Source: Candidatus Eiseniibacteriota bacterium (GTDB taxonomy: Bacteria > Eisenbacteria > RBG-16-71-46). From it: a DNA stretch of 61,351 bases. Where the stretch lies: the NCBI GenBank assembly GCA_016223045.1, contig JACRPT010000152.1, positions 1-61,351 of the forward strand, in the 5' to 3' direction. Below, piece after piece: positions 1 through 61,351 of this stretch. Made by a program: the position numbers and the translations under genes. Under the pieces are notes generated by a model. The model saw nothing but the letters and a program-made list of their open reading frames with translations. It ran no database searches and was not told the DNA's origin. Positions within the stretch are counted from its first letter, which is position 1. Every line of letters begins with the position of its first letter.

Positions 1-54
1 AGCGGGGGTCTTACCGCCAGCCGCTTGTTCAGCGGTGTCACGTAGGATCTACCA

Positions 55-711
55 ATGATGCCCCTGCGGCTCCCGTTCAAGTTCAAGGAGGTGTGGCGCC
101 GCTTCGGCGACCGGCCGTTCGCGCTCCTCGACGTAGGCGCGGGCAACCACTCCGCGAGTCTCACCAAGCGCTGGTTCCCCAACTGCCACTATGCAGGCAT
201 CGACCGCGACCGCAGCTACAACAACGACGGCGCCGACTTCGCCGCGATGGACGAGTTCTTCGAGCTCGACCTGACGGATCTCAGGTTCGAGGCGATCCCC
301 GGGGCGCGCTACGACGTCATCCTCATGGCGCACGTGATCGAGCACCTGCCGAATGGTGATGAAGTCATCCGCGGGCTGGTCCCGAAGCTCAGGCCGGGCG
401 GGGTCATCTGCATCGAGTTCCCGGGCAGGCGCAGCCTGCACCTGCCGTCGAAGAAGGGCACGCTCAATTTCCACGACGACCCCACGCACGTGCGACTCTT
501 AACTGCCGGCGAGGTCGCGGGACTGCTGCGCGGGCTCGGTCTGGAGGTGCTGCGCGCGGGCACGCGCCGCGACCCGCTGGGCATCCTGCTTCTCCCGGTC
601 CACGCCCTGCGGGCGAAGCAGGCGCACGGCTACGTGCCGGGTGGCGTGTTCTGGGACCTCCTCGGCTTCGCCGACTACGTGGTGGGAAGGCGGCCCGAGA
701 GCAGCCGCTGA
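55..711 (+). CDS. Class I SAM-dependent methyltransferase
   Basis: LLDVGAG motif I, HVIEHL motif, DDPTH; high-GC3 codon usage. Confidence 0.85.
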   Translation: MMPLRLPFKFKEVWRRFGDRPFALLDVGAGNHSASLTKRWFPNCHYAGIDRDRSYNNDGADFAAMDEFFELDLTDLRFEAIPGARYDVILMAHVIEHLPNGDEVIRGLVPKLRPGGVICIEFPGRRSLHLPSKKGTLNFHDDPTHVRLLTAGEVAGLLRGLGLEVLRAGTRRDPLGILLLPVHALRAKQAHGYVPGGVFWDLLGFADYVVGRRPESSR

Positions 712-1721
712 ACCCGCACCCGCCCGCGCACCAGCGCGAGCGTGAGCGCGAACGGCACCAGCAACACCACCGGCAGCCGCAGCGGCGAGAACCGCCACTT
801 CGCCCACACCGGCAGGAACGCCGCGCCCGCCACCGCCAGGAGCGGGACCACCGCGCCCCGCGCCCCGGCCACCGCGGCGACCAGCGCCACGCCGACCGCC
901 AGCACGCAGCCCACGCTGGCGCGCACGATGGGCCGGCGCACGCGCAACGGCCCCAGCCGGTGCACCTCGACGCGGGTGCGGAACAGCGCGGGGTGCTTCG
1001 CCGCCAGCAGCGGGTCCATCTCGTGCCGGCGCGCCCAGCGCAGGGGATCGAGGAAGCGCGCGTGCTCCTCGGGGTGTGTGACCACCGCGCCCGGCTCGCG
1101 GGCCACGCGCGCGCCGCGATCTTCGAGCGTGAAGCCGAGGTCGGCGTCCTCGCGGAAGTAAACGCCGCTCTTCGCGTCGAAGAAGCGCTCGTCGTAGCCT
1201 CCCGCGGCCTCGAACACCGCGCGGCGCACGAACAGGTTGGTCGGCAGGAAGAGCGGCTGGTCCTGCGCCTGCCGGTGCACGGGCCGCCCGCCGGGCTTGA
1301 CGGTGAGCCCTTCGAGCACGTCGAGCGCGGGCTCGCGTTCCAGCCGCTCCGCGGCGCGCTGGAGCCAGTCGGCCTCGGGCGTGACGTCGTCCTCGGTGAA
1401 GGCGAGGAAGGTGCCGCGGGCGAGCGCGGCGCCGCGATTGCGCGCGGCGCCCGGCCCGGCGCGGCGCTCGAGCGTGACGATGCGCACCTGCAGCACCTCG
1501 GGCCGCGCGGCGACGGCGGGCGCGACGTCCGCCCGACCGCCGAGCGCTTCGAGCTTCGCGTCCACCGCGGGCGCAGCATCCGCGCCGTCGAGCGCCACGA
1601 TCACCTCGAAGCGCTCGTGAGGCAGGCTCTGGCGGGCGAGCGCTTCGAGCAGCGTGAGGAGCTTGGCCTCCTCGCCGCGCGAAGGGACGACGACCGAGAA
1701 CAGCAGGGACGCTTCGCTCAC
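675..1721 (-). CDS. Glycosyltransferase family 2
   Basis: FSVVVP, GPGAARNRG, FTEDD (DxD), GGYDE..F..ED.DL motifs; GTG start; 37-bp convergent overlap with the upstream gene. Confidence 0.9.
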   Translation of the reverse strand: MSEASLLFSVVVPSRGEEAKLLTLLEALARQSLPHERFEVIVALDGADAAPAVDAKLEALGGRADVAPAVAARPEVLQVRIVTLERRAGPGAARNRGAALARGTFLAFTEDDVTPEADWLQRAAERLEREPALDVLEGLTVKPGGRPVHRQAQDQPLFLPTNLFVRRAVFEAAGGYDERFFDAKSGVYFREDADLGFTLEDRGARVAREPGAVVTHPEEHARFLDPLRWARRHEMDPLLAAKHPALFRTRVEVHRLGPLRVRRPIVRASVGCVLAVGVALVAAVAGARGAVVPLLAVAGAAFLPVWAKWRFSPLRLPVVLLVPFALTLALVRGRVRVQRLLSGRLPTT

Positions 1722-1853
1722 GGGACCCCGGGTGGTGGAAGGACAGGTCGGCGCGCGGTCGCGCCGCAGCTTCCGGCCTCGCCCCGCGCCGCGTCAAGGC
1801 GGGCCCGGCCGCGCTTGCGCCGCGACGCACCCGCGCCGTAGCCTGCGCTTCGT

Positions 1854-3251
1854 ATGCTCGCCCGCCATCGCCAGCTCCTCGCCACCGGCGTCTTCGCGCT
1901 CGACGGGGCGCTGATCGCGGCCTCGTGGCTCGGGGCCTACTGGCTGCGCTTCGTCGCGCTCGGCCTGCCCGCGCCGCTCGGCGTGCCGCCGCTCTCGCTC
2001 TACCTGTGGTTCGGCGCGGTCACCACGCCGATCGCGCTGCTGGTGCTGCGCTCGTTCAAGATCTACCGCTCGGCCCGCACCGCGCCGCTCGGGCAGGAGA
2101 TCGGCGCGCTCGCGCAGGGCATGGCGATCGTAACCGCGGTCGCCGGCCTCGCCTCGTACTTCGCGCGCGGCGAGCTGTCGCGCTCGATGCTGGTGATGTT
2201 CTGCGCGCTCGCCACCGCGCTGCTGGTCGCGAGCCGCGTCGGGATCAGGCTCGCGCTGCGCCGCATGCGCCGCGCCGGCCGCAACCTGCGCCACACCCTG
2301 GTGGTCGGGACGGGCGAGCTGGCCGCGCGCCTGCTGCGCAAGATGTCTGCCCATCCCGACTACGGCATTACGGTCGCGGGGATGGTGGCGGAGCGCGCCG
2401 GGGACGCGGGCCGCGTCGTCGAGGGCGTGCCGGTGGTCGGCACGGTCGCCGAGCTGGACCGGCTGGTCGAGACGCACGGCGCCGAGCTGGTCTACATGGC
2501 GCTCGCGCGCGCCGAGTGGGAGGCGGAGCAGGAGGCGCTGGCGCGGCTCGCCAACTCGACCGCGGCGGTGCGGCTGGTGCCCGACCTCGCGCAGGCCTTC
2601 GTCCTGAACGCCACGGTCGAGGACTTCGACGGCATGCCGGTTGTGCTGGTGACCGAGACGCCGGGACTGGGCTGGAACGCGGTCTTGAAGCGCCTCTTCG
2701 ACCTGGTGCTCTCGCTGGCCGCGCTGCTGGTGCTCTGGCCCGTGTTGCTGGCGGTCGCGCTGTGGGTCAGGCTCGATTCGCCGGGGGCGGTGCTCTACGC
2801 GCAGGAGCGCGTGGGCATGAACGGCCGGCGTTTCCGCATGCTCAAGTTCCGCACCATGCGCGCCGACGCGGAGCGGGAAGGCGCGGGCTGGAGCCGCCCC
2901 GGCGATCCGCGCCGCACCCGCGCGGGCGCGATCCTGCGCCGGCTCTCGCTCGACGAGCTGCCGCAGCTCTGGAACGTGCTGGTCGGGCACATGAGCCTGG
3001 TGGGTCCGCGCCCCGAGCAGCCCGTGTACGTGGACCGCTTCCGCGTGACCATCCCGCGCTACATGCTGCGCCACCACGTCAAGGCCGGCATCACCGGCTG
3101 GGCGCAGGTGAACGGGCTCCGGGGCGACACGCCGTTGGATCGGCGGATCGAGTACGACCTCTACTACATCCGCCACTGGTCGCCGGCCTTCGATCTCAGG
3201 ATCCTGCTGCTGACGCTGGTGCGCGTCTTCCGCGACGCCAGCGCGCACTGA
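1854..3251 (+). CDS. wcaJ: Undecaprenyl-phosphate glucose phosphotransferase (initiating sugar transferase)
   Basis: N-terminal TM helices, CoA-binding-like middle domain, KRLFD, KFRTM, DELPQLWNVL.G.MSLVGPRPE, GITGWAQVNG. Confidence 0.92.
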   Translation: MLARHRQLLATGVFALDGALIAASWLGAYWLRFVALGLPAPLGVPPLSLYLWFGAVTTPIALLVLRSFKIYRSARTAPLGQEIGALAQGMAIVTAVAGLASYFARGELSRSMLVMFCALATALLVASRVGIRLALRRMRRAGRNLRHTLVVGTGELAARLLRKMSAHPDYGITVAGMVAERAGDAGRVVEGVPVVGTVAELDRLVETHGAELVYMALARAEWEAEQEALARLANSTAAVRLVPDLAQAFVLNATVEDFDGMPVVLVTETPGLGWNAVLKRLFDLVLSLAALLVLWPVLLAVALWVRLDSPGAVLYAQERVGMNGRRFRMLKFRTMRADAEREGAGWSRPGDPRRTRAGAILRRLSLDELPQLWNVLVGHMSLVGPRPEQPVYVDRFRVTIPRYMLRHHVKAGITGWAQVNGLRGDTPLDRRIEYDLYYIRHWSPAFDLRILLLTLVRVFRDASAH

Positions 3252-4030
3252 TGCCCGGGTCCGCGCCGCACGCCGGGCCGGTCCCGGACGACGCCATCCT
3301 GCGCGAGATCATCGCGCGGGCGGTGCCCGGCGTGCCGGAGCTGCCGCAGTTCCACAGCCTGGCGGGCGCGCGGCAGTACCGGCACCTCTACCGCATGGTG
3401 CGCCGCCACGTGCCGGCGGGCGCGCGGGTGCTCGACTGGGGCACCGGCAGCGGGCACTTCTCCTACTTCCTCACCCGCGCGGGCTACCGCGCCACCGGGT
3501 TCTCGATCGCAGGCGTCTCGCACGCCGCGTGGCTGGGCGAGCCCTACGAGCGCTTCGTCGGCGGCAATGCGACCGACCCGGTGACGCTGCCCTTCGAGAG
3601 CGGATCCTTCGACGCCGTGGCCTCGGTCGGCGTGCTCGAGCACGTGCGCGAGACCGGCGGCAGCGAGGCGGCGAGCCTCGACGAGATCGCGCGCGTGCTC
3701 GTGCCGGGCGGCGCGTTCCTCTGCTACCACTTCCCGAACCGCACGAGCTGGGTGGATTTCGCCGCGCGCCGCGTTCCCGGCAGGCACCACCACGTCCACC
3801 GCTACGGGCGCGCCGACATCGAAGGGCTGGTGCGCGCGGCGGGCCTCGAGCTGGTGGAGGCGCGGCGCTACGGGTTCCTGCCGCGCAACTCGCTCCATCG
3901 CGTGCCGGGCCCGTTGCGCGAGGCGCGCTGGGCCGCCGACCTGTGGGACGCGCTGGACGCCGGGCTGGGCGCGCTGCTCTCGCCGCTCTGCCAGAACTGG
4001 GCGTTCGTGGCGCGCAAGCCGGCGCGCTGA
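3251..4030 (+). CDS. Class I SAM-dependent methyltransferase
   Basis: ATG overlaps the wcaJ TGA; VLDWGTGSG, LPFESGSFD, GVLEHV. Confidence 0.85.
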   Translation: MPGSAPHAGPVPDDAILREIIARAVPGVPELPQFHSLAGARQYRHLYRMVRRHVPAGARVLDWGTGSGHFSYFLTRAGYRATGFSIAGVSHAAWLGEPYERFVGGNATDPVTLPFESGSFDAVASVGVLEHVRETGGSEAASLDEIARVLVPGGAFLCYHFPNRTSWVDFAARRVPGRHHHVHRYGRADIEGLVRAAGLELVEARRYGFLPRNSLHRVPGPLREARWAADLWDALDAGLGALLSPLCQNWAFVARKPAR

Positions 4031-4147
4031 AGCGGGGAGGCGCCGGAGGACCTCGCCCGGCGCTGCGCGGTTCCCGCCGCGCGGCGGACACGCCGGCTGG
4101 CTGCCGTCGTGCCGCGGCTCCGGCGTGCGCGCGCCGCGAGACGCCGC

Positions 4148-7087
<2,940 letters not shown>

Positions 7088-7091
<4 letters not shown>

Positions 7092-7888
7092 GGTGATCGC
7101 AACCCGCGCCGCAGGGTCTCGCAGTCCGCGAGCGTCAGCGAGGGGCGGAGCCTGCGGATGGCGGGGAAGAGCAATCCGTTCCAGCGCTCGGCGGCGCGCC
7201 AGCGCCACGCCGGGAACGGCGCGCGGGCGAACACCTGCCACGTCGGCCCGGCCAGCACGTGCGGGTAGCCGCAGGCCTGGCCCAGGCGCCGGAGCGTGTC
7301 GGCGCGATAGAACGCGACGTGCTGGCCGCTCTCCACCGAAAGGTACTCCCAGTCCTGCGCCGGGCGTGGCCCGGGATGGAGCCGGGTGCTGGTGATGATC
7401 CAGTCGGCGCCATGGCTGGCGATGCGGCGGAACTCCTCGAGTGGCTGCACCAGGTGCTCGAGCACCTAGAACGCCGTGCACGCGACGGGAGGGCCCAGGT
7501 CGTCGCGCCATTCGAAGCCGCGGGCGAACAGGTTGGTGGCGTAGGGGTCCATCCAGTGGAAGCGGAAGCCAGCGTCCCGCATCAGCCGCACGAACACGCC
7601 GTAGCCCGCGGCGTAGTCGAGGCACGGGCGGTCACCCACGCCGCACAGGTGCAGGAACGTCGCCGCGACCCGGCAGGCCAGCCGGTTCCGCTCCAGCAGC
7701 CCGGTGTCGGTCGGGTGCAGCGCGTCGGCGTACGCCTCCTCGAGCCAGGTCGGCGTCGCCGTCTGGGTGAGCCCGCAGGCCTCGCACTGGTAGTAGCCGG
7801 CCGGGTAGCGGCCGAGGACGGTCCGCTCGAACAGCAGGCGGGCCGGCTGGCCGCATAGCCGGCAGGCGGTCGTCGCGTCATGGGTCAG
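7088..7888 (-). pseudogene. Class I SAM methyltransferase with N-terminal CxxC motifs, interrupted by an in-frame TAG at 7466-7468
   Basis: CRLC..CEAC, LDYAAGYG, TAF*VLEHL (TAFEVLEH expected); the frame continues intact on both sides; the likely start is a CTG overlapping the flippase stop. Confidence 0.75.
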
Positions 7889-9219
7889 TCCCTTCTCGGC
7901 GTCCCGCGCAGCAGCGCCCGGCACTGCAACCGGAACAGGCCGCGCGTCGGGGCGAAGGCGGCGTTCGCGAGCCAGTACGCCAGCGTCTGCGCCGCCAGCG
8001 TGGCGAGCGCGGCGCCCCGCGCGCCGAAAGCCGGGATGAGCCACAGGTTGAGTGCCACGTTGGCGGCTGCGGCGATGATGCTCCGCACCATCAGGTCGCG
8101 CTGGCGCTCCTCGGCGATGAACCAGTTGCTGATGCCGACGCCCATGAAGAGCGCCGGCGCGCTCCAGATGTGGAGCGCCAGCACCGGGCCCGAGTCGGCG
8201 AACTCCGGGCCGAACAGCGTGGTGACGATGGGGCGGGCGAGGAGGGAGACCGGCAGCGCGATCCCGACCGCGGTCCAGGTGAGGACGAAGAACACGCGCT
8301 GGAGCCGCCGGTCGTACTCCGCACGGTCGCGCCGGTGCGAGCGCAGCAGCGCGGGCGCCGCGGCGTTCATGAAGGCGACCGGGATGAAGAACAGGATCTC
8401 GGTGAGGCGCTGGGCCGCGGCGTAGATGCCGTTCTCGTGCTCGCTGCGCATCAGCGTGAGCATGGCCTGGTCGATGCGGATCGAGAGCATCACCGCGGCG
8501 CCGTTGAGCACCAGCGGCCACGCGTCGCGCAGCAGCTGTGAGGCCACGGCAGGGCGCCAGCACCACCCGGCCGGGGCATCGCCCTGGCGGCGGTAGGCCA
8601 GCGCCAGCCCCACGGCTGCCAGCACGTACTCGCCCGCCATGGTCATGGCCAGGACGACGATTGGCGCGCCGGCGATCAGCGCCCAGGTCTTGGCGATGGA
8701 GGAGAGGACGAACGCCACGCTGCGCGCCACCACGTAGGGCGCCACGCGGGTGCGGCTCTGGAACCACGACTCGACCACGTCGAGCGCGAGGAAGAAGTAG
8801 ATGCTCGCGAACACCATCGCCAGCGCCAGCGCCGTGCGGTTGTCGGGGCGCAGGAGGGCGATGGTCGCGACCGAGAGCGCGAAGGTGGCGGCCGCGCCTG
8901 CCAGCCGCAGGCCCAGCGCGCTGCCCAGGATCTCGCGGGTCTCGTCCGGGCGGCGCACCAGGTCGCGCACCAGGATGGTCTCGAGGCCGAGCTGGCTCAG
9001 GATGGCGAGGATCCCGACCACGCTCTGGGCGAAGCTGAACAGCCCGAGCTGCTGCGCGCCCAGGTAGCGGATCATCCACACGTTCAGCACGGTGCCGACC
9101 GCGAGGCGGAACACGCGGTCGGCCGCGAGCCATCCGACGTTGCGCTGGATGACGGCGCCCTCCTCGCCGACCGCGAGGAACGGCGCGGCGAAGGCGCGGA
9201 AGCGCGCGGAAAGGCTCAT
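7885..9219 (-). CDS. wzx: Polysaccharide flippase (Wzx/PST family)
   Basis: N..WL..DR..R, RYLG....G, many TM helices, RIDQAML, GIYAAAQRL, LIPAFGARGAA.AT. Confidence 0.88.
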   Translation of the reverse strand: MSLSARFRAFAAPFLAVGEEGAVIQRNVGWLAADRVFRLAVGTVLNVWMIRYLGAQQLGLFSFAQSVVGILAILSQLGLETILVRDLVRRPDETREILGSALGLRLAGAAATFALSVATIALLRPDNRTALALAMVFASIYFFLALDVVESWFQSRTRVAPYVVARSVAFVLSSIAKTWALIAGAPIVVLAMTMAGEYVLAAVGLALAYRRQGDAPAGWCWRPAVASQLLRDAWPLVLNGAAVMLSIRIDQAMLTLMRSEHENGIYAAAQRLTEILFFIPVAFMNAAAPALLRSHRRDRAEYDRRLQRVFFVLTWTAVGIALPVSLLARPIVTTLFGPEFADSGPVLALHIWSAPALFMGVGISNWFIAEERQRDLMVRSIIAAAANVALNLWLIPAFGARGAALATLAAQTLAYWLANAAFAPTRGLFRLQCRALLRGTPRRD

Positions 9220-10373
9220 GCCGTGGCGCCTCTCCGGGCGGCGAGGCCGCGCTCGAGCGCTTCGCCGAACGCGCGGTCGAAGGTCGCGGCCGAGAAGGGC
9301 AGCGCGCGCTCGCGCAGCCGGTGCGGATCGACGTCCAGCGTCTCGAAGTGCCGCATCGCCTCCACCAGCCCCTCCACGTTCTGCGTGCCGAACAGCACGC
9401 CGCCCGGGACCGCCGCCACGCCGCCGGCCTGCGCGCAGGCCAGCGCCCCGGGGCTCGCGCCGCCGCCCACGGTCTCGAGCGCGCCGCCGCGGGCGAAGGC
9501 GATCACCGGGCAGCCGCTCGCCATCGCCTCGACCGGCATGATGCCGAAATCCTCCTCGCCCGGGAACAGCAGAGCGCGGGCCCCGGCGTAGTAGCCGGCC
9601 ATCCGCTCGTCGCTCACCCAGCCGTGGAACTCGGTCCCGGGCGGCGCGAGCCCGCGCAGGACGCGCTCCTCCTGCCCGGTGCCCACGACCACGACGCGGC
9701 GGCCGAGGCGCCGGCAGGCCTCGAGCGCCAGATCGCCGCGCTTGTAGGGGGCGAAGGCCCCGGCCAGCAGATAGTAGTCGCGCGAGCCCGCCGCCGCGGC
9801 GAAGCGGTCCACGTCCACCGGCGGGTAGACCACCTCGGCCTCGCGGCCGTAGTGGCGGCGGATGCGCTCGGCCACGGTCCGCGAGTCGGCGAGCATCACG
9901 TGGGCGCGCGTGCTGGTCGCGCGGTCCCATGCGCGCAGGGCGGCGCAGGTGCGGCGCACGTACCAGGAGAGCGGCCACGGGAAGCGCCCGGGCGGGAAGT
10001 ACTGCGGCTCGAGGTCCCAGACGTAGCGCATCGGCGTGAAGACGTAGCTCAGGTGGAAGGCCCCGGGCGCCGCGATGGCGCTCTTGGCGGCGGCATGGCT
10101 GGTGGAGATCACCACGTCGTAGCCCCCGAGGTCGAGGCTCTCGATGGCGCGCGGGAACAGCGGCAGGAACCAGCGGTAGCGCCGCTCGGCATCGGGCAGG
10201 CGCTGCAGGAACGAGGTGACGATGCGGTGCGACTCGAGCGCGGGCGAGACCGAGCCGCGCTTCCACACCAGGGTGAAGATGGTCGCGTCCGGGTGCATGC
10301 GCGCGATGCGCTCGAGCACGCGCTCGCCGCCGCGCATGCCGGTGAGCCAGTCGTGGACCAGCGCCACCCTCAC
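9216..10373 (-). CDS. Glycosyltransferase family 4
   Basis: VALVHDWLTGMRGGERVL, TPMRY.WD, EEDFGIMPVEAMASG. Confidence 0.92.
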   Translation of the reverse strand: MRVALVHDWLTGMRGGERVLERIARMHPDATIFTLVWKRGSVSPALESHRIVTSFLQRLPDAERRYRWFLPLFPRAIESLDLGGYDVVISTSHAAAKSAIAAPGAFHLSYVFTPMRYVWDLEPQYFPPGRFPWPLSWYVRRTCAALRAWDRATSTRAHVMLADSRTVAERIRRHYGREAEVVYPPVDVDRFAAAAGSRDYYLLAGAFAPYKRGDLALEACRRLGRRVVVVGTGQEERVLRGLAPPGTEFHGWVSDERMAGYYAGARALLFPGEEDFGIMPVEAMASGCPVIAFARGGALETVGGGASPGALACAQAGGVAAVPGGVLFGTQNVEGLVEAMRHFETLDVDPHRLRERALPFSAATFDRAFGEALERGLAARRGATA

Positions 10374-11635
10374 GGCGCGTGCTCCGGCGCGGCCGCCGCG
10401 AGCCCGGCGGTGCCCTCGCCCGGCGCGGAGACCGCCGGCGCCTCCCAGCCGCGCGCGGCCCAGGCGAGCCCCACCAGCGTGAAGAGCAGGTAGAGCAGCT
10501 CCTCGTCGCCGAAGTTCCATTCGAAGAGCCCGGCCACCAGGAACCCGGAGAAGGCCGCCGTCACGCCGAGGCGCAGGCCGGCCGCGAGACCGCCGGCGCG
10601 CAGCGCGGGGGCGAGGTCCCGCGTGGTGGCGCGGAACAGGCCGAAGACCAGCCACGCGAACGCCATGAGCCCGACGATTCCCATGCTGGCTGCCACCTGG
10701 ATCGGCACGCTGTGCAGGTGGCCGGCCCGCTCGTGCGCCTGCGGGGGCCGGTAGCGGTCGTAGACCGTCTTCAGGTCCTGGAGCCCGACACCGGTGAGCG
10801 GGTGGTCGCCAAACATGCGGAGCCCGGCCTGCCACATGTAGGTGCGCTCGAGGTTCACGGGATGGCGCGGGTCGAAGGCGCTGAGCGCGCGCGCCCGGTA
10901 CGGGGCGGGCGCCGCCACCAGCGCCAGCGCGATGACCGCCGCGAGCGCCGGCAGCCGGCGCGGGCGCACCGCGCCGAGCAGCACCGCGAGCGCGACCGCG
11001 AGCCCGATCCAGGCGCTGCGGGTGAAGGTGACGGCCAGCGCCGCGGCTCCGAGCGCCGCCCCGGCGGCCGCCCCGGCGCGCCAGCGCGGCTCGCGGGCGA
11101 GCACGGCCACGCCGGCCGCCGTGCCGGCGAGCAGCAGGAGCTGTCCCGCGAAGGTCATGTAGTGGCCGACCGCGCCGCGGGCCCGCGCGGCATGGCTCGC
11201 GCCGTGGGCCGCGAAGGCGCCGAGCCCGAAGGTCGCCCCGAGACCCGCGGAGACCAGCAGGACCGCGAGCGCGCGCCGCCCCCGGCGCGGGTCGCGCGCG
11301 TGGAAGGCCGCGAGCAGGACCAGCGCCGGCATCAGCCCCTTCGACACCCGCGCCAGGCTCGCCGTGCGGTCCAGCGCGAACGCAGCGGAAAGCACCAGGG
11401 CGGCGAGCCACCCCAGCGCCGGCAGGTCCACCGGCGTGCGCTGCGCTACCAGGCCGGGGCGGCGCACCCACAGTGGTAGCGTGAGGGCGGCGCAGAGCCC
11501 CGCAGCGATGGACATCGGTGCGATGCTCCAGGGCAGACTGGCGACCATCAGGAGGAAGCTCCCGGCCGCGGCCTGCCCGAGCGGGGTGTCGGGCGGCCCG
11601 GGGGGCAACGGCAGCCGGGCCGGCCGCTCGATCAT
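10370..11635 (-). CDS. O-antigen ligase/Wzy_C family membrane protein
   Basis: Polytopic; T.TRSAWIG, R..MW..G..MF.DHPLTGVG, HLHS motif. Confidence 0.85.
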   Translation of the reverse strand: MIERPARLPLPPGPPDTPLGQAAAGSFLLMVASLPWSIAPMSIAAGLCAALTLPLWVRRPGLVAQRTPVDLPALGWLAALVLSAAFALDRTASLARVSKGLMPALVLLAAFHARDPRRGRRALAVLLVSAGLGATFGLGAFAAHGASHAARARGAVGHYMTFAGQLLLLAGTAAGVAVLAREPRWRAGAAAGAALGAAALAVTFTRSAWIGLAVALAVLLGAVRPRRLPALAAVIALALVAAPAPYRARALSAFDPRHPVNLERTYMWQAGLRMFGDHPLTGVGLQDLKTVYDRYRPPQAHERAGHLHSVPIQVAASMGIVGLMAFAWLVFGLFRATTRDLAPALRAGGLAAGLRLGVTAAFSGFLVAGLFEWNFGDEELLYLLFTLVGLAWAARGWEAPAVSAPGEGTAGLAAAAPEHAP

Positions 11636-11980
11636 CGTGTCCGGGACCAGGACTTGCACGGGAGGCCAGCGTCCGCGACGCACGTTCGGGGCGTGAGTTG
11701 CAAGCCGGGGACGCTATCCGAAGGGGTGACCGCCTGTCCAGAAGGGCGGGCCCAGGCCTTGAGTTTACCTGGTGCAAGATCCCGGTGATTCGGGGTATCA
11801 TGCCCCGGTTCTGATGCCCGAGACGGCACCGGGCCGCCGGGTCGCCATTGACACGGGCGACACGAATTCCCTAGCGTGCCGGCCACAGATCCTGCTCCCG
11901 AGGGTGCGCGAGTGCACCTGCGCCGATAAGGAACCCGTGCTGTCGAACGTCCACCGGGCAGATCCAGCGAAGGAACGCCA

Positions 11981-12979
11981 ATGAGAATCCTCGTAACGGG
12001 TGGAGCAGGGTTCATCGGCTCCCACCTGTCGGAATCGCTCCTCGAGCGTGGACACGAAGTCTGGGCCCTGGACGACCTCTCCACCGGTCGGCTCGAGAAC
12101 CTCCGCAGCTTCGAACGCCATCCGCGCTTCCGCTTCCTCGAAGGGAACGTCGTGGACCAGCCCATGGTCACGGGGCTGGTGGCCCAGTGCGACCGGGTGT
12201 TCCACCTGGCTGCGGCGGTGGGCGTGAAGTACGTCCTCGAGAACCCCCTGCGCTCGCTCATCACGAATATCCGCGGCACCGAGGTGGTGCTGGAGGCCTG
12301 TGCCGAGCACGGGCGCAAGGTGATGCTGTTCTCGAGCAGCGAGGTGTACGGGAAGGGTGTGGCCGTGCCGTTCCGCGAGGATGACGATCGGCTGATGGGC
12401 TCGACCCACAAGTTGCGCTGGTCGTACGCCTGCGGCAAGGCGGTGGACGAGTGCCTGGCCATCGCGTACCACGAGCAGCGCCAGCTCCCGGTGGTGGTGG
12501 TGCGCTGCTTCAACACCTGCGGCCCGCGCCAGTCGGGCGCCTACGGCATGGTGATCCCGAACATGATCGCGCGCGCGCTGCGCGGCGAGCCGATCCTGGT
12601 GTTCGGCGATGGCCAGCAGTCGCGCTGCTTCTCCGGGGTGAGCGACGTGGTGCGCGGATCGCTGATGCTGATGGATTGCCGTGAGGCCGAAGGCGAGATC
12701 TTCAACGTCGGCACCGACGAGGAGGTCACGATCGGCGAGCTGGCCGAGCGCATCCGCCGGGTCTGTGGCAGTGACTCCGAGATCGAGCACGTTCCCTACG
12801 AGAAGGTGTACGGCAGCTCGTTCGAGGACATGCTCCGCCGCGTGCCCGACCTCGCCAAGATCCGACGCTTCACCGGCTACCAGCCCGAGATCGGGCTCGA
12901 CCAGATGCTCGAGCTCACCGTGCGGGACATGTGCGAGCAGATGAGACGCCCGGTTCCGGCGGGACTCGCCACGGCCTGA
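11981..12979 (+). CDS. NAD-dependent nucleotide-sugar epimerase/dehydratase
   Basis: ILVTGGAGFIGSHL, HLAAAVGV, SSSEVYG, RWSYACGK (YxxxK), GDGQQSRCF. Confidence 0.92.
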   Translation: MRILVTGGAGFIGSHLSESLLERGHEVWALDDLSTGRLENLRSFERHPRFRFLEGNVVDQPMVTGLVAQCDRVFHLAAAVGVKYVLENPLRSLITNIRGTEVVLEACAEHGRKVMLFSSSEVYGKGVAVPFREDDDRLMGSTHKLRWSYACGKAVDECLAIAYHEQRQLPVVVVRCFNTCGPRQSGAYGMVIPNMIARALRGEPILVFGDGQQSRCFSGVSDVVRGSLMLMDCREAEGEIFNVGTDEEVTIGELAERIRRVCGSDSEIEHVPYEKVYGSSFEDMLRRVPDLAKIRRFTGYQPEIGLDQMLELTVRDMCEQMRRPVPAGLATA

Positions 12980-13013
12980 CCGGCCGCGCGCGGGCGGGGG
13001 CTACGGGAATCGC

Positions 13014-14039
13014 ATGCTGCCTGCGGCAGCGTTCGGCTTTGCGCTGTTCCTCGCCCTGGTCCTGACCCCGCTCGGGGCTCGGCTGGCCTGGGCCGTCGGC
13101 TACCTCGATCACCCGGAAGCCCGCAAGCTCCATACCTCGGCCACCGCCCTGCTCGGCGGGGTGGTGGTGTTCGTGAGCGCGCTCGCGGCCTGGTTCGGCG
13201 CGCACCTCGCGCGCCACGGCAACGCGCGCCACGAGGCCGTGTTCCTGCTCGCCGGCGCCGTGATCGTGCTGCTCCTGGGGCTGTGGGACGACCGCTTCGG
13301 CATGCGGCCGGGAGTGAAGCTCTGCGGTCAGGCGGCCGCGGGGGCGGCGCTGCTGGCGTCGGGGCTGGTGCCCGACCTGGGCCTGCCGGTGGCGCTGAAC
13401 GTGGGGTTGACCCTGGTGGCGCTGGTGGCGCTCATGAACGCGGTCAACTTCCTCGACAACATGAACGGGATGGTGGGCGGCCTCGCCGCGATCGCGCTGG
13501 CCGCGTTCGGCTGGACCTCGGCGGCGCGGGGGGCCGGGGGCCTCGCCGCCGCACAGTTCGCCATCGCCGGGGCCTGCCTCGGCTTCCTGCCCTACAACTT
13601 CCCGCGGGCCCGGATCTTCCTGGGTGACGCAGGGAGCCTGTTCCTGGGGTATAGTCTGGGCGCGTCGGCGGTGCTGGCGTTCGCGTCGGCGCCGCCCGGC
13701 TGGGGTCGGCTCGGGCCGCCGCTGATGCTGGCCTACCCCGCATTCGACATGATCTTCGTCGTGGTCAACCGTCTCCGCGAGGGCCGCAGGGTCCACGTGG
13801 GGGGCAGGGACCACACCAACCACCGACTCGCGAGTGTGATCCGATGTCCGACGAGAACCGTCCTCCTGTTGTGGGTCAGTGGGGCCGCCCTCTGCGCAAG
13901 CGGTCTCGCGGTCCTCAAGCTCAACCGGCCGCTTCCGACGCTCCTGCTGTGGGGCCTGTGGACGATCCTGCTCGGCTGGACCGGGCTGCGGCTATCGTCC
14001 ATACCGGTCCGGCCCCGGGAAGCGAACCCGGCGCCGTAG
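13014..14039 (+). CDS. MraY/WecA-family polyprenyl-phosphate HexNAc-1-phosphate transferase
   Basis: D.P..RK.H, GLWDD, NAVNFLDNMNG, FLPYNFP.A.IFLGDAGS, RDHTNHRL. Confidence 0.88.
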   Translation: MLPAAAFGFALFLALVLTPLGARLAWAVGYLDHPEARKLHTSATALLGGVVVFVSALAAWFGAHLARHGNARHEAVFLLAGAVIVLLLGLWDDRFGMRPGVKLCGQAAAGAALLASGLVPDLGLPVALNVGLTLVALVALMNAVNFLDNMNGMVGGLAAIALAAFGWTSAARGAGGLAAAQFAIAGACLGFLPYNFPRARIFLGDAGSLFLGYSLGASAVLAFASAPPGWGRLGPPLMLAYPAFDMIFVVVNRLREGRRVHVGGRDHTNHRLASVIRCPTRTVLLLWVSGAALCASGLAVLKLNRPLPTLLLWGLWTILLGWTGLRLSSIPVRPREANPAP

Positions 14040-14326
14040 CCCCGCCCCCGCGCCCGCGGCGCGAGGCGCAGGAGCCCCAGGCCGAGGACTTCCGGCTGCG
14101 CGACCTGGTCGCCTACGTGGCGAAGGGACTGGTGGACCATCCCGACGACGTGCGGGTCGAGATCCTCGAGCCCGGCGACGACGCCTCGTTCGAGCTGCAC
14201 GTGCATCCCGACGACCTGGGCCACGTCATCGGCAAGCAGGGACGCACCGCGCGCTCGATGCGCCTCGCGCTCGGCGCCGCCGCCGCGCGCAGCGGACGCC
14301 GGGCGAATCTCGAGATCGCCGACTGA
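13844..14326 (+). CDS. khpA: KH-domain RNA-binding protein KhpA; start uncertain (ATG 13844 or CTG 14096)
   Basis: LVDHPDDV, DLGHVIGKQGRTA (GxxG); directly upstream of rimM. Confidence 0.85.
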   Translation: MSDENRPPVVGQWGRPLRKRSRGPQAQPAASDAPAVGPVDDPARLDRAAAIVHTGPAPGSEPGAVAPPPRPRREAQEPQAEDFRLRDLVAYVAKGLVDHPDDVRVEILEPGDDASFELHVHPDDLGHVIGKQGRTARSMRLALGAAAARSGRRANLEIAD

Positions 14327-14339
14327 TCCGGCGGTCGCC

Positions 14340-14849
14340 ATGCCCCTCGTGGTGGTCGGCCGCATCGGGCGGGCGCACGGCGTGAACGGCGAGGTGGCGC
14401 TCGACGGCGTTTCGCTGACCCCGCTCGAGCTGCACGAGGTGAATGTCTTCACCTGGCGCGGGCGGGCCGGGGAGGAGCGCACGCTCAAGCTCGCCACCGC
14501 GCGCCCGGCGCACACCCGGCTGCTGGTGCGCTTCGAGGGGATCGCCGGCCGCGACCAGGCCTCGGCGCTCACCAACGGCGAGCTGCTGGTGGAGAGCGAC
14601 CGGCTGCCCGACCCCGGGCCGGGCACCGCGTACACGTTCCAGCTCATCGGGCTGCGGGTCGAGACCGAGGACGGCCGCGCGCTCGGCACGCTCGAGGACA
14701 TCGTCGCGACCGGCGCGCACCCGGTCTACGTGGTGCAGGGCGAGCGCGAGCTGCTCATCCCGGCCACGCCCGAGGTGGTGCGGCGCGTGGACCTCGCGGC
14801 CGGGGTGATCGCGGTCGCCCTGCCGGCCGGGCTGGAGGAGATCTTCTAA
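14340..14849 (+). CDS. rimM: 16S rRNA processing protein RimM
   Basis: VGRIGRAHGVNGEV, PRC-barrel C-terminus (LIGLRV...TGAH.VYVV...LLIP); synteny. Confidence 0.93.
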   Translation: MPLVVVGRIGRAHGVNGEVALDGVSLTPLELHEVNVFTWRGRAGEERTLKLATARPAHTRLLVRFEGIAGRDQASALTNGELLVESDRLPDPGPGTAYTFQLIGLRVETEDGRALGTLEDIVATGAHPVYVVQGERELLIPATPEVVRRVDLAAGVIAVALPAGLEEIF

Positions 14850-14863
14850 GGGAGGCCTGCCGC

Positions 14864-15622
14864 GTGAGGATCTCGCTCGTCACCATCTTCCCCGACTTCT
14901 TCCCGCCGGCGCTCGCCGAGGGGATGATCCGGCTCGCGCAGGAGAAGGGCCGGCTCGCCGTGGACGTCGTCCACCTGCGCGACTTCACCGACGACTCGCA
15001 CCGCTCGACCGACGACTACCCGTTCGGCGGCGGCGTCGGGATGATCATGAAGATCGAGCCGATCGCCCGCGCACTGCAATCGCTGGGCGTCGGGGAGAAG
15101 GGCGCACGGGCCGCGGGTGTGCGCACCGTGCTGTTCTCGCCGCAGGGAAGGCGCTTCGCCCAGGACGTGGCGCTCGAGTACGCCGCGTTCGAGCACCTGG
15201 TGCTGGTATGCGGGCGCTACAAGGGCGTGGACGAGCGCGTCGCCGAGCACCTGGTGGACGAGGAGCTCTCGCTCGGAGACTTCGTGCTCTCGGGCGGCGA
15301 GCCCGCGGCGCTGTGCGTGGTGGACGCGGTGGCGCGCCTGCTGCCCGGCGTGGTCGGGACCTTCGACTCGGTGGAGGGCGACTCGTTCCACTCCGGCCTG
15401 CTCGACGCGCCCTACTACACACGGCCGGCCGAGTACCGCGGCTGGGGCGTGCCCGAGGTGCTGCTCTCCGGCCACCACGCCCAGATTGCGCGCGCCCGCC
15501 GCGAGGAGTCGCTGCGCCGCACCTTCGAGCGGCGCCCCGACCTGCTCGAGACCGCCGACCTCACCGAAGCGGACCGCCGCTTCCTGCGCGGCCTGGGCTG
15601 GCGCGGGGGCGCGAAGGCGTGA
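14864..15622 (+). CDS. trmD: tRNA (guanine-N1)-methyltransferase
   Basis: DDYPFGGGVGM, CGRYKGVDER, SLGDFVLSGGE, YTRP, VPEVLLSGHH. Confidence 0.96.
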   Translation: MRISLVTIFPDFFPPALAEGMIRLAQEKGRLAVDVVHLRDFTDDSHRSTDDYPFGGGVGMIMKIEPIARALQSLGVGEKGARAAGVRTVLFSPQGRRFAQDVALEYAAFEHLVLVCGRYKGVDERVAEHLVDEELSLGDFVLSGGEPAALCVVDAVARLLPGVVGTFDSVEGDSFHSGLLDAPYYTRPAEYRGWGVPEVLLSGHHAQIARARREESLRRTFERRPDLLETADLTEADRRFLRGLGWRGGAKA

Positions 15623-15722
15623 TGCGGCGCGCGTGGGGCCGAAAGTCCCATGCGTGAGGAACCGGCCCCGCGAGTACAGTGTAGGGCGAGCGTCCACCCG
15701 GTTCCCCCGTACGAGGAGTTCC

Positions 15723-16457
15723 ATGCGCCGTCTCCTCCCTGCGCTCGTCATCCTGTCCGGGCTCGCGGCTGCCGTCGGCTGCTCGAAGCACCCGACCCGC
15801 GCAGCGTCGCCGGCAGCCGCGTCGCCGTCCCCCGCGCCGAGTTCCCCGGCCGGCGTCATCCGGCTCTTCGAATGGTCCTGGAACAACCGGGACACGTTGC
15901 GGCCGCGCGAGATCCTCACCGACGACTTCCGCTTCCAGTTCGCGCTCGGCGACTCGGCGGGGAACCAGTTCCGCGACCAGCCCATGGACCGCGAGCGACT
16001 CCTCCTCTGCCTGCGCCACCTGTTCGTGGGTGGCGGCGCGCAACCTCCGGCCTCGAGCATCCGGCTCGTGTTCGATCCCGTCCTGAGCGTCCAGCCCGAT
16101 TCCCGTCCCGGCAGGGACCCGACCTGGCACAAGCAGATTCTCACCGGCGTGGACCTGTCCATCAGGTGGCCGGCCAGCGAGTACCGCGTCACGGGCAACG
16201 CCCGCTTCTTCGTGGTGCGCGGAGACTCGGCGGCGATCCCGGCCGACCTTGTGGCGCGCGGGTTCGGCCCCGACTCGACCCGCTGGTGGATCCAGGCGTG
16301 GTGGGACGAATCGCTCGTCGGGCCCGCGGCCGTGGCCGGGCCGTGGCGGTCGCGTGGCGCGGAAGCCCGCGGCGCCGGCCCCGGCCGGGTGCTCCCGGCC
16401 GTCAACCGGACCTGGGGCGACATCCTGGCCGCCTATCTGGCGTCGGTCGCTCCATAG
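15723..16457 (+). CDS. Putative lipoprotein of unknown function with a TWG-type C-terminal tail
   Basis: GAGGAG RBS; signal peptide with lipobox AAVG-C; ends NRTWGDILAAYLASVAP. Confidence 0.75.
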   Translation: MRRLLPALVILSGLAAAVGCSKHPTRAASPAAASPSPAPSSPAGVIRLFEWSWNNRDTLRPREILTDDFRFQFALGDSAGNQFRDQPMDRERLLLCLRHLFVGGGAQPPASSIRLVFDPVLSVQPDSRPGRDPTWHKQILTGVDLSIRWPASEYRVTGNARFFVVRGDSAAIPADLVARGFGPDSTRWWIQAWWDESLVGPAAVAGPWRSRGAEARGAGPGRVLPAVNRTWGDILAAYLASVAP

Positions 16458-16650
16458 CGCCTGGCCGGCGCGCTCCCGGGCCCGTCCCGTTTCCGGGGCC
16501 CGACCTCGCGCGCTCACGGCCGGGCGAGCCTCGCGATCCCGCGACGCCCCGGCTCCGCCCCGGTAGTTGTCCACGTCCTGTTCGTAGTCGAGCGTCTTCG
16601 CCCCGGCGCCGCCCCGCCAGTCCCCGCAAACGCCCCGGCAGCGCCCCGAT

Positions 16651-16679
16651 TTGGCTTCCACCGGCCCCTCGCCTATACT
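16651..16679 (+). promoter_or_regulatory. Sigma70-type promoter for rplS
   Basis: TTGGCT-N17-TATACT upstream of a strong RBS (GAGGAAAGGAG). Confidence 0.6.
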
Positions 16680-16742
16680 GCGCGGCCGCTTGATCGCCCC
16701 CAGGGACCCTCAGGACTTTGGTGGTGAGGAAAGGAGATTCCC

Positions 16743-17117
16743 ATGAGCCTGATCGACAAGATCGAGGCCGCTCAGCTCAAGTCCGACCGTCCCGACCTGC
16801 GACCCGGCGACACCGTCGAGGTCTCGGTCCGTGTCATCGAGGGCGACAAGGAGCGGCAGCAGAAGTTCCGCGGCGAGGTCATCAACGTCCGCGGCGGCGG
16901 GCTGCGCAAGACCTTCACCGTCCGCAAGATCAGCGAGGGCGTGGGGGTGGAGCGCACCTTCCCGATCCACAGCCCGTCGGTGGCGGAGATCAAGGTGATG
17001 AAGCACTCGAAGGTCCGCCGCGCCAAGCTCTTCTACCTGCGGCGCAAGACCGGCAAGGCCGCGCGGCTGACGGAGCGGAAGACGCTCGGCAGCGGGGAGA
17101 CCGCCAAGAAGGAGTAG
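16743..17117 (+). CDS. rplS: 50S ribosomal protein L19
   Basis: [43 protein letters not shown]. Confidence 0.98.
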
Positions 17118-17120
17118 GGC

Positions 17121-17756
17121 ATGAAGCCCTGGCGCCGGCTGGCCCGCGCCGAAGCCCGGCTGGCGGGCGAGGGTGTGACGGTGGCGGGCGTGGACGAGGC
17201 CGGCCGCGGTCCGCTCGCCGGCCCGGTGGTCGCCGCGGCGGTGGTGCTCGACGCCACGCGCGACTGGGACGGTCTCGACGACAGCAAGCAGCTCGACGCC
17301 GCCACGCGCGACGCGCTGTACGCCCGGGTCCTCGCAGGGGCCCGGGCGTTCGCCTGGGCGGTGCTGGGCCCGCGCGCGATCGACGCGCTGAACATCCGGC
17401 GCGCGAGCCTCGAGGCCATGCGCCGCGCCGTGCTGCTCCTGAAGGTCGCGCCCGAGGTGGTGCTGGTGGACGGGCTCGACACCGTCCCCGGCCTGGCCTG
17501 CCGCCAGCACGCGGTGGTGCGGGGCGACGGCCACGTGCTCTCGATCGCCGGGGCCTCGATCGTGGCGAAGGTGGTCCGCGATCGCATCATGGAGCGCCTC
17601 GACCGGGTGTGGCCGGAGTACGGCTTCGCGCGCCACAAGGGCTACGGCACCCCGGAACACCTCGCGGCCATCGGACGGCTCGGCCCCTGCCCGCTGCACC
17701 GCTACTCGTTCGCACCGGTGCGCGTGCAGGAGCTGCCGCTGCCCGGCTCCGTCTGA
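17121..17756 (+). CDS. rnhB: Ribonuclease HII
   Basis: AGVDEAGRGPLAGPV, DSK, SI..ASIVAKV.RD, HKGYGT..H. Confidence 0.97.
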   Translation: MKPWRRLARAEARLAGEGVTVAGVDEAGRGPLAGPVVAAAVVLDATRDWDGLDDSKQLDAATRDALYARVLAGARAFAWAVLGPRAIDALNIRRASLEAMRRAVLLLKVAPEVVLVDGLDTVPGLACRQHAVVRGDGHVLSIAGASIVAKVVRDRIMERLDRVWPEYGFARHKGYGTPEHLAAIGRLGPCPLHRYSFAPVRVQELPLPGSV

Positions 17757-17869
17757 GCCGGCACGCGCCGTCCGTGGCGCGGTGAGGTGCGCGCGCCGCG
17801 GGTCACGCGTAGCTCGTGCTAGTATCCCCGCGGTCAGCGCCCCCGCACGCGCCCCCGTGGAGCAGAGCC

Positions 17870-18220
17870 ATGGGCATGGCGCAGGAGCGCGGCCGCGCCG
17901 GCGAGGCGCTGGCCGCGGCGTACCTCGAGCTCGCCGGCTGCACGGTGCTGGCCCGCAACCGCAAGCTCGCGGGGGTGGAGGTGGACCTGGTGGTGGCGGA
18001 CGGGCGCTGCCGCGTGGTGGTCGAGGTCAAGCTGCGCACCCGCGGCGACTACGGCGGGCCCGCGCTCGCGGTGGACCGCGGCAAGCAGCAGCGCCTGGCG
18101 CGCGCCGCCCGCGCGCTGGCGGATGCGGAGGAGGGCCCGGTGCGGGTGGACGTCATCGCGGTGGAGCTGGCGGACGACGGCGCGCGGCTCCTCCACTACC
18201 GGAACGCCGTCACCGACTGA
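17870..18220 (+). CDS. yraN: YraN family (UPF0102) putative endonuclease
   Basis: G..GE..AA.YL, RN, EVDLV, VEVK.R, R.DVIAV; follows rnhB. Confidence 0.9.
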   Translation: MGMAQERGRAGEALAAAYLELAGCTVLARNRKLAGVEVDLVVADGRCRVVVEVKLRTRGDYGGPALAVDRGKQQRLARAARALADAEEGPVRVDVIAVELADDGARLLHYRNAVTD

Positions 18221-18236
18221 GGAACTCCCCCGCGCC

Positions 18237-19589
18237 GTGAAAGTCCCCCGGTTCGGCAGGCTCAAGCTCTCGCCGCGCCTGGCGCGGCGCTGGCGCGCGC
18301 GGCTGCGGGCGCAGCGACGCTGGTGGCGCGCGCGCTGGCGGCGGTGGGACGCGTCGGGCGAGGTGCTGTTCCCGCCCGCCGGCAGGGGCATGGTGGCGGT
18401 CGAGACGCTGGCAGGCGCGCCGCCCGGGCCGGACGCCGCCCCCGCGGGCCCGCGCATCGCGGTGCTGCACGCCACCGCCGGCAGCGGCCACAAGCGCGCC
18501 GCGCAGGCGCTGGCGCTGGCCATCGGCGAGCTCGCGCCCGGCGCCACGGTGCGCGAGGTGGACACGCTGGTCTACGCCTCGCGGCTCTACCGCGGCACCT
18601 ACGCCGCCTCGTACAACGCCATGGCGGCGCGCGCGCCCGCGCTGTGGGGCGCGCTCTACCACTCGTGGGCGCTGGCGCCGGTCAACCGCGGCACCGCGCC
18701 GGTCAGGCTCGCGATGGACCGGCTGAACCTCAGGCGCCTGGTGCGCGTGGTCGAGCGGGAGCAGCCCGACGCGGTGGTTTGCACGCACTTCCTGCCGGTC
18801 GAGGCGCTCTCGCCCATCCGCGGCCGCGGGCGGCTCATGGTCCCGCTCCACTGCGTGATCACCGACTTCGCGGCCCATCCGTTCTGGGCGTTCCCGCACG
18901 TGGACCGCTACTTCGTCGCGAGCGAGCGCGTGGCCGAGGAGCTGGTGGGCCACGGCGTGGAGCGCGCCCGCGTCCAGGTGACCGGCATCCCCATCGACCC
19001 CAGGTTCGCCAACGCCATCGGCCGCGACGCGGCGCGCGCGCACTTCGGGCTCGACCCGCGCCGCCCGGCGGTGCTGGTGATGGGTGGCGGCAGCGGCGTG
19101 GGGCCGCTCGCCGACCTGGCCGAGCGCCTGGGCAGCCTCGCGCTCGAGCCGCAGGTGATGGTGGTGTGCGGGACCAACGCGCGGCTGCGCGACGAGATCG
19201 ACCGGCTCCCCGCCGGGCGCACGGGCAGGATCCGCACGCTCGGGTTCACCAACGAGGTGGACGTGCTGCTCGAGGCCTGCGACGTGGCGGTGAGCAAGGC
19301 CGGCGGCCTCACCTGTTCGGAGGCACTGGTCAAGCGCACGCCGCTCGTCATCTTCAAGCCCACGCCGGGACAGGAGGTGCGCAACGCCGACTACCTGGAA
19401 TCGGGCGGCGCGGCGGTGCACGCCGATTCGGCGGACGAGGTGGCGGCCACGGTGGGGCGCTGGCTCTCCGATCCCGAGCGCGCCGAGCGCGTGCGCGAGG
19501 CGCAGTGGCTGCTCGCCGCGCCCGACGCCGCGCGCACCATCGCGCGCCAGGTGCTCGAAGGGATCGCGGCGGCGAAGGCGGCGGGCTGA
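18237..19589 (+). CDS. MGDG synthase/UgtP-like processive glycosyltransferase (GT28); start at GTG 18237 or ATG 18390
   Basis: AGSGHKRAAQAL, PDAVVCTHF, VITDF..HPFW, TGIPI, KAGGLTCSEAL, PGQEVRNA. Confidence 0.87.
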   Translation: MKVPRFGRLKLSPRLARRWRARLRAQRRWWRARWRRWDASGEVLFPPAGRGMVAVETLAGAPPGPDAAPAGPRIAVLHATAGSGHKRAAQALALAIGELAPGATVREVDTLVYASRLYRGTYAASYNAMAARAPALWGALYHSWALAPVNRGTAPVRLAMDRLNLRRLVRVVEREQPDAVVCTHFLPVEALSPIRGRGRLMVPLHCVITDFAAHPFWAFPHVDRYFVASERVAEELVGHGVERARVQVTGIPIDPRFANAIGRDAARAHFGLDPRRPAVLVMGGGSGVGPLADLAERLGSLALEPQVMVVCGTNARLRDEIDRLPAGRTGRIRTLGFTNEVDVLLEACDVAVSKAGGLTCSEALVKRTPLVIFKPTPGQEVRNADYLESGGAAVHADSADEVAATVGRWLSDPERAERVREAQWLLAAPDAARTIARQVLEGIAAAKAAG

Positions 19590-19630
19590 GGCCCCGGCCG
19601 GGCCGCCGGGCGGCCCTCGCGGGAAACCCC

Positions 19631-19686
19631 TTGCACGCCCCGCCGCGTTCGGGCATCTTATTTCGGTGTTTGGCGAACTAGCGAAC
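19631..19686 (+). promoter_or_regulatory. Promoter and probable ArsR-type operator
   Basis: TTGCAC-N17-CATCTT followed by TTCG-N8-CGAA and repeated GCGAAC directly before the repressor gene. Confidence 0.5.
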
Positions 19687-19700
19687 GAGGACCCATCCCG

Positions 19701-19985
19701 ATGAACGAGGTGTTCCGCGCGCTCGGGGATCCGACGCGCCGCGAGATCCTGACGCTGCTCAAGCGGCGCGACATGACCGCCGGCGAGCTGGCGGAGCGCT
19801 TCCCGCTCGCGAAGTCCACTCTGTCCGGGCACTTCAACGTGCTCCGTCACTCCGGGCTGATCGTCTCCGAGCGCCACGGCACGACGATCGTCTACAGCCT
19901 CAACCTGTCGGCGTTCGAAGAGGCGCTCTCGGCCGTGATGGACCTGCTCCACGCCGGCCGGCCGCGCCCGGAGAGGAAGCGATGA
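19701..19985 (+). CDS. sdpR: ArsR/SdpR family repressor
   Basis: FRALGDPTRREIL.LL...DMTAGELA..F......S.H..VL; coupled to sdpI. Confidence 0.85.
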   Translation: MNEVFRALGDPTRREILTLLKRRDMTAGELAERFPLAKSTLSGHFNVLRHSGLIVSERHGTTIVYSLNLSAFEEALSAVMDLLHAGRPRPERKR

Positions 19986-20659
19986 GGTTCTCGTGGCGCA
20001 GCGAGTGGCCGCACCTGCTGCTCATCGCGGCGATGTTCGCGCTGGGGACGGCGTCGTGGAGCGGGGCGCCCGACCGCATCCCGATGCACTGGGACCTGAC
20101 CGGGCGTCCGGACCGTTACGGCGGGAGGTTCGAGGGCCTGTTCGCCATCCCGCTGCTGGCGCTCGGGATCTACTTCCTCATGCGGTTCTTCCCGCGCATC
20201 GACCCGGGTCGCGCGAACTACGACGCCTTCGCCCATGCCTACGCCACCGTGCGGCTGGCGATCGTCACGCTCATGGCCGCGCTCTATGGCCTCATCCAGC
20301 TCGCCATCCGCGGCCACGAGGTGCGCATGAGCGCCGCCGTGCCGCTGCTGGTGGGCGGGCTGTTCGTGGTCGTCGGAAACGTGATGGGCAAGCTCCGGCC
20401 CAACTGGTTCATCGGCATCCGTACGCCATGGACGCTGTCGAGCAAGCTGGCCTGGACTCGCACCCACCGCCTCGGCGGCCGGCTGTTCATCGTGCTCGGC
20501 CTGCTCTTCATGGGCTTCGCGGTGACCCAGAGCCCGCGGCTGCTGTGGGCGCTCGCCGTGGCGGGCGGCGGCGGGATCCTCGGCCTGGTCGTCTATTCGT
20601 ACGTGCTCTGGCGGCGTGACCCGGACAAGACGCCGCCCGCGGGGACCCTGCCGGCCTGA
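19982..20659 (+). CDS. sdpI: SdpI family immunity membrane protein (DUF1648 + SdpI)
   Basis: PDRIPMHW...G.PD, GN.MGKLRPNWFIGIRTPWTL....W..THRLGG. Confidence 0.88.
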   Translation: MRFSWRSEWPHLLLIAAMFALGTASWSGAPDRIPMHWDLTGRPDRYGGRFEGLFAIPLLALGIYFLMRFFPRIDPGRANYDAFAHAYATVRLAIVTLMAALYGLIQLAIRGHEVRMSAAVPLLVGGLFVVVGNVMGKLRPNWFIGIRTPWTLSSKLAWTRTHRLGGRLFIVLGLLFMGFAVTQSPRLLWALAVAGGGGILGLVVYSYVLWRRDPDKTPPAGTLPA

Positions 20660-20722
20660 GCGCGCGGTCGTTCCTTGACCCGTTCTCCGCCCGGTCTTAG
20701 CTTCGTGCGCCGTGAGTGACCG

Positions 20723-21784
20723 TTGCGGTCCCGCGCTCCGACCGGGCGGGGATCCGCCGACGCCATCCCCGGGATCTCCTTGCGCCACGACCCTTCCGCC
20801 GACGACCTGATCTGCCGCATCCTGGCCGGCGAGCGCGTCCCGCTCGCGCGGGCCATCTCGCAGGTGGAGAACGAGGCGCCGGACGCGGTCGCGATCCTGG
20901 ACGCCTGCTTCGAGCGGAGCGGCCGCGCGTTCCGGGTGGGTATCACCGGGCCGCCGGGGGCGGGCAAGAGCACGCTGGTGACGCGGCTCGCACAGGCCTG
21001 GCGCCGGCGCGGCGAGACCGTGGCGATCGTGGCGGTGGACCCCACCAGCCCGTTCAGCGGCGGCGCGCTGCTCGGCGACCGGGTGCGGATGGGCGAGCTT
21101 TCGGGCGACGAGGGCGTGTTCATCCGCTCGATGGCCACGCGCGGGAGCATGGGCGGGCTGGCGGTCCACACCGCGCAGGCCTGCGACGTGCTCGACGCCG
21201 CGGGCTTCAGCCGCATCCTGATCGAGACCGTCGGCGTGGGACAGAGCGAGCTGGAGGTGGCGCAGACCGCCGACTCGACCGCGGTGGTGCTGGTGCCCGA
21301 GTCGGGCGACACGGTGCAGGCGATGAAGGCCGGCCTGATGGAGATCGGCGACCTGTTCGTCATCAACAAGGCCGACCGCGAGGGCGCGGAACGCGCGGCG
21401 TTCGCGGTGCGCTCGGCGCTCGAGCTGCGCCCGGGTGGCGCGGCATGGGCGCCGCCGGTGCTGCTCACCGTGGCCTCCCAGGGCACCGGCGTCGAAGAGG
21501 TGCTCGAGCGCTTCGAAGCGCACCTCGAGTACTTGAGAGGTCTCGGCGGGCTCGACCGGAGGCGCCGCCAGCGGCTCGAGCAGCGGCTGCGCGACCTGCT
21601 GCGCGGGCAGTTGTGGGAGGAGTTCCAGGCCCGCGTGCCCGCGGACGCCTGGCGTGAGGTGCTCGCGTCGCTCGCGGCGCGCGAGCTGACCCCGCACGAC
21701 GCGGTGGCGAGCCTGTTCGCGCGTTTCGGCGCCCCGACCGGCGGGCCCTACGCGGACGTCGAAGAGGGGTCGGAGGGGAGCTAG
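20723..21784 (+). CDS. meaB: Acyl-CoA mutase GTPase chaperone MeaB; start uncertain
   Basis: [54 protein letters not shown]. Confidence 0.95.
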
Positions 21785-22059
21785 CGCCGGCCGCGCGTTC
21801 CGAAGCCTCGCGCGCCCCAGACCCCGGGCGCCCGCCGGGCAGGCGGTCGTCATGCGCGGGACCGCACGCCCGCCCGCGACCACTGCTCCCGCGCACCTCG
21901 CTTCCTGTGGGTCGTGCCCGAGGCGGGCGCGTGCGTGGCCGTCACGCCGAGCGCGCCGGCTTCCTTGACTCCGGTCGGAAGCGGCGCTTAGCCTCTCTCG
22001 GTTTCGAGCGCCCTTGCGGGCCTGCGGGCCCGGCCACTCTTCGCGGAGGAGCCCTCTCC

Positions 22060-23907
22060 ATGGCATTGCGCACCAGACGAACCGCGGGCCGCCCCGCCGC
22101 GCGGGAGCGCACCCACGTCGCCCGCAACCGCCGTCCGTCGAAGAATGGCGCCGCCGCGAAGGGCAAGTCGAAGGACGGCGCGGCCAGGAATGGCGCGCCG
22201 GCGAAGGATGGCATGAAGGCCGGCACCCGGGACGGGGCTAAGACCGGCCCGACCTGGGCCACGCAGCGCCGCGCCTGGGAGGCGCGCTGCGCCGCGGCGC
22301 CGGAGCGCGAGGGGCTCCACCCGTTCACCATCTCGGGGATCCCGATCAAGCCGCTCTACACGCCCGAGGACCTCGCCGGCATGGACCTCCCGCGCGACCT
22401 CGGCTTCCCGGGCGAGTACCCGTACACGCGCGGCATCCACTCCACCATGTACCGCGGGCGCATGTTCACCATGCGGCAGTTCTCGGGCTTCGGCACGCCG
22501 CGCGAGTCGAACCAGCGCTACCACTACCTGCTCGCGCACGGCCAGACCGGGCTCTCGATCGCCTTCGACAACCCGACCATCATGGGCTACGACTCCGACC
22601 ATCCGAAGGCGCACGGCGAGGTCGGCAAGTGCGGCGTGGCTGTGGACAGCCTGCGCGACATGGAAATCCTGCTCGACGGCATCGACCCGGGGGCGATCTC
22701 GACCTCGATGACCATCAACGGCCCGGCCTCCATCATGTTCGCGTTCTACCTGGCGAACGCCGAGAAGCGCGGGGTGCCGTTCGCGAAGGTGCGCGGCACG
22801 CTCCAGAACGACATCTTGAAGGAGTACATCGCGCAGAAGTGCTGGTGCTTCCCGCCGCGGCCTTCCCTCAGGATCATCGTGGACCTGATCGAGTTCGCGA
22901 CCCGGCACGTGCCGCAGTGGAACACCATCTCGATCTCGGGCTACCACATCCGCGAGGCGGGTTCGACGGCGGCGCAGGAGCTGGCCTTCACGCTCGCCGA
23001 CGGCTTCACCTACGTCGAGGAGTGCCTGAAGCGCGGGCTCGACGTGGACCACTTCGCGCCGCGGCTCTCGTTCTTCTGGAACAGCCACCTCGACTTCTTC
23101 GAGGAGATCGCCAAGCTTCGGGCCGCCCGCCGCATCTGGGCGCGGCACATGCGCGAGCGCTACCGGGCGAAGCGCCCGGAGTCGTGGCTCATGCGGTTCC
23201 ACACCCAGACCGCAGGCTGCTCGCTGTGGGACAAGCAGCCCGAGAACAACATCATGCGCACCGCCTTCGAGGCGCTGGCGGCGGTGCTGGGCGGCACCCA
23301 GTCGCTCCACACCAACTCGATGGACGAGACCATCGCGCTGCCGAGCGACAAGGCGGTCAAGATCGCGCTGCGGACCCAGCAGATCATCGCCCACGAGACC
23401 GGCGTCACCGAGACCATGGACCCGCTGGCCGGCTCCTACTACGTCGAGAGCCTGACCAACGCGCTCGAAGAACAGGCCGAGGACTATTTCCGCCGCATCG
23501 AGGCGATGGGCGGCGTGGTGGCGGGCATCGAGCAGGGCTTCTTCCAGCGCGAGATCGGGCGCGCCGCCTACCAGTACCAGCAGGAGGTCGAGAGGCGGCA
23601 GCGCATCCTGGTGGGCGTGAACGAGTACGTCGAGCCCGACGAGAAGCTCGACATCCCCATCCTCCACATCTCCGAGCGCGTGGAGGAGGAGCAGAAACAG
23701 GCGCTCGAGGAGCTGCGCCGCACCCGCGACGGCAGGGCGACCGCGACCGCGCTCCAGGCGCTCACCGCCGCGGCGCGCACCGCGCCCGGCGAGGCGAATC
23801 TAATGGAGAGGATCCTCGACGCGGCGCGCGCCTACGCCACCGAGGGCGAGATCCGGAACGCCATGCGCGAGGTGTTCGGCGACTACGTCGAGAGCGCGGA
23901 CTTCTGA
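22060..23907 (+). CDS. icmA: B12-dependent acyl-CoA mutase large subunit, isobutyryl-CoA mutase type
   Basis: [18 protein letters not shown] (Phe), [12 protein letters not shown] (Gln), [11 protein letters not shown]; GGAGGAG RBS; no B12 domain. Confidence 0.85.
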
Positions 23908-23985
23908 GCGCGCACCATCCATGATCCGTTCCTCCGCAGGCGATCCGGCCCGGAGCCGACCGGGCCTCGAGCGGCGGGTGACCCG

Positions 23986-24675
23986 ATGACCCCGGCCGAG
24001 ACCACGATCCTCATCCTGCTCGGCGCGGGCGCGGCGGCCTGGCTGATGCGCGCGTTCTCCGGCGGACGCGACGAGCAGGTCACGTCGGAGGGTAGGGCGC
24101 GCGCGGCGGGGCCCGGCGAGCAGGAGCTGGCCGAGGCCGCGGCGGCCGAGACGCTGGCCGTGACGTCCGAGGGCTGGGCGTTCCTGCCCGACGGCGACGC
24201 GGTGCACCTGATCCCGCCGGGCGATCCGGAGGAGACGTGGCCGGTGCCCGCCGGGCACGAGGCCGGCCTGGAGCCGGGGACCAATCCCGAGACCCAGGCT
24301 CTCGGCGGGCGCGGCGCTCCGGTGAATCCGAAGACCGGGCGGCGGGTGCCGGGATGGATGCCGGGCGAGCACCTGGTCGCCGGCGACCTCATCGCCGCGC
24401 GCGTGGTGCGCGGCGCCCCGGACCACGACCAGTGGCGGCTCGAGGCGCTGGGGCGCGACCGCGACTACCGGGCGTGGCGCTTCGAGACCGAGGAGGCCGC
24501 GCGCACCGCGCTCGCCCTGCTCAGCAGCCGCATCGTGCGCGCGCCGCGCGACCAGGACGGCGATGCCGTGCAGGTGGTCGCTGCCGACTTCGCCGATGCG
24601 CAGCGCGAAGCGGAGGAGATCGAGCGCGAGCTGGCGACCGAGGCCGGGGAGAGCGGCGAGGACGACCCGCGGTGA
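23986..24675 (+). CDS. Hypothetical protein with N-terminal membrane anchor
   Basis: Hydrophobic N-terminus, typical codon usage, GTGA coupling to the next gene. Confidence 0.7.
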   Translation: MTPAETTILILLGAGAAAWLMRAFSGGRDEQVTSEGRARAAGPGEQELAEAAAAETLAVTSEGWAFLPDGDAVHLIPPGDPEETWPVPAGHEAGLEPGTNPETQALGGRGAPVNPKTGRRVPGWMPGEHLVAGDLIAARVVRGAPDHDQWRLEALGRDRDYRAWRFETEEAARTALALLSSRIVRAPRDQDGDAVQVVAADFADAQREAEEIERELATEAGESGEDDPR

Positions 24676-25349
24676 GCTTCGACTTCGAGGCGCGCTTCTT
24701 CCAGCGCATGCTGGCCGGGCGCCCGAGCCCGGCGCGGCGCGTGCTGGTCGTGGGCTGCGGTGACGGCAGCGAGGTGGCGCACATCGCGGGCGCGACCGGC
24801 GCGACCACGATCGGACTGGACCTCGGCGTGGACGCGCGCGCCAGGCGGCCCGGCATCCACCTGCTCCGTGCTGACGCGCGTCGCCTGCCGTTCCGCGACG
24901 GCACGTTCGACGCGCTCTACTGCTACCACGTGCTCGAGCACGTGCCGGGACCACAGCATGCGGTCGCGGAATCGCGCCGGGTGCTCGCCTCCAGCGGCAT
25001 GGGCTTCTTCGGCACGCCCAACCGGTCGCGGCTGGCCGGCTACCTGGGCGGACGCGCGACCACTTGGGAGAAGGTGAAGTGGAACCTCGCCGACTGGGGC
25101 AAGCGCTTCGCCGGCCGCTGGTCGAACGAGCAGGGGGCGCACGCCGGCTTCACCGGCCGCGAGCTGGCGCGGCTGGCGGCCGGGGTGTTCGCGCGGGTGG
25201 AGAGCGTCAGCCTGCCGTACTATGTCGCCAAGTATCCGAAGCTCGGGGCCTTCGTGAGGGCCTCGTTCAGGCTCGGCCTGGCCGGGTTCCTCATGCCGTC
25301 GGTGTACGTGCGCGCCACGGTCGAGGACACGGCGTCGGGCCATCGCTAG
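24672..25349 (+). CDS. Class I SAM-dependent methyltransferase
   Basis: VLVVGCGDG, ADARRLPFRDGTFD, HVLEHV, TPNR. Confidence 0.85.
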   Translation: MSFDFEARFFQRMLAGRPSPARRVLVVGCGDGSEVAHIAGATGATTIGLDLGVDARARRPGIHLLRADARRLPFRDGTFDALYCYHVLEHVPGPQHAVAESRRVLASSGMGFFGTPNRSRLAGYLGGRATTWEKVKWNLADWGKRFAGRWSNEQGAHAGFTGRELARLAAGVFARVESVSLPYYVAKYPKLGAFVRASFRLGLAGFLMPSVYVRATVEDTASGHR

Positions 25350-25545
25350 CCCGGACTATTCATGAACCGCCAGCCGAGAGTGCGAGATGCCTGTCAGCCG
25401 CCAGCAGCTCGACCGGCCGCGACGGAGTCGTGTTGTCAACACGTCGCGGGGCACCCACGCGAGGCGTGGGTCGCGGCCGGTCGAACGACGCCGCGGATGG
25501 CGGGCAGATCGCGCTCGCAGGCGGCGGGCTCATGAATAGTCCGGG
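25350..25545. mobile_element. 196-bp MITE, possibly IS1380-family derived, with perfect 16-bp TIRs and CTAG flanks
   Basis: CCCGGACTATTCATGA (25350-25365) / TCATGAATAGTCCGGG (25530-25545); CTAG at 25346-49 and 25546-49; no transposase. Confidence 0.8.
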
Positions 25546-25570
25546 CTAGGTTCGCGAGTCAGGAGAGACC

Positions 25571-26317
25571 ATGCAGCGAAAGATCCGTGTGCTGGTGGGC
25601 AAGCCGGGGCTGGACGGGCACGACCGCGGCGCCAAGGTCGTGGCGGCCGCGCTGCGCGACGCGGGCATGGAGGTGATCTACACCGGCCTGCACCAGACGC
25701 CGGAGCAGATCGTGGAGGCTGCGCTCCAGGAGGACGTGGACGTGGTGGCGCTCTCCATCCTGTCGGGCGCGCACATGAGGCTGTTCCCCGAGGTGCTCGA
25801 GCTGATGCGGCGTCGCGGAGTCGGCGACCGGCTGCTGACGGGCGGCGGCATCATCCCGCCCGAGGACGTGGAGACGCTCGCGAAGCTCGGGGTGGGCCGG
25901 CTGTTCGGTCCGGGCTCCTCGACCCAGGACATCGCCCGCTACATCCGCGAGTGGTTCGTGGGCGTGCATGGCGAGGACTCGCTGGCGCCCATGCCCGTCC
26001 AGCCCGCGGGCGCGCAGACCGACCTGTTCGAGGGTCCGATGCCGTTGCCAAGCCCGTCGCCCGCGCCCGTGAAGCCCGACGCGCACCACGCGCGCGCCGC
26101 GCGGCGCACCGCCGCGCGCCGGGCGAAGCAGGCCGTGAAGAAGCGAGCGCCCGCCCGCACCGCGCGGACCGCGAAAGCGGTGAAGCGTGCGAAGCCGGCG
26201 CCGCGGACCGCGAAGCGGACCTCGAAGCAGAAGCCGCCGGCCCGCGCCGCGAAGCCGCCGAAACGCGCCAGGCCGAAGGCGAGGCGTCCCGCGAAGCGCG
26301 CGGCGCGCCGGCGCTGA
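25571..26317 (+). CDS. Cobalamin-binding small subunit of acyl-CoA mutase with a long Lys/Arg/Ala/Pro-rich tail
   Basis: [12 protein letters not shown] (DxHxxG), SILSGAH, GGIIP, FGPGS. Confidence 0.93.
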
Positions 26318-26331
26318 GCCCGCACGCCGTC

Positions 26332-27144
26332 ATGGACGCGCGCTGGGCCGCGCCCGAGATCACCATCGCCCGACGCGGTGAGCTGCCGTTCCTGGTCGAG
26401 CACTGGTACCTGGGCTCGCGCACGCGGCGCTACATGATGGTGCGGCGCTTCCGCGAGGTGCTGAAGCGCGCCGACCTCAAGCCCGGCCAGCGAGTCCTCG
26501 ACCTGGGCTGCGGCTGGGCCTACGGCACGCACTGGGCGCGCGCGCTGGGTTGCACGGTCGCCGGCATAGACCTCGGCCTCGACCAGCTCTGCTGGGCGCG
26601 CGGCGGGCTGCCGCAGGGCGGGGGCCTGGGGCTCACGCAGGCCAACGCGAAGGCGCTGCCGTTCCGCGACGCCGCCTTCGACCGCGCGTTCTCGGTCGAG
26701 ATGATGGAGCACGTGTTCCGCCCCGACCGGGCCACCGTCCTCGCCGAGATCGCCCGCGTGCTGAGGCCCGGCGCGATGGTCGCGCTCTCGACCCCGAATC
26801 CCTCGTCGCCGATCGAGGCGGTGAAGCGCGCCGCGGTGGGCTGGCCCGCGCTGCGCCGGCGCCTGCCCTCCTCGTGCTTCCCGGAGGCCGCGGACGACGC
26901 GGCCAGCTACCACCCGTACCGCTACCACCACCCGCTCACGCCGGCGGAGCTCAGGCAGGGGCTCGAGCGCGCCGGTTTCGCCGTTCAGGGCGCGTTGCGC
27001 TTCCTGTGGGTGCCGAAGACCCTGCCCGACGCGCTGCTCGGCGCGGGCATCGCCGCCGAGCGCGCCGCCGAGCGGGTGCCGCTCCTGAACCGGCTCGGCG
27101 CCACGACGCTGGTGTGGGCGGTGAAGCGCGGGAGCGCGTCGTGA
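26332..27144 (+). CDS. Class I SAM-dependent methyltransferase
   Basis: VLDLGCGWA, LPFRDAAFD, MMEHV, STPN. Confidence 0.85.
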   Translation: MDARWAAPEITIARRGELPFLVEHWYLGSRTRRYMMVRRFREVLKRADLKPGQRVLDLGCGWAYGTHWARALGCTVAGIDLGLDQLCWARGGLPQGGGLGLTQANAKALPFRDAAFDRAFSVEMMEHVFRPDRATVLAEIARVLRPGAMVALSTPNPSSPIEAVKRAAVGWPALRRRLPSSCFPEAADDAASYHPYRYHHPLTPAELRQGLERAGFAVQGALRFLWVPKTLPDALLGAGIAAERAAERVPLLNRLGATTLVWAVKRGSAS

Positions 27145-27743
27145 GCGCGCGCCTGCTGGTCGCGCTCAACGGCAGCCCGGTCCGCGGCAGCAGCGTGGAC
27201 CTGCTGCTGCGCGCGGCCTGCGCCGGGGCCGAGGAGGCGGGCGGGCGCTCGGAGCACGTCTACTGCAACGAACTCTCCGTCCGGCCCTGCCAGGCCTGCG
27301 GACCCGAGCCGACCACGGGCTACTGCGTGTTCCACGACGACATGGATCGCATCTACGAGCTGCTGCGCGATGCGCACGCGGTGACCGTGGGCTCGCCGGT
27401 CTACTTCGACACGGTGAGCGCGCAGCTCAAGCTGGTGATGGACCGCTGCAACTGCGTGACACCGCTGGTGCGCGCCCCCGGCGGGGGCTATGATCTGCGC
27501 CCGCTGTGGAAGCGCACGCGGCACGGCCTGTTCGTCACCGCGTGCAGCACCGGCCAGCGTCACGACTTCGCCGAGCGCAGCGTGCGCGGCTTCCTCAAGT
27601 GGGTGGGCGCGAAGTGGGAGGAGACCATCGTGTGGCAGCACGACGACGCGGACCCGGGCAGCGTCGCCACGCGCCCCGAGCTGCTGGCGCGCGCGCGCGC
27701 CGCGGGGCGCCGCATGATCGAGAGTGCCCCGCTGGAGGCGTGA
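27141..27743 (+). CDS. Flavodoxin-fold / iron-sulfur flavoprotein (NADPH-dependent FMN reductase family)
   Basis: NGSP, PCQAC....C...DDM, GSPVYF..VSAQLK..MDR. Confidence 0.85.
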   Translation: MSARLLVALNGSPVRGSSVDLLLRAACAGAEEAGGRSEHVYCNELSVRPCQACGPEPTTGYCVFHDDMDRIYELLRDAHAVTVGSPVYFDTVSAQLKLVMDRCNCVTPLVRAPGGGYDLRPLWKRTRHGLFVTACSTGQRHDFAERSVRGFLKWVGAKWEETIVWQHDDADPGSVATRPELLARARAAGRRMIESAPLEA

Positions 27744-27744
27744 G

Positions 27745-28440
27745 ATGACCCTGCTGCTGCTCGGACTCCTGCTGCTGGCGCCGCCGCCCGGTTCGCCGGG
27801 CTCGCCCGAGCTGGGGGGCGCGCAGAAGCCGCCCGATCCGGTCGGCACCATGGAGCTGGTGGAGCGGGACACGCTCCCGGCGCTGCCGGGCATGGGGAAC
27901 TTCCTCCACCTCGTCGCCATCGAGAACCTGCCCGCGGGCGCCGTCGAAAGGAACGCGTTCCTCGCCGGCTTCCGCGGCGCCTTCACCGACGACGCGCTCA
28001 TGACCGAGCGCGTGCCGAGGAGGAAACCCGGCCCGCCGCGTCCGAGCCTGCCCATCCGGAACCGCTTCCACCTGCTGGAAGGAAGCGAGAGCAGGGGGAC
28101 CTGGCGGGCGCAGGTGACGCTCGAGTGGCTGCCGCCCGTGCCGGTCGCCGCGGTGCCGCGCGACACCTCGCAGCACGTGGCCGCCACGCCGCCGGGGCTG
28201 CGTGTCACCTACTGGGCGCTCACGCCCGAAGCCGTCGAGGCCGACGCGCGGCCGCTCCCGATCCGCGAGGAGCTTGCGTTCGAGAGCGCGGGCACATCGC
28301 CGCCGGAGTTCGCCGTGCACGCCGGCCGCCAGGTCGCGCTGATGCTGCTCGAAGCGCTGCATCGGCTCGCGGGCGAGCTGGACGACGACCAGCGCGTGCG
28401 GCTCGAAGCGACGGCGCGGCGCTCGCTCGCCCCGAGGTAA
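27745..28440 (+). CDS. Hypothetical exported protein
   Basis: GGAGG RBS, MTLLLLGLLLLA signal-like N-terminus. Confidence 0.6.
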   Translation: MTLLLLGLLLLAPPPGSPGSPELGGAQKPPDPVGTMELVERDTLPALPGMGNFLHLVAIENLPAGAVERNAFLAGFRGAFTDDALMTERVPRRKPGPPRPSLPIRNRFHLLEGSESRGTWRAQVTLEWLPPVPVAAVPRDTSQHVAATPPGLRVTYWALTPEAVEADARPLPIREELAFESAGTSPPEFAVHAGRQVALMLLEALHRLAGELDDDQRVRLEATARRSLAPR

Positions 28441-28615
28441 CCCGACTCCGGCGGCTGTCGGTGCGCCGCCCGCCTGCGCCCCGCTGACACGATTGGCCCA
28501 TTTCCTCCGCCCGCGACGGCTGGGGTACATTCCAGCGGCCGTCGCGACATCCCGCACCGGCGGATGAGTTCCCCGGCCCGCGGCCGGGTCCCTCGAACAC
28601 GGAGCCGACTACGAC

Positions 28616-29758
28616 ATGCTGTTCCTGAGAGAAGAGCACCTCCAGGTCCGCGAGATGGCGCACAAGTTCGCGGACGAGGTGGTCGCGCCGCGCGCCCGCG
28701 AGCTGGACGAGAAAGAGGAGTTCCCGGCCGACATCGTGCGCCAGATGGCCGAGCTCGGCTTCCTGGGCCTGCCGTACCCGGAGAAGTACGGCGGCGCGGG
28801 GCTCGACAACCTGGCCTACATGATCGCGGTCGAGGAGATCTCGCGCGCCTGCGGCTCCACCGGCCTCACGCTCGCGGCGCACGTCTCGCTCGGCTGCTGG
28901 CCGGTCTACGAGAGCGGCACCGAGGAGCAGAAGCTGAAGTTCCTGGTGCCGATGGCGAAGGGCGAGGCGCTCGGCGCCTTCGGCCTCACCGAGCCCGAAG
29001 CCGGTTCGGACGCCGCCGGCACGCAGACCCGCGCCGAGCCGGCGGACGGCGGCTGGCGCGTCAACGGCGCGAAGACGCTGATCACGAACGGGAGCGTGGC
29101 AAAGTACATCACCTTCACGGCGCGCACCGACGCCAGCAAGGGCACCAGGGGCATCTCGGCGTTCATCATCCCCACCGACACGCCCGGCTTCCGCGTGGGC
29201 AAGCGTGAGCAGAAGCTGGGCGTGCGCGGCTCCGACACCGTGGAAGTCGTGTTCGAGGACGTGCTGGTGCCGCGCGACGCGCTGCTGGGCGAGCTCGGCG
29301 GCGGCTTCAAGGCGTTCATGCACACGCTCACCGGCGGGCGCATCTCGATCGGCGCGCTGGCGCTCGGCCTCGCCCAGGGCGCCTACGAGTACGCGCTTCG
29401 ATACTCGAAGCAGCGGAAGCAGTTCGGCAAGCCGATCGCCGAGTTCGAGGGCGTCCAGTTCATGCTCGCGGACATGGCCACGAAGATCGAGGCCTCGCGG
29501 CTGCTGGTCTACCACGCCGCGGTGCTCAAGGACGCCGGCGAGGAGTACTCGAGGCAGGCGTCCATGGCCAAGCTGTTCGCCAGCGAGGCGGCGAACTGGG
29601 TGACCGACAAGGCCATCCAGATCCACGGCGGCCTCGGCTACTGCCGCGATCTGCCGGTCGAGCGCATGCACCGCGACGCCAAGCTCACCGAGATCGGCGA
29701 GGGGACCAGCGAGATCCAGCGCCTGATCATCGCACGCGACATCCTGAAGAACGTCTGA
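28616..29758 (+). CDS. Acyl-CoA dehydrogenase (short/branched chain)
   Basis: [45 protein letters not shown]. Confidence 0.95.
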
Positions 29759-29854
29759 GCGCCGCTTGCGGGAGCCCCGCATGATTCGAGCGACCGGGCG
29801 CGGAGAGAGAGCTGCCGGGCGACCACCTCGCGGTGCGGCCGACGCGAGCACCGC

Positions 29855-31063
29855 ATGACCCGAGCGGCCGACGCCACCATGCGCTGGGCCTCCGCCGCGT
29901 CCACCCTGCCCGACACCGCCGCCGCGGCGGACGAGGTGTGCGCCGCGCTCGCGGCCGCGCTCGGCGACGGACCCGTGGACCTGGCGCTGGCGTTCTTCAC
30001 CGCGTCCCACGTGCCGCGCGCCGAGGCGCTCGCGGCCGCCTTCAAGTCACGCATGCGTCCCGGCACGCTGGCGGGCGCGAGCGCGCACGGCGTGGTCTCC
30101 GCGGAGCACGAGATCGAGTCCGGCCCCGCGCTCTCCGTGATCGCCGCCCGGCTGCCCGGCGTCGCGGTGCGGCCGCTGGTGCTGGTGAACGAGGGCTGGG
30201 GCGAAGCGGTGGCGGATCCGCTCGCCTTCGCGCGCTGCGCGCCCGGGATGGCGGGCGCCGAGCTGGTGCTGATGCTGGGCGAGCCCTTCAGCCTCGACGT
30301 CGAGAGCGTGCTGCGCGCCTTCGACCGCCACGCGCCGGGCGGGCGCGTGGTGGGCGGCATGGCGAGCGCCGCGCCGCGACCGAAGGGGAACGCCCTCTTC
30401 CTCAACGACTGGGTGGCGGGCGAGGGCGGCATCGCCATCGCGCTCGCGGGCGCGCTGCGCGTGGACGTGGTGGTCTCGCAGGGCTGCCGCGCCATCGGAC
30501 CGACGCTCGCCGTGACCGCGGGCGAGGGGAACGTGGTCGCCGGGCTGGACGGCCGCCCCGCGGTCGAACGACTCGAGCAGGTGCTGCGGGAGCTGCCGGA
30601 GGAGGAGCGCGAGCGTCTGAAGCACGGCCTCTACGTCGGCAAGGCGGCGCGCAGGGGCGCCGAGGGGCGCGGCGACTGGCTGATCCGCAACCTGCTCGGT
30701 GCCGACCGCGACCGGGGCGTGCTGGCGGTGGGCGACCACGTGCAGGCGGGTGAGAAGCTCCGGCTCCACGTGCGCGATGCCGCGACCGCGCGCGAGGATC
30801 TGGAGCTGCTGCTCTCGCCTCAGGCGTTCGACACGCGCGCGGAGGCGGCGCTGTTGTTCTGCTGCAACGGGCGCGGACAGGGGCTCTACGGCGCGCCCGA
30901 CGGCGACATCGCGCCGTTGCAGGTCGCGCTCGGCGGCCACGTCCCCGCAGCCGGGATGTTCTGCGCGGGCGAGATCGGCCCGGTGGGCGAGCGCAACCTG
31001 CTCCACGGCCACACGGCGAGCATCGCAGTGGTGCGGGGGAAGGAAGCGCCGCGGGCGGAATAG
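29855..31063 (+). CDS. FIST N/C domain protein
   Basis: GG.AS, VVSQGCR.IG, IRNLLG.D, LLFCCNGRG, GMFCAGEIGPVG..N.LHG.TAS. Confidence 0.88.
   Translation: MTRAADATMRWASAASTLPDTAAAADEVCAALAAALGDGPVDLALAFFTASHVPRAEALAAAFKSRMRPGTLAGASAHGVVSAEHEIESGPALSVIAARLPGVAVRPLVLVNEGWGEAVADPLAFARCAPGMAGAELVLMLGEPFSLDVESVLRAFDRHAPGGRVVGGMASAAPRPKGNALFLNDWVAGEGGIAIALAGALRVDVVVSQGCRAIGPTLAVTAGEGNVVAGLDGRPAVERLEQVLRELPEEERERLKHGLYVGKAARRGAEGRGDWLIRNLLGADRDRGVLAVGDHVQAGEKLRLHVRDAATAREDLELLLSPQAFDTRAEAALLFCCNGRGQGLYGAPDGDIAPLQVALGGHVPAAGMFCAGEIGPVGERNLLHGHTASIAVVRGKEAPRAE
30647..31042 (+). repeat. Direct repeat copy 1 (3' end of the FIST gene)
   Basis: Colinear with 37963-38358 at a constant offset of 7316; ~19 mismatches by hand count. 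Confidence 0.95.
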
Positions 31064-31206
31064 CCCGGCATGCGGCTGCAGTGTCCACGTCACGGTCGGT
31101 CCGGCTCCGTCGGGATTGCCGTAGCGGAGGATCCGGGCCCGCCGTGCCACCGCGATCCGCGGCGGACCCGGAGGCCCACGCGTGCCAACGAACCCCCAGG
31201 GACTCA

Positions 31207-31640
31207 TTGCCCTTTTCCCGCCTGCACCTTTCTGGACCCCGACCGACTTCTCTGCGAAGGGGTTGCCCGGTCGAGGTCCGTACGCTTGGTGACCACATCC
31301 GGCGGAGACGGCTCGACCAGGTCCTGTGGCAACGAACCGTGGCCCAGAAGCTCGGGGTTCGCACGGAAACCCCGGCGATGTGGGAGCGGGGCCGGGCGAG
31401 ACCCCTGCCGCGCCACTACCAGGCTGTCGTCCGCTTCCTGAGCTAAGACCCGGAATCGGTCGATGGCGCCTTCCCGGGCCGCCTCACGGCCATCCGCCGA
31501 CGGCTCGGTCTGACCCAGGCCGAACTGGCCGAGCGACTCGGCCTCGACGAGGGCACCATCCGGGACGCCGAACGAGGGCGCAGACGCCTTGCCCAAAGGA
31601 CTCGCAGGTTGCTCGAAGCGCTGCTGGAGGCAGGGCACGA
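31207..31640 (+). pseudogene. Tandem Xre-type HTH protein, broken by TAA at 31444-31446
   Basis: TLGDHIRRRRL....Q..VAQKLGV......WERG...FLS*DP...IRRRLGLTQAELAERLGLDEGTI...ERG. Confidence 0.75.
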
Positions 31641-31757
31641 GGGTCGGGCCTGGCGTCGCGAAGATGATTCTCGACCCCCCGTGCTAAGCCGGTGTACCTT
31701 GCCCACGCCTTCCCATACCTCACGGCTGCCAGGCCGCCCCGCCGCGGAGACATCGCA

Positions 31758-34700
31758 ATGAGCCGGCGCATCCTGCCCATCGCAGTGCTGAGTTTGGCAT
31801 GCCTGCTCCCAAACAGCGGCCACGCCGGCAAGAACGCGGCAGGAACGGTCCGCCTGAGCTGGGATCCGGCCGGTGCGGTCACCGACCGGACCAAGGTCCC
31901 CGCCGGGGTCTTTCCACTCTATCTACATCTCGATTCTGCTCCCGACGTGCGTGCCCTGGCCGTGCACCTGCGGTGGTTCCCCTTCGACTCCCGCACCAAG
32001 TGCTACAGCTCGGTCTCCGCCGCCGGGAACACAGCGTGTGGGTGGGCGACGGCCGTTCCGCCGAACGGAGACTTCGAGGGCGATTCGTCCTACACCGGGA
32101 GCATCGTGTTCTCGCCGTTGAGCAGCGGCAGGGACTGCGTCGAGTACTGGTTCTCGGCAGCGACCTGCGGCGAACCGAGTCCCGCGGACTTCGTGCTGGC
32201 TTCGGTGAAGGTGAAGGACTCGGCCGGGAGCGTCGATAGCCTCACCGTGCTCAACCGCGCGACGATCCTCGGGGGCTCCAAGATGGCGGTCACAGTCGAG
32301 AGCGTCCATCCCGGGGAGGTCCTGGCCGGTCACGAGGTGGCCGTGACGGTCAGCGGGCGCAACTTCACACCGGGGGCCGCGGTCGAGTTCGATGCCCCCG
32401 GCATCCACGTGGCCGTCTCGCCGGTCAAGGTGGTGGATGAGAGGACGATCCTGGCCACGTTGCTCGCCCCCGACGCGCCGGGAACGGTGCTCAGCGCCGC
32501 GGTGATCCTGCCGGATGGGGGGAGCGGCACGCTCGACCAGGCGTTGAGGCTCGTCGCCTTGCCGCCGCTCCTTCCAGCCAGCGGTGACGACGTTCCCCTG
32601 CCGGCGCCCACGTACGTCACGGAATGGGGCACGCAGGGCAGCGGGGCTGGCGCGTTCCAGTACATCAAGGGGGTCTCCTGCGGTCCCGAGTCGTTGATCT
32701 ACGTGTGCGATTGGGGCAACGGCCGGGTCCAGGTGTTCCGCGAAGGCGGCGCCCTGGAGCGCACGATCCCTTTCGAGACGAGCGCCGAGGGCTATTCGCT
32801 CGGTCCCAGTGACGCCAGCGTGGATCGCGGCGACACGCTTTACGTCCTGGACACCGGCGGCATCGTTCAGATGTTCGGCCCGGATGGAAACCGCATCGCC
32901 GAGTGGAAGACCACCGATTTCGTGCCCCCCGGCAACATCCCTGGCGGCTACCTGGGAGGCATCGAGGCAAGCCCCAACTTCATCTACGTCACCACCAGCC
33001 GCTTGAGCAACAACCCGCCGCACCAGAACGGCGGGATCGTCCAGCTCACCAAGGACGGACAGGTGCTGCGCGAGATCCCGGTGTGGGACTCGAGCGACGA
33101 ATACATCGGCCAGCAACAGGGGCTTGCCACCGACCGTTTCGACAACGTCTACGACGTGATCAACTTCACCGTGGGCTTCAACGGCCCGCGCCAGACCGTG
33201 ATCAAGAAGTACGACAAGAACGGGTTCAAGCTGAAGGCGTGGACCATGCCCGTCGGAGACTACCGCGGTCTCTTCGTGGACCCGTCCGGAGTGGTCTACT
33301 TCACGACTGCGCAAGGACACGTGCGGGTGCTGGCCGACTCGGTCGAGACGAACTGCGACTTCAGCGGCGCGGATTCACCGCGTGGGCCCGCCACGTCCCT
33401 CTATGGGCTGGCCGGCGACTCGCTTGGCGCCTTGTACGTCACCGATCGGAGCGCGAGCCTCGAACGCGTGATGCGGGCTCGCATCGACATCGACGACGAC
33501 GGGCTCAACGACGCGTGGGAAAAGTACGGCATCGAGGTGGACGCGAACGGGCGCCGGTGGATCCCGGATTCACCACAGGTGTTCAAGAAGGATCTCTACG
33601 TCGAGGTGGACTGCCTGGCCGGGCGGACGTTCGGTCCGGCGGCGGTCGAGCTGGTGCGCAACGCATTCGCAAACGTCTCGAGTTGGTCCCTGCCCTCGCC
33701 CAATCCCGGCTTCGTGAACGGGGTCGAGCTCCACGCTCAAGTGGACGAGACCGGGCTTGCCGACCCTGGATTCGCGGGCGATGTGCTCGGCAGCTTCCGG
33801 ACGTTCAAGGGCAGTCGTTTCGGAACGCTCGCCGAGCGCGATTCCGGTTTCACCGCGGCCAAGCGGATGGTGACGCGCTACTGCGTGTTCGCGGCCGACA
33901 ATGCCACGGGTGGCAGCGGCCTCGCCGAACTCGTGGGCGACGACTTCCTGGTGTCGATCGCCCAGTTCGACTCCGCCGGAGTGAGCCCAATCCGGCACCA
34001 AGCGGCCGCCTTCATGCACGAGCTCGGGCACAACCTCGGACTGTGGCATGGGGGCCAGGACGACTGGAACCACAAGCCGAACTACCACAGCATCATGAAC
34101 TACACGTGGCAGTTCCCGGTGCCAGAGAAGCGCGATTGGGAACGCGGGTGGCGACTCGATTACAACCGGGATTCGCTCCAGACCCTGCTCGAGAACGGGC
34201 TCGTGGACGATGATGGCATATGGGACGGAAGCGAGCAGTTGCGGTTCAAGGTTCCGTTCGGGCCGGCAGAGTGTGACGGCGACTTCGTCGTGATGAAGGG
34301 ATGGGCCACCAACACGGGGCGCGTGGACTGGAATCGGGACGGGTTCTGGGGCCTCTGCTTCGATTGCGACATCAATCGATTCGCCGGCCGGAGGGTCCCA
34401 GGCGGTCCTTGCGTCGTTGATGACCCCAGTGCAGGCCAGGCGCTACGCTCGTACCGGGACTGGAACAAGATCCGGTTCCTCCCTCGTCTGGACCCGCATT
34501 GGCGTGTTGACGCTCACGACGAGATGCTCTCTGCGCCGGGTGCCCAGGAGCTGACGTTCAGCGAGTACCAGGCCTGGGCGCTCTCGCCCATCGACTGCAA
34601 CGGGAACGGCATCGAGGACAATGTGGATATCGAGCAGGGCACGAGCCTCGATGTGGACCGCAACCTGATCCCGGACGAGTGCGACCCGCCCAGGCTGTCG

Positions 34701-35840
34701 GGCGTGACCGCCCGAATCCTCGCGTGTCCCGGCGCCGACGCCGAGAGCCTGGCGTGGCGGCTCGACGTGACGGACGTGTACGGAACCAACATCTACGATC
34801 CGGCGGTGCCGATCTACGCCGTGCTGCGCGGCACAGACCCCGGAGTTCGGGCCTGGGATGCCCGGCAACGGACTCTGGGCGACGGCGACACTCTGTGGGC
34901 GGCCAGCTACGATCCCGACAGCGCGCTGGCGAAGTTCCGGGTGGGCCGCTGGTCCGGCTGCGGGACGTTTCGCTGCGACCTCTACGTGGACGACACCCTG
35001 GTGGTTCGCCAGGCGATGACCCAGGTGGTGAGCCTGGACCTGAATGGATATGGGCTGGGGTCGGTGGACCATCTCGATCGCGCCACTTGGAGCGAGTGGC
35101 ATACGAGCGGCTGCCCGAGCTGCCCGGCCTGTGGCGACTTTGACGGGGACGGGGCGCTGGCGGAGTCCGATTCGCTCGCGCTCGACCAGCATCTGGGCCA
35201 CCACGTGCCGAGGCAGCTCTTGACGCCCAATGGCGGCGAGGTCTGGGTCGTCGGCACGCCGGACACGATCCGCTGGGTGGCCGGCGCCGGGGATTCGGCG
35301 CGCGCAAGCCTCTACCTGCTGCGCGACTCGGACGTGGCTTACCGGGCACGCATCGCGCGTGACGTGCCCGACACGGGGCGATTGGTCTGGACGCCGGGTA
35401 CCTCGGTGGCCACCGGTACCGACTTTCGGGTCGAAGTGGTCCACACCGTGGGCGTGATGGACACCGTGACCAACGAGAGCGTGGGCAGCGACGTCTCGGA
35501 TGCCACCTTCACGCTCAGCGGCGGTACGGTGGACGTGCGAGCTGTTGACGGCCCTCGCCCGCTCACCTTTGCGCTCGGTCCCTCGCGTCCTAATCCGTTT
35601 GGCGGCTCGGCGGCCATTGGCTTCGATCTTCCGATCACGAGCGACGTGCGGATGGTGGTGTTCGACTTGCAAGGCCGTGCGGTCCGCCACCTGGTCGCGG
35701 GACGATACGGGCCGGGGCGCTGGACGGTGGAGTGGAATGGCTCTGACGATCAGGGCCGTGCGCTCCCGCCCGCAGCCTACCTCTACCGGGTGGAGGCTGG
35801 ACCGTTCCGAGCCCATCGAAAGGCTGTGCTGCTGAAGTAG
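31758..35840 (+). CDS. 1360-aa secreted multidomain zinc metalloprotease (IPT/TIG, NHL propeller, metzincin-like core, Ca-binding repeats, FlgD-Ig/T9SS-like CTD)
   Basis: Signal peptide; WGTQGSGAGAF..IYVCDWGNGRVQVF; HELGHNLGLWH + SIMNY; DCNGNGIED..PDEC; PNPF..FDLQGR.VR.L..WNG.D. Confidence 0.85.
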   Translation: MSRRILPIAVLSLACLLPNSGHAGKNAAGTVRLSWDPAGAVTDRTKVPAGVFPLYLHLDSAPDVRALAVHLRWFPFDSRTKCYSSVSAAGNTACGWATAVPPNGDFEGDSSYTGSIVFSPLSSGRDCVEYWFSAATCGEPSPADFVLASVKVKDSAGSVDSLTVLNRATILGGSKMAVTVESVHPGEVLAGHEVAVTVSGRNFTPGAAVEFDAPGIHVAVSPVKVVDERTILATLLAPDAPGTVLSAAVILPDGGSGTLDQALRLVALPPLLPASGDDVPLPAPTYVTEWGTQGSGAGAFQYIKGVSCGPESLIYVCDWGNGRVQVFREGGALERTIPFETSAEGYSLGPSDASVDRGDTLYVLDTGGIVQMFGPDGNRIAEWKTTDFVPPGNIPGGYLGGIEASPNFIYVTTSRLSNNPPHQNGGIVQLTKDGQVLREIPVWDSSDEYIGQQQGLATDRFDNVYDVINFTVGFNGPRQTVIKKYDKNGFKLKAWTMPVGDYRGLFVDPSGVVYFTTAQGHVRVLADSVETNCDFSGADSPRGPATSLYGLAGDSLGALYVTDRSASLERVMRARIDIDDDGLNDAWEKYGIEVDANGRRWIPDSPQVFKKDLYVEVDCLAGRTFGPAAVELVRNAFANVSSWSLPSPNPGFVNGVELHAQVDETGLADPGFAGDVLGSFRTFKGSRFGTLAERDSGFTAAKRMVTRYCVFAADNATGGSGLAELVGDDFLVSIAQFDSAGVSPIRHQAAAFMHELGHNLGLWHGGQDDWNHKPNYHSIMNYTWQFPVPEKRDWERGWRLDYNRDSLQTLLENGLVDDDGIWDGSEQLRFKVPFGPAECDGDFVVMKGWATNTGRVDWNRDGFWGLCFDCDINRFAGRRVPGGPCVVDDPSAGQALRSYRDWNKIRFLPRLDPHWRVDAHDEMLSAPGAQELTFSEYQAWALSPIDCNGNGIEDNVDIEQGTSLDVDRNLIPDECDPPRLSGVTARILACPGADAESLAWRLDVTDVYGTNIYDPAVPIYAVLRGTDPGVRAWDARQRTLGDGDTLWAASYDPDSALAKFRVGRWSGCGTFRCDLYVDDTLVVRQAMTQVVSLDLNGYGLGSVDHLDRATWSEWHTSGCPSCPACGDFDGDGALAESDSLALDQHLGHHVPRQLLTPNGGEVWVVGTPDTIRWVAGAGDSARASLYLLRDSDVAYRARIARDVPDTGRLVWTPGTSVATGTDFRVEVVHTVGVMDTVTNESVGSDVSDATFTLSGGTVDVRAVDGPRPLTFALGPSRPNPFGGSAAIGFDLPITSDVRMVVFDLQGRAVRHLVAGRYGPGRWTVEWNGSDDQGRALPPAAYLYRVEAGPFRAHRKAVLLK

Positions 35841-35928
35841 GACGCACCGCTCGAGCAAGTTGCCACGGGGGCCGATGATAAGGGTGATTCTCCTGCGACA
35901 GACTCGAGGATCTGAGGGGGGGCACGTC

Positions 35929-36621
35929 ATGAAGCGATCTGTTCCTGTGATTCGGCTTCACAGCCCTGCCGCGCGATTGCGTTCGTGGCCGCGAGTCTGG
36001 AAGCCACTTGTCGCCCCGCCGGTGATGCGTCGCTGCGGGCTCATTCTGGCACTGCTGCTCCCCCTTGGGTCCGCCCCTCGCCCAACCGTGGACACCACCG
36101 GTGCAGTCCCTCAGAACGCTGGCTCTGGAGGGGCCCCGCAACGCGCCACCGGTGGCGCTATCAAGAACGACTACGGCCCGGACGATTGCAACGACAACGG
36201 TATCCCCGACGACGAGGATCTCAAGCAGGGCTCGGCCGAGGACATCAACCACGACGGGACGGCTGACGATTGTGACATGGAGCAGTCCGTCTACGACTGG
36301 GTTCACGGCGACTGGCAGAAGCTTGCCGGGGCGAAGGGGGATACGGCCTATGTGGGGGTCCTCTACTGGCGCGAGGACTCCATCGGCGTGCTCTATACGG
36401 TCCCGGCGGGGAAGCACCGGGTGGTGGTGACGGTTCGGGACTACTCCTCCTGGCGGACCGTGGTGGTGTGGAACAAGCGACAAAAGGCGGGCGCCTACCG
36501 CGTCCTGTGGCGCCCGAGCAAGCCCGACGGTAGCTTCATGCCCAGGGGTCGGGCGGATCTCAACGTGCGCATCGGCCGGCGCGAGTACCACAAGTTCCTC
36601 GCCTGGCGCTGGCGGCGCTGA
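35929..36621 (+). CDS. Small exported protein with a DCN.NG.PD Ca-binding repeat and a degenerate FlgD-like C-terminus; start uncertain (alternative 36025)
   Basis: MRRCGLILALLLPLG, DCNDNGIPDD..DINHDGTADDCD. Confidence 0.6.
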   Translation: MKRSVPVIRLHSPAARLRSWPRVWKPLVAPPVMRRCGLILALLLPLGSAPRPTVDTTGAVPQNAGSGGAPQRATGGAIKNDYGPDDCNDNGIPDDEDLKQGSAEDINHDGTADDCDMEQSVYDWVHGDWQKLAGAKGDTAYVGVLYWREDSIGVLYTVPAGKHRVVVTVRDYSSWRTVVVWNKRQKAGAYRVLWRPSKPDGSFMPRGRADLNVRIGRREYHKFLAWRWRR

Positions 36622-36735
36622 TCTTCGCGGCAGTAGCAGGTCAGGTCGTCGCCTGCGGGGAGATTCGCACGCCACGGTACCTTTGCGAGCCTGACCCTGG
36701 CGGACACTCGGTGATGGTTGAGTCGAGGCAGAAGG

Positions 36736-37195
36736 TCACGGTTGCCTGACAGGGCTCCTCACCTTATGCGCCCGGTACTGCAGCGCCTCGCCAAGGTGCA
36801 GGACGGCGACGCGCTCTTCGGCCACGAGATCCGCAATCGTCCGCGGCACGCGCAGCGCCCGGTGCACCCCGCGCGCCGACATGCCGCCGCGGTCCACGGC
36901 GCCTGAAACCAGTCGGCGGCCGGCCGCATCGAGCGCACACCAGCGCTTCACCTCGGCGTTGGGCAGCCGCGCGTTGAGGCAGCCGCGCCCGCGCGGCGAG
37001 CACGCGCGCGCGCTCGACGGCACTCGTCTCACCGGGCGCAGCGTCCTGAAGCTCGGCCGAGGTCAACGCCGGCACCTCGATCTGAAGATCGCCCCGGTCC
37101 GGCAGCGGCCCGCTGACCCGCCCCGCGTACCGCGCCAGGTCGGGCGGCGTGCACTTGCACCCGCGCTGCGGATACCCCAACCAACCGCACCTGCA
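36736..37195 (-). pseudogene. comM: 3' fragment of comM/yifB (Mg-chelatase-like ATPase), frameshifted
   Basis: CRCGWLG...CKC....RY..RVSGPLPDR.DL.IEV, RARV.AAR, SARG..R.LRV.RTIADL, HLGEALQYR; the 5' part is absent. Confidence 0.85.
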
Positions 37196-37299
37196 CCGTT
37201 GCGTTGCCTTCTTCCCGCTTCGCCTCCGGGACGCTTCGCCTTCCTCGGCTACGATCCCGAGGCCCGTACATGGAAGAGGCCGCACTCGAGCGATCAGGG

Positions 37300-37555
37300 A
37301 CCAGCCCGGCCGTGGCACCACATGAAGGTCACGGCCGTCGGGAGCTCGTTCCGCTGCTTCTGGGACGACACCGAGCTCACCACCACCCCGATCACGGATG
37401 GCGATCTCGGCTCGGGCTGGGTCGGCGTCTGCAACTTCCGGTTCGATCTCGGCGGCGTGCCGTTCCTGACCGACGACCTGCTGCTCTCGCCCGAGGGCGA
37501 ACCCACCCCCACCATCCCTGCCACCTGGGGAGGTCTGAAGGCTCGGTATCGATGA
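37300..37555 (+). pseudogene. Orphan C-terminal fragment of a ConA-like/DUF1080-like secreted protein with a TWG tail
   Basis: WHHMKVTAVG..F....D......D....G.VG ... PATWGGLKARYR; no start codon or signal peptide. Confidence 0.6.
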
Positions 37556-37614
37556 CGGGTGGAAGTCGAGTACCAGGGCCGTGCCGAGTCACACTTGAGA
37601 GGAGCAAAGGGACG

Positions 37615-37956
37615 ATGCGCCACCACGTGCCCGGTCGACCGGTGTTGCTCGTCATGCTGGTGGTGACGCTCGTTGGGTCCGCTTCGCCCCCGGCCGGGCG
37701 GGATGCGGTGCCGGCCCACTTCGGCGACGGGATGGACCGGATCGGTCGACACTTCCCGCTCGACATCGTCGAGCAGGGCGACTCGACCCTGACGGCGGTC
37801 GCCTGCCTCGCGGCGGACTTGCCGCCGTCCGTTCTGGAGGTGGCCGCGGAATCCGGCTGAGCCGCCGCCGCCGCGCTGCCAGCCGACCCTCCAGCGCTGC
37901 CCATGGCGCCCATCGGCTCCTCCGGGAACATGGTCCCCGGCGACAGCATCCAGCCC
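37615..37956 (+). pseudogene. Degenerate N-terminal fragment of an exported protein (possibly a trypsin/HtrA-like peptidase)
   Basis: RBS and signal-like N-terminus; internal TGA at 37858-60; LPMAPIGSSGNMVPGDSI resembles the HtrA LG.S..L..G segment; runs in frame into repeat copy 2. Confidence 0.35.
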
Positions 37957-37962
37957 AAGCCC

Positions 37963-38379
37963 GCGCGCACGGGCGCCGAGGGGCGCGGCGACTGGCTGAT
38001 CCGCAACCTGCTCGGCGCCGACCGCGACCGCGGCGTGCTGGCGGTGGGCGACCACGTGCAGGCGGGCGAGAAGCTCCGGCTCCACGTGCGCGACGCCGGG
38101 ACCGCGCGCGAGGACCTGGAGATGCTGCTCTCGCCGCAGGCGTTCGACACGCGCGCGGAGGCTGCGCTGCTGTTCTGCTGCAACGGGCGCGGACAGAGGC
38201 TCTACGGCGCGCCGGACGGCGACATCGCGCCGCTCCAGGCGGCGCTCGGCGGCCACGTCCCCGCGGCCGGGATGTTCTGCGCCGGCGAGATCGGCCCGGT
38301 GGGCGAGCGCAACCTGCTCCACGGCCACACGGCGAGCATCGCAGTGGTGCGGGGGAAGCAGACGGGACAGGACGGCTAG
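37963..38379 (+). pseudogene. Direct repeat copy 2: orphan 3' end of the FIST gene
   Basis: Near-identical to 30647-31042, then diverges for the last few codons. Confidence 0.92.
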
Positions 38380-38654
38380 CGTCCGCAGCCCGCGCCAGCT
38401 GCGTGGCACGGCGGCCCCAACCGCGAAGCCCCGGCGCGTCGGCGCCGAGGGGCGGACACTCAAGGAGGTCGGACACGCGCAGTCCGTCGCGCGCGGTGCG
38501 ACCGACGGACCGCGCGCGTGTACGCCCAAAGGAGCATCGGCGCGCCGCGCTCTCCGGCGCCGGCGCGCGTGCCTCCGCGGCCCGCTGTGGTGTAGTATCC
38601 GCCGGTTTGGACGAGCACCTCCCCTGGGCACGAACCACTTCGAGAGAAACCCCC

Positions 38655-39848
38655 ATGAGCACGTATCCCGACGTCTTCATCGTGGGCGCGGCGCGCACGC
38701 CCATCGGCAAGTTCCTCGGCGGCCTCGCCCCGCTCAAGGCCGCGGACCTCGGCGCCATCGCGATCCGGGAGGCGATGAAGCGCGCCGGCGTCGGTGGCGA
38801 CGAGGTGGACGAGGTGCTGATGGGCCACGTGGTGTAGGGCGGCCAGGGCCAGGCGCCGGCGCGGCAGACCCACATCAAGGCCGGCATCAGCCCGGTGGCC
38901 GGCGCGGTCACGGTCAACAAGGTGTGCGGCTCGGGCCTCAAGGCCGTGATGCTGGCCGCGCAGGCCATCAAGGCCGGCGACGCCCACTGCATCGTGGCGG
39001 GCGGGCAGGAGAGCATGAGCACGGTCCCGCACTACCTGTTCACCGGTCGTACCGGGCAGAAACTCGGTGATGCCACGCTCAAGGATGGCGTGGTGTTCGA
39101 CGGCCTGTGGTGCTCGTTCAACGACTGCCACATGATCGACCTGGCCCAGTACACCGCGGAGAAGGCAGGCCTGAAGCGCGAGGAGCTGGACGTGTTCTCG
39201 GCCGAGAGTCACCAGAAGGCGGCCGCCGCGTGGGCCGCGGGCAAGTTCGCCAGGGAGATCGCCGTGGTCACCATCCCGCAGCGGAAGGGTGACCCGGTCG
39301 TCATCGGCAAGGACGAGTCGGTGCGGCCCGACACCACGGCCGAGGCGCTGGCGAAGCTCCCGGCGGTGACGCGCGAGAAGGGCGGCATGATCACCGCGGG
39401 GAACGCCCCGGGCCTCAATGACGGCGGCGCGGCGCTGGTGGTCATGAGCGGTGAGCGCGTGAAGCAGAAGGGCGCGAAGCCGCTGGCGCGCGTGGTGGCC
39501 TACGCCACCGGCGGCGGCGAGCCGAAGGAACTGTTCTTCGCGCCGGTGGACGCGGTGCAGAAGCTGATGAAGAAGATGGACGTCAGGATCGGCCACTTCG
39601 ACCTGATCGAGGCCAACGAGGCGTTCGCCGCGCAGGCGCTCGCCGACGGCCGGGCGCTCGGCTGGGACTGGGGCCGCGTCAACGTCAACGGCGGCGCGGT
39701 GGCGCTCGGGCACCCGATCGGCGCCTCCGGCGCGCGCGTGCTGACGACGCTGCTCTACGCCCTCGAGGACCGTGGACTGAGGACCGGCCTGGCCACGCTC
39801 TGCCTGGGCGGCGGGAACGCGGTGGCGCTGGCCGTGGAACGCGTGTGA
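38655..39848 (+). pseudogene. atoB: Acetyl-CoA acetyltransferase (thiolase) with an in-frame TAG at 38835-38837
   Basis: [47 protein letters not shown]; full length if the TAG is read through. Confidence 0.88.
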
Positions 39849-39926
39849 CGTGAGGCGGCGGAGCCGCGGGGGCGCGGTGCCCGCAGTCGGCGCGCCCGGC
39901 TCCCGCGATGCCGCGGAGGGAAGACC

Positions 39927-40832
39927 ATGAGCACCGTGACCGAAGCAGTGGCGAGCGGCCCGTCGGCCGCCGTGAAGAAGATCGCCGTCGTGGGCGGCGG
40001 CACCATGGGGAACGGCATCGCGCAGGTGTTCGCGAGCAGCGGCTTCGACGTGCAGCTGGTGGACCAGCGCCAGGAGTTCGTGGACCGCGCGCTCGGCACC
40101 ATCGGCAGGAACCTGGAGCGCGTGGCGAAGAAGCTGAACTGGGAGTCCGACCGCGTCCAGGCGATCCTGCAGCGCGTCCGCGGCGGGGTGAGCCTCGAGG
40201 CGGCGCGCGACTGCCAGCTGGTGATCGAGGCGGTGAACGAGGACCTGGCGGTCAAGCGCCGGATCTTCGAGCAGCTCGACGCGCTGGCGCCGGCGGGCGC
40301 GGTGCTCGCCAGCAACACCTCGAGCATCTCGATCACCGAGCTCGCCGCGATCACGAAGCGTCCCGACCGGGTCATCGGCATGCACTTCATGAACCCGGTG
40401 CCGGTGATGCAGCTGGTCGAGCTGATCCGCGGGCTCGCCACCAGCGACGCGACCTATCGTCTGACGGAGGACCTCGCGAAGCGGCTGGGCAAGACGCCGG
40501 TCGAGGTCAACGACTATCCCGGCTTCGTCTCGAACCGCATCCTGATGCCGATGATCAACGAGGCGTGCTACGCGCTCATGGAAGGCGTGGCGAGCCGCGA
40601 CGCCATCGACACGGTGATGAAGCTCGGGATGAACCATCCCATGGGGCCCCTCGCGCTAGCTGATCTCATCGGGCTCGACACCTGCCTCAGCATCATGGAA
40701 GTGCTGCACGAGGGGCTCGGCGACTCGAAGTACCGTCCCTGCCCGCTGCTGCGCAAGATGGTCAAGGCGGGCTACCTGGGGCGCAAGAGCGGACGCGGAT
40801 TCTACGACTACACGGAGGCCGCGAAGGCATGA
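39927..40832 (+). CDS. hbd: 3-hydroxybutyryl-CoA dehydrogenase
   Basis: [46 protein letters not shown]. Confidence 0.95.
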
Positions 40833-42019
40833 CCCCCGGGACCCTCGCGCCGGCCACCGGCCCGTCGTTCGATCTTGGCGAGGACCAGCTCGCGGTGCGC
40901 GAGATGGTGCGCGAGTTCGCCGAGAGCGAGATCCGCCCCATCGCCGCGGCGATCGACGAGAGCCACGAGTTCCCGATGGAGACGACGAGGAAGATGGCCG
41001 GGCTGGGCCTGCTCGGCATGTTCGTGCCGGAGGAGTACGGCGGCGCGGGCATGGACTACCTGTCTTACGTCATCGCCGTCGAGGAGCTGTCGCGCGTGTG
41101 CGCCACGCACGGCGTGATCGCGTCGGTCAACAACTCGCTGGTGTGCTACCCGCTGCTGACCTACGGCAACGAGGAGCAGAAGCGCGAGTACCTGGTGCCG
41201 ATCGCGAAGGGCGAGAAGCTCGGCTGCTACTGCCTGACCGAGCCGAACGCCGGCAGCAACGCGGCCAACCAGCAGACCACCGCGGTCGAGGACGGCGACG
41301 CCTTCGTCCTCAACGGCACCAAGGTGTTCATCACCACCGCCGGGCCGGCGGACGTGCTGATCCTCTACGCGGCCACCGACCGGTCGAAGGGGCCGAAGGG
41401 CATCACCGCCTTCATCGTGGACGCCGACACGCCCGGGGTGAACAAGGGGAAGAAGGAGAAGAAGCTCGGCATCCGCGCCTCCGACACGCGCGAGATCGCG
41501 CTGGTGAACGCGCGGGTGCCGAAGGCCAACGTGCTGGGCGAGCGGGACAAGGGCTACACCGTCGCGCTCGCCACGCTGGGCGGCGGCCGCATCGGCATCG
41601 CCGCGCAGGCGCTGGGGATCGCGCAGGCGTCGCTCGAGGCGGCGGTGCGCTACGCCGGCGAGCGCGTGCAGTTCGACCGCATCATCGGCGAGTTCGACGC
41701 CATCCGCGAGATGCTGGCGAACGCCGCCATCGAGGTCGAGACCGCGCGGCTGCTGGTCTACCAGTCGGCCTGGCTGCGCGACCGGGGCCGCCCGCACACC
41801 AAGGAGGCCTCGCTCGCCAAGTGGCACGCGGCGGAGGCGGCCTCGAAGTGCGCGAACTGGGCCATCCAGGTGCACGGCGGCTACGGCTACATGGCCGAGT
41901 ACCTGGTCGAGCGCTACCTGCGTGACGCGAAGATCTGCGAGATCTACGAAGGCACCACCGAGGTGCAGAAGATGGTGGTGGCCGCCCAGGTCCTGAAGGA
42001 GCGCGCGCTCGCCGGCTGA
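40829..42019 (+). CDS. Acyl-CoA (butyryl-CoA-like) dehydrogenase
   Basis: [37 protein letters not shown]. Confidence 0.95.
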
Positions 42020-42048
42020 GCGCGGCCAGTCATCCACCGAGGAGCATC

Positions 42049-42432
42049 ATGACCCGTCCCGTCCGGCCCGTCGCCCTCGTGATCCTCACGCTGTGCATGA
42101 TCTATCCCGGCGTGACCCTGCTGTTCCAGGGGCTCTATCCGTTCGTCGCCGGCGAGAGCTTCATGCTCTCCGGGCAGCTCGGTCCCTGGGTGACGCTGGG
42201 GCAGAAGCTCGGGATCCCGCCGGTGGTGGCGCCGCTGCTCAAGACCGCGCTCGGCCTGCTGTGGGTGCTGGGCGTGCCCGGCCTGTGGGCCGGCGACCGC
42301 CGCGCCTGGCCGCTGGTGCTGCTCGCAGCCGCGGGCTCGGTCCTCTACCCGTGGGGCCCGTCGGCGATGGGGATCATCGCGCTCGTGTGCCTCCTTGGCT
42401 TCCGCGAAGACCCCGACCGGGTGCTTGCCTGA
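42049..42432 (+). CDS. Hypothetical membrane protein
   Basis: GAGGAG RBS, several hydrophobic helices, operonic position. Confidence 0.7.
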   Translation: MTRPVRPVALVILTLCMIYPGVTLLFQGLYPFVAGESFMLSGQLGPWVTLGQKLGIPPVVAPLLKTALGLLWVLGVPGLWAGDRRAWPLVLLAAAGSVLYPWGPSAMGIIALVCLLGFREDPDRVLA

Positions 42433-42439
42433 GAAACCC

Positions 42440-43591
42440 ATGAACCTCGACCTCACCGAAGACCAGGTCCAGATCCGCGACGCGGTGCGCGAGCTGTGCG
42501 GGCGCGAGTTCGGCGCCGCGGCCGCCAGCTGGGACCGCGAGCAGGTGGTGCCACGCTCGGCGATCGCCACGCTCGCCGAGCAGGGCTTCCTCGGCATGGC
42601 GATCCCCGAGGAGTGGGGCGGCGTGGGCTACGACTCGCGCACCATCACGGTGGTGCTCGAGGAGATCTCGCGCGTCTCGGCGGCGCTCGGCATCATGATC
42701 GCCGTGCACAACTCGGTGGGCGCGCTCCCGGTGTTCCGCTTCGGCACCGACGAGCAGCGCAAGCGCTTCCTGCCGCGCCTGGTGTCGAAGGAGCTGGGCG
42801 CGTTCTGCCTCTCCGAGCCGGCCTGCGGCTCGGACGCGGCGGCGCTCACCTCCACCGCGGTGCGCGACGGCGACCGCTACGTCCTGAACGGCGCCAAGAA
42901 CTGGGTGACCAACGGCGAGCAGGCCGGGGTCTACCTGGTGTTCGCGCGCACCACGAAGGACGGCGGCGCGAAGGGGATCTCCGCGTTCATCGTGGAGCGC
43001 GGCACGCCCGGGCTGGTGCTCGGCAAGCCCGAGGACAAGATGGGCCTGCGCGGCTCCGAGACCGTGGGGCTGACGCTCGAGGACCTGAAGGTCCCGGTGG
43101 AGCAGCGGCTGGGCGCCGAGGGCGAGGGCTTCAGCATCGCCATGAGCATGCTGGACGCGGGCCGCGTCGGCGTCGCCGCGCAGGCGCTCGGGGTGATGCG
43201 CGCGGCGTTCGAGGAGGCGGTGAAGTACGCGCAGCAGCGCCAGGCCTTCGGCGGGCCGATCGCGAAGATCCAGGCCATCCAGTTCAAGCTCGCCGAGATG
43301 GAGCGGCGCATCCAGAGCGCACGGCTGCTCACGCAGAAGGCGGCGTGGCTCAAGGACACCGATCAGCCCTAGACGCGCGAGGCCTCGATGGCCAAGCTCT
43401 ACGCCAGCGAGGCCGCGACCTGGGTGACCCACCAGGCCATCCAGGTGCACGGCGGCTACGGCTACGTGAAGGAGTATGCGGTCGAGCGCTACTACCGCGA
43501 CGCGCGCGTGATGGAGATCTATGAGGGCACCAGCGAGATCCAGCGGCTGGTGATCGCGCGCTCGCTGCTCAAGGACGGCGTGAAGCTGTGA
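42440..43591 (+). pseudogene. Acyl-CoA dehydrogenase with an in-frame TAG at 43370-43372
   Basis: [54 protein letters not shown]; both halves are in the same frame. Confidence 0.88.
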
Positions 43592-43701
43592 GCGGATGAC
43601 CGCCGCGCCTGCGTCCCTGCGTGGCGCGCGTTCAGAGTCCCGGCCCGGCGGCCGATGACGTGCTGAGTGACGCGCCGGGTCCTGCGGCGCGCGGCGCCCT
43701 C

Positions 43702-43710
43702 TGCTAGAAT
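43702..43710 (+). promoter_or_regulatory. Extended -10 promoter element
   Basis: TG-C-TAGAAT about 55 bp upstream of the DUF362 start. Confidence 0.45.
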
Positions 43711-43765
43711 CCTCCGCGCCGCGGGACGCCCGGCCGCCTCATCCCACGACCACCCGGAGATCCCG

Positions 43766-44887
43766 ATGTCGAAAGTCGCCGTCCTGCGCACCACGCCCGA
43801 GACCGTCGTCGAGGACTACGGCCGCCTGATGGACCTGGCGGGCTACCGCGAAGCCCTGCCCTTCAGCGCCCAGACCTGTCTCAGGATCAACATCTCCTGG
43901 CACGTCTACATGCCGGCCTGCTCGACCACGCCGTGGCAGATGCACGGCGTCATCGAGAAGATGAAGCGCGACGGCGTCGACGTCTCGCGCGACCTGATCG
44001 CCGCGCAGAACGACACCGTGGTGGTGAGCTGCCGCGAAGGCGCGGTCAACAACCACCTGCAGCCGGTGCTCGACCGCTACCGGGTGCCGATCCAGTACCT
44101 GAGCGAGCCGCCGACCGAGTGGGTGCGCTACGAGCCGAAGGCGAAGCTGCTGGTGCTGGACCGGGTGTTCGAGAAGCAGGGCATCCAGATCCCGAAGCTG
44201 CTGCTGGGGAAGAACGTCATCCACATGCCGACCGTGAAGACCCACGTCTTCACCGGCACCACCGGCTCGATGAAGAACGCCTTCGGCGGGCTCTTGAACC
44301 TGAACCGCCACTGGACCCACTCGGTGATCCACGAGACGCTCGTGGACCTGCTGCGCATCCAGAAGGAGATCCATCCCGGCATCTTCGCGGTGATGGACGG
44401 CACCATCGCCGGCGCGGGGCCCGGGCCGCGCGCGATGCGGCCGCACGTCAAGAACTACATCCTGGCCTCCAGCGACTGCGTGGCCATCGACGCCATCGCG
44501 GCGAAGATGATGGGCTTCGATCCCATGACCGACCTCAAGTTCATCCGCCTGGCGCACGAGCACGGGCTCGGCGTCGGCCGCCCCGAGGAGATCGAGATCG
44601 TGGGTGACGACATCCGCGGCGTGAACTTCGGCTTCCGCGGCTCGCTCCAGGAGAACACCTTCGCCTCGTGGGGGCAGAAGCTCATCTACTGGGGGCCGCT
44701 GAAGCCGCTCGAGAACATCCTGCTGCGCTCGCCCATCGTGCCGTGGAGCTACGCGGCGTCGCGCGCCTACCACGACGGTTACTGGTACCCGGTGAAGGGC
44801 CGCCCGCGCGTGCGCGACATCATGAAGACCGGCTGGGGCGGTCTGTTCCGCGCCTACGGCGACGGGCGGGCGCTGCACGAGGCGTAG
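43766..44887 (+). CDS. DUF362 domain protein
   Basis: NISW, TTPW, PTVKTH....TGSMKNAFG, MDGTI.G.G.GP, AS.D.VAIDA.AAKMMGFDP. Confidence 0.85.
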   Translation: MSKVAVLRTTPETVVEDYGRLMDLAGYREALPFSAQTCLRINISWHVYMPACSTTPWQMHGVIEKMKRDGVDVSRDLIAAQNDTVVVSCREGAVNNHLQPVLDRYRVPIQYLSEPPTEWVRYEPKAKLLVLDRVFEKQGIQIPKLLLGKNVIHMPTVKTHVFTGTTGSMKNAFGGLLNLNRHWTHSVIHETLVDLLRIQKEIHPGIFAVMDGTIAGAGPGPRAMRPHVKNYILASSDCVAIDAIAAKMMGFDPMTDLKFIRLAHEHGLGVGRPEEIEIVGDDIRGVNFGFRGSLQENTFASWGQKLIYWGPLKPLENILLRSPIVPWSYAASRAYHDGYWYPVKGRPRVRDIMKTGWGGLFRAYGDGRALHEA

Positions 44888-44919
44888 CGGCCCGCTCCCT
44901 CCGCGGACCACGAAGCGTC

Positions 44920-44947
44920 GAGGCCGGGCTCGCTCGAGCCCGGCCTC
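44920..44947. terminator. GC-rich hairpin between convergent genes
   Basis: GAGGCCGGGCTCG-CT-CGAGCCCGGCCTC; no U-tract. Confidence 0.5.
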
Positions 44948-45004
44948 TCGACACGGCCGTCGCCTCGCCCCAGCGGGGGCAGGACCCCGCCGGTCGCACG
45001 GGTC

Positions 45005-45646
45005 CTACCGGTAGAGCAGCTTCAGCTCTCCCCAGGTCCTGCCCCGCGCCGGCGTCGTGGTGTGGCAGGTGGACGCGGCATCCTGCGGGTCGCTCGGTGA
45101 GATGAGCTGGAAGTCCGTGGCGTTGTCGTCGGTGTCCTGTCCGCTCCCGAGACTGCCGCCCGGCTTGCGCTCGTAGCCCTGGTCCACGTTCGTGGTGAGC
45201 GGCGCCAGCAGCGTGCCCTCCCCGTACGCCGAGCCCGGGCTCATCCCGGCGGCGTCCATGACGATGGTGCCGTTCTGCACCGAGACGCCGCCGTCGTCGG
45301 GGATGCTGCCGGTGGTGAACCACTGGTCGGGCGCCACCGATCCCGAGTAGCCGTTGGGGTTCGCGAACAGGTAGCGGCAGCCCGGGAACACCACGATGCC
45401 GCCGGTCACCATCCCCAGCTCGACCGTGTTCCCCGCGTTGTCCGAGGCGTGGACGGTCCAGCCGCCGATCAGGAAGGGACTGGTGGACACGTTGTACAGC
45501 TCGATGAACTCGTCGTCCGCTCCATTGGGCCCGCGCGTGCGGAACTCGCCGATGACGAGCGTGGTCGAGGTCGCGAAGGCGGTGGCGAAGGATCCCAGCA
45601 CGGCAAGCAGCGCGAGCGGGGACACGAGGCGGGTGGCAAGGCGCAT
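45005..45646 (-). CDS. Secreted lamin-tail-domain (LTD) protein with a TWG tail
   Basis: Signal peptide; LVIGEF......DEFIELYN; ends RTWGELKLLYR. Confidence 0.85.
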   Translation of the reverse strand: MRLATRLVSPLALLAVLGSFATAFATSTTLVIGEFRTRGPNGADDEFIELYNVSTSPFLIGGWTVHASDNAGNTVELGMVTGGIVVFPGCRYLFANPNGYSGSVAPDQWFTTGSIPDDGGVSVQNGTIVMDAAGMSPGSAYGEGTLLAPLTTNVDQGYERKPGGSLGSGQDTDDNATDFQLISPSDPQDAASTCHTTTPARGRTWGELKLLYR

Positions 45647-45783
45647 GGGAGACTCCCGGTGGAACGGCTCCCCCTGCGGGTCGGGCTGTGGGGGAGCCCT
45701 GGGTGGATGGGGGATCCGGAGCGACCGGACCGGGACGAAAGCTGCGGCGAGGATAACGCGCCGGGGCGCGCGGACGCGACAGC

Positions 45784-45875
45784 GAAATGCGACGCGGGAG
45801 AATGCGACACACGGAAATGCGACGCGGGAGAATGCGAGGGAAAGGCGCACGGAAGTCGCGCGCTCGCGACTTCCG
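45784..45875. repeat. 15-bp-period tandem repeat (AATGCGA x4) plus an 11-bp hairpin
   Basis: AATGCGA at 45786, 45801, 45816, 45831; CGGAAGTCGCG-CGCT-CGCGACTTCCG at 45850-45875. Confidence 0.85.
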
Positions 45876-45968
45876 GGTCCGCTGCTGCCGGGCCCCGCCC
45901 GGGAGCGCAGACGCGGCTACCACCCCTGCGAACCGGGGTGATCACCGCAGGCCAGCTCCCACTCCACG

Positions 45969-46616
45969 TCAGCGGTACAGGATCTTCACCCGGCCCCAGG
46001 TCTCGCCGGTCGCGGGCGTGGCCGCGACGCAGATCGAGGCACGATTCTGCGGGTTGCTCGGTGAAACCACGAAGAAGTCCGAGGCGTTGTCGTCGAGGTC
46101 CTGTCCGTTTCCCCCGATGCCGCCCGGCAGGCGCTCGTAGCTCCGGTTCGTGTTGGTGGTGAGCGGCGCGAGCACCGTGCCTTCCTTGTAGGCCGACCCC
46201 ACGCTCATCCCGACCTGGTCCACGACGACCGAGACCGTATTGAGCAGTGCGATCCCGCCGTCGTCGGTGATCCCGGTGGTGTAGGTCTGGTCGGGCGACA
46301 CGCCACCCGAATAGCCGCTCGGGCTGTTGTTGGCGAGCAGGTAGTGGCAGCCGGGGTTGAGGAAGGTGTTCGCCGGGATGGTGGCCCGCGTCGCGATGGA
46401 ACCGCTGCTGTTGGAGCCGTTGACCCTCCAGCTGCCGAGGTTCACGGCGGCGCCCGACAGGTTGTAGATCTCGATGAACTCGTCGCTCGCCCCGTTCGGG
46501 CCACGGGTGCGGAACTCGCCGATCACGATGTTCGGGGAGGCGGCGGCCGCGGGGGCCGCGGGCACCAGCAGCGCGAACAGCGCCGGCAGGAGGATGAGGG
46601 GGGAAGCAGGGCGCAT
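45969..46616 (-). CDS. Secreted lamin-tail-domain (LTD) protein with a TWG tail (paralog of 45005-45646)
   Basis: GGAGG RBS; signal peptide; IVIGEFRTRGPNGASDEFIEIYN; ends ETWGRVKILYR. Confidence 0.85.
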   Translation of the reverse strand: MRPASPLILLPALFALLVPAAPAAAASPNIVIGEFRTRGPNGASDEFIEIYNLSGAAVNLGSWRVNGSNSSGSIATRATIPANTFLNPGCHYLLANNSPSGYSGGVSPDQTYTTGITDDGGIALLNTVSVVVDQVGMSVGSAYKEGTVLAPLTTNTNRSYERLPGGIGGNGQDLDDNASDFFVVSPSNPQNRASICVAATPATGETWGRVKILYR

Positions 46617-46777
46617 GCGCGTTCCTCCGCGATGAGGGCGCTCGCGCCTGGGAAGCACGTCCCGGGAGCCCGGTGTCTCGGGGCTGCCGGGGGGAGGACG
46701 AGCGTCCGTTCGACGGCCTCTATCCTAGCGCTGCGGGGCGCGCGCCGCGATGGAAGATTGCGAAACCCGGGGAATGC

Positions 46778-47268
46778 CTAGGGTTCGGGCGCCTGGCTCA
46801 GCTCCACCAGCACCCCGCCCAGGCTCTTCGGGTGGAGGAAGGCCACCTGCGTGCCGTGGGCGCCCGCGCGCGGGGTCTCGTCCACCAGGCGCAGGCCGGC
46901 GTCGCGGCAGCGGGCGAGCGCGGCCGCGAGGTCCGCCACCTCGAGGCTCACGTGGTGGAGCCCGGGGCCGCGCGACGCCAGGAACCTGGCCACGGTGTGC
47001 TCGGGCGAGCGCGGCTCGAGCAGCTCGAAGGTGACGGGCCCGAGATGGACGAACAGCACGCGCAGCGCGCCGCCGTCGAGCAGCTCCTCGGCGCCGCGTG
47101 TGGCGCCGAGCCCGGCGACGAACGCGGCGGCCAGGGAATCGGCGTCTTCGACGGCGATCGCGACGTGCGAGAGGCCCCGCACCGGGCCGGACCCTTCGCG
47201 CGACCCGCCTACCGTCACGCGCCCCTCGGCTGGGCCGCCGCCCGCCGGACGATCCGCCGGCTCGCCGC

Positions 47269-47272
<4 letters not shown>
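46778..47272 (-). CDS. mce: Methylmalonyl-CoA epimerase
   Basis: [40 protein letters not shown]. Confidence 0.93.
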
Positions 47273-48977
<1,705 letters not shown>

Positions 48978-48981
<4 letters not shown>

Positions 48982-49493
48982 GGCTGCTCCGGACGGATCT
49001 TCAGCAGCGGCTGGCCGGCCGCGACCGTGGCGCGCTCCTCGACCAGCACGTCGCTCACCACGCCGCCCTCGCGCGCCACCAGTTCGTTCTGCATCTTCAT
49101 CGCCTCCACCACCGCCACCGCCTGCCCGGGCCTGACCGTCTCGCCGGGGCGCACGCGCAGCGCCACCACCAGGCCGGGCATCGGCGCGACGATGGTCTCG
49201 CCCGCGGGTTTGCCGCGCGCGCGCTGTACCGCCTGCAGCGCCTTCTCGAGCGGGTGGCGGGCCTCCACCGGGAAGGTGACGCCGCCGTAGGTGACCTCCA
49301 AGTGCTCGCCGGCGGGCGAGACGCGCACCTCGTGCGAGCGGCCGTTCACCAGCAGCGAGTAGACCTCGCCGTCGGGGAGCCGGCGGAAGTCGGCCTCGAG
49401 CCGCCGGCCCTCCACGTCGAGCCACAGCCGGCCGGCCTCGGCGTGCAGCTCGACCTCGGCCTCGCGGCCCTCGAGCGTGACCCAGAACCTCAT
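48978..49493 (-). CDS. Biotin carboxyl carrier protein
   Basis: [14 protein letters not shown] biotinylation motif. Confidence 0.93.
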
Positions 49494-51004
49494 CGCTTCC
49501 CCTGCGGCGCGCGGCGCCGCCGCTCCGCCCAGCGCCACGGCGAGCGCGCGCCGTCGCCGCTGCCGGGCAGCGCTACGCGCAGCCGGTCCTCGCGCGCGTG
49601 GAGCGCGGCGGCGAGCAGGGCGACCTCGGCGGCCGCCGCGTCGGGGCCGAGCAGGGTGGGATCGAAGTGCTCCTCGATGAAGCGGGTCGAGAGGTTCCCG
49701 GCCACGAACTCGGGATGCGCGACCAGCCAGCGGTGGAACGACAGGTTCGTGTGCACGCCCTCGATCACGAACTCGCGCAGCGCGCGCGCCAGCCGCCGCC
49801 GCGCCTGCTCACGGTCGGGGCCGTGCACCACGAGCTTGCCGAGCAGCGAATCGTAGAAGATCGGAACCTCGTAGCCGCGGTAGAAGCCGGCGTCGTTGCG
49901 CACGCCGGGGCCCTGCGGGAAGCGGACGCGCTCGATGCGGCCGACCGAGGGCATGAAGCCGGCGAGCGGGTCCTCGGCCACGATGCGCGCCTCCATCGCC
50001 CAGCCGCGCGGCGCGGGCGGCGTGTCGCCGAACGAGAGCGGCGCGCCCTCGGCGATGCGCACCTGCTCGGCCACCAGGTCGAGCCCGGTCACCATCTCGG
50101 TCACCGGGTGCTCCACCTGGAGCCGGGTGTTGACCTCGAGGAAGTAGAACGCGCCGCTCTCGTCGAGGATGAACTCGACGGTGCCGGCGTTCAGGTAGCC
50201 GACCTGCTTCGCCACCCGCACCGCGGCCTCGGCGAAGCGCGCGCGCGTGGCGTCGTCGAAGGCCGGCGACGGGGTCTCCTCGAGCAGCTTCTGGTGGCGG
50301 CGCTGCACCGAGCATTCGCGCTCGCCCAGGCACGCCACGCGTCCGCTCGCGTCGGCCAGGATCTGCGCCTCGACGTGGCGCGGGCGTTCGATGAAGCGCT
50401 CGATGTAGACGCGGTCGTCGCCGAAGGCCGCGAGCGATTCACCGCGCGTGAGCGACCACGCCGACTCCAGCCCGGCGTCGTCGCGCACCACGCGCATGCC
50501 CTTGCCGCCACCGCCGGCCGCGGCCTTGAGCATGAGCGGGTAGCCGACCTGCTTCGCCACGTCCCTGGCCTGGTCGAGCGTGGCGGGCGGCGTCACCGAG
50601 CCCGGCACCATCGGCACGCCGGCCGCGCGCGCCGCGGCGCGCGCCGCCAGCTTGTCGCCCAGCCCGGCGAGCGTCGCGGGCCGCGGGCCGATGAAGGTGA
50701 TGCCGGCATCCTCGCAGGCCTGCGCGAACGCGGCGTTCTCGGCGAAGAAGCCGTAGCCGGGGTGGATGGCGTCGGCCCCGACGCGCACGGCGGTCGCCAG
50801 CACGCGCTCGAGGTTCAGGTAGCTCTCGCGCGAGGGGCCCGGCCCGATGGGGTAGGCCTCGTCGGCCATGATCACGTGGTAGGCGACGCGGTCGGGCTCG
50901 CTGAACACCGCGATCGAGGTGATGTCCAGCTCGCGCAGGGTGCGGATGACGCGCACCGCGATCTCGCCGCGGTTCGCGATCAGGACGCGGCGGATGGGAC
51001 GCAT
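49490..51004 (-). CDS. accC: Biotin carboxylase subunit (acetyl/propionyl-CoA carboxylase)
   Basis: [52 protein letters not shown]. Confidence 0.95.
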
Positions 51005-51384
51005 CAGCCCTCGATCACCACGCAGGCGATGGCGAGCCCGCCGTCGTGCGTGAGGGAGACGTGGGCCGAGCGGCCGCCGAGCGACTCAAAGCGCTCGCGC
51101 GCCGTGCCGTGGAACTCGAGCCGCGGCTGGCGGCCGCCCGGCTGGATCACCTCGAACTGCCTGAAGCCCACGCCGCCGCTCATGCCGGTGCCGAGCGCCT
51201 TGGAGGCCGCCTCCTTGGCCGCGAAGCGCGCCGCCAGGTGGGGCAGGGGGTCTTTGTGCGTGCGGCAGTAGGCCAGCTCGGCCTCGGTGAACAGGCGCCT
51301 CTCCATGCGCTCGCCGAAGCGCTCGAGCGCCTCGACCAGCCGCTCGACCCTGATGACATCCACGCCGATCCCGCGGACGGGCAC
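51004..51384 (-). CDS. acpS: Holo-[acyl-carrier-protein] synthase
   Basis: GIGVD, FT..E, AARFAAKEA..KALGTG, VSLTH. Confidence 0.95.
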   Translation of the reverse strand: MPVRGIGVDVIRVERLVEALERFGERMERRLFTEAELAYCRTHKDPLPHLAARFAAKEAASKALGTGMSGGVGFRQFEVIQPGGRQPRLEFHGTARERFESLGGRSAHVSLTHDGGLAIACVVIEG

Positions 51385-51542
51385 CGGTCCTCCGAACTCG
51401 GGACGAAGGGGAGACTCGTGGCTGGCAATCTAGAGAGCGGCCACCCCGGAATCAAGCGGGCCCGGCGCACCGGAAGCCGCCTGCGGCGGGGTCCCCGCGG
51501 CGCAGCGGCGAATCAGCTCCCGCACATCCAGTACCATCAGGC

Positions 51543-51620
51543 TCCTTCCTGCCGGGGGCACTCTTCTCTGGTTGAGTGAGAACCACCCAGAGAACGTAGG
51601 TGCTCCACTGGCGGGAAGGA
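51543..51620 (+). ncRNA. Candidate structured RNA (long three-segment hairpin)
   Basis: Stems 51543-53/51610-20, 51555-61/51600-06 and 51564-71/51587-94; G-U pairs favour the + strand; family unknown. Confidence 0.35.
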
Positions 51621-52311
51621 CCACCGCGTGCCGTCGGTCGTCTCCGCCCCCGGCCGTTCGCTGCCCCGGGTCTGTTCCGGTTCCGGGAGACGTCTCCGGT
51701 TGGCTCCCGGTCGCGCGAGAACCTTGCCCACCTACCGGGCGAAAGCGGGTGGCAACCCATCGGGCGAAGACCCCGGTTCCCTGCCCGCGAAGTCCCTGGC
51801 TACCTATGCGCCGACGGGTGACACATCCGCGCTTTCCGGAGGCCAGCGATGGATGAAGAGAAGGCGCGCGAGGGGAGCGGGCCGGACCCATCGGGGGCGC
51901 TGTCGACCACGGTCACGTCGTAGCAGTCCGTGGAGGCGGGTCCCGGGACCCCTCGCGGGGGAGTACCTACCGCCGCCCGCGGGGAAGCGGAATGCTCTCA
52001 TCTCACTCATCTCCCACGTCCCCTCTTCCTCCGGGTAGCCTAACGGACCATAGCCGCTGCTGGGGCCAAGGCGTCCACTGCATCTGTCACCGGCATCGTG
52101 GCAATCCGCTGGGATGTCGCATGTCAGGCCGCATGTTTGATACGGGTGTTCTTTCGCCGCACGCTCCCACCCGCGCGGCGATTCGTCGGCTACGCCTTGG
52201 GGCAACGATTGAAAGCCCGCAGTCCAGGTTCGCCGCAGGCGCTCCGGGCCTTGCATCGGATTGTGCAGTGCACTCCGGCGCGCAGGGAAGCGCCCGACAA
52301 GGAGGCCGAGC

Positions 52312-53061
52312 ATGAGAATCCCCCTCGCGTTGATGGTTCTTCTGGTCGGAACGGTAGTCCCGGCGGCGGGAGCGACGGCCGCCGGCGTCAACTTCTCCTG
52401 GGACGCCTGCGCTTCAGAAGGCGGTGTCCAGAGCAAGACCTTCGCCTGCAACACGAATGCTGGTTCCCGGGCGGCGTGGGGCTCGTTCATCGTCGCAGCC
52501 GCCCAGGACAGCTTCGTCGGCGTCGAGATCATCGTCGCTGTGCAGGCCCAGAGCGACACGCTGCCCGACTGGTGGCAGTTCTTCAACTCCGGGGCCTGTC
52601 GCCAGACCGCGCTCTCGACCTCCTTCGACTTCACCTCCGCTCCCGGGGCCTCGTGCACCGATCCCTGGTTCGGGCAGGCGGCCGGTGGCTTGGCCGCATA
52701 TCACACGATCAACACCGTGCCGCCGGTGCCGAGCGGCCTGCCGAACGCCGCGCGGATCAAGATCGGTGCGGCCGTGCCGAGCACGAGCCCGCTCACTCTC
52801 GCGGCGGGGACCGAGTACTACTGCTTCAGGCTGATCCTCACGAACGCCAAGACGGCCGGCAGCGGGGCATGCAGCGGCTGCGACATCCCGGTCTGTCTGA
52901 CCCTCTCCGAGATCAAGGTGGCGCAACTGAACGGCGCGGTCGAGGACCTGACCCAGCCGATCTCGCAGAACGTCGTCTACTGGCAGTCCAGCGGGGGGAG
53001 CTGCGGGGCGACCGCGCCGCAGAACGTCATCTGGGGGCAGATCCGGAGCATTCTCCGGTGA
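52312..53061 (+). CDS. Cys-rich secreted protein of unknown function with a TWG-like tail
   Basis: AAGGAGG RBS; signal peptide; many Cys; ends NVIWGQIRSILR. Confidence 0.8.
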   Translation: MRIPLALMVLLVGTVVPAAGATAAGVNFSWDACASEGGVQSKTFACNTNAGSRAAWGSFIVAAAQDSFVGVEIIVAVQAQSDTLPDWWQFFNSGACRQTALSTSFDFTSAPGASCTDPWFGQAAGGLAAYHTINTVPPVPSGLPNAARIKIGAAVPSTSPLTLAAGTEYYCFRLILTNAKTAGSGACSGCDIPVCLTLSEIKVAQLNGAVEDLTQPISQNVVYWQSSGGSCGATAPQNVIWGQIRSILR

Positions 53062-53139
53062 CGGCCGGGGCCCTCAACCATGATCCTGCAGCGCACGTGC
53101 CCACGAGAAGTCGGTCCTACTCGTCACAGGAGGCCGTTC

Positions 53140-55278
53140 ATGCGCCGCATCTGCTGGCTGCTCGCCCTCATGATCGCGTTGATCCCCAGCGCATCTCAGG
53201 CCATCCAGCTCCGCTGGAGCTCAGGTGGCACGTCTCTCAGCTTCACCTCTGCGACACGATGCACTCTGGTTGTTGAGGCCGACTCTGCTGAACAAACCCT
53301 GTCCCGGGAATGGCGGCTGCTGTGGGCCGCAGACAGCAGCTCGATCCAGCCACTGGCCCTTGGTGCGGAGCTGGCCTGCCAGGAGGCCATCGCCCAGGTC
53401 TCTGGAATTGACCTCCCCACGACCCGCGCCGACAGTGCCGCCAATCTGACCACCGCGCACTTTTGCGTGGCTGGCAGCAGCGCCCCCTCCGGGGCACAGT
53501 ACGTCCTCGACCTGCCGGTCGGGACCAGGGGCAAGCTCAAAGTCGTGGCCCTCGACCCGAACGACCCCGACTCCAGCCGCGTCATCGAGTCGAACGAGGT
53601 GACGTACAATGGAGGCCTCGCAGGCAGCTACCCGCCGGTCGTCCTTCACGCTTCGAGCGTTCACCAGTCGCTCCAACTCCGGGTCACGGCGGTCGGCTCC
53701 GGTCTGAGCACGGCAAGTTCGATGAGCATCGTGGCTCTGGATTCCTCCTGGACCCTGCCGCTCACCGTCACGGCGCGGAGCGACGGGTCGCTCATGGGCG
53801 CCGCTTCTGTTGCAGCCCTCCTGCCGGCCAGCCAGGCAAGCGTCGGGTCGGAGAGTGGCGCAGTGTCGGCGGCCTCTCTTGCGGCGGACGAGGAGCCTGG
53901 GTCGCTCAGTCCGCAAGGATGCCAGGGGCAGTTCAATGAGGAGCTACTCCTGCCTCCGCCGCCCCTGCACGGCTACACGATTCAGCCGAAGGACTTCGCC
54001 TTCACCCGGGGCTTCGTGGACCAGTCCAGCAATCGGTTCGCGCTGCACCTGTTCTACATCCGCCACAACTACTGGTACTACCCGCCGCCGCCCGCGATTC
54101 AGCATCCGGAACTCGACGAGAAGAACCTCGGCCACATCTGGACGACCGACTTCAACTCCTGGTACGGACCCGGCGGACTGAACAAGCCCGACACCGTCGC
54201 GCTCACTGTCCGGTCGGGCAAGTTCGATGAGTTCCACGTGTGGGCGCCAACGATCGTCCAGCGGGGCCCGACGTTCTGGATGTTCTACACGGGTGTCAGG
54301 GACGAAGGTGGGCGCCGGAACCAGCGCATCGGGGTGGCGACCTCGACCGACCTCAACACGTGGACGCCCAACGACAATCCGGTGCTGACCGCGCCGGACG
54401 TCCCATGGGCCAGGAAGAACCCGACGGCCTACGACGGCCAGCAGCTCCGGGATCCCTTCGTCATGGAGGATCCGGTCAACTCCGGCCAGTGGCTCATGTA
54501 CTTTGTCTCGGTAGACTCGCTGACGGGGAGCAAGATGGCGGTCGGTGTGGCAAGGTCCCTTGGCGATTTCGCCACGTGGGCGGCCGCCCCCGATTCTCTG
54601 GGCAGCACGCAGAAGCCCACCTTCCAAGGCACGACGACCATCGTCGAATCGCCGCACGTCTTCCGGCGTCACGGGCAGTGGTGGATGCCGTACACGGTTG
54701 GCGGCGACCAGGTGTTCTTCGAGACCACCGCCAGCGCCGACCCGACGGACGCGACGACCGAGCATTGGACCGATCCGATCTGGCTGCGGGGCGTCGCGGA
54801 GGGGCAACCGACGGAGCTTCAGTACTGGCATGCGAGCGAGTACCTCCGGATCAATTCGACCGAGTACCTGGCCGCCTTCAACGACAACGCGAGCTCGATC
54901 GACATCAAGGGCATGTTCGCGCCTGCGAACGCGGCGGTGGACAGCTTCCTGCTCTATTGCCCGCCGATCGCCGGCGTCGCCGACCGGGATGGCTCCGGCA
55001 ACGGAGTGCGCATGGCGATCTCGCGCCTGCGGTGGGGCGCCCCCGAAGTGGGCCTGCGGCTCGAGCTGCCTTCGCGGATGCCGGTGCGGCTCGCCGTCTA
55101 CGACATCGCGGGACGCCGACGTTCGACACTCCTCGATCGAGAGCTGCCGGGTGGCGTAACCGAGGTGACGTGGGACGGGCGCGACGACAGCGGCGTGCGG
55201 GTGGCGAGCGGGATGTACTTCATCCGACTCACCTACACGAGGGGCGCCCGGGTCTCCAGGCTCGTGATGCTCCGGTAG
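53140..55278 (+). CDS. Secreted five-bladed beta-propeller glycoside hydrolase (GH32/GH43-like) with a FlgD-Ig CTD
   Basis: AGGAGG RBS; signal peptide; WAP.IV, MFYTG, IGVATS.DL..W, RDPFV, ESP; VYDIAGRR...WDGRD..G..VASG.YF.RL. Confidence 0.78.
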   Translation: MRRICWLLALMIALIPSASQAIQLRWSSGGTSLSFTSATRCTLVVEADSAEQTLSREWRLLWAADSSSIQPLALGAELACQEAIAQVSGIDLPTTRADSAANLTTAHFCVAGSSAPSGAQYVLDLPVGTRGKLKVVALDPNDPDSSRVIESNEVTYNGGLAGSYPPVVLHASSVHQSLQLRVTAVGSGLSTASSMSIVALDSSWTLPLTVTARSDGSLMGAASVAALLPASQASVGSESGAVSAASLAADEEPGSLSPQGCQGQFNEELLLPPPPLHGYTIQPKDFAFTRGFVDQSSNRFALHLFYIRHNYWYYPPPPAIQHPELDEKNLGHIWTTDFNSWYGPGGLNKPDTVALTVRSGKFDEFHVWAPTIVQRGPTFWMFYTGVRDEGGRRNQRIGVATSTDLNTWTPNDNPVLTAPDVPWARKNPTAYDGQQLRDPFVMEDPVNSGQWLMYFVSVDSLTGSKMAVGVARSLGDFATWAAAPDSLGSTQKPTFQGTTTIVESPHVFRRHGQWWMPYTVGGDQVFFETTASADPTDATTEHWTDPIWLRGVAEGQPTELQYWHASEYLRINSTEYLAAFNDNASSIDIKGMFAPANAAVDSFLLYCPPIAGVADRDGSGNGVRMAISRLRWGAPEVGLRLELPSRMPVRLAVYDIAGRRRSTLLDRELPGGVTEVTWDGRDDSGVRVASGMYFIRLTYTRGARVSRLVMLR

Positions 55279-55291
55279 CCGGCGGGTTCAA

Positions 55292-57985
55292 ATGGCGAAG
55301 ATCCAGCTCTGCATCTTGCTCAGCATCGGCCTGCTGGCGACAGGCATCACGCCTGTCATCGCGAACAGCCAGGAGGTATCCACATGGCGCGCAGCGCCCG
55401 TGGATACCTCCCGGGCGCTTGGACCCGACGGCCTCTGGAACGATCGCCCGCTGTGGTCCCGGGGCGATCCTCGCCTGCGCCGGCGGGCCGGCCCGGGAGC
55501 AGACCAGCCCCTGTCGGCGAGTCCATCGACAACGACTTCTCGAAGGGCCTGGACCCAATCTGCGGGCCAGCTGGTCGCGGACCCGAACCTGTGGGGGGCG
55601 GACGGCAACGTCCTCGACATCGCCCGCTCGGGGAACACGCTCTACATCGCCGGCTCGTTCCGCTCGGTGGGCGAGAATAGTGGCGGCTTCGTGCCGATCG
55701 ACGCCCGGACCGCGGAGGCGCTGGGGCCCTTTCCGAAGGTCGCGGGGTCGGTGGCCGTGATCTTGCCCGACAGTTCTGGTGGTTGGTACATCGGGGGCGA
55801 GTTCACTGCCGTCGCGGGGAAGCCGCGCTCCTCCCTGGCGCAGATCCGGGCCGACGGATCGGTGACGGACTGGAATCCGAGCGTGACGGGGTCTCCAGGG
55901 TACATCGATCCCCCCGCCGTTGTTGCGATGGCAATCTACCGCAACCGACTCTTCGTGGGTGGCGCGTTTCGAGAGATCGGCGGGCAGCCGCACGAGAACC
56001 TCGGCTGCGTGGACGTGCGGACCGGCGCGGTGCTCGACTGGAATCTCGACACCAACGTCGACGGATGGGTGTCCGCGTTCGCCGTCCACGACAGCACGGT
56101 CTTCGTGGGGGGCACCTTCACCACCGTTGGTGGTCAGGCGCGCAGTTACCTAGCGGCCCTCGATGCCACCACCGGTGCGCTGACGCCTTGGCAGGCGAAC
56201 CCAGACTACAGCGTGCTGACTATGCTCGTCCGCGAGGACACCTTGCTCGCAGGTGGTCAGTTCGGCTGGATCGCCGGGAGCATTCGGCCCTATCTGGCGG
56301 CCCTGGACGTCCACACCGCGCAGCTGCTGCCTTTCAATGCCGATGTGCGAGGGATCTATGTGGACTACACCCCGACCCCCCGCGTGAGCGGCCTGGCGCT
56401 GGTGGGTGACACCCTCTATGCAGCGGGGAACTTCACTCAGATCGGAAGAGCGGCGCGGTCAAGCCTTGCGGCGCTCAACGCGACGACGGGGGACGCGCTC
56501 CCATGGGTGCCGCCAGCTCTGGGGCCGCAGTACGACGGCTTTCCACCGCCGCTCTGCGGAATGGTGGCCGTAAGCGACGGAACGGTGTACGTCGGAGGCT
56601 GGTTCGAGACCGTCGGCGGGGAGAGTCGTCCGTTCGTAGCCGCGCTCGACAGGGAGACGGGAGCCCCGACGACATGGAATCCCAAGCCCAATCTGCCAGT
56701 TTCTGCAGTCGTCACAAGGGGCGACACGGTGTACATGGGCGGGATCTTCAGCCTGGTAGGTGAATGGAGGCACCGCGCGGGGTTGGCCGCGATCGACCTC
56801 ACCAGCGGGATCGTGAGACCCTGGAATCCGAATCCGAATGGGTCGGTCGTCACGGCGGTGCTGGTGGACCGCGGCCGGGTGTTCGTCAGCGGGGGTTTCA
56901 CCAGCATTGGCGGGCAGCCGCTGCCGCGCAGCCACTTCGCTGCGCTGGACACGATCAATGGGGAAGCGACCGACTGGAACCCAGGCGCCAACGGGCTCGC
57001 CGACGCTCTACTCATGGTCGGCGACACCCTGTACGCGGGCGGGTACTTCACCCAGGTCGGGGGGCAGACGAGGAACTACCTCGCCGCGATGAACGCCAGC
57101 ACCGGAGAGGTCACCGCCTGGGATGCAAACGCGAGCTGGCCGGTGCTCGCGCTGGCGCGAAGCGGGAACACGCTCTACGCGGGCGGGCTCTTCCAGCAGA
57201 TGGGTGGCCAGTGGCGCCGGGGGATCGCTGCGGTGGACGCCACCACGGGAGCGCTCACCCCGTGGAATCCCGACACGGACTACGGCTTCGTCGAGGCGAT
57301 CGTTGTGGGCGGGAACACAGTCTACGCGGGCGGGGTGTTCCATCAGATTGGAGGGCAGGCCCGGAAGAGCCTTGCCGCTCTCGATATCGTCAGCGGGGCG
57401 GCCACCGCTTGGGATCCCCATCCGACGGAATGGGACGTGACAAACCCACGGATCTACGCCATGGCCCTCTGCGACTCGGTTCTCTACGTAGGGGGCAGTT
57501 TCGCCAGCATCGGCGGGCAGCCGCGCATCTGTCTGGCCGCGGTAGACACCGCGACCGGTCTCGCCACCGACTGGGATCCCGGGACGGACGGCCGCGTCTG
57601 GTCGCTCACGGCGGAGGGAAACACCATCTATGCCGGCGGAGGCTTCACGCGCGCCGGCGGGCTTCCTGCCGTGGGGCTGGCGGCTTTCTCGCTTCCCGAG
57701 GAGCCGCTGCCAACGCCGGTTCCCTTCGCACTGGCCCAGAGCATCCCGAACCCGGCACATTCGAGCGCGATCATCCGCTTCGCGTTGCCGGAGGCGGCGC
57801 CCGTGACCCTGTCGGTCTATGACCTCCAGGGCCGCCGTGTCGCGACCCTGCTCGATCACGTCTTGCAGGCGGCAGGTCGCCACGACGTGCCCGTGCAAGC
57901 CGACCGGTGGAAGCCCGGCGTCTACCTCTACCGTCTCGAGGCCAGAGGTCGGTCGGCCACCCGGAAGATGGTGGTCGTGGAATAG
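55292..57985 (+). CDS. Secreted beta-propeller repeat protein with a T9SS-like/FlgD CTD
   Basis: Many repeats of GxTLYxGGxFxxIGGxxRxxLAAxDxxTGxxxxWNP; FALAQS.PNP...VYDLQGRRVATL. Confidence 0.85.
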   Translation: MAKIQLCILLSIGLLATGITPVIANSQEVSTWRAAPVDTSRALGPDGLWNDRPLWSRGDPRLRRRAGPGADQPLSASPSTTTSRRAWTQSAGQLVADPNLWGADGNVLDIARSGNTLYIAGSFRSVGENSGGFVPIDARTAEALGPFPKVAGSVAVILPDSSGGWYIGGEFTAVAGKPRSSLAQIRADGSVTDWNPSVTGSPGYIDPPAVVAMAIYRNRLFVGGAFREIGGQPHENLGCVDVRTGAVLDWNLDTNVDGWVSAFAVHDSTVFVGGTFTTVGGQARSYLAALDATTGALTPWQANPDYSVLTMLVREDTLLAGGQFGWIAGSIRPYLAALDVHTAQLLPFNADVRGIYVDYTPTPRVSGLALVGDTLYAAGNFTQIGRAARSSLAALNATTGDALPWVPPALGPQYDGFPPPLCGMVAVSDGTVYVGGWFETVGGESRPFVAALDRETGAPTTWNPKPNLPVSAVVTRGDTVYMGGIFSLVGEWRHRAGLAAIDLTSGIVRPWNPNPNGSVVTAVLVDRGRVFVSGGFTSIGGQPLPRSHFAALDTINGEATDWNPGANGLADALLMVGDTLYAGGYFTQVGGQTRNYLAAMNASTGEVTAWDANASWPVLALARSGNTLYAGGLFQQMGGQWRRGIAAVDATTGALTPWNPDTDYGFVEAIVVGGNTVYAGGVFHQIGGQARKSLAALDIVSGAATAWDPHPTEWDVTNPRIYAMALCDSVLYVGGSFASIGGQPRICLAAVDTATGLATDWDPGTDGRVWSLTAEGNTIYAGGGFTRAGGLPAVGLAAFSLPEEPLPTPVPFALAQSIPNPAHSSAIIRFALPEAAPVTLSVYDLQGRRVATLLDHVLQAAGRHDVPVQADRWKPGVYLYRLEARGRSATRKMVVVE

Positions 57986-57987
57986 CT

Positions 57988-58215
57988 CGGTTCTCGCTCA
58001 CCGCCTCCGCGCTCGTGAGCCTCGTGGTCCACGACCTCCAAGGCTGACGGATAGCAACGCTGCTCGACCACGAGTCGCAACAAGCAGGCCCACACGAAGT
58101 GCCGATCCGCGTCGAGGGCTGGCAGGTGGGCTGCTACTCCTGCCGGCTGAAGGCAGGGGACACGACGGCGGCGCGGAAGATGTCGGCTGTGAAACAGGAG
58201 CACCGATCGACTTGA
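57988..58215 (+). pseudogene. Orphan degenerate copy of a T9SS-like/FlgD CTD
   Basis: RFSL....VSLVVHDLQG*RIATLLDH..Q.AG.HEVP....W..GCY..RL......RKM; TGA at 58045-47; not in the ORF track. Confidence 0.75.
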
Positions 58216-58226
58216 CTTCCTGTGCC

Positions 58227-59481
<1,255 letters not shown>

Positions 59482-59539
59482 GCGCCTTCCCCCGGCCGGC
59501 CGCGGCGCGGCCGGCCCACACGACCCCGAGGATGACCGA

Positions 59540-59869
59540 ATGTTCCTGGTGACCGACGCACTGGCGCAGGGGGCGGGCTCCGGCTCGCCCAACCCCACGC
59601 TCACGCTGCTCCTGCAGATGCTGCAGTTCGCGCCGATCTTCCTGATCCTCTACTTCCTGCTGATCCGCCCGCAGCAGCAGCAGGCGAAGAAGCTCAAGCA
59701 GATGATCGCCGCGCTCAAGAAGGGCGACAAGGTGGTCACGTCGGGCGGGATCGTCGGCACCGTGGTGGGTCTCGACGACGCCAGGGTCGTGCTGCGCGTC
59801 GCCGAGGACGTCAAGCTGGAGTTCGTGAAGAGCGCGGTGGTCCAGGTGGTGGCGGAGCCCGCGAAGTGA
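59540..59869 (+). CDS. yajC: Preprotein translocase subunit YajC
   Basis: YFLLIRPQ, LKKGDKVVT.GGI.G; follows tgt. Confidence 0.95.
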   Translation: MFLVTDALAQGAGSGSPNPTLTLLLQMLQFAPIFLILYFLLIRPQQQQAKKLKQMIAALKKGDKVVTSGGIVGTVVGLDDARVVLRVAEDVKLEFVKSAVVQVVAEPAK

Positions 59870-60414
59870 GCATCCGTCCGGTCCGCATCTACGGCGACCC
59901 GGCGCTGCGCACGCGCGCGGCCGAGGTCGGCGCACCGGACGAGACCCTGCGCGGGCTGGTGCAGGACCTGCGGGACACCATGAAGGCCTACAGCGGCGTG
60001 GGCCTGGCCGCGAACCAGGTCGGCGTGCTCCATCGCGTGTTCGTGGTGGACGTGCCGCTCGACGACGAGGAACGCGCGGCGTTCGCGCTGGTGGACCCGG
60101 TAATCGTGAGCCGCTCCGGCTCGCAGCGCGCCGAGGAGGGCTGCCTCTCTATCCCCGGCGTGTGGGAGGACGTGACGCGCTCGCGGGTCGTCCGGATCAC
60201 CGGGCTCGACGAGTTCGGCAAGCCGGTGGAGATCGAGGCCGACGGCTACCTGGCGCGCGCCATCCAGCACGAGGTGGACCACCTGGACGGCGTGCTCTTC
60301 GTGGACCGGCTGATGCCGCTGCGGCGGCAATTCCTCAAGCGCCAGCTCGAGGCGCTGGCGCGCGGCGAGCTGCCCGAGGACTACCAGCCGCCCGCCGGGG
60401 GAGAACCGTGCTGA
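59866..60414 (+). CDS. def: Peptide deformylase
   Basis: GVGLAANQVG, EGCLSIP, QHEVDHLDG. Confidence 0.96.
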   Translation: MSIRPVRIYGDPALRTRAAEVGAPDETLRGLVQDLRDTMKAYSGVGLAANQVGVLHRVFVVDVPLDDEERAAFALVDPVIVSRSGSQRAEEGCLSIPGVWEDVTRSRVVRITGLDEFGKPVEIEADGYLARAIQHEVDHLDGVLFVDRLMPLRRQFLKRQLEALARGELPEDYQPPAGGEPC

Positions 60415-61351
60415 GCCGCCCGCGCGTGGTGTTCATGGGCACGCCGGAGTTCGCGGTGCCCGCCCTGAAGGCGGTGGCCGGCGCCTGCGAGGTGGCCGCG
60501 GTGGTGACGCAGCCCGACCGCCCGCGCGGCCGCGGCCGCGAGCTGGCCGAGTCGCCGGTGGCCGCGGAGGCCGCGCGGCTCGGGCTCGCGGTGGTGAAGC
60601 CCGCCGACCTGCGCGCCGACGAGGTGCGCGCGTCGCTCGCCGCGCTGGCGCCCGACCTGTTCGCGGTGGTGGCGTTCGGCGCCATCCTCTCGCCGGCGCT
60701 GCTGGCGGTGCCGCGGCTCGGCAGCATCAACCTGCACGGCTCGATGCTCCCCGAGTACCGCGGCGCCTCGCCGGTGCAGCGCGCGTTGTGGGAGGGCCGC
60801 GCCTGGACCGGCGTGACCACGCTGTTCATGGACGAGGACATCGATACCGGCGACTGCGTGCTGCAGCGCTGGCTCGCCATCGAAGCCGCCGACAACGCCG
60901 GGACGCTGGCCGCGAAGCTCGCCGGGCTCGGGGCGCCGCTGCTGGCCGAGAGCCTGCTGCTGGCGCACGCGGGCCGCGCGCCGCGCCGCCCGCAGGACCG
61001 CGCCGCCGGCTCGTACGCGCGCAAGCTCGCCAAGTCCGACGGGCTGGTGGACTGGGGGCACGACGCCGTGACCGTGTGGAACCGCCAGCGCGCGGTGACG
61101 CCGTGGCCCGGCGCCACCACCGGCTTCGAGGGCCGGCGCCTGCTGGTGACGCGGGCGTGGCCGCACCACGCTCTGGCGGTGAAGGAAGGCGCGGGCACGG
61201 TGCTGGCGGTGACGCACCAGGGCGTGATGGTGGCGTGCGCTCCCGGCGGGCTGGTGCTCGAGCGCGTGAAGCCCGAAGGGCGCGGCGAGATGACCGCGGC
61301 CGAGTGGGCGCGCGGCGCGCGCGTCGCCGCCGGCGCGCGGCTCGCGCTCGA
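60408..61351 (+). CDS. fmt: Methionyl-tRNA formyltransferase (runs off the window end)
   Basis: GTG 60408: VFMGTPEFA, VVTQPDRP.GRG, INLHGS.LP.YRGASP; not in the ORF track because there is no stop in the window. Confidence 0.95.
   Translation, partial: MLSRPRVVFMGTPEFAVPALKAVAGACEVAAVVTQPDRPRGRGRELAESPVAAEAARLGLAVVKPADLRADEVRASLAALAPDLFAVVAFGAILSPALLAVPRLGSINLHGSMLPEYRGASPVQRALWEGRAWTGVTTLFMDEDIDTGDCVLQRWLAIEAADNAGTLAAKLAGLGAPLLAESLLLAHAGRAPRRPQDRAAGSYARKLAKSDGLVDWGHDAVTVWNRQRAVTPWPGATTGFEGRRLLVTRAWPHHALAVKEGAGTVLAVTHQGVMVACAPGGLVLERVKPEGRGEMTAAEWARGARVAAGARLAL

Follow-up and report, generated by a model that had tools for sequence, protein, structure and literature searches.

A short C-terminal tail shared by unrelated secreted proteins of Candidatus Eisenbacteria, a candidate sorting or anchoring tag

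Background

C-terminal sorting signals have repeatedly led to envelope machines, such as sortase, exosortase, rhombosortase, the T9SS and the myxosortases. To our knowledge, all known small C-terminal signals are tripartite, consisting of a motif, a transmembrane (TM) helix and an Arg cluster. In the S-domain of secretins, a disordered C-terminal peptide becomes an amphipathic helix on a pilotin lipoprotein, which allows outer-membrane targeting with neither a TM segment nor cleavage; we know of S-domains only on secretins, with one cargo per pilotin. Another short terminal signal, the peroxisomal PTS1, is a tripeptide of the eukaryotic cytosol that is read by the TPR domain of PEX5.

The TM helix and the Arg cluster are given as the defining parts of the tripartite design in a preprint (Haft 2023), which also mentions WGxxGxxG-CTERM (NF038039), a tripartite-like, putative C-terminal sorting domain that starts with W-G and has no known enzyme.

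The DNA considered here is a window of 61,351 nucleotides, and the host is an uncultured soil bacterium represented by a Candidatus Eisenbacteria MAG. A sequence-only reading of the window had quoted similar C-termini for five ORFs, ending at 45005(-), 45969(-), 37555(+), 53061(+) and 16457(+), and the translations give exactly these termini (Table 1). It had also regarded the tail as unlike LPXTG, PEP-CTERM, GlyGly-CTERM and the T9SS C-terminal domain (CTD), which is upheld by the absence of a TM helix in the tail and of any match to CTD or NCBIfam sorting models.

The tail motif and its terminal position

Across the whole genome of 3.88 Mb, 41 ORFs in 22 unrelated sequence clusters (BLAST) share a C-terminal tail of 16 residues with the consensus [TV]-[PA]-x-[RE]-x-x-[TS]-W-G-x-[IVL]-K-x-[LIM]-Y-R-stop or, more broadly, [TV]-[PA]-x-[RE/QK]-x-x-[TS]-W-G-x-[IVL]-[KR]-[SAT]-[LIM]-[YL]-[RHK]-COOH. 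The signature is followed by no more than 9-10 residues, at the centre of which is a conserved Lys, and a single terminal R, H or K ends the tail, one or two extra residues after the Arg being tolerated. The proteins are small, with a median length of 247 aa.

The position of the motif is strictly terminal. When 35,760 six-frame ORFs of at least 50 aa from the whole genome were scanned with the regular expression WG.[ILVM][KR]..[YFLW], it was found that 41 of the 50 matches end 1-2 residues before the stop, and none of the nine internal ones resembles the tail. The scores of a PSSM of the tail are bimodal, with 41 ORF ends at 30-54, one at 21 and all others at or below 2.2, while the top internal window reaches 16.6; neither search of the genome ORFs gave a convincing internal copy. 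At the DNA level, a strict pattern for the tail has 29 matches in the genome against none for its reversed control. This is far beyond chance, and as the codons of the tail vary from gene to gene, selection acts on the peptide and a DNA repeat can be rejected.

Using a crude heuristic on N-termini, signal peptide-like sequences were recognised in 36 of the 41 tail ORFs as against 156 of 400 control ORFs, and three of the five tail ORFs that escaped recognition are cut by contig ends. The homologues that were listed also begin with signal peptides. Restriction to the C-terminus and co-occurrence with signal peptides, two properties on which the sequence-only reading had staked its proposal, are thus both found on a genome-wide scale. 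No promoter motif common to the tail genes was seen by eye in the 90 nt upstream of 36 of them.

Tail proteins of the window

Table 1. Tail-bearing genes of the window
Product	Position	Strand	Tail coded at	C-terminus and remarks
Secreted lamin-tail-domain (LTD) protein	45005..45646	-	45005-45055	213 aa from the signal peptide start; ...TPARGRTWGELKLLYR-stop
Paralogous secreted LTD protein	45969..46619	-	45969-46019	216 aa; ...TPATGETWGRVKILYR-stop
Cys-rich beta-sandwich protein, ~250 aa	52309..53061	+	53011-53061	...APQNVIWGQIRSILR-stop; K->R, Y->L subfamily variant
C-terminal remnant, ~82 aa, of LamG-like tail protein	37307..37555	+		...PTIPATWGGLKARYR-stop
Lipoprotein, lipobox ...AAVGC	15723..16457	+		Degenerate, extended tail ...AVNRTWGDILAAYLASVAP-stop

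Both LTD proteins match the LTD model of Pfam, have a signal peptide and fit the strict pattern. The beta-sandwich protein belongs to the largest tail family, with 15 paralogues in the genome, and its model gave no more than weak cohesin/Ig-like matches in Foldseek. Its tail had been counted as a member of the motif, which holds with the refinement that WGQIRSILR is a regular subfamily variant.

The secreted nature ascribed to the tail-bearing families agrees with the signal peptide counts, with the exception of the ORF that ends at 37555. This is a C-terminal remnant for which neither a signal peptide nor a homologous N-terminal part was found; tblastn aligns only its last 82 aa, at 52% identity, with a full-length relative from another genome (locus L050), and it has only the tail in common with the paralogue on contig C66.

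The tail of the lipoprotein had been called degenerate, and the orthologues, present in 30 of 31 sampled genomes of the same taxonomic family (G000 included), agree with that description, as their C-termini range from near-canonical (TWGQVLSLYR-stop, same genus) through relaxed or extended to decayed. A lipobox was found in 11 of the 12 loci examined of this family. The decay of the tail in the one clear lipoprotein family that has it fits a redundancy of two anchors, albeit as a single case.

Conservation, predicted structure and anchor swapping

No other part of these proteins is as well conserved as the tail. W241, G242 and R249 are at least 90% conserved in the beta-sandwich family, whose mean column identity is 32%, and T207, W208, G209, K212, Y215 and R216 are invariant in the LTD family. 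Upstream of the Trp, positions -7 (T/V), -6 (P/A), -4 (R/E/Q/K) and -1 (T/S, at least 95%) are constrained in families that were gathered without using the motif, and across phyla T/S-W-G is 95-100% conserved in the tail. In some lineages Arg or Gln stands in place of the conserved Lys and Leu, Phe or His in place of Tyr, and the last residue may be H, K, Q, E or N. Covalent attachment through the conserved Lys, as in Braun lipoprotein, is disfavoured since Arg or Gln replaces it in whole subfamilies.

AF2 models of two unrelated families share a confident body and a linker of low pLDDT, followed by a terminal helix that makes no packing contact with the body. For the LTD protein at 45969..46619, a beta-sandwich body (pLDDT ~94) is followed by a low-confidence linker (residues 186-204) and a helix at 205-215; for the protein at 52309..53061 (pLDDT 91), the linker spans 225-240 and the helix 241-248. 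With a pLDDT of only ~57-69, the terminal helix is a low-confidence prediction. A phmmer search with the last 30 aa of one tail protein gave no PDB match at E <= 10.

Homologous passengers carry different C-terminal signals. Among 120 LTD homologues with bodies 47-92% identical, 51 have the tail at the C-terminus, 11 a TM-plus-basic anchor and two a Por_Secre_tail CTD, and 120 CHRD homologues include 46 with the tail, at least 13 with variant tails, 19-23 with PEP-CTERM and three with a T9SS CTD, all of them joined directly after the same ...GGEIRGQ body end. Such swapping of the tail with PEP-CTERM, TM-plus-Arg anchors and T9SS CTDs is a classic mark of a sorting or anchoring signal.

Distribution across phyla

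About forty proteins of the host genome end in the tail, and thousands more do so in at least three related candidate phyla, where the tail is conserved phylum-wide: the strict pattern is matched in Eisenbacteria by 183 of 206 genomes, in a second phylum by 165 of 181 and in a third by all nine, with no match for the reversed pattern in any of the three. The sequence-only reading had mentioned similar tails in related candidate phyla, and scans beyond the host phylum confirm this. Outside a few related phyla the tail was not seen in the sampled matches, and none of the 80 titled matches of an all-species scan bears a Bacteroidota label.

With a relaxed pattern, several genomes that have no strict match hold 1-7 variant tails (...KKMHR, ...GLFR, ...KLYQ), and only 10 of the 12 tested genomes of one family (f18) stay at zero. 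There is consequently no clean tail-free set, which undermines phylogenetic profiling. The profiling that had been suggested for finding co-distributed machinery gave no discriminating gene.

Search for known families and machinery

The tail is not a catalogued sorting signal in the libraries searched. No Pfam or NCBIfam model covers it; NCBIfam sorting-signal models gave no match at E <= 1 for the five window proteins and none at E <= 0.1 for 37 others, and PF18962, PF13860 and TIGR04183, which represent the T9SS CTD, match none of the 42 tail proteins. A full-text literature search that included motif strings found no published description in the text it covered. A screen for a C-terminal TM segment with a basic end picked no tail ORF and retrieved one classic PEP-CTERM ORF, which is a different gene.

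The sequence-only reading had postulated a dedicated export or attachment machine, for which no candidate emerged. The single exosortase of the genome has its own single classic PEP-CTERM protein, and PF09721 (exosortase) is missing from seven of the eight tail-rich genomes considered in the second phylum, and 10 of 12 family-f18 genomes with no strict tail have it; owing to this lack of co-occurrence and to its own substrate, exosortase was rejected as the tail enzyme. SprA_N and PorV are found in the host genome and in most genomes of the panel, irrespective of tails. Among tail-rich genomes, 15 of 18 have SprA_N and 18 of 19 have PorV, and where tails are absent or nearly absent the counts are 27 of 31 and 31 of 31. 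Each of the three tail-rich genomes that gave no SprA_N match has more than 100 FlgD_ig CTDs. Considering that both are near-ubiquitous and that PorV copy number is unrelated to tail count, they were rejected as discriminators.

Gene neighbourhoods were surveyed in two ways. ORFs lying up to 8 kb from the 41 tail genes were clustered, and tail arrays of four other genomes (G207, G210, G015 and G003) were inspected in 14 windows of 18-20 kb. Nothing recurred among the neighbours except genes for T9SS-CTD cargo, for ABC transporters, for kinases and for acyl-CoA dehydrogenases, and Pfam assigned housekeeping functions to 108 neighbouring and window proteins. Over the five genomes, the neighbours are housekeeping, metabolic or T9SS cargo genes, and no partner, enzyme or pilotin-like lipoprotein was found beside the tail genes.

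The host genome has 159 ORFs with a CTD of the T9SS/FlgD-Ig type, with a median of 830 codons. A division of labour is thus observed within one genome, the CTD being placed on large proteins and the tail on small ones. The CTD proteins of the genome have no tail-like motif, and a decayed T9SS CTD was accordingly rejected as the origin of the tail.

Proposed role of the tail and alternatives

The view that the tail serves to target or anchor secreted proteins is strongly supported by its C-terminal restriction, its association with signal peptides, its presence in 22 clusters and three phyla and its replacement by known anchors. For the way in which it might act, we favour, with a probability of roughly one half, a post-Sec C-terminal sorting or anchoring tag of new architecture whose helix docks on an envelope component. 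The N-terminal signal peptide would export the protein, after which the ~16 conserved residues would be presented by a flexible linker that is rich in Thr and Pro and often begins directly behind a Cys. The last 9-10 residues would then form a short cationic amphipathic helix, with Trp, Ile/Val, Leu and Tyr on one face and flanking Lys and Arg, and this helix would dock non-covalently on a conserved envelope component, most likely an outer-membrane protein receptor. The small passenger domain would thereby be held at the cell envelope or surface, a role equivalent to that of PEP-CTERM, a TM anchor or a T9SS CTD on homologous passengers in other lineages. The length of the footprint (16 residues), its invariant T/S-W-G and the small residue at +5 suggest a protein partner rather than bulk lipid.

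The wider proposal falls somewhat short of even odds and is put forward tentatively: the tail may define a new diderm sorting pathway, in which a 16-residue non-TM helix tag is read by a dedicated putative envelope receptor, common to Eisenbacteria and at least two neighbouring candidate phyla, serving ~1% of the proteome and independent of sortase-type enzymes.

Among the alternatives, the one that survives best, although we consider it unlikely, is a self-sufficient in-plane anchor, in which the cationic amphipathic helix lies in the interface of the periplasm-facing or outer leaflet with no receptor or machine, as do the C-terminal amphipathic anchors of some penicillin-binding proteins. 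Both AF2 models have an amphipathic helix, Trp and Tyr with flanking Lys/Arg are typical of interfacial peptides, tandem paralogue arrays could give avidity, and no discriminating gene or conserved neighbour was found. Conservative substitutions (K/R/Q, Y/L/F/H) are tolerated, and physicochemical constraints alone could account for part of the pattern. Nevertheless, 9-10 residues are very short for stable binding of a monomer, and a near-invariant T/S-W-G, an upstream P-x-[RE] and a fixed distance to the carboxyl end, kept in three phyla and more than 20 families, exceed what lipid binding usually demands. Amphipathic anchors could evolve anywhere, whereas in the sampled matches the motif is confined to a few related phyla.

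Less probable again is a T9SS-coupled mini export signal, with the tail either read by a T9SS component or riding on CTD cargo, which would let small proteins through the outer membrane with no need for an 80-residue CTD of their own. T9SS parts occur in every tail-bearing lineage examined, the two signals replace each other on LTD and CHRD passengers and differ in the size of their carriers (247 aa against 830 codons), and at five of about ten loci, genes of the beta-sandwich tail family have CTD cargo genes as neighbours on the same strand, with gaps of 1-19 nt in two of them, including 53061/53080 in the window. However, genomes in which tails are absent or nearly absent have T9SS genes just as often, and the T9SS signals known so far are folded Ig-like domains. 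Moreover, the tail and the CTD proteins share neither model nor motif, and Bacteroidota, the phylum in which the T9SS is best known, are missing from the titled matches.

Finally, it is very improbable that a periplasmic PDZ-type S41/Ctp protease binds the free end and cuts at P-x-[RE] for maturation or turnover, for although the fixed distance of the motif from the carboxyl end, the possible cut site in the conserved upstream P-x-[RE], four S41 peptidases in the host genome and an S41+PDZ gene adjoining a three-gene tail array in another phylum (locus L166) would agree with it, S41 occurs in 10 of 14 control genomes across bacteria and archaea and so cannot explain the narrow distribution of the tail, the adjacency is single among 14 arrays examined, the 1-2 extra residues after the Arg and non-basic last residues fit a carboxylate clamp poorly, and it is hard to see what purpose a common pro-peptide would serve on more than 20 unrelated domains of binding type.

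If the tail is a docking tag, its 16-mer peptide would be a concrete bait for the partner, and it would be a further case in which to study how small folded proteins are brought to the outer membrane in diderm bacteria. In whole phyla from which nothing has been cultured, dozens of proteins per genome carry the tail, and it may serve as a simple marker by which the surface or envelope proteome of these inhabitants of soil and sediment can be predicted from sequence; an HMM of it would give a useful label to thousands of 'hypothetical protein' annotations.

Comparison with known systems

The tail breaks the tripartite design and yet replaces PEP-CTERM, TM anchors and T9SS domains on the same passengers. 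PEP-CTERM/exosortase and the other tripartite signals (LPXTG, GlyGly-CTERM, PGF-CTERM, MYXO-CTERM) resemble it in being short C-terminal tags on signal peptide-bearing proteins of many small, unrelated and often tandemly duplicated families, with a Pro-containing signature at the start, and PEP-CTERM uses the same junction in the CHRD homologues. They differ in that the tail has no TM helix and no Arg cluster, and exosortase and tail do not co-occur. WGxxGxxG-CTERM is likewise C-terminal with W-G at its start, although none of the 42 tail proteins matches the sorting-signal models of NCBIfam. The type A CTD of the T9SS (Por_Secre_tail/FlgD_ig) is also a C-terminal signal on Sec-exported proteins, occurs in the same phyla and the same genome and is interchangeable with the tail on LTD and CHRD passengers; it is, however, a folded domain of ~80 residues on 159 large proteins, whereas the tail comprises 16 residues on small proteins and is predicted to be helical. 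PTS1 shares with the tail a conserved motif at the extreme C-terminus of unrelated cargo, read as a free end, but it is a tripeptide of the eukaryotic cytosol, with no homology to the tail, nor is there evidence of a TPR receptor. The closest analogue for the possible action of the tail is the S-domain/pilotin pair of secretins, a likeness that rests on the AF2 prediction of a terminal helix; unlike the S-domain, the tail is carried by dozens of unrelated cargoes.

A conserved C-terminal tail on small secreted proteins

The sequence-only reading had noted five ORFs with similar ends, and translation reproduces all five quoted C-termini exactly. In the source genome (a 3.88 Mb assembly of 164 contigs with ~72% GC, the window being contig C146), the 35,760 six-frame ORFs that reach 50 aa contain 50 matches to the regular expression WG.[ILVM][KR]..[YFLW]. 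As that reading had supposed, the motif is a terminal one: 41 matches lie at the C-terminal end, one residue from the stop codon in 38 and two residues in 3, and the nine internal matches appear unrelated to the tail. A PSSM built from the tails scored these 41 ORF ends at 30-54, one other end (...TFGALKAKYSH) at 21 and all others at 2.2 or below, the best internal window reaching 16.6. The strict DNA pattern, W-G-x-[ILVMF]-K-x-[ILVMF]-Y-R-stop, was matched 29 times as against 0 for the reversed control. Tail codons vary from gene to gene, and it is therefore the peptide that is conserved and not a DNA repeat.

When the tail was removed, the 41 ORFs fell into 22 BLAST clusters, namely a beta-sandwich cluster (15 members), an LTD cluster (3-4 members, also seen by Pfam) and many singletons, with NHL propellers, CHRD, DUF7450 and a CarboxypepD_reg-like protein among the carriers recognised by Pfam. 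The proposed link to secretion holds on a simple signal-peptide heuristic, which was positive in 36 of the 41 tail ORFs versus 156 of 400 controls; of the five tail ORFs that it missed, three are incomplete because they reach a contig end.

Contig ends come within 250 nt of six of the 41 tail genes (C8, C60, C70, C75, C78 and C101), and near-identical tails occur in two contig pairs, C70/C75 and C8/C78; the assembly seems to have been broken by recently duplicated tail genes. On contig C153, two tandem tail genes share an ATGA overlap, with the stop of the first inside the start of the second, and a 984-codon T9SS cargo gene begins 1 nt after the second, which suggests translational coupling.

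Consensus and predicted structure

A consensus was derived from families collected by their body domains, with the motif not used. Counting from the Trp as position 0 (97-100% conserved), it reads T/V at -7, P/A at -6, R/E/Q/K at -4, T/S at -1 (at least 95%), G at +1 (98-100%), I/V/L at +3, K (R, rarely Q) at +4, S/A/T at +5, L/I/M at +6, Y (L/F/H) at +7 and R (H/K) at +8, followed by the stop. In the beta-sandwich family, of 120 homologues with identities as low as ~30%, 112 keep the tail; few columns are conserved at 90% or more (the mean column identity is 32%), and W, G and the terminal R belong to them. Similarly, T-W-G, K, Y and R of the tail are invariant in the LTD family. In 22 of the 41 source-genome tails, as counted from the tail strings, the Trp follows a Cys at a distance of 9-14 residues; this Cys probably belongs to the last disulphide of the body. 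An N-x-T sequon, a possible glycosylation site, precedes the Trp in the beta-sandwich family (N at -3 in 68% and T at -1 in 88% of the 112 homologues); the sequon Asn is missing from the LTD family.

In the AlphaFold2 models of two unrelated families, beta-sandwich (52309-53061; pLDDT 91, helix 241-248) and LTD (45969-46619; pLDDT 84, helix 205-215), the beta-sandwich body is predicted with confidence and followed by a linker of low confidence; the motif is modelled as a terminal helix that does not pack against the body in either. A helical wheel would place W, I/V, L and Y on one face and K and R at its flanks. We infer, with a probability of about 0.5, that the tail is a post-Sec docking or anchoring tag: the predicted amphipathic helix, on its flexible tether, would bind a conserved envelope partner, and docking would keep small binding-type domains at the outer membrane or surface. 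Such a helix might also serve as a receptor-free, in-plane lipid anchor, an alternative that we consider unlikely.

Replacement by known sorting devices

The strongest evidence for the tail as a sorting or anchoring signal is its replacement on homologous passengers. Among 120 LTD proteins with 47-92% identity to the window protein in its body, 51 end in the tail, 11 in a hydrophobic helix with a basic cluster and 2 in a T9SS Por_Secre_tail domain, the remainder being fragments or having other ends. Of 120 single-domain CHRD proteins, in all of which the body ends in ...GGEIRGQ, 46 continue into the tail and at least 13 more into variant tails with Q, E, N or D as the last residue; classic PEP-CTERM follows in 19-23 (11 of them with Pfam PF07589) and a T9SS CTD in 3. 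The tail thus holds the slot of three established surface-sorting devices. The T9SS/FlgD_ig CTD is common to 159 ORFs of the source genome with a median of 830 codons, as against a median of 247 aa for tail proteins; hence the domain is found on large proteins and the tail on small ones. Only one family with the tail clearly consists of lipoproteins, and there the tail is decayed or extended in most orthologues, as would be expected, in this single case, if the lipid anchor made the tail redundant.

Genes of the window

Besides its tail and cargo genes, the window carries housekeeping genes and genes of fatty-acid and methylmalonyl-CoA metabolism. The ORF ending at 37555 is no more than a remnant. 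Over its C-terminal ~82 residues it shares 52% identity with the end of a full-length tail protein from another genome (locus L050) that bears a signal peptide; further upstream, no homologous sequence in any frame and no signal peptide was found. Together with a lone FIST_C ORF, 7 kb downstream of a full FIST protein, it makes ~36-38 kb look like a patch of gene debris. One acyl-CoA dehydrogenase ORF, whose C-terminal domain ends at 83 of 150 positions, is followed by a short ORF, and the two may represent a frameshift or broken gene.

Features of the window and of other contigs and loci discussed in the text
Feature	Position	Strand	Remark
Tail lipoprotein	15723-16457	+	translation
Acyl-CoA dehydrogenase	28616-29758		intact paralogue
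FIST N+C protein	29855-31063	+	full length
T9SS cargo, NHL/Ig protein	31692-35840	+	FlgD_ig; large, secreted
Tail remnant	37307-37555		
FIST_C ORF	37903-38379	+	158 aa, FIST_C alone
Acyl-CoA dehydrogenase	40829-42019		intact paralogue
Acyl-CoA dehydrogenase ORF	42395-43372	+	possibly broken
Short ORF	43388-43591	+	
LTD (lamin-tail-domain) protein	45005-45646	-	Pfam; paralogue of next
LTD (lamin-tail-domain) protein	45969-46619	-	Pfam; paralogue of preceding
Cys-rich tail protein	52309-53061	+	~250 aa; no family match
T9SS cargo, GH43/GH32-like propeller	53080-55278	+	FlgD_ig; large, secreted
T9SS cargo, DUF5122 propeller	55292-57985	+	Por_Secre_tail; large, secreted
Exosortase	contig C13:1096-1851	-	source genome
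PEP-CTERM ORF	contig C19		source genome; 100 aa
Tandem tail genes	contig C153:43527-45070		source genome
S41 protease with PDZ	L166:11035-12786		genome G207

Taxonomic distribution

Within its own phylum, Candidatus Eisenbacteria, the strict pattern occurs in 183 of 206 species genomes (182 of 205 without G073, a genome flagged unpublished) and the reversed control in none. Families f1-f17 of this phylum have the tail in 161 of 164 genomes (source genome not counted) at 1-37 copies each, and family f18 in only 21 of 41 at 1-4 copies. A scan of all species gave at least 125 loci; among the matches listed, 117 are preceded by 55 or more open codons, and of the others four or five run into a contig end and about three seem to be chance matches. 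The tail is present in 165 of 181 genomes of a second phylum (NCBI labels Latescibacteria, Krumholzibacteriota and 'Fibrobacteraceae'), in all nine of a small third phylum (11-40 copies each) and in 29 copies in a genome labelled Effluviviaceae. The 1, 1 and 2 copies in genomes labelled Lachnospiraceae, Polyangiaceae and Kerfeldbacteria are chance or mis-binning, and no Bacteroidota label appears among the 80 titled matches listed. In other genomes, too, tail genes are small, coding for about 140-370 aa, and tandem arrays of them are common, the largest with six or seven paralogues.

Search for associated machinery

The source genome encodes one exosortase (PF09721, E 4e-63, 594-codon frame) and exactly one classic PEP-CTERM ORF (...VPEP, a hydrophobic helix and RRRRGR), which appear to form a system of their own, one enzyme with one substrate, that is unrelated to the tail. 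Of 8 tail-rich genomes in the second phylum, 7 have no exosortase, and of 12 tail-poor f18 genomes, 10 have one; this mismatch rules it out as the enzyme of the tail.

The tail could also be a miniature T9SS-coupled export signal or a hitch-hiking device, a reading to which we give rather little credence. As a minor lead, same-strand T9SS cargo flanks 5 of ~10 loci of the beta-sandwich family, including that of the window, where the tail gene ends 19 nt before the first base of the cargo gene. Of 49 panel genomes, 42 have SprA_N (15 of the 18 tail-rich ones and 27 of the 31 with zero strict tails), and PorV was detected in 49 of 50; each of the tail-rich genomes without a SprA_N match, three in number, has more than 100 FlgD_ig domains. 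With T9SS genes throughout the panel, distribution neither ties T9SS to the tail nor rules it out. Additionally, a relaxed pattern recovered a few variant tails each (...KKMHR, ...GLFR, ...KLYQ) in several genomes with zero strict matches, only 10 of 12 tested f18 genomes staying at zero, and there is therefore no clean negative set for profiling.

Gene neighbourhoods in five genomes showed no recurrent envelope gene beside tail genes. That the tail is a recognition tag for a PDZ-type C-terminal protease is very improbable. As a second minor lead, an S41 C-terminal processing protease with PDZ lies beside a three-gene tail array, separated from it by one thymidylate kinase gene, and this adjacency is the only one among 14 arrays examined.

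Comparison with known sorting signals

The sequence-only reading had allowed that the tail might match a characterised signal; in a scan of 42 proteins, no Pfam or NCBIfam model, sorting signals included, covers it even when the E-value limit is relaxed, and the literature, searched with motif strings among other terms, yielded no description of it. According to a preprint (Haft 2023), known small C-terminal sorting signals are all tripartite, with a motif, a TM helix and an Arg cluster. Unlike these signals, the tail has neither a TM helix nor an Arg cluster. We rate it as a new variant among C-terminal sorting signals; that it marks a categorically new pathway is a tentative proposition, somewhat short of even odds. 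Its closest functional analogues include the S-domain of secretins, which folds when bound to a pilotin lipoprotein, and, in eukaryotes, the logic of PTS1 and PEX5.
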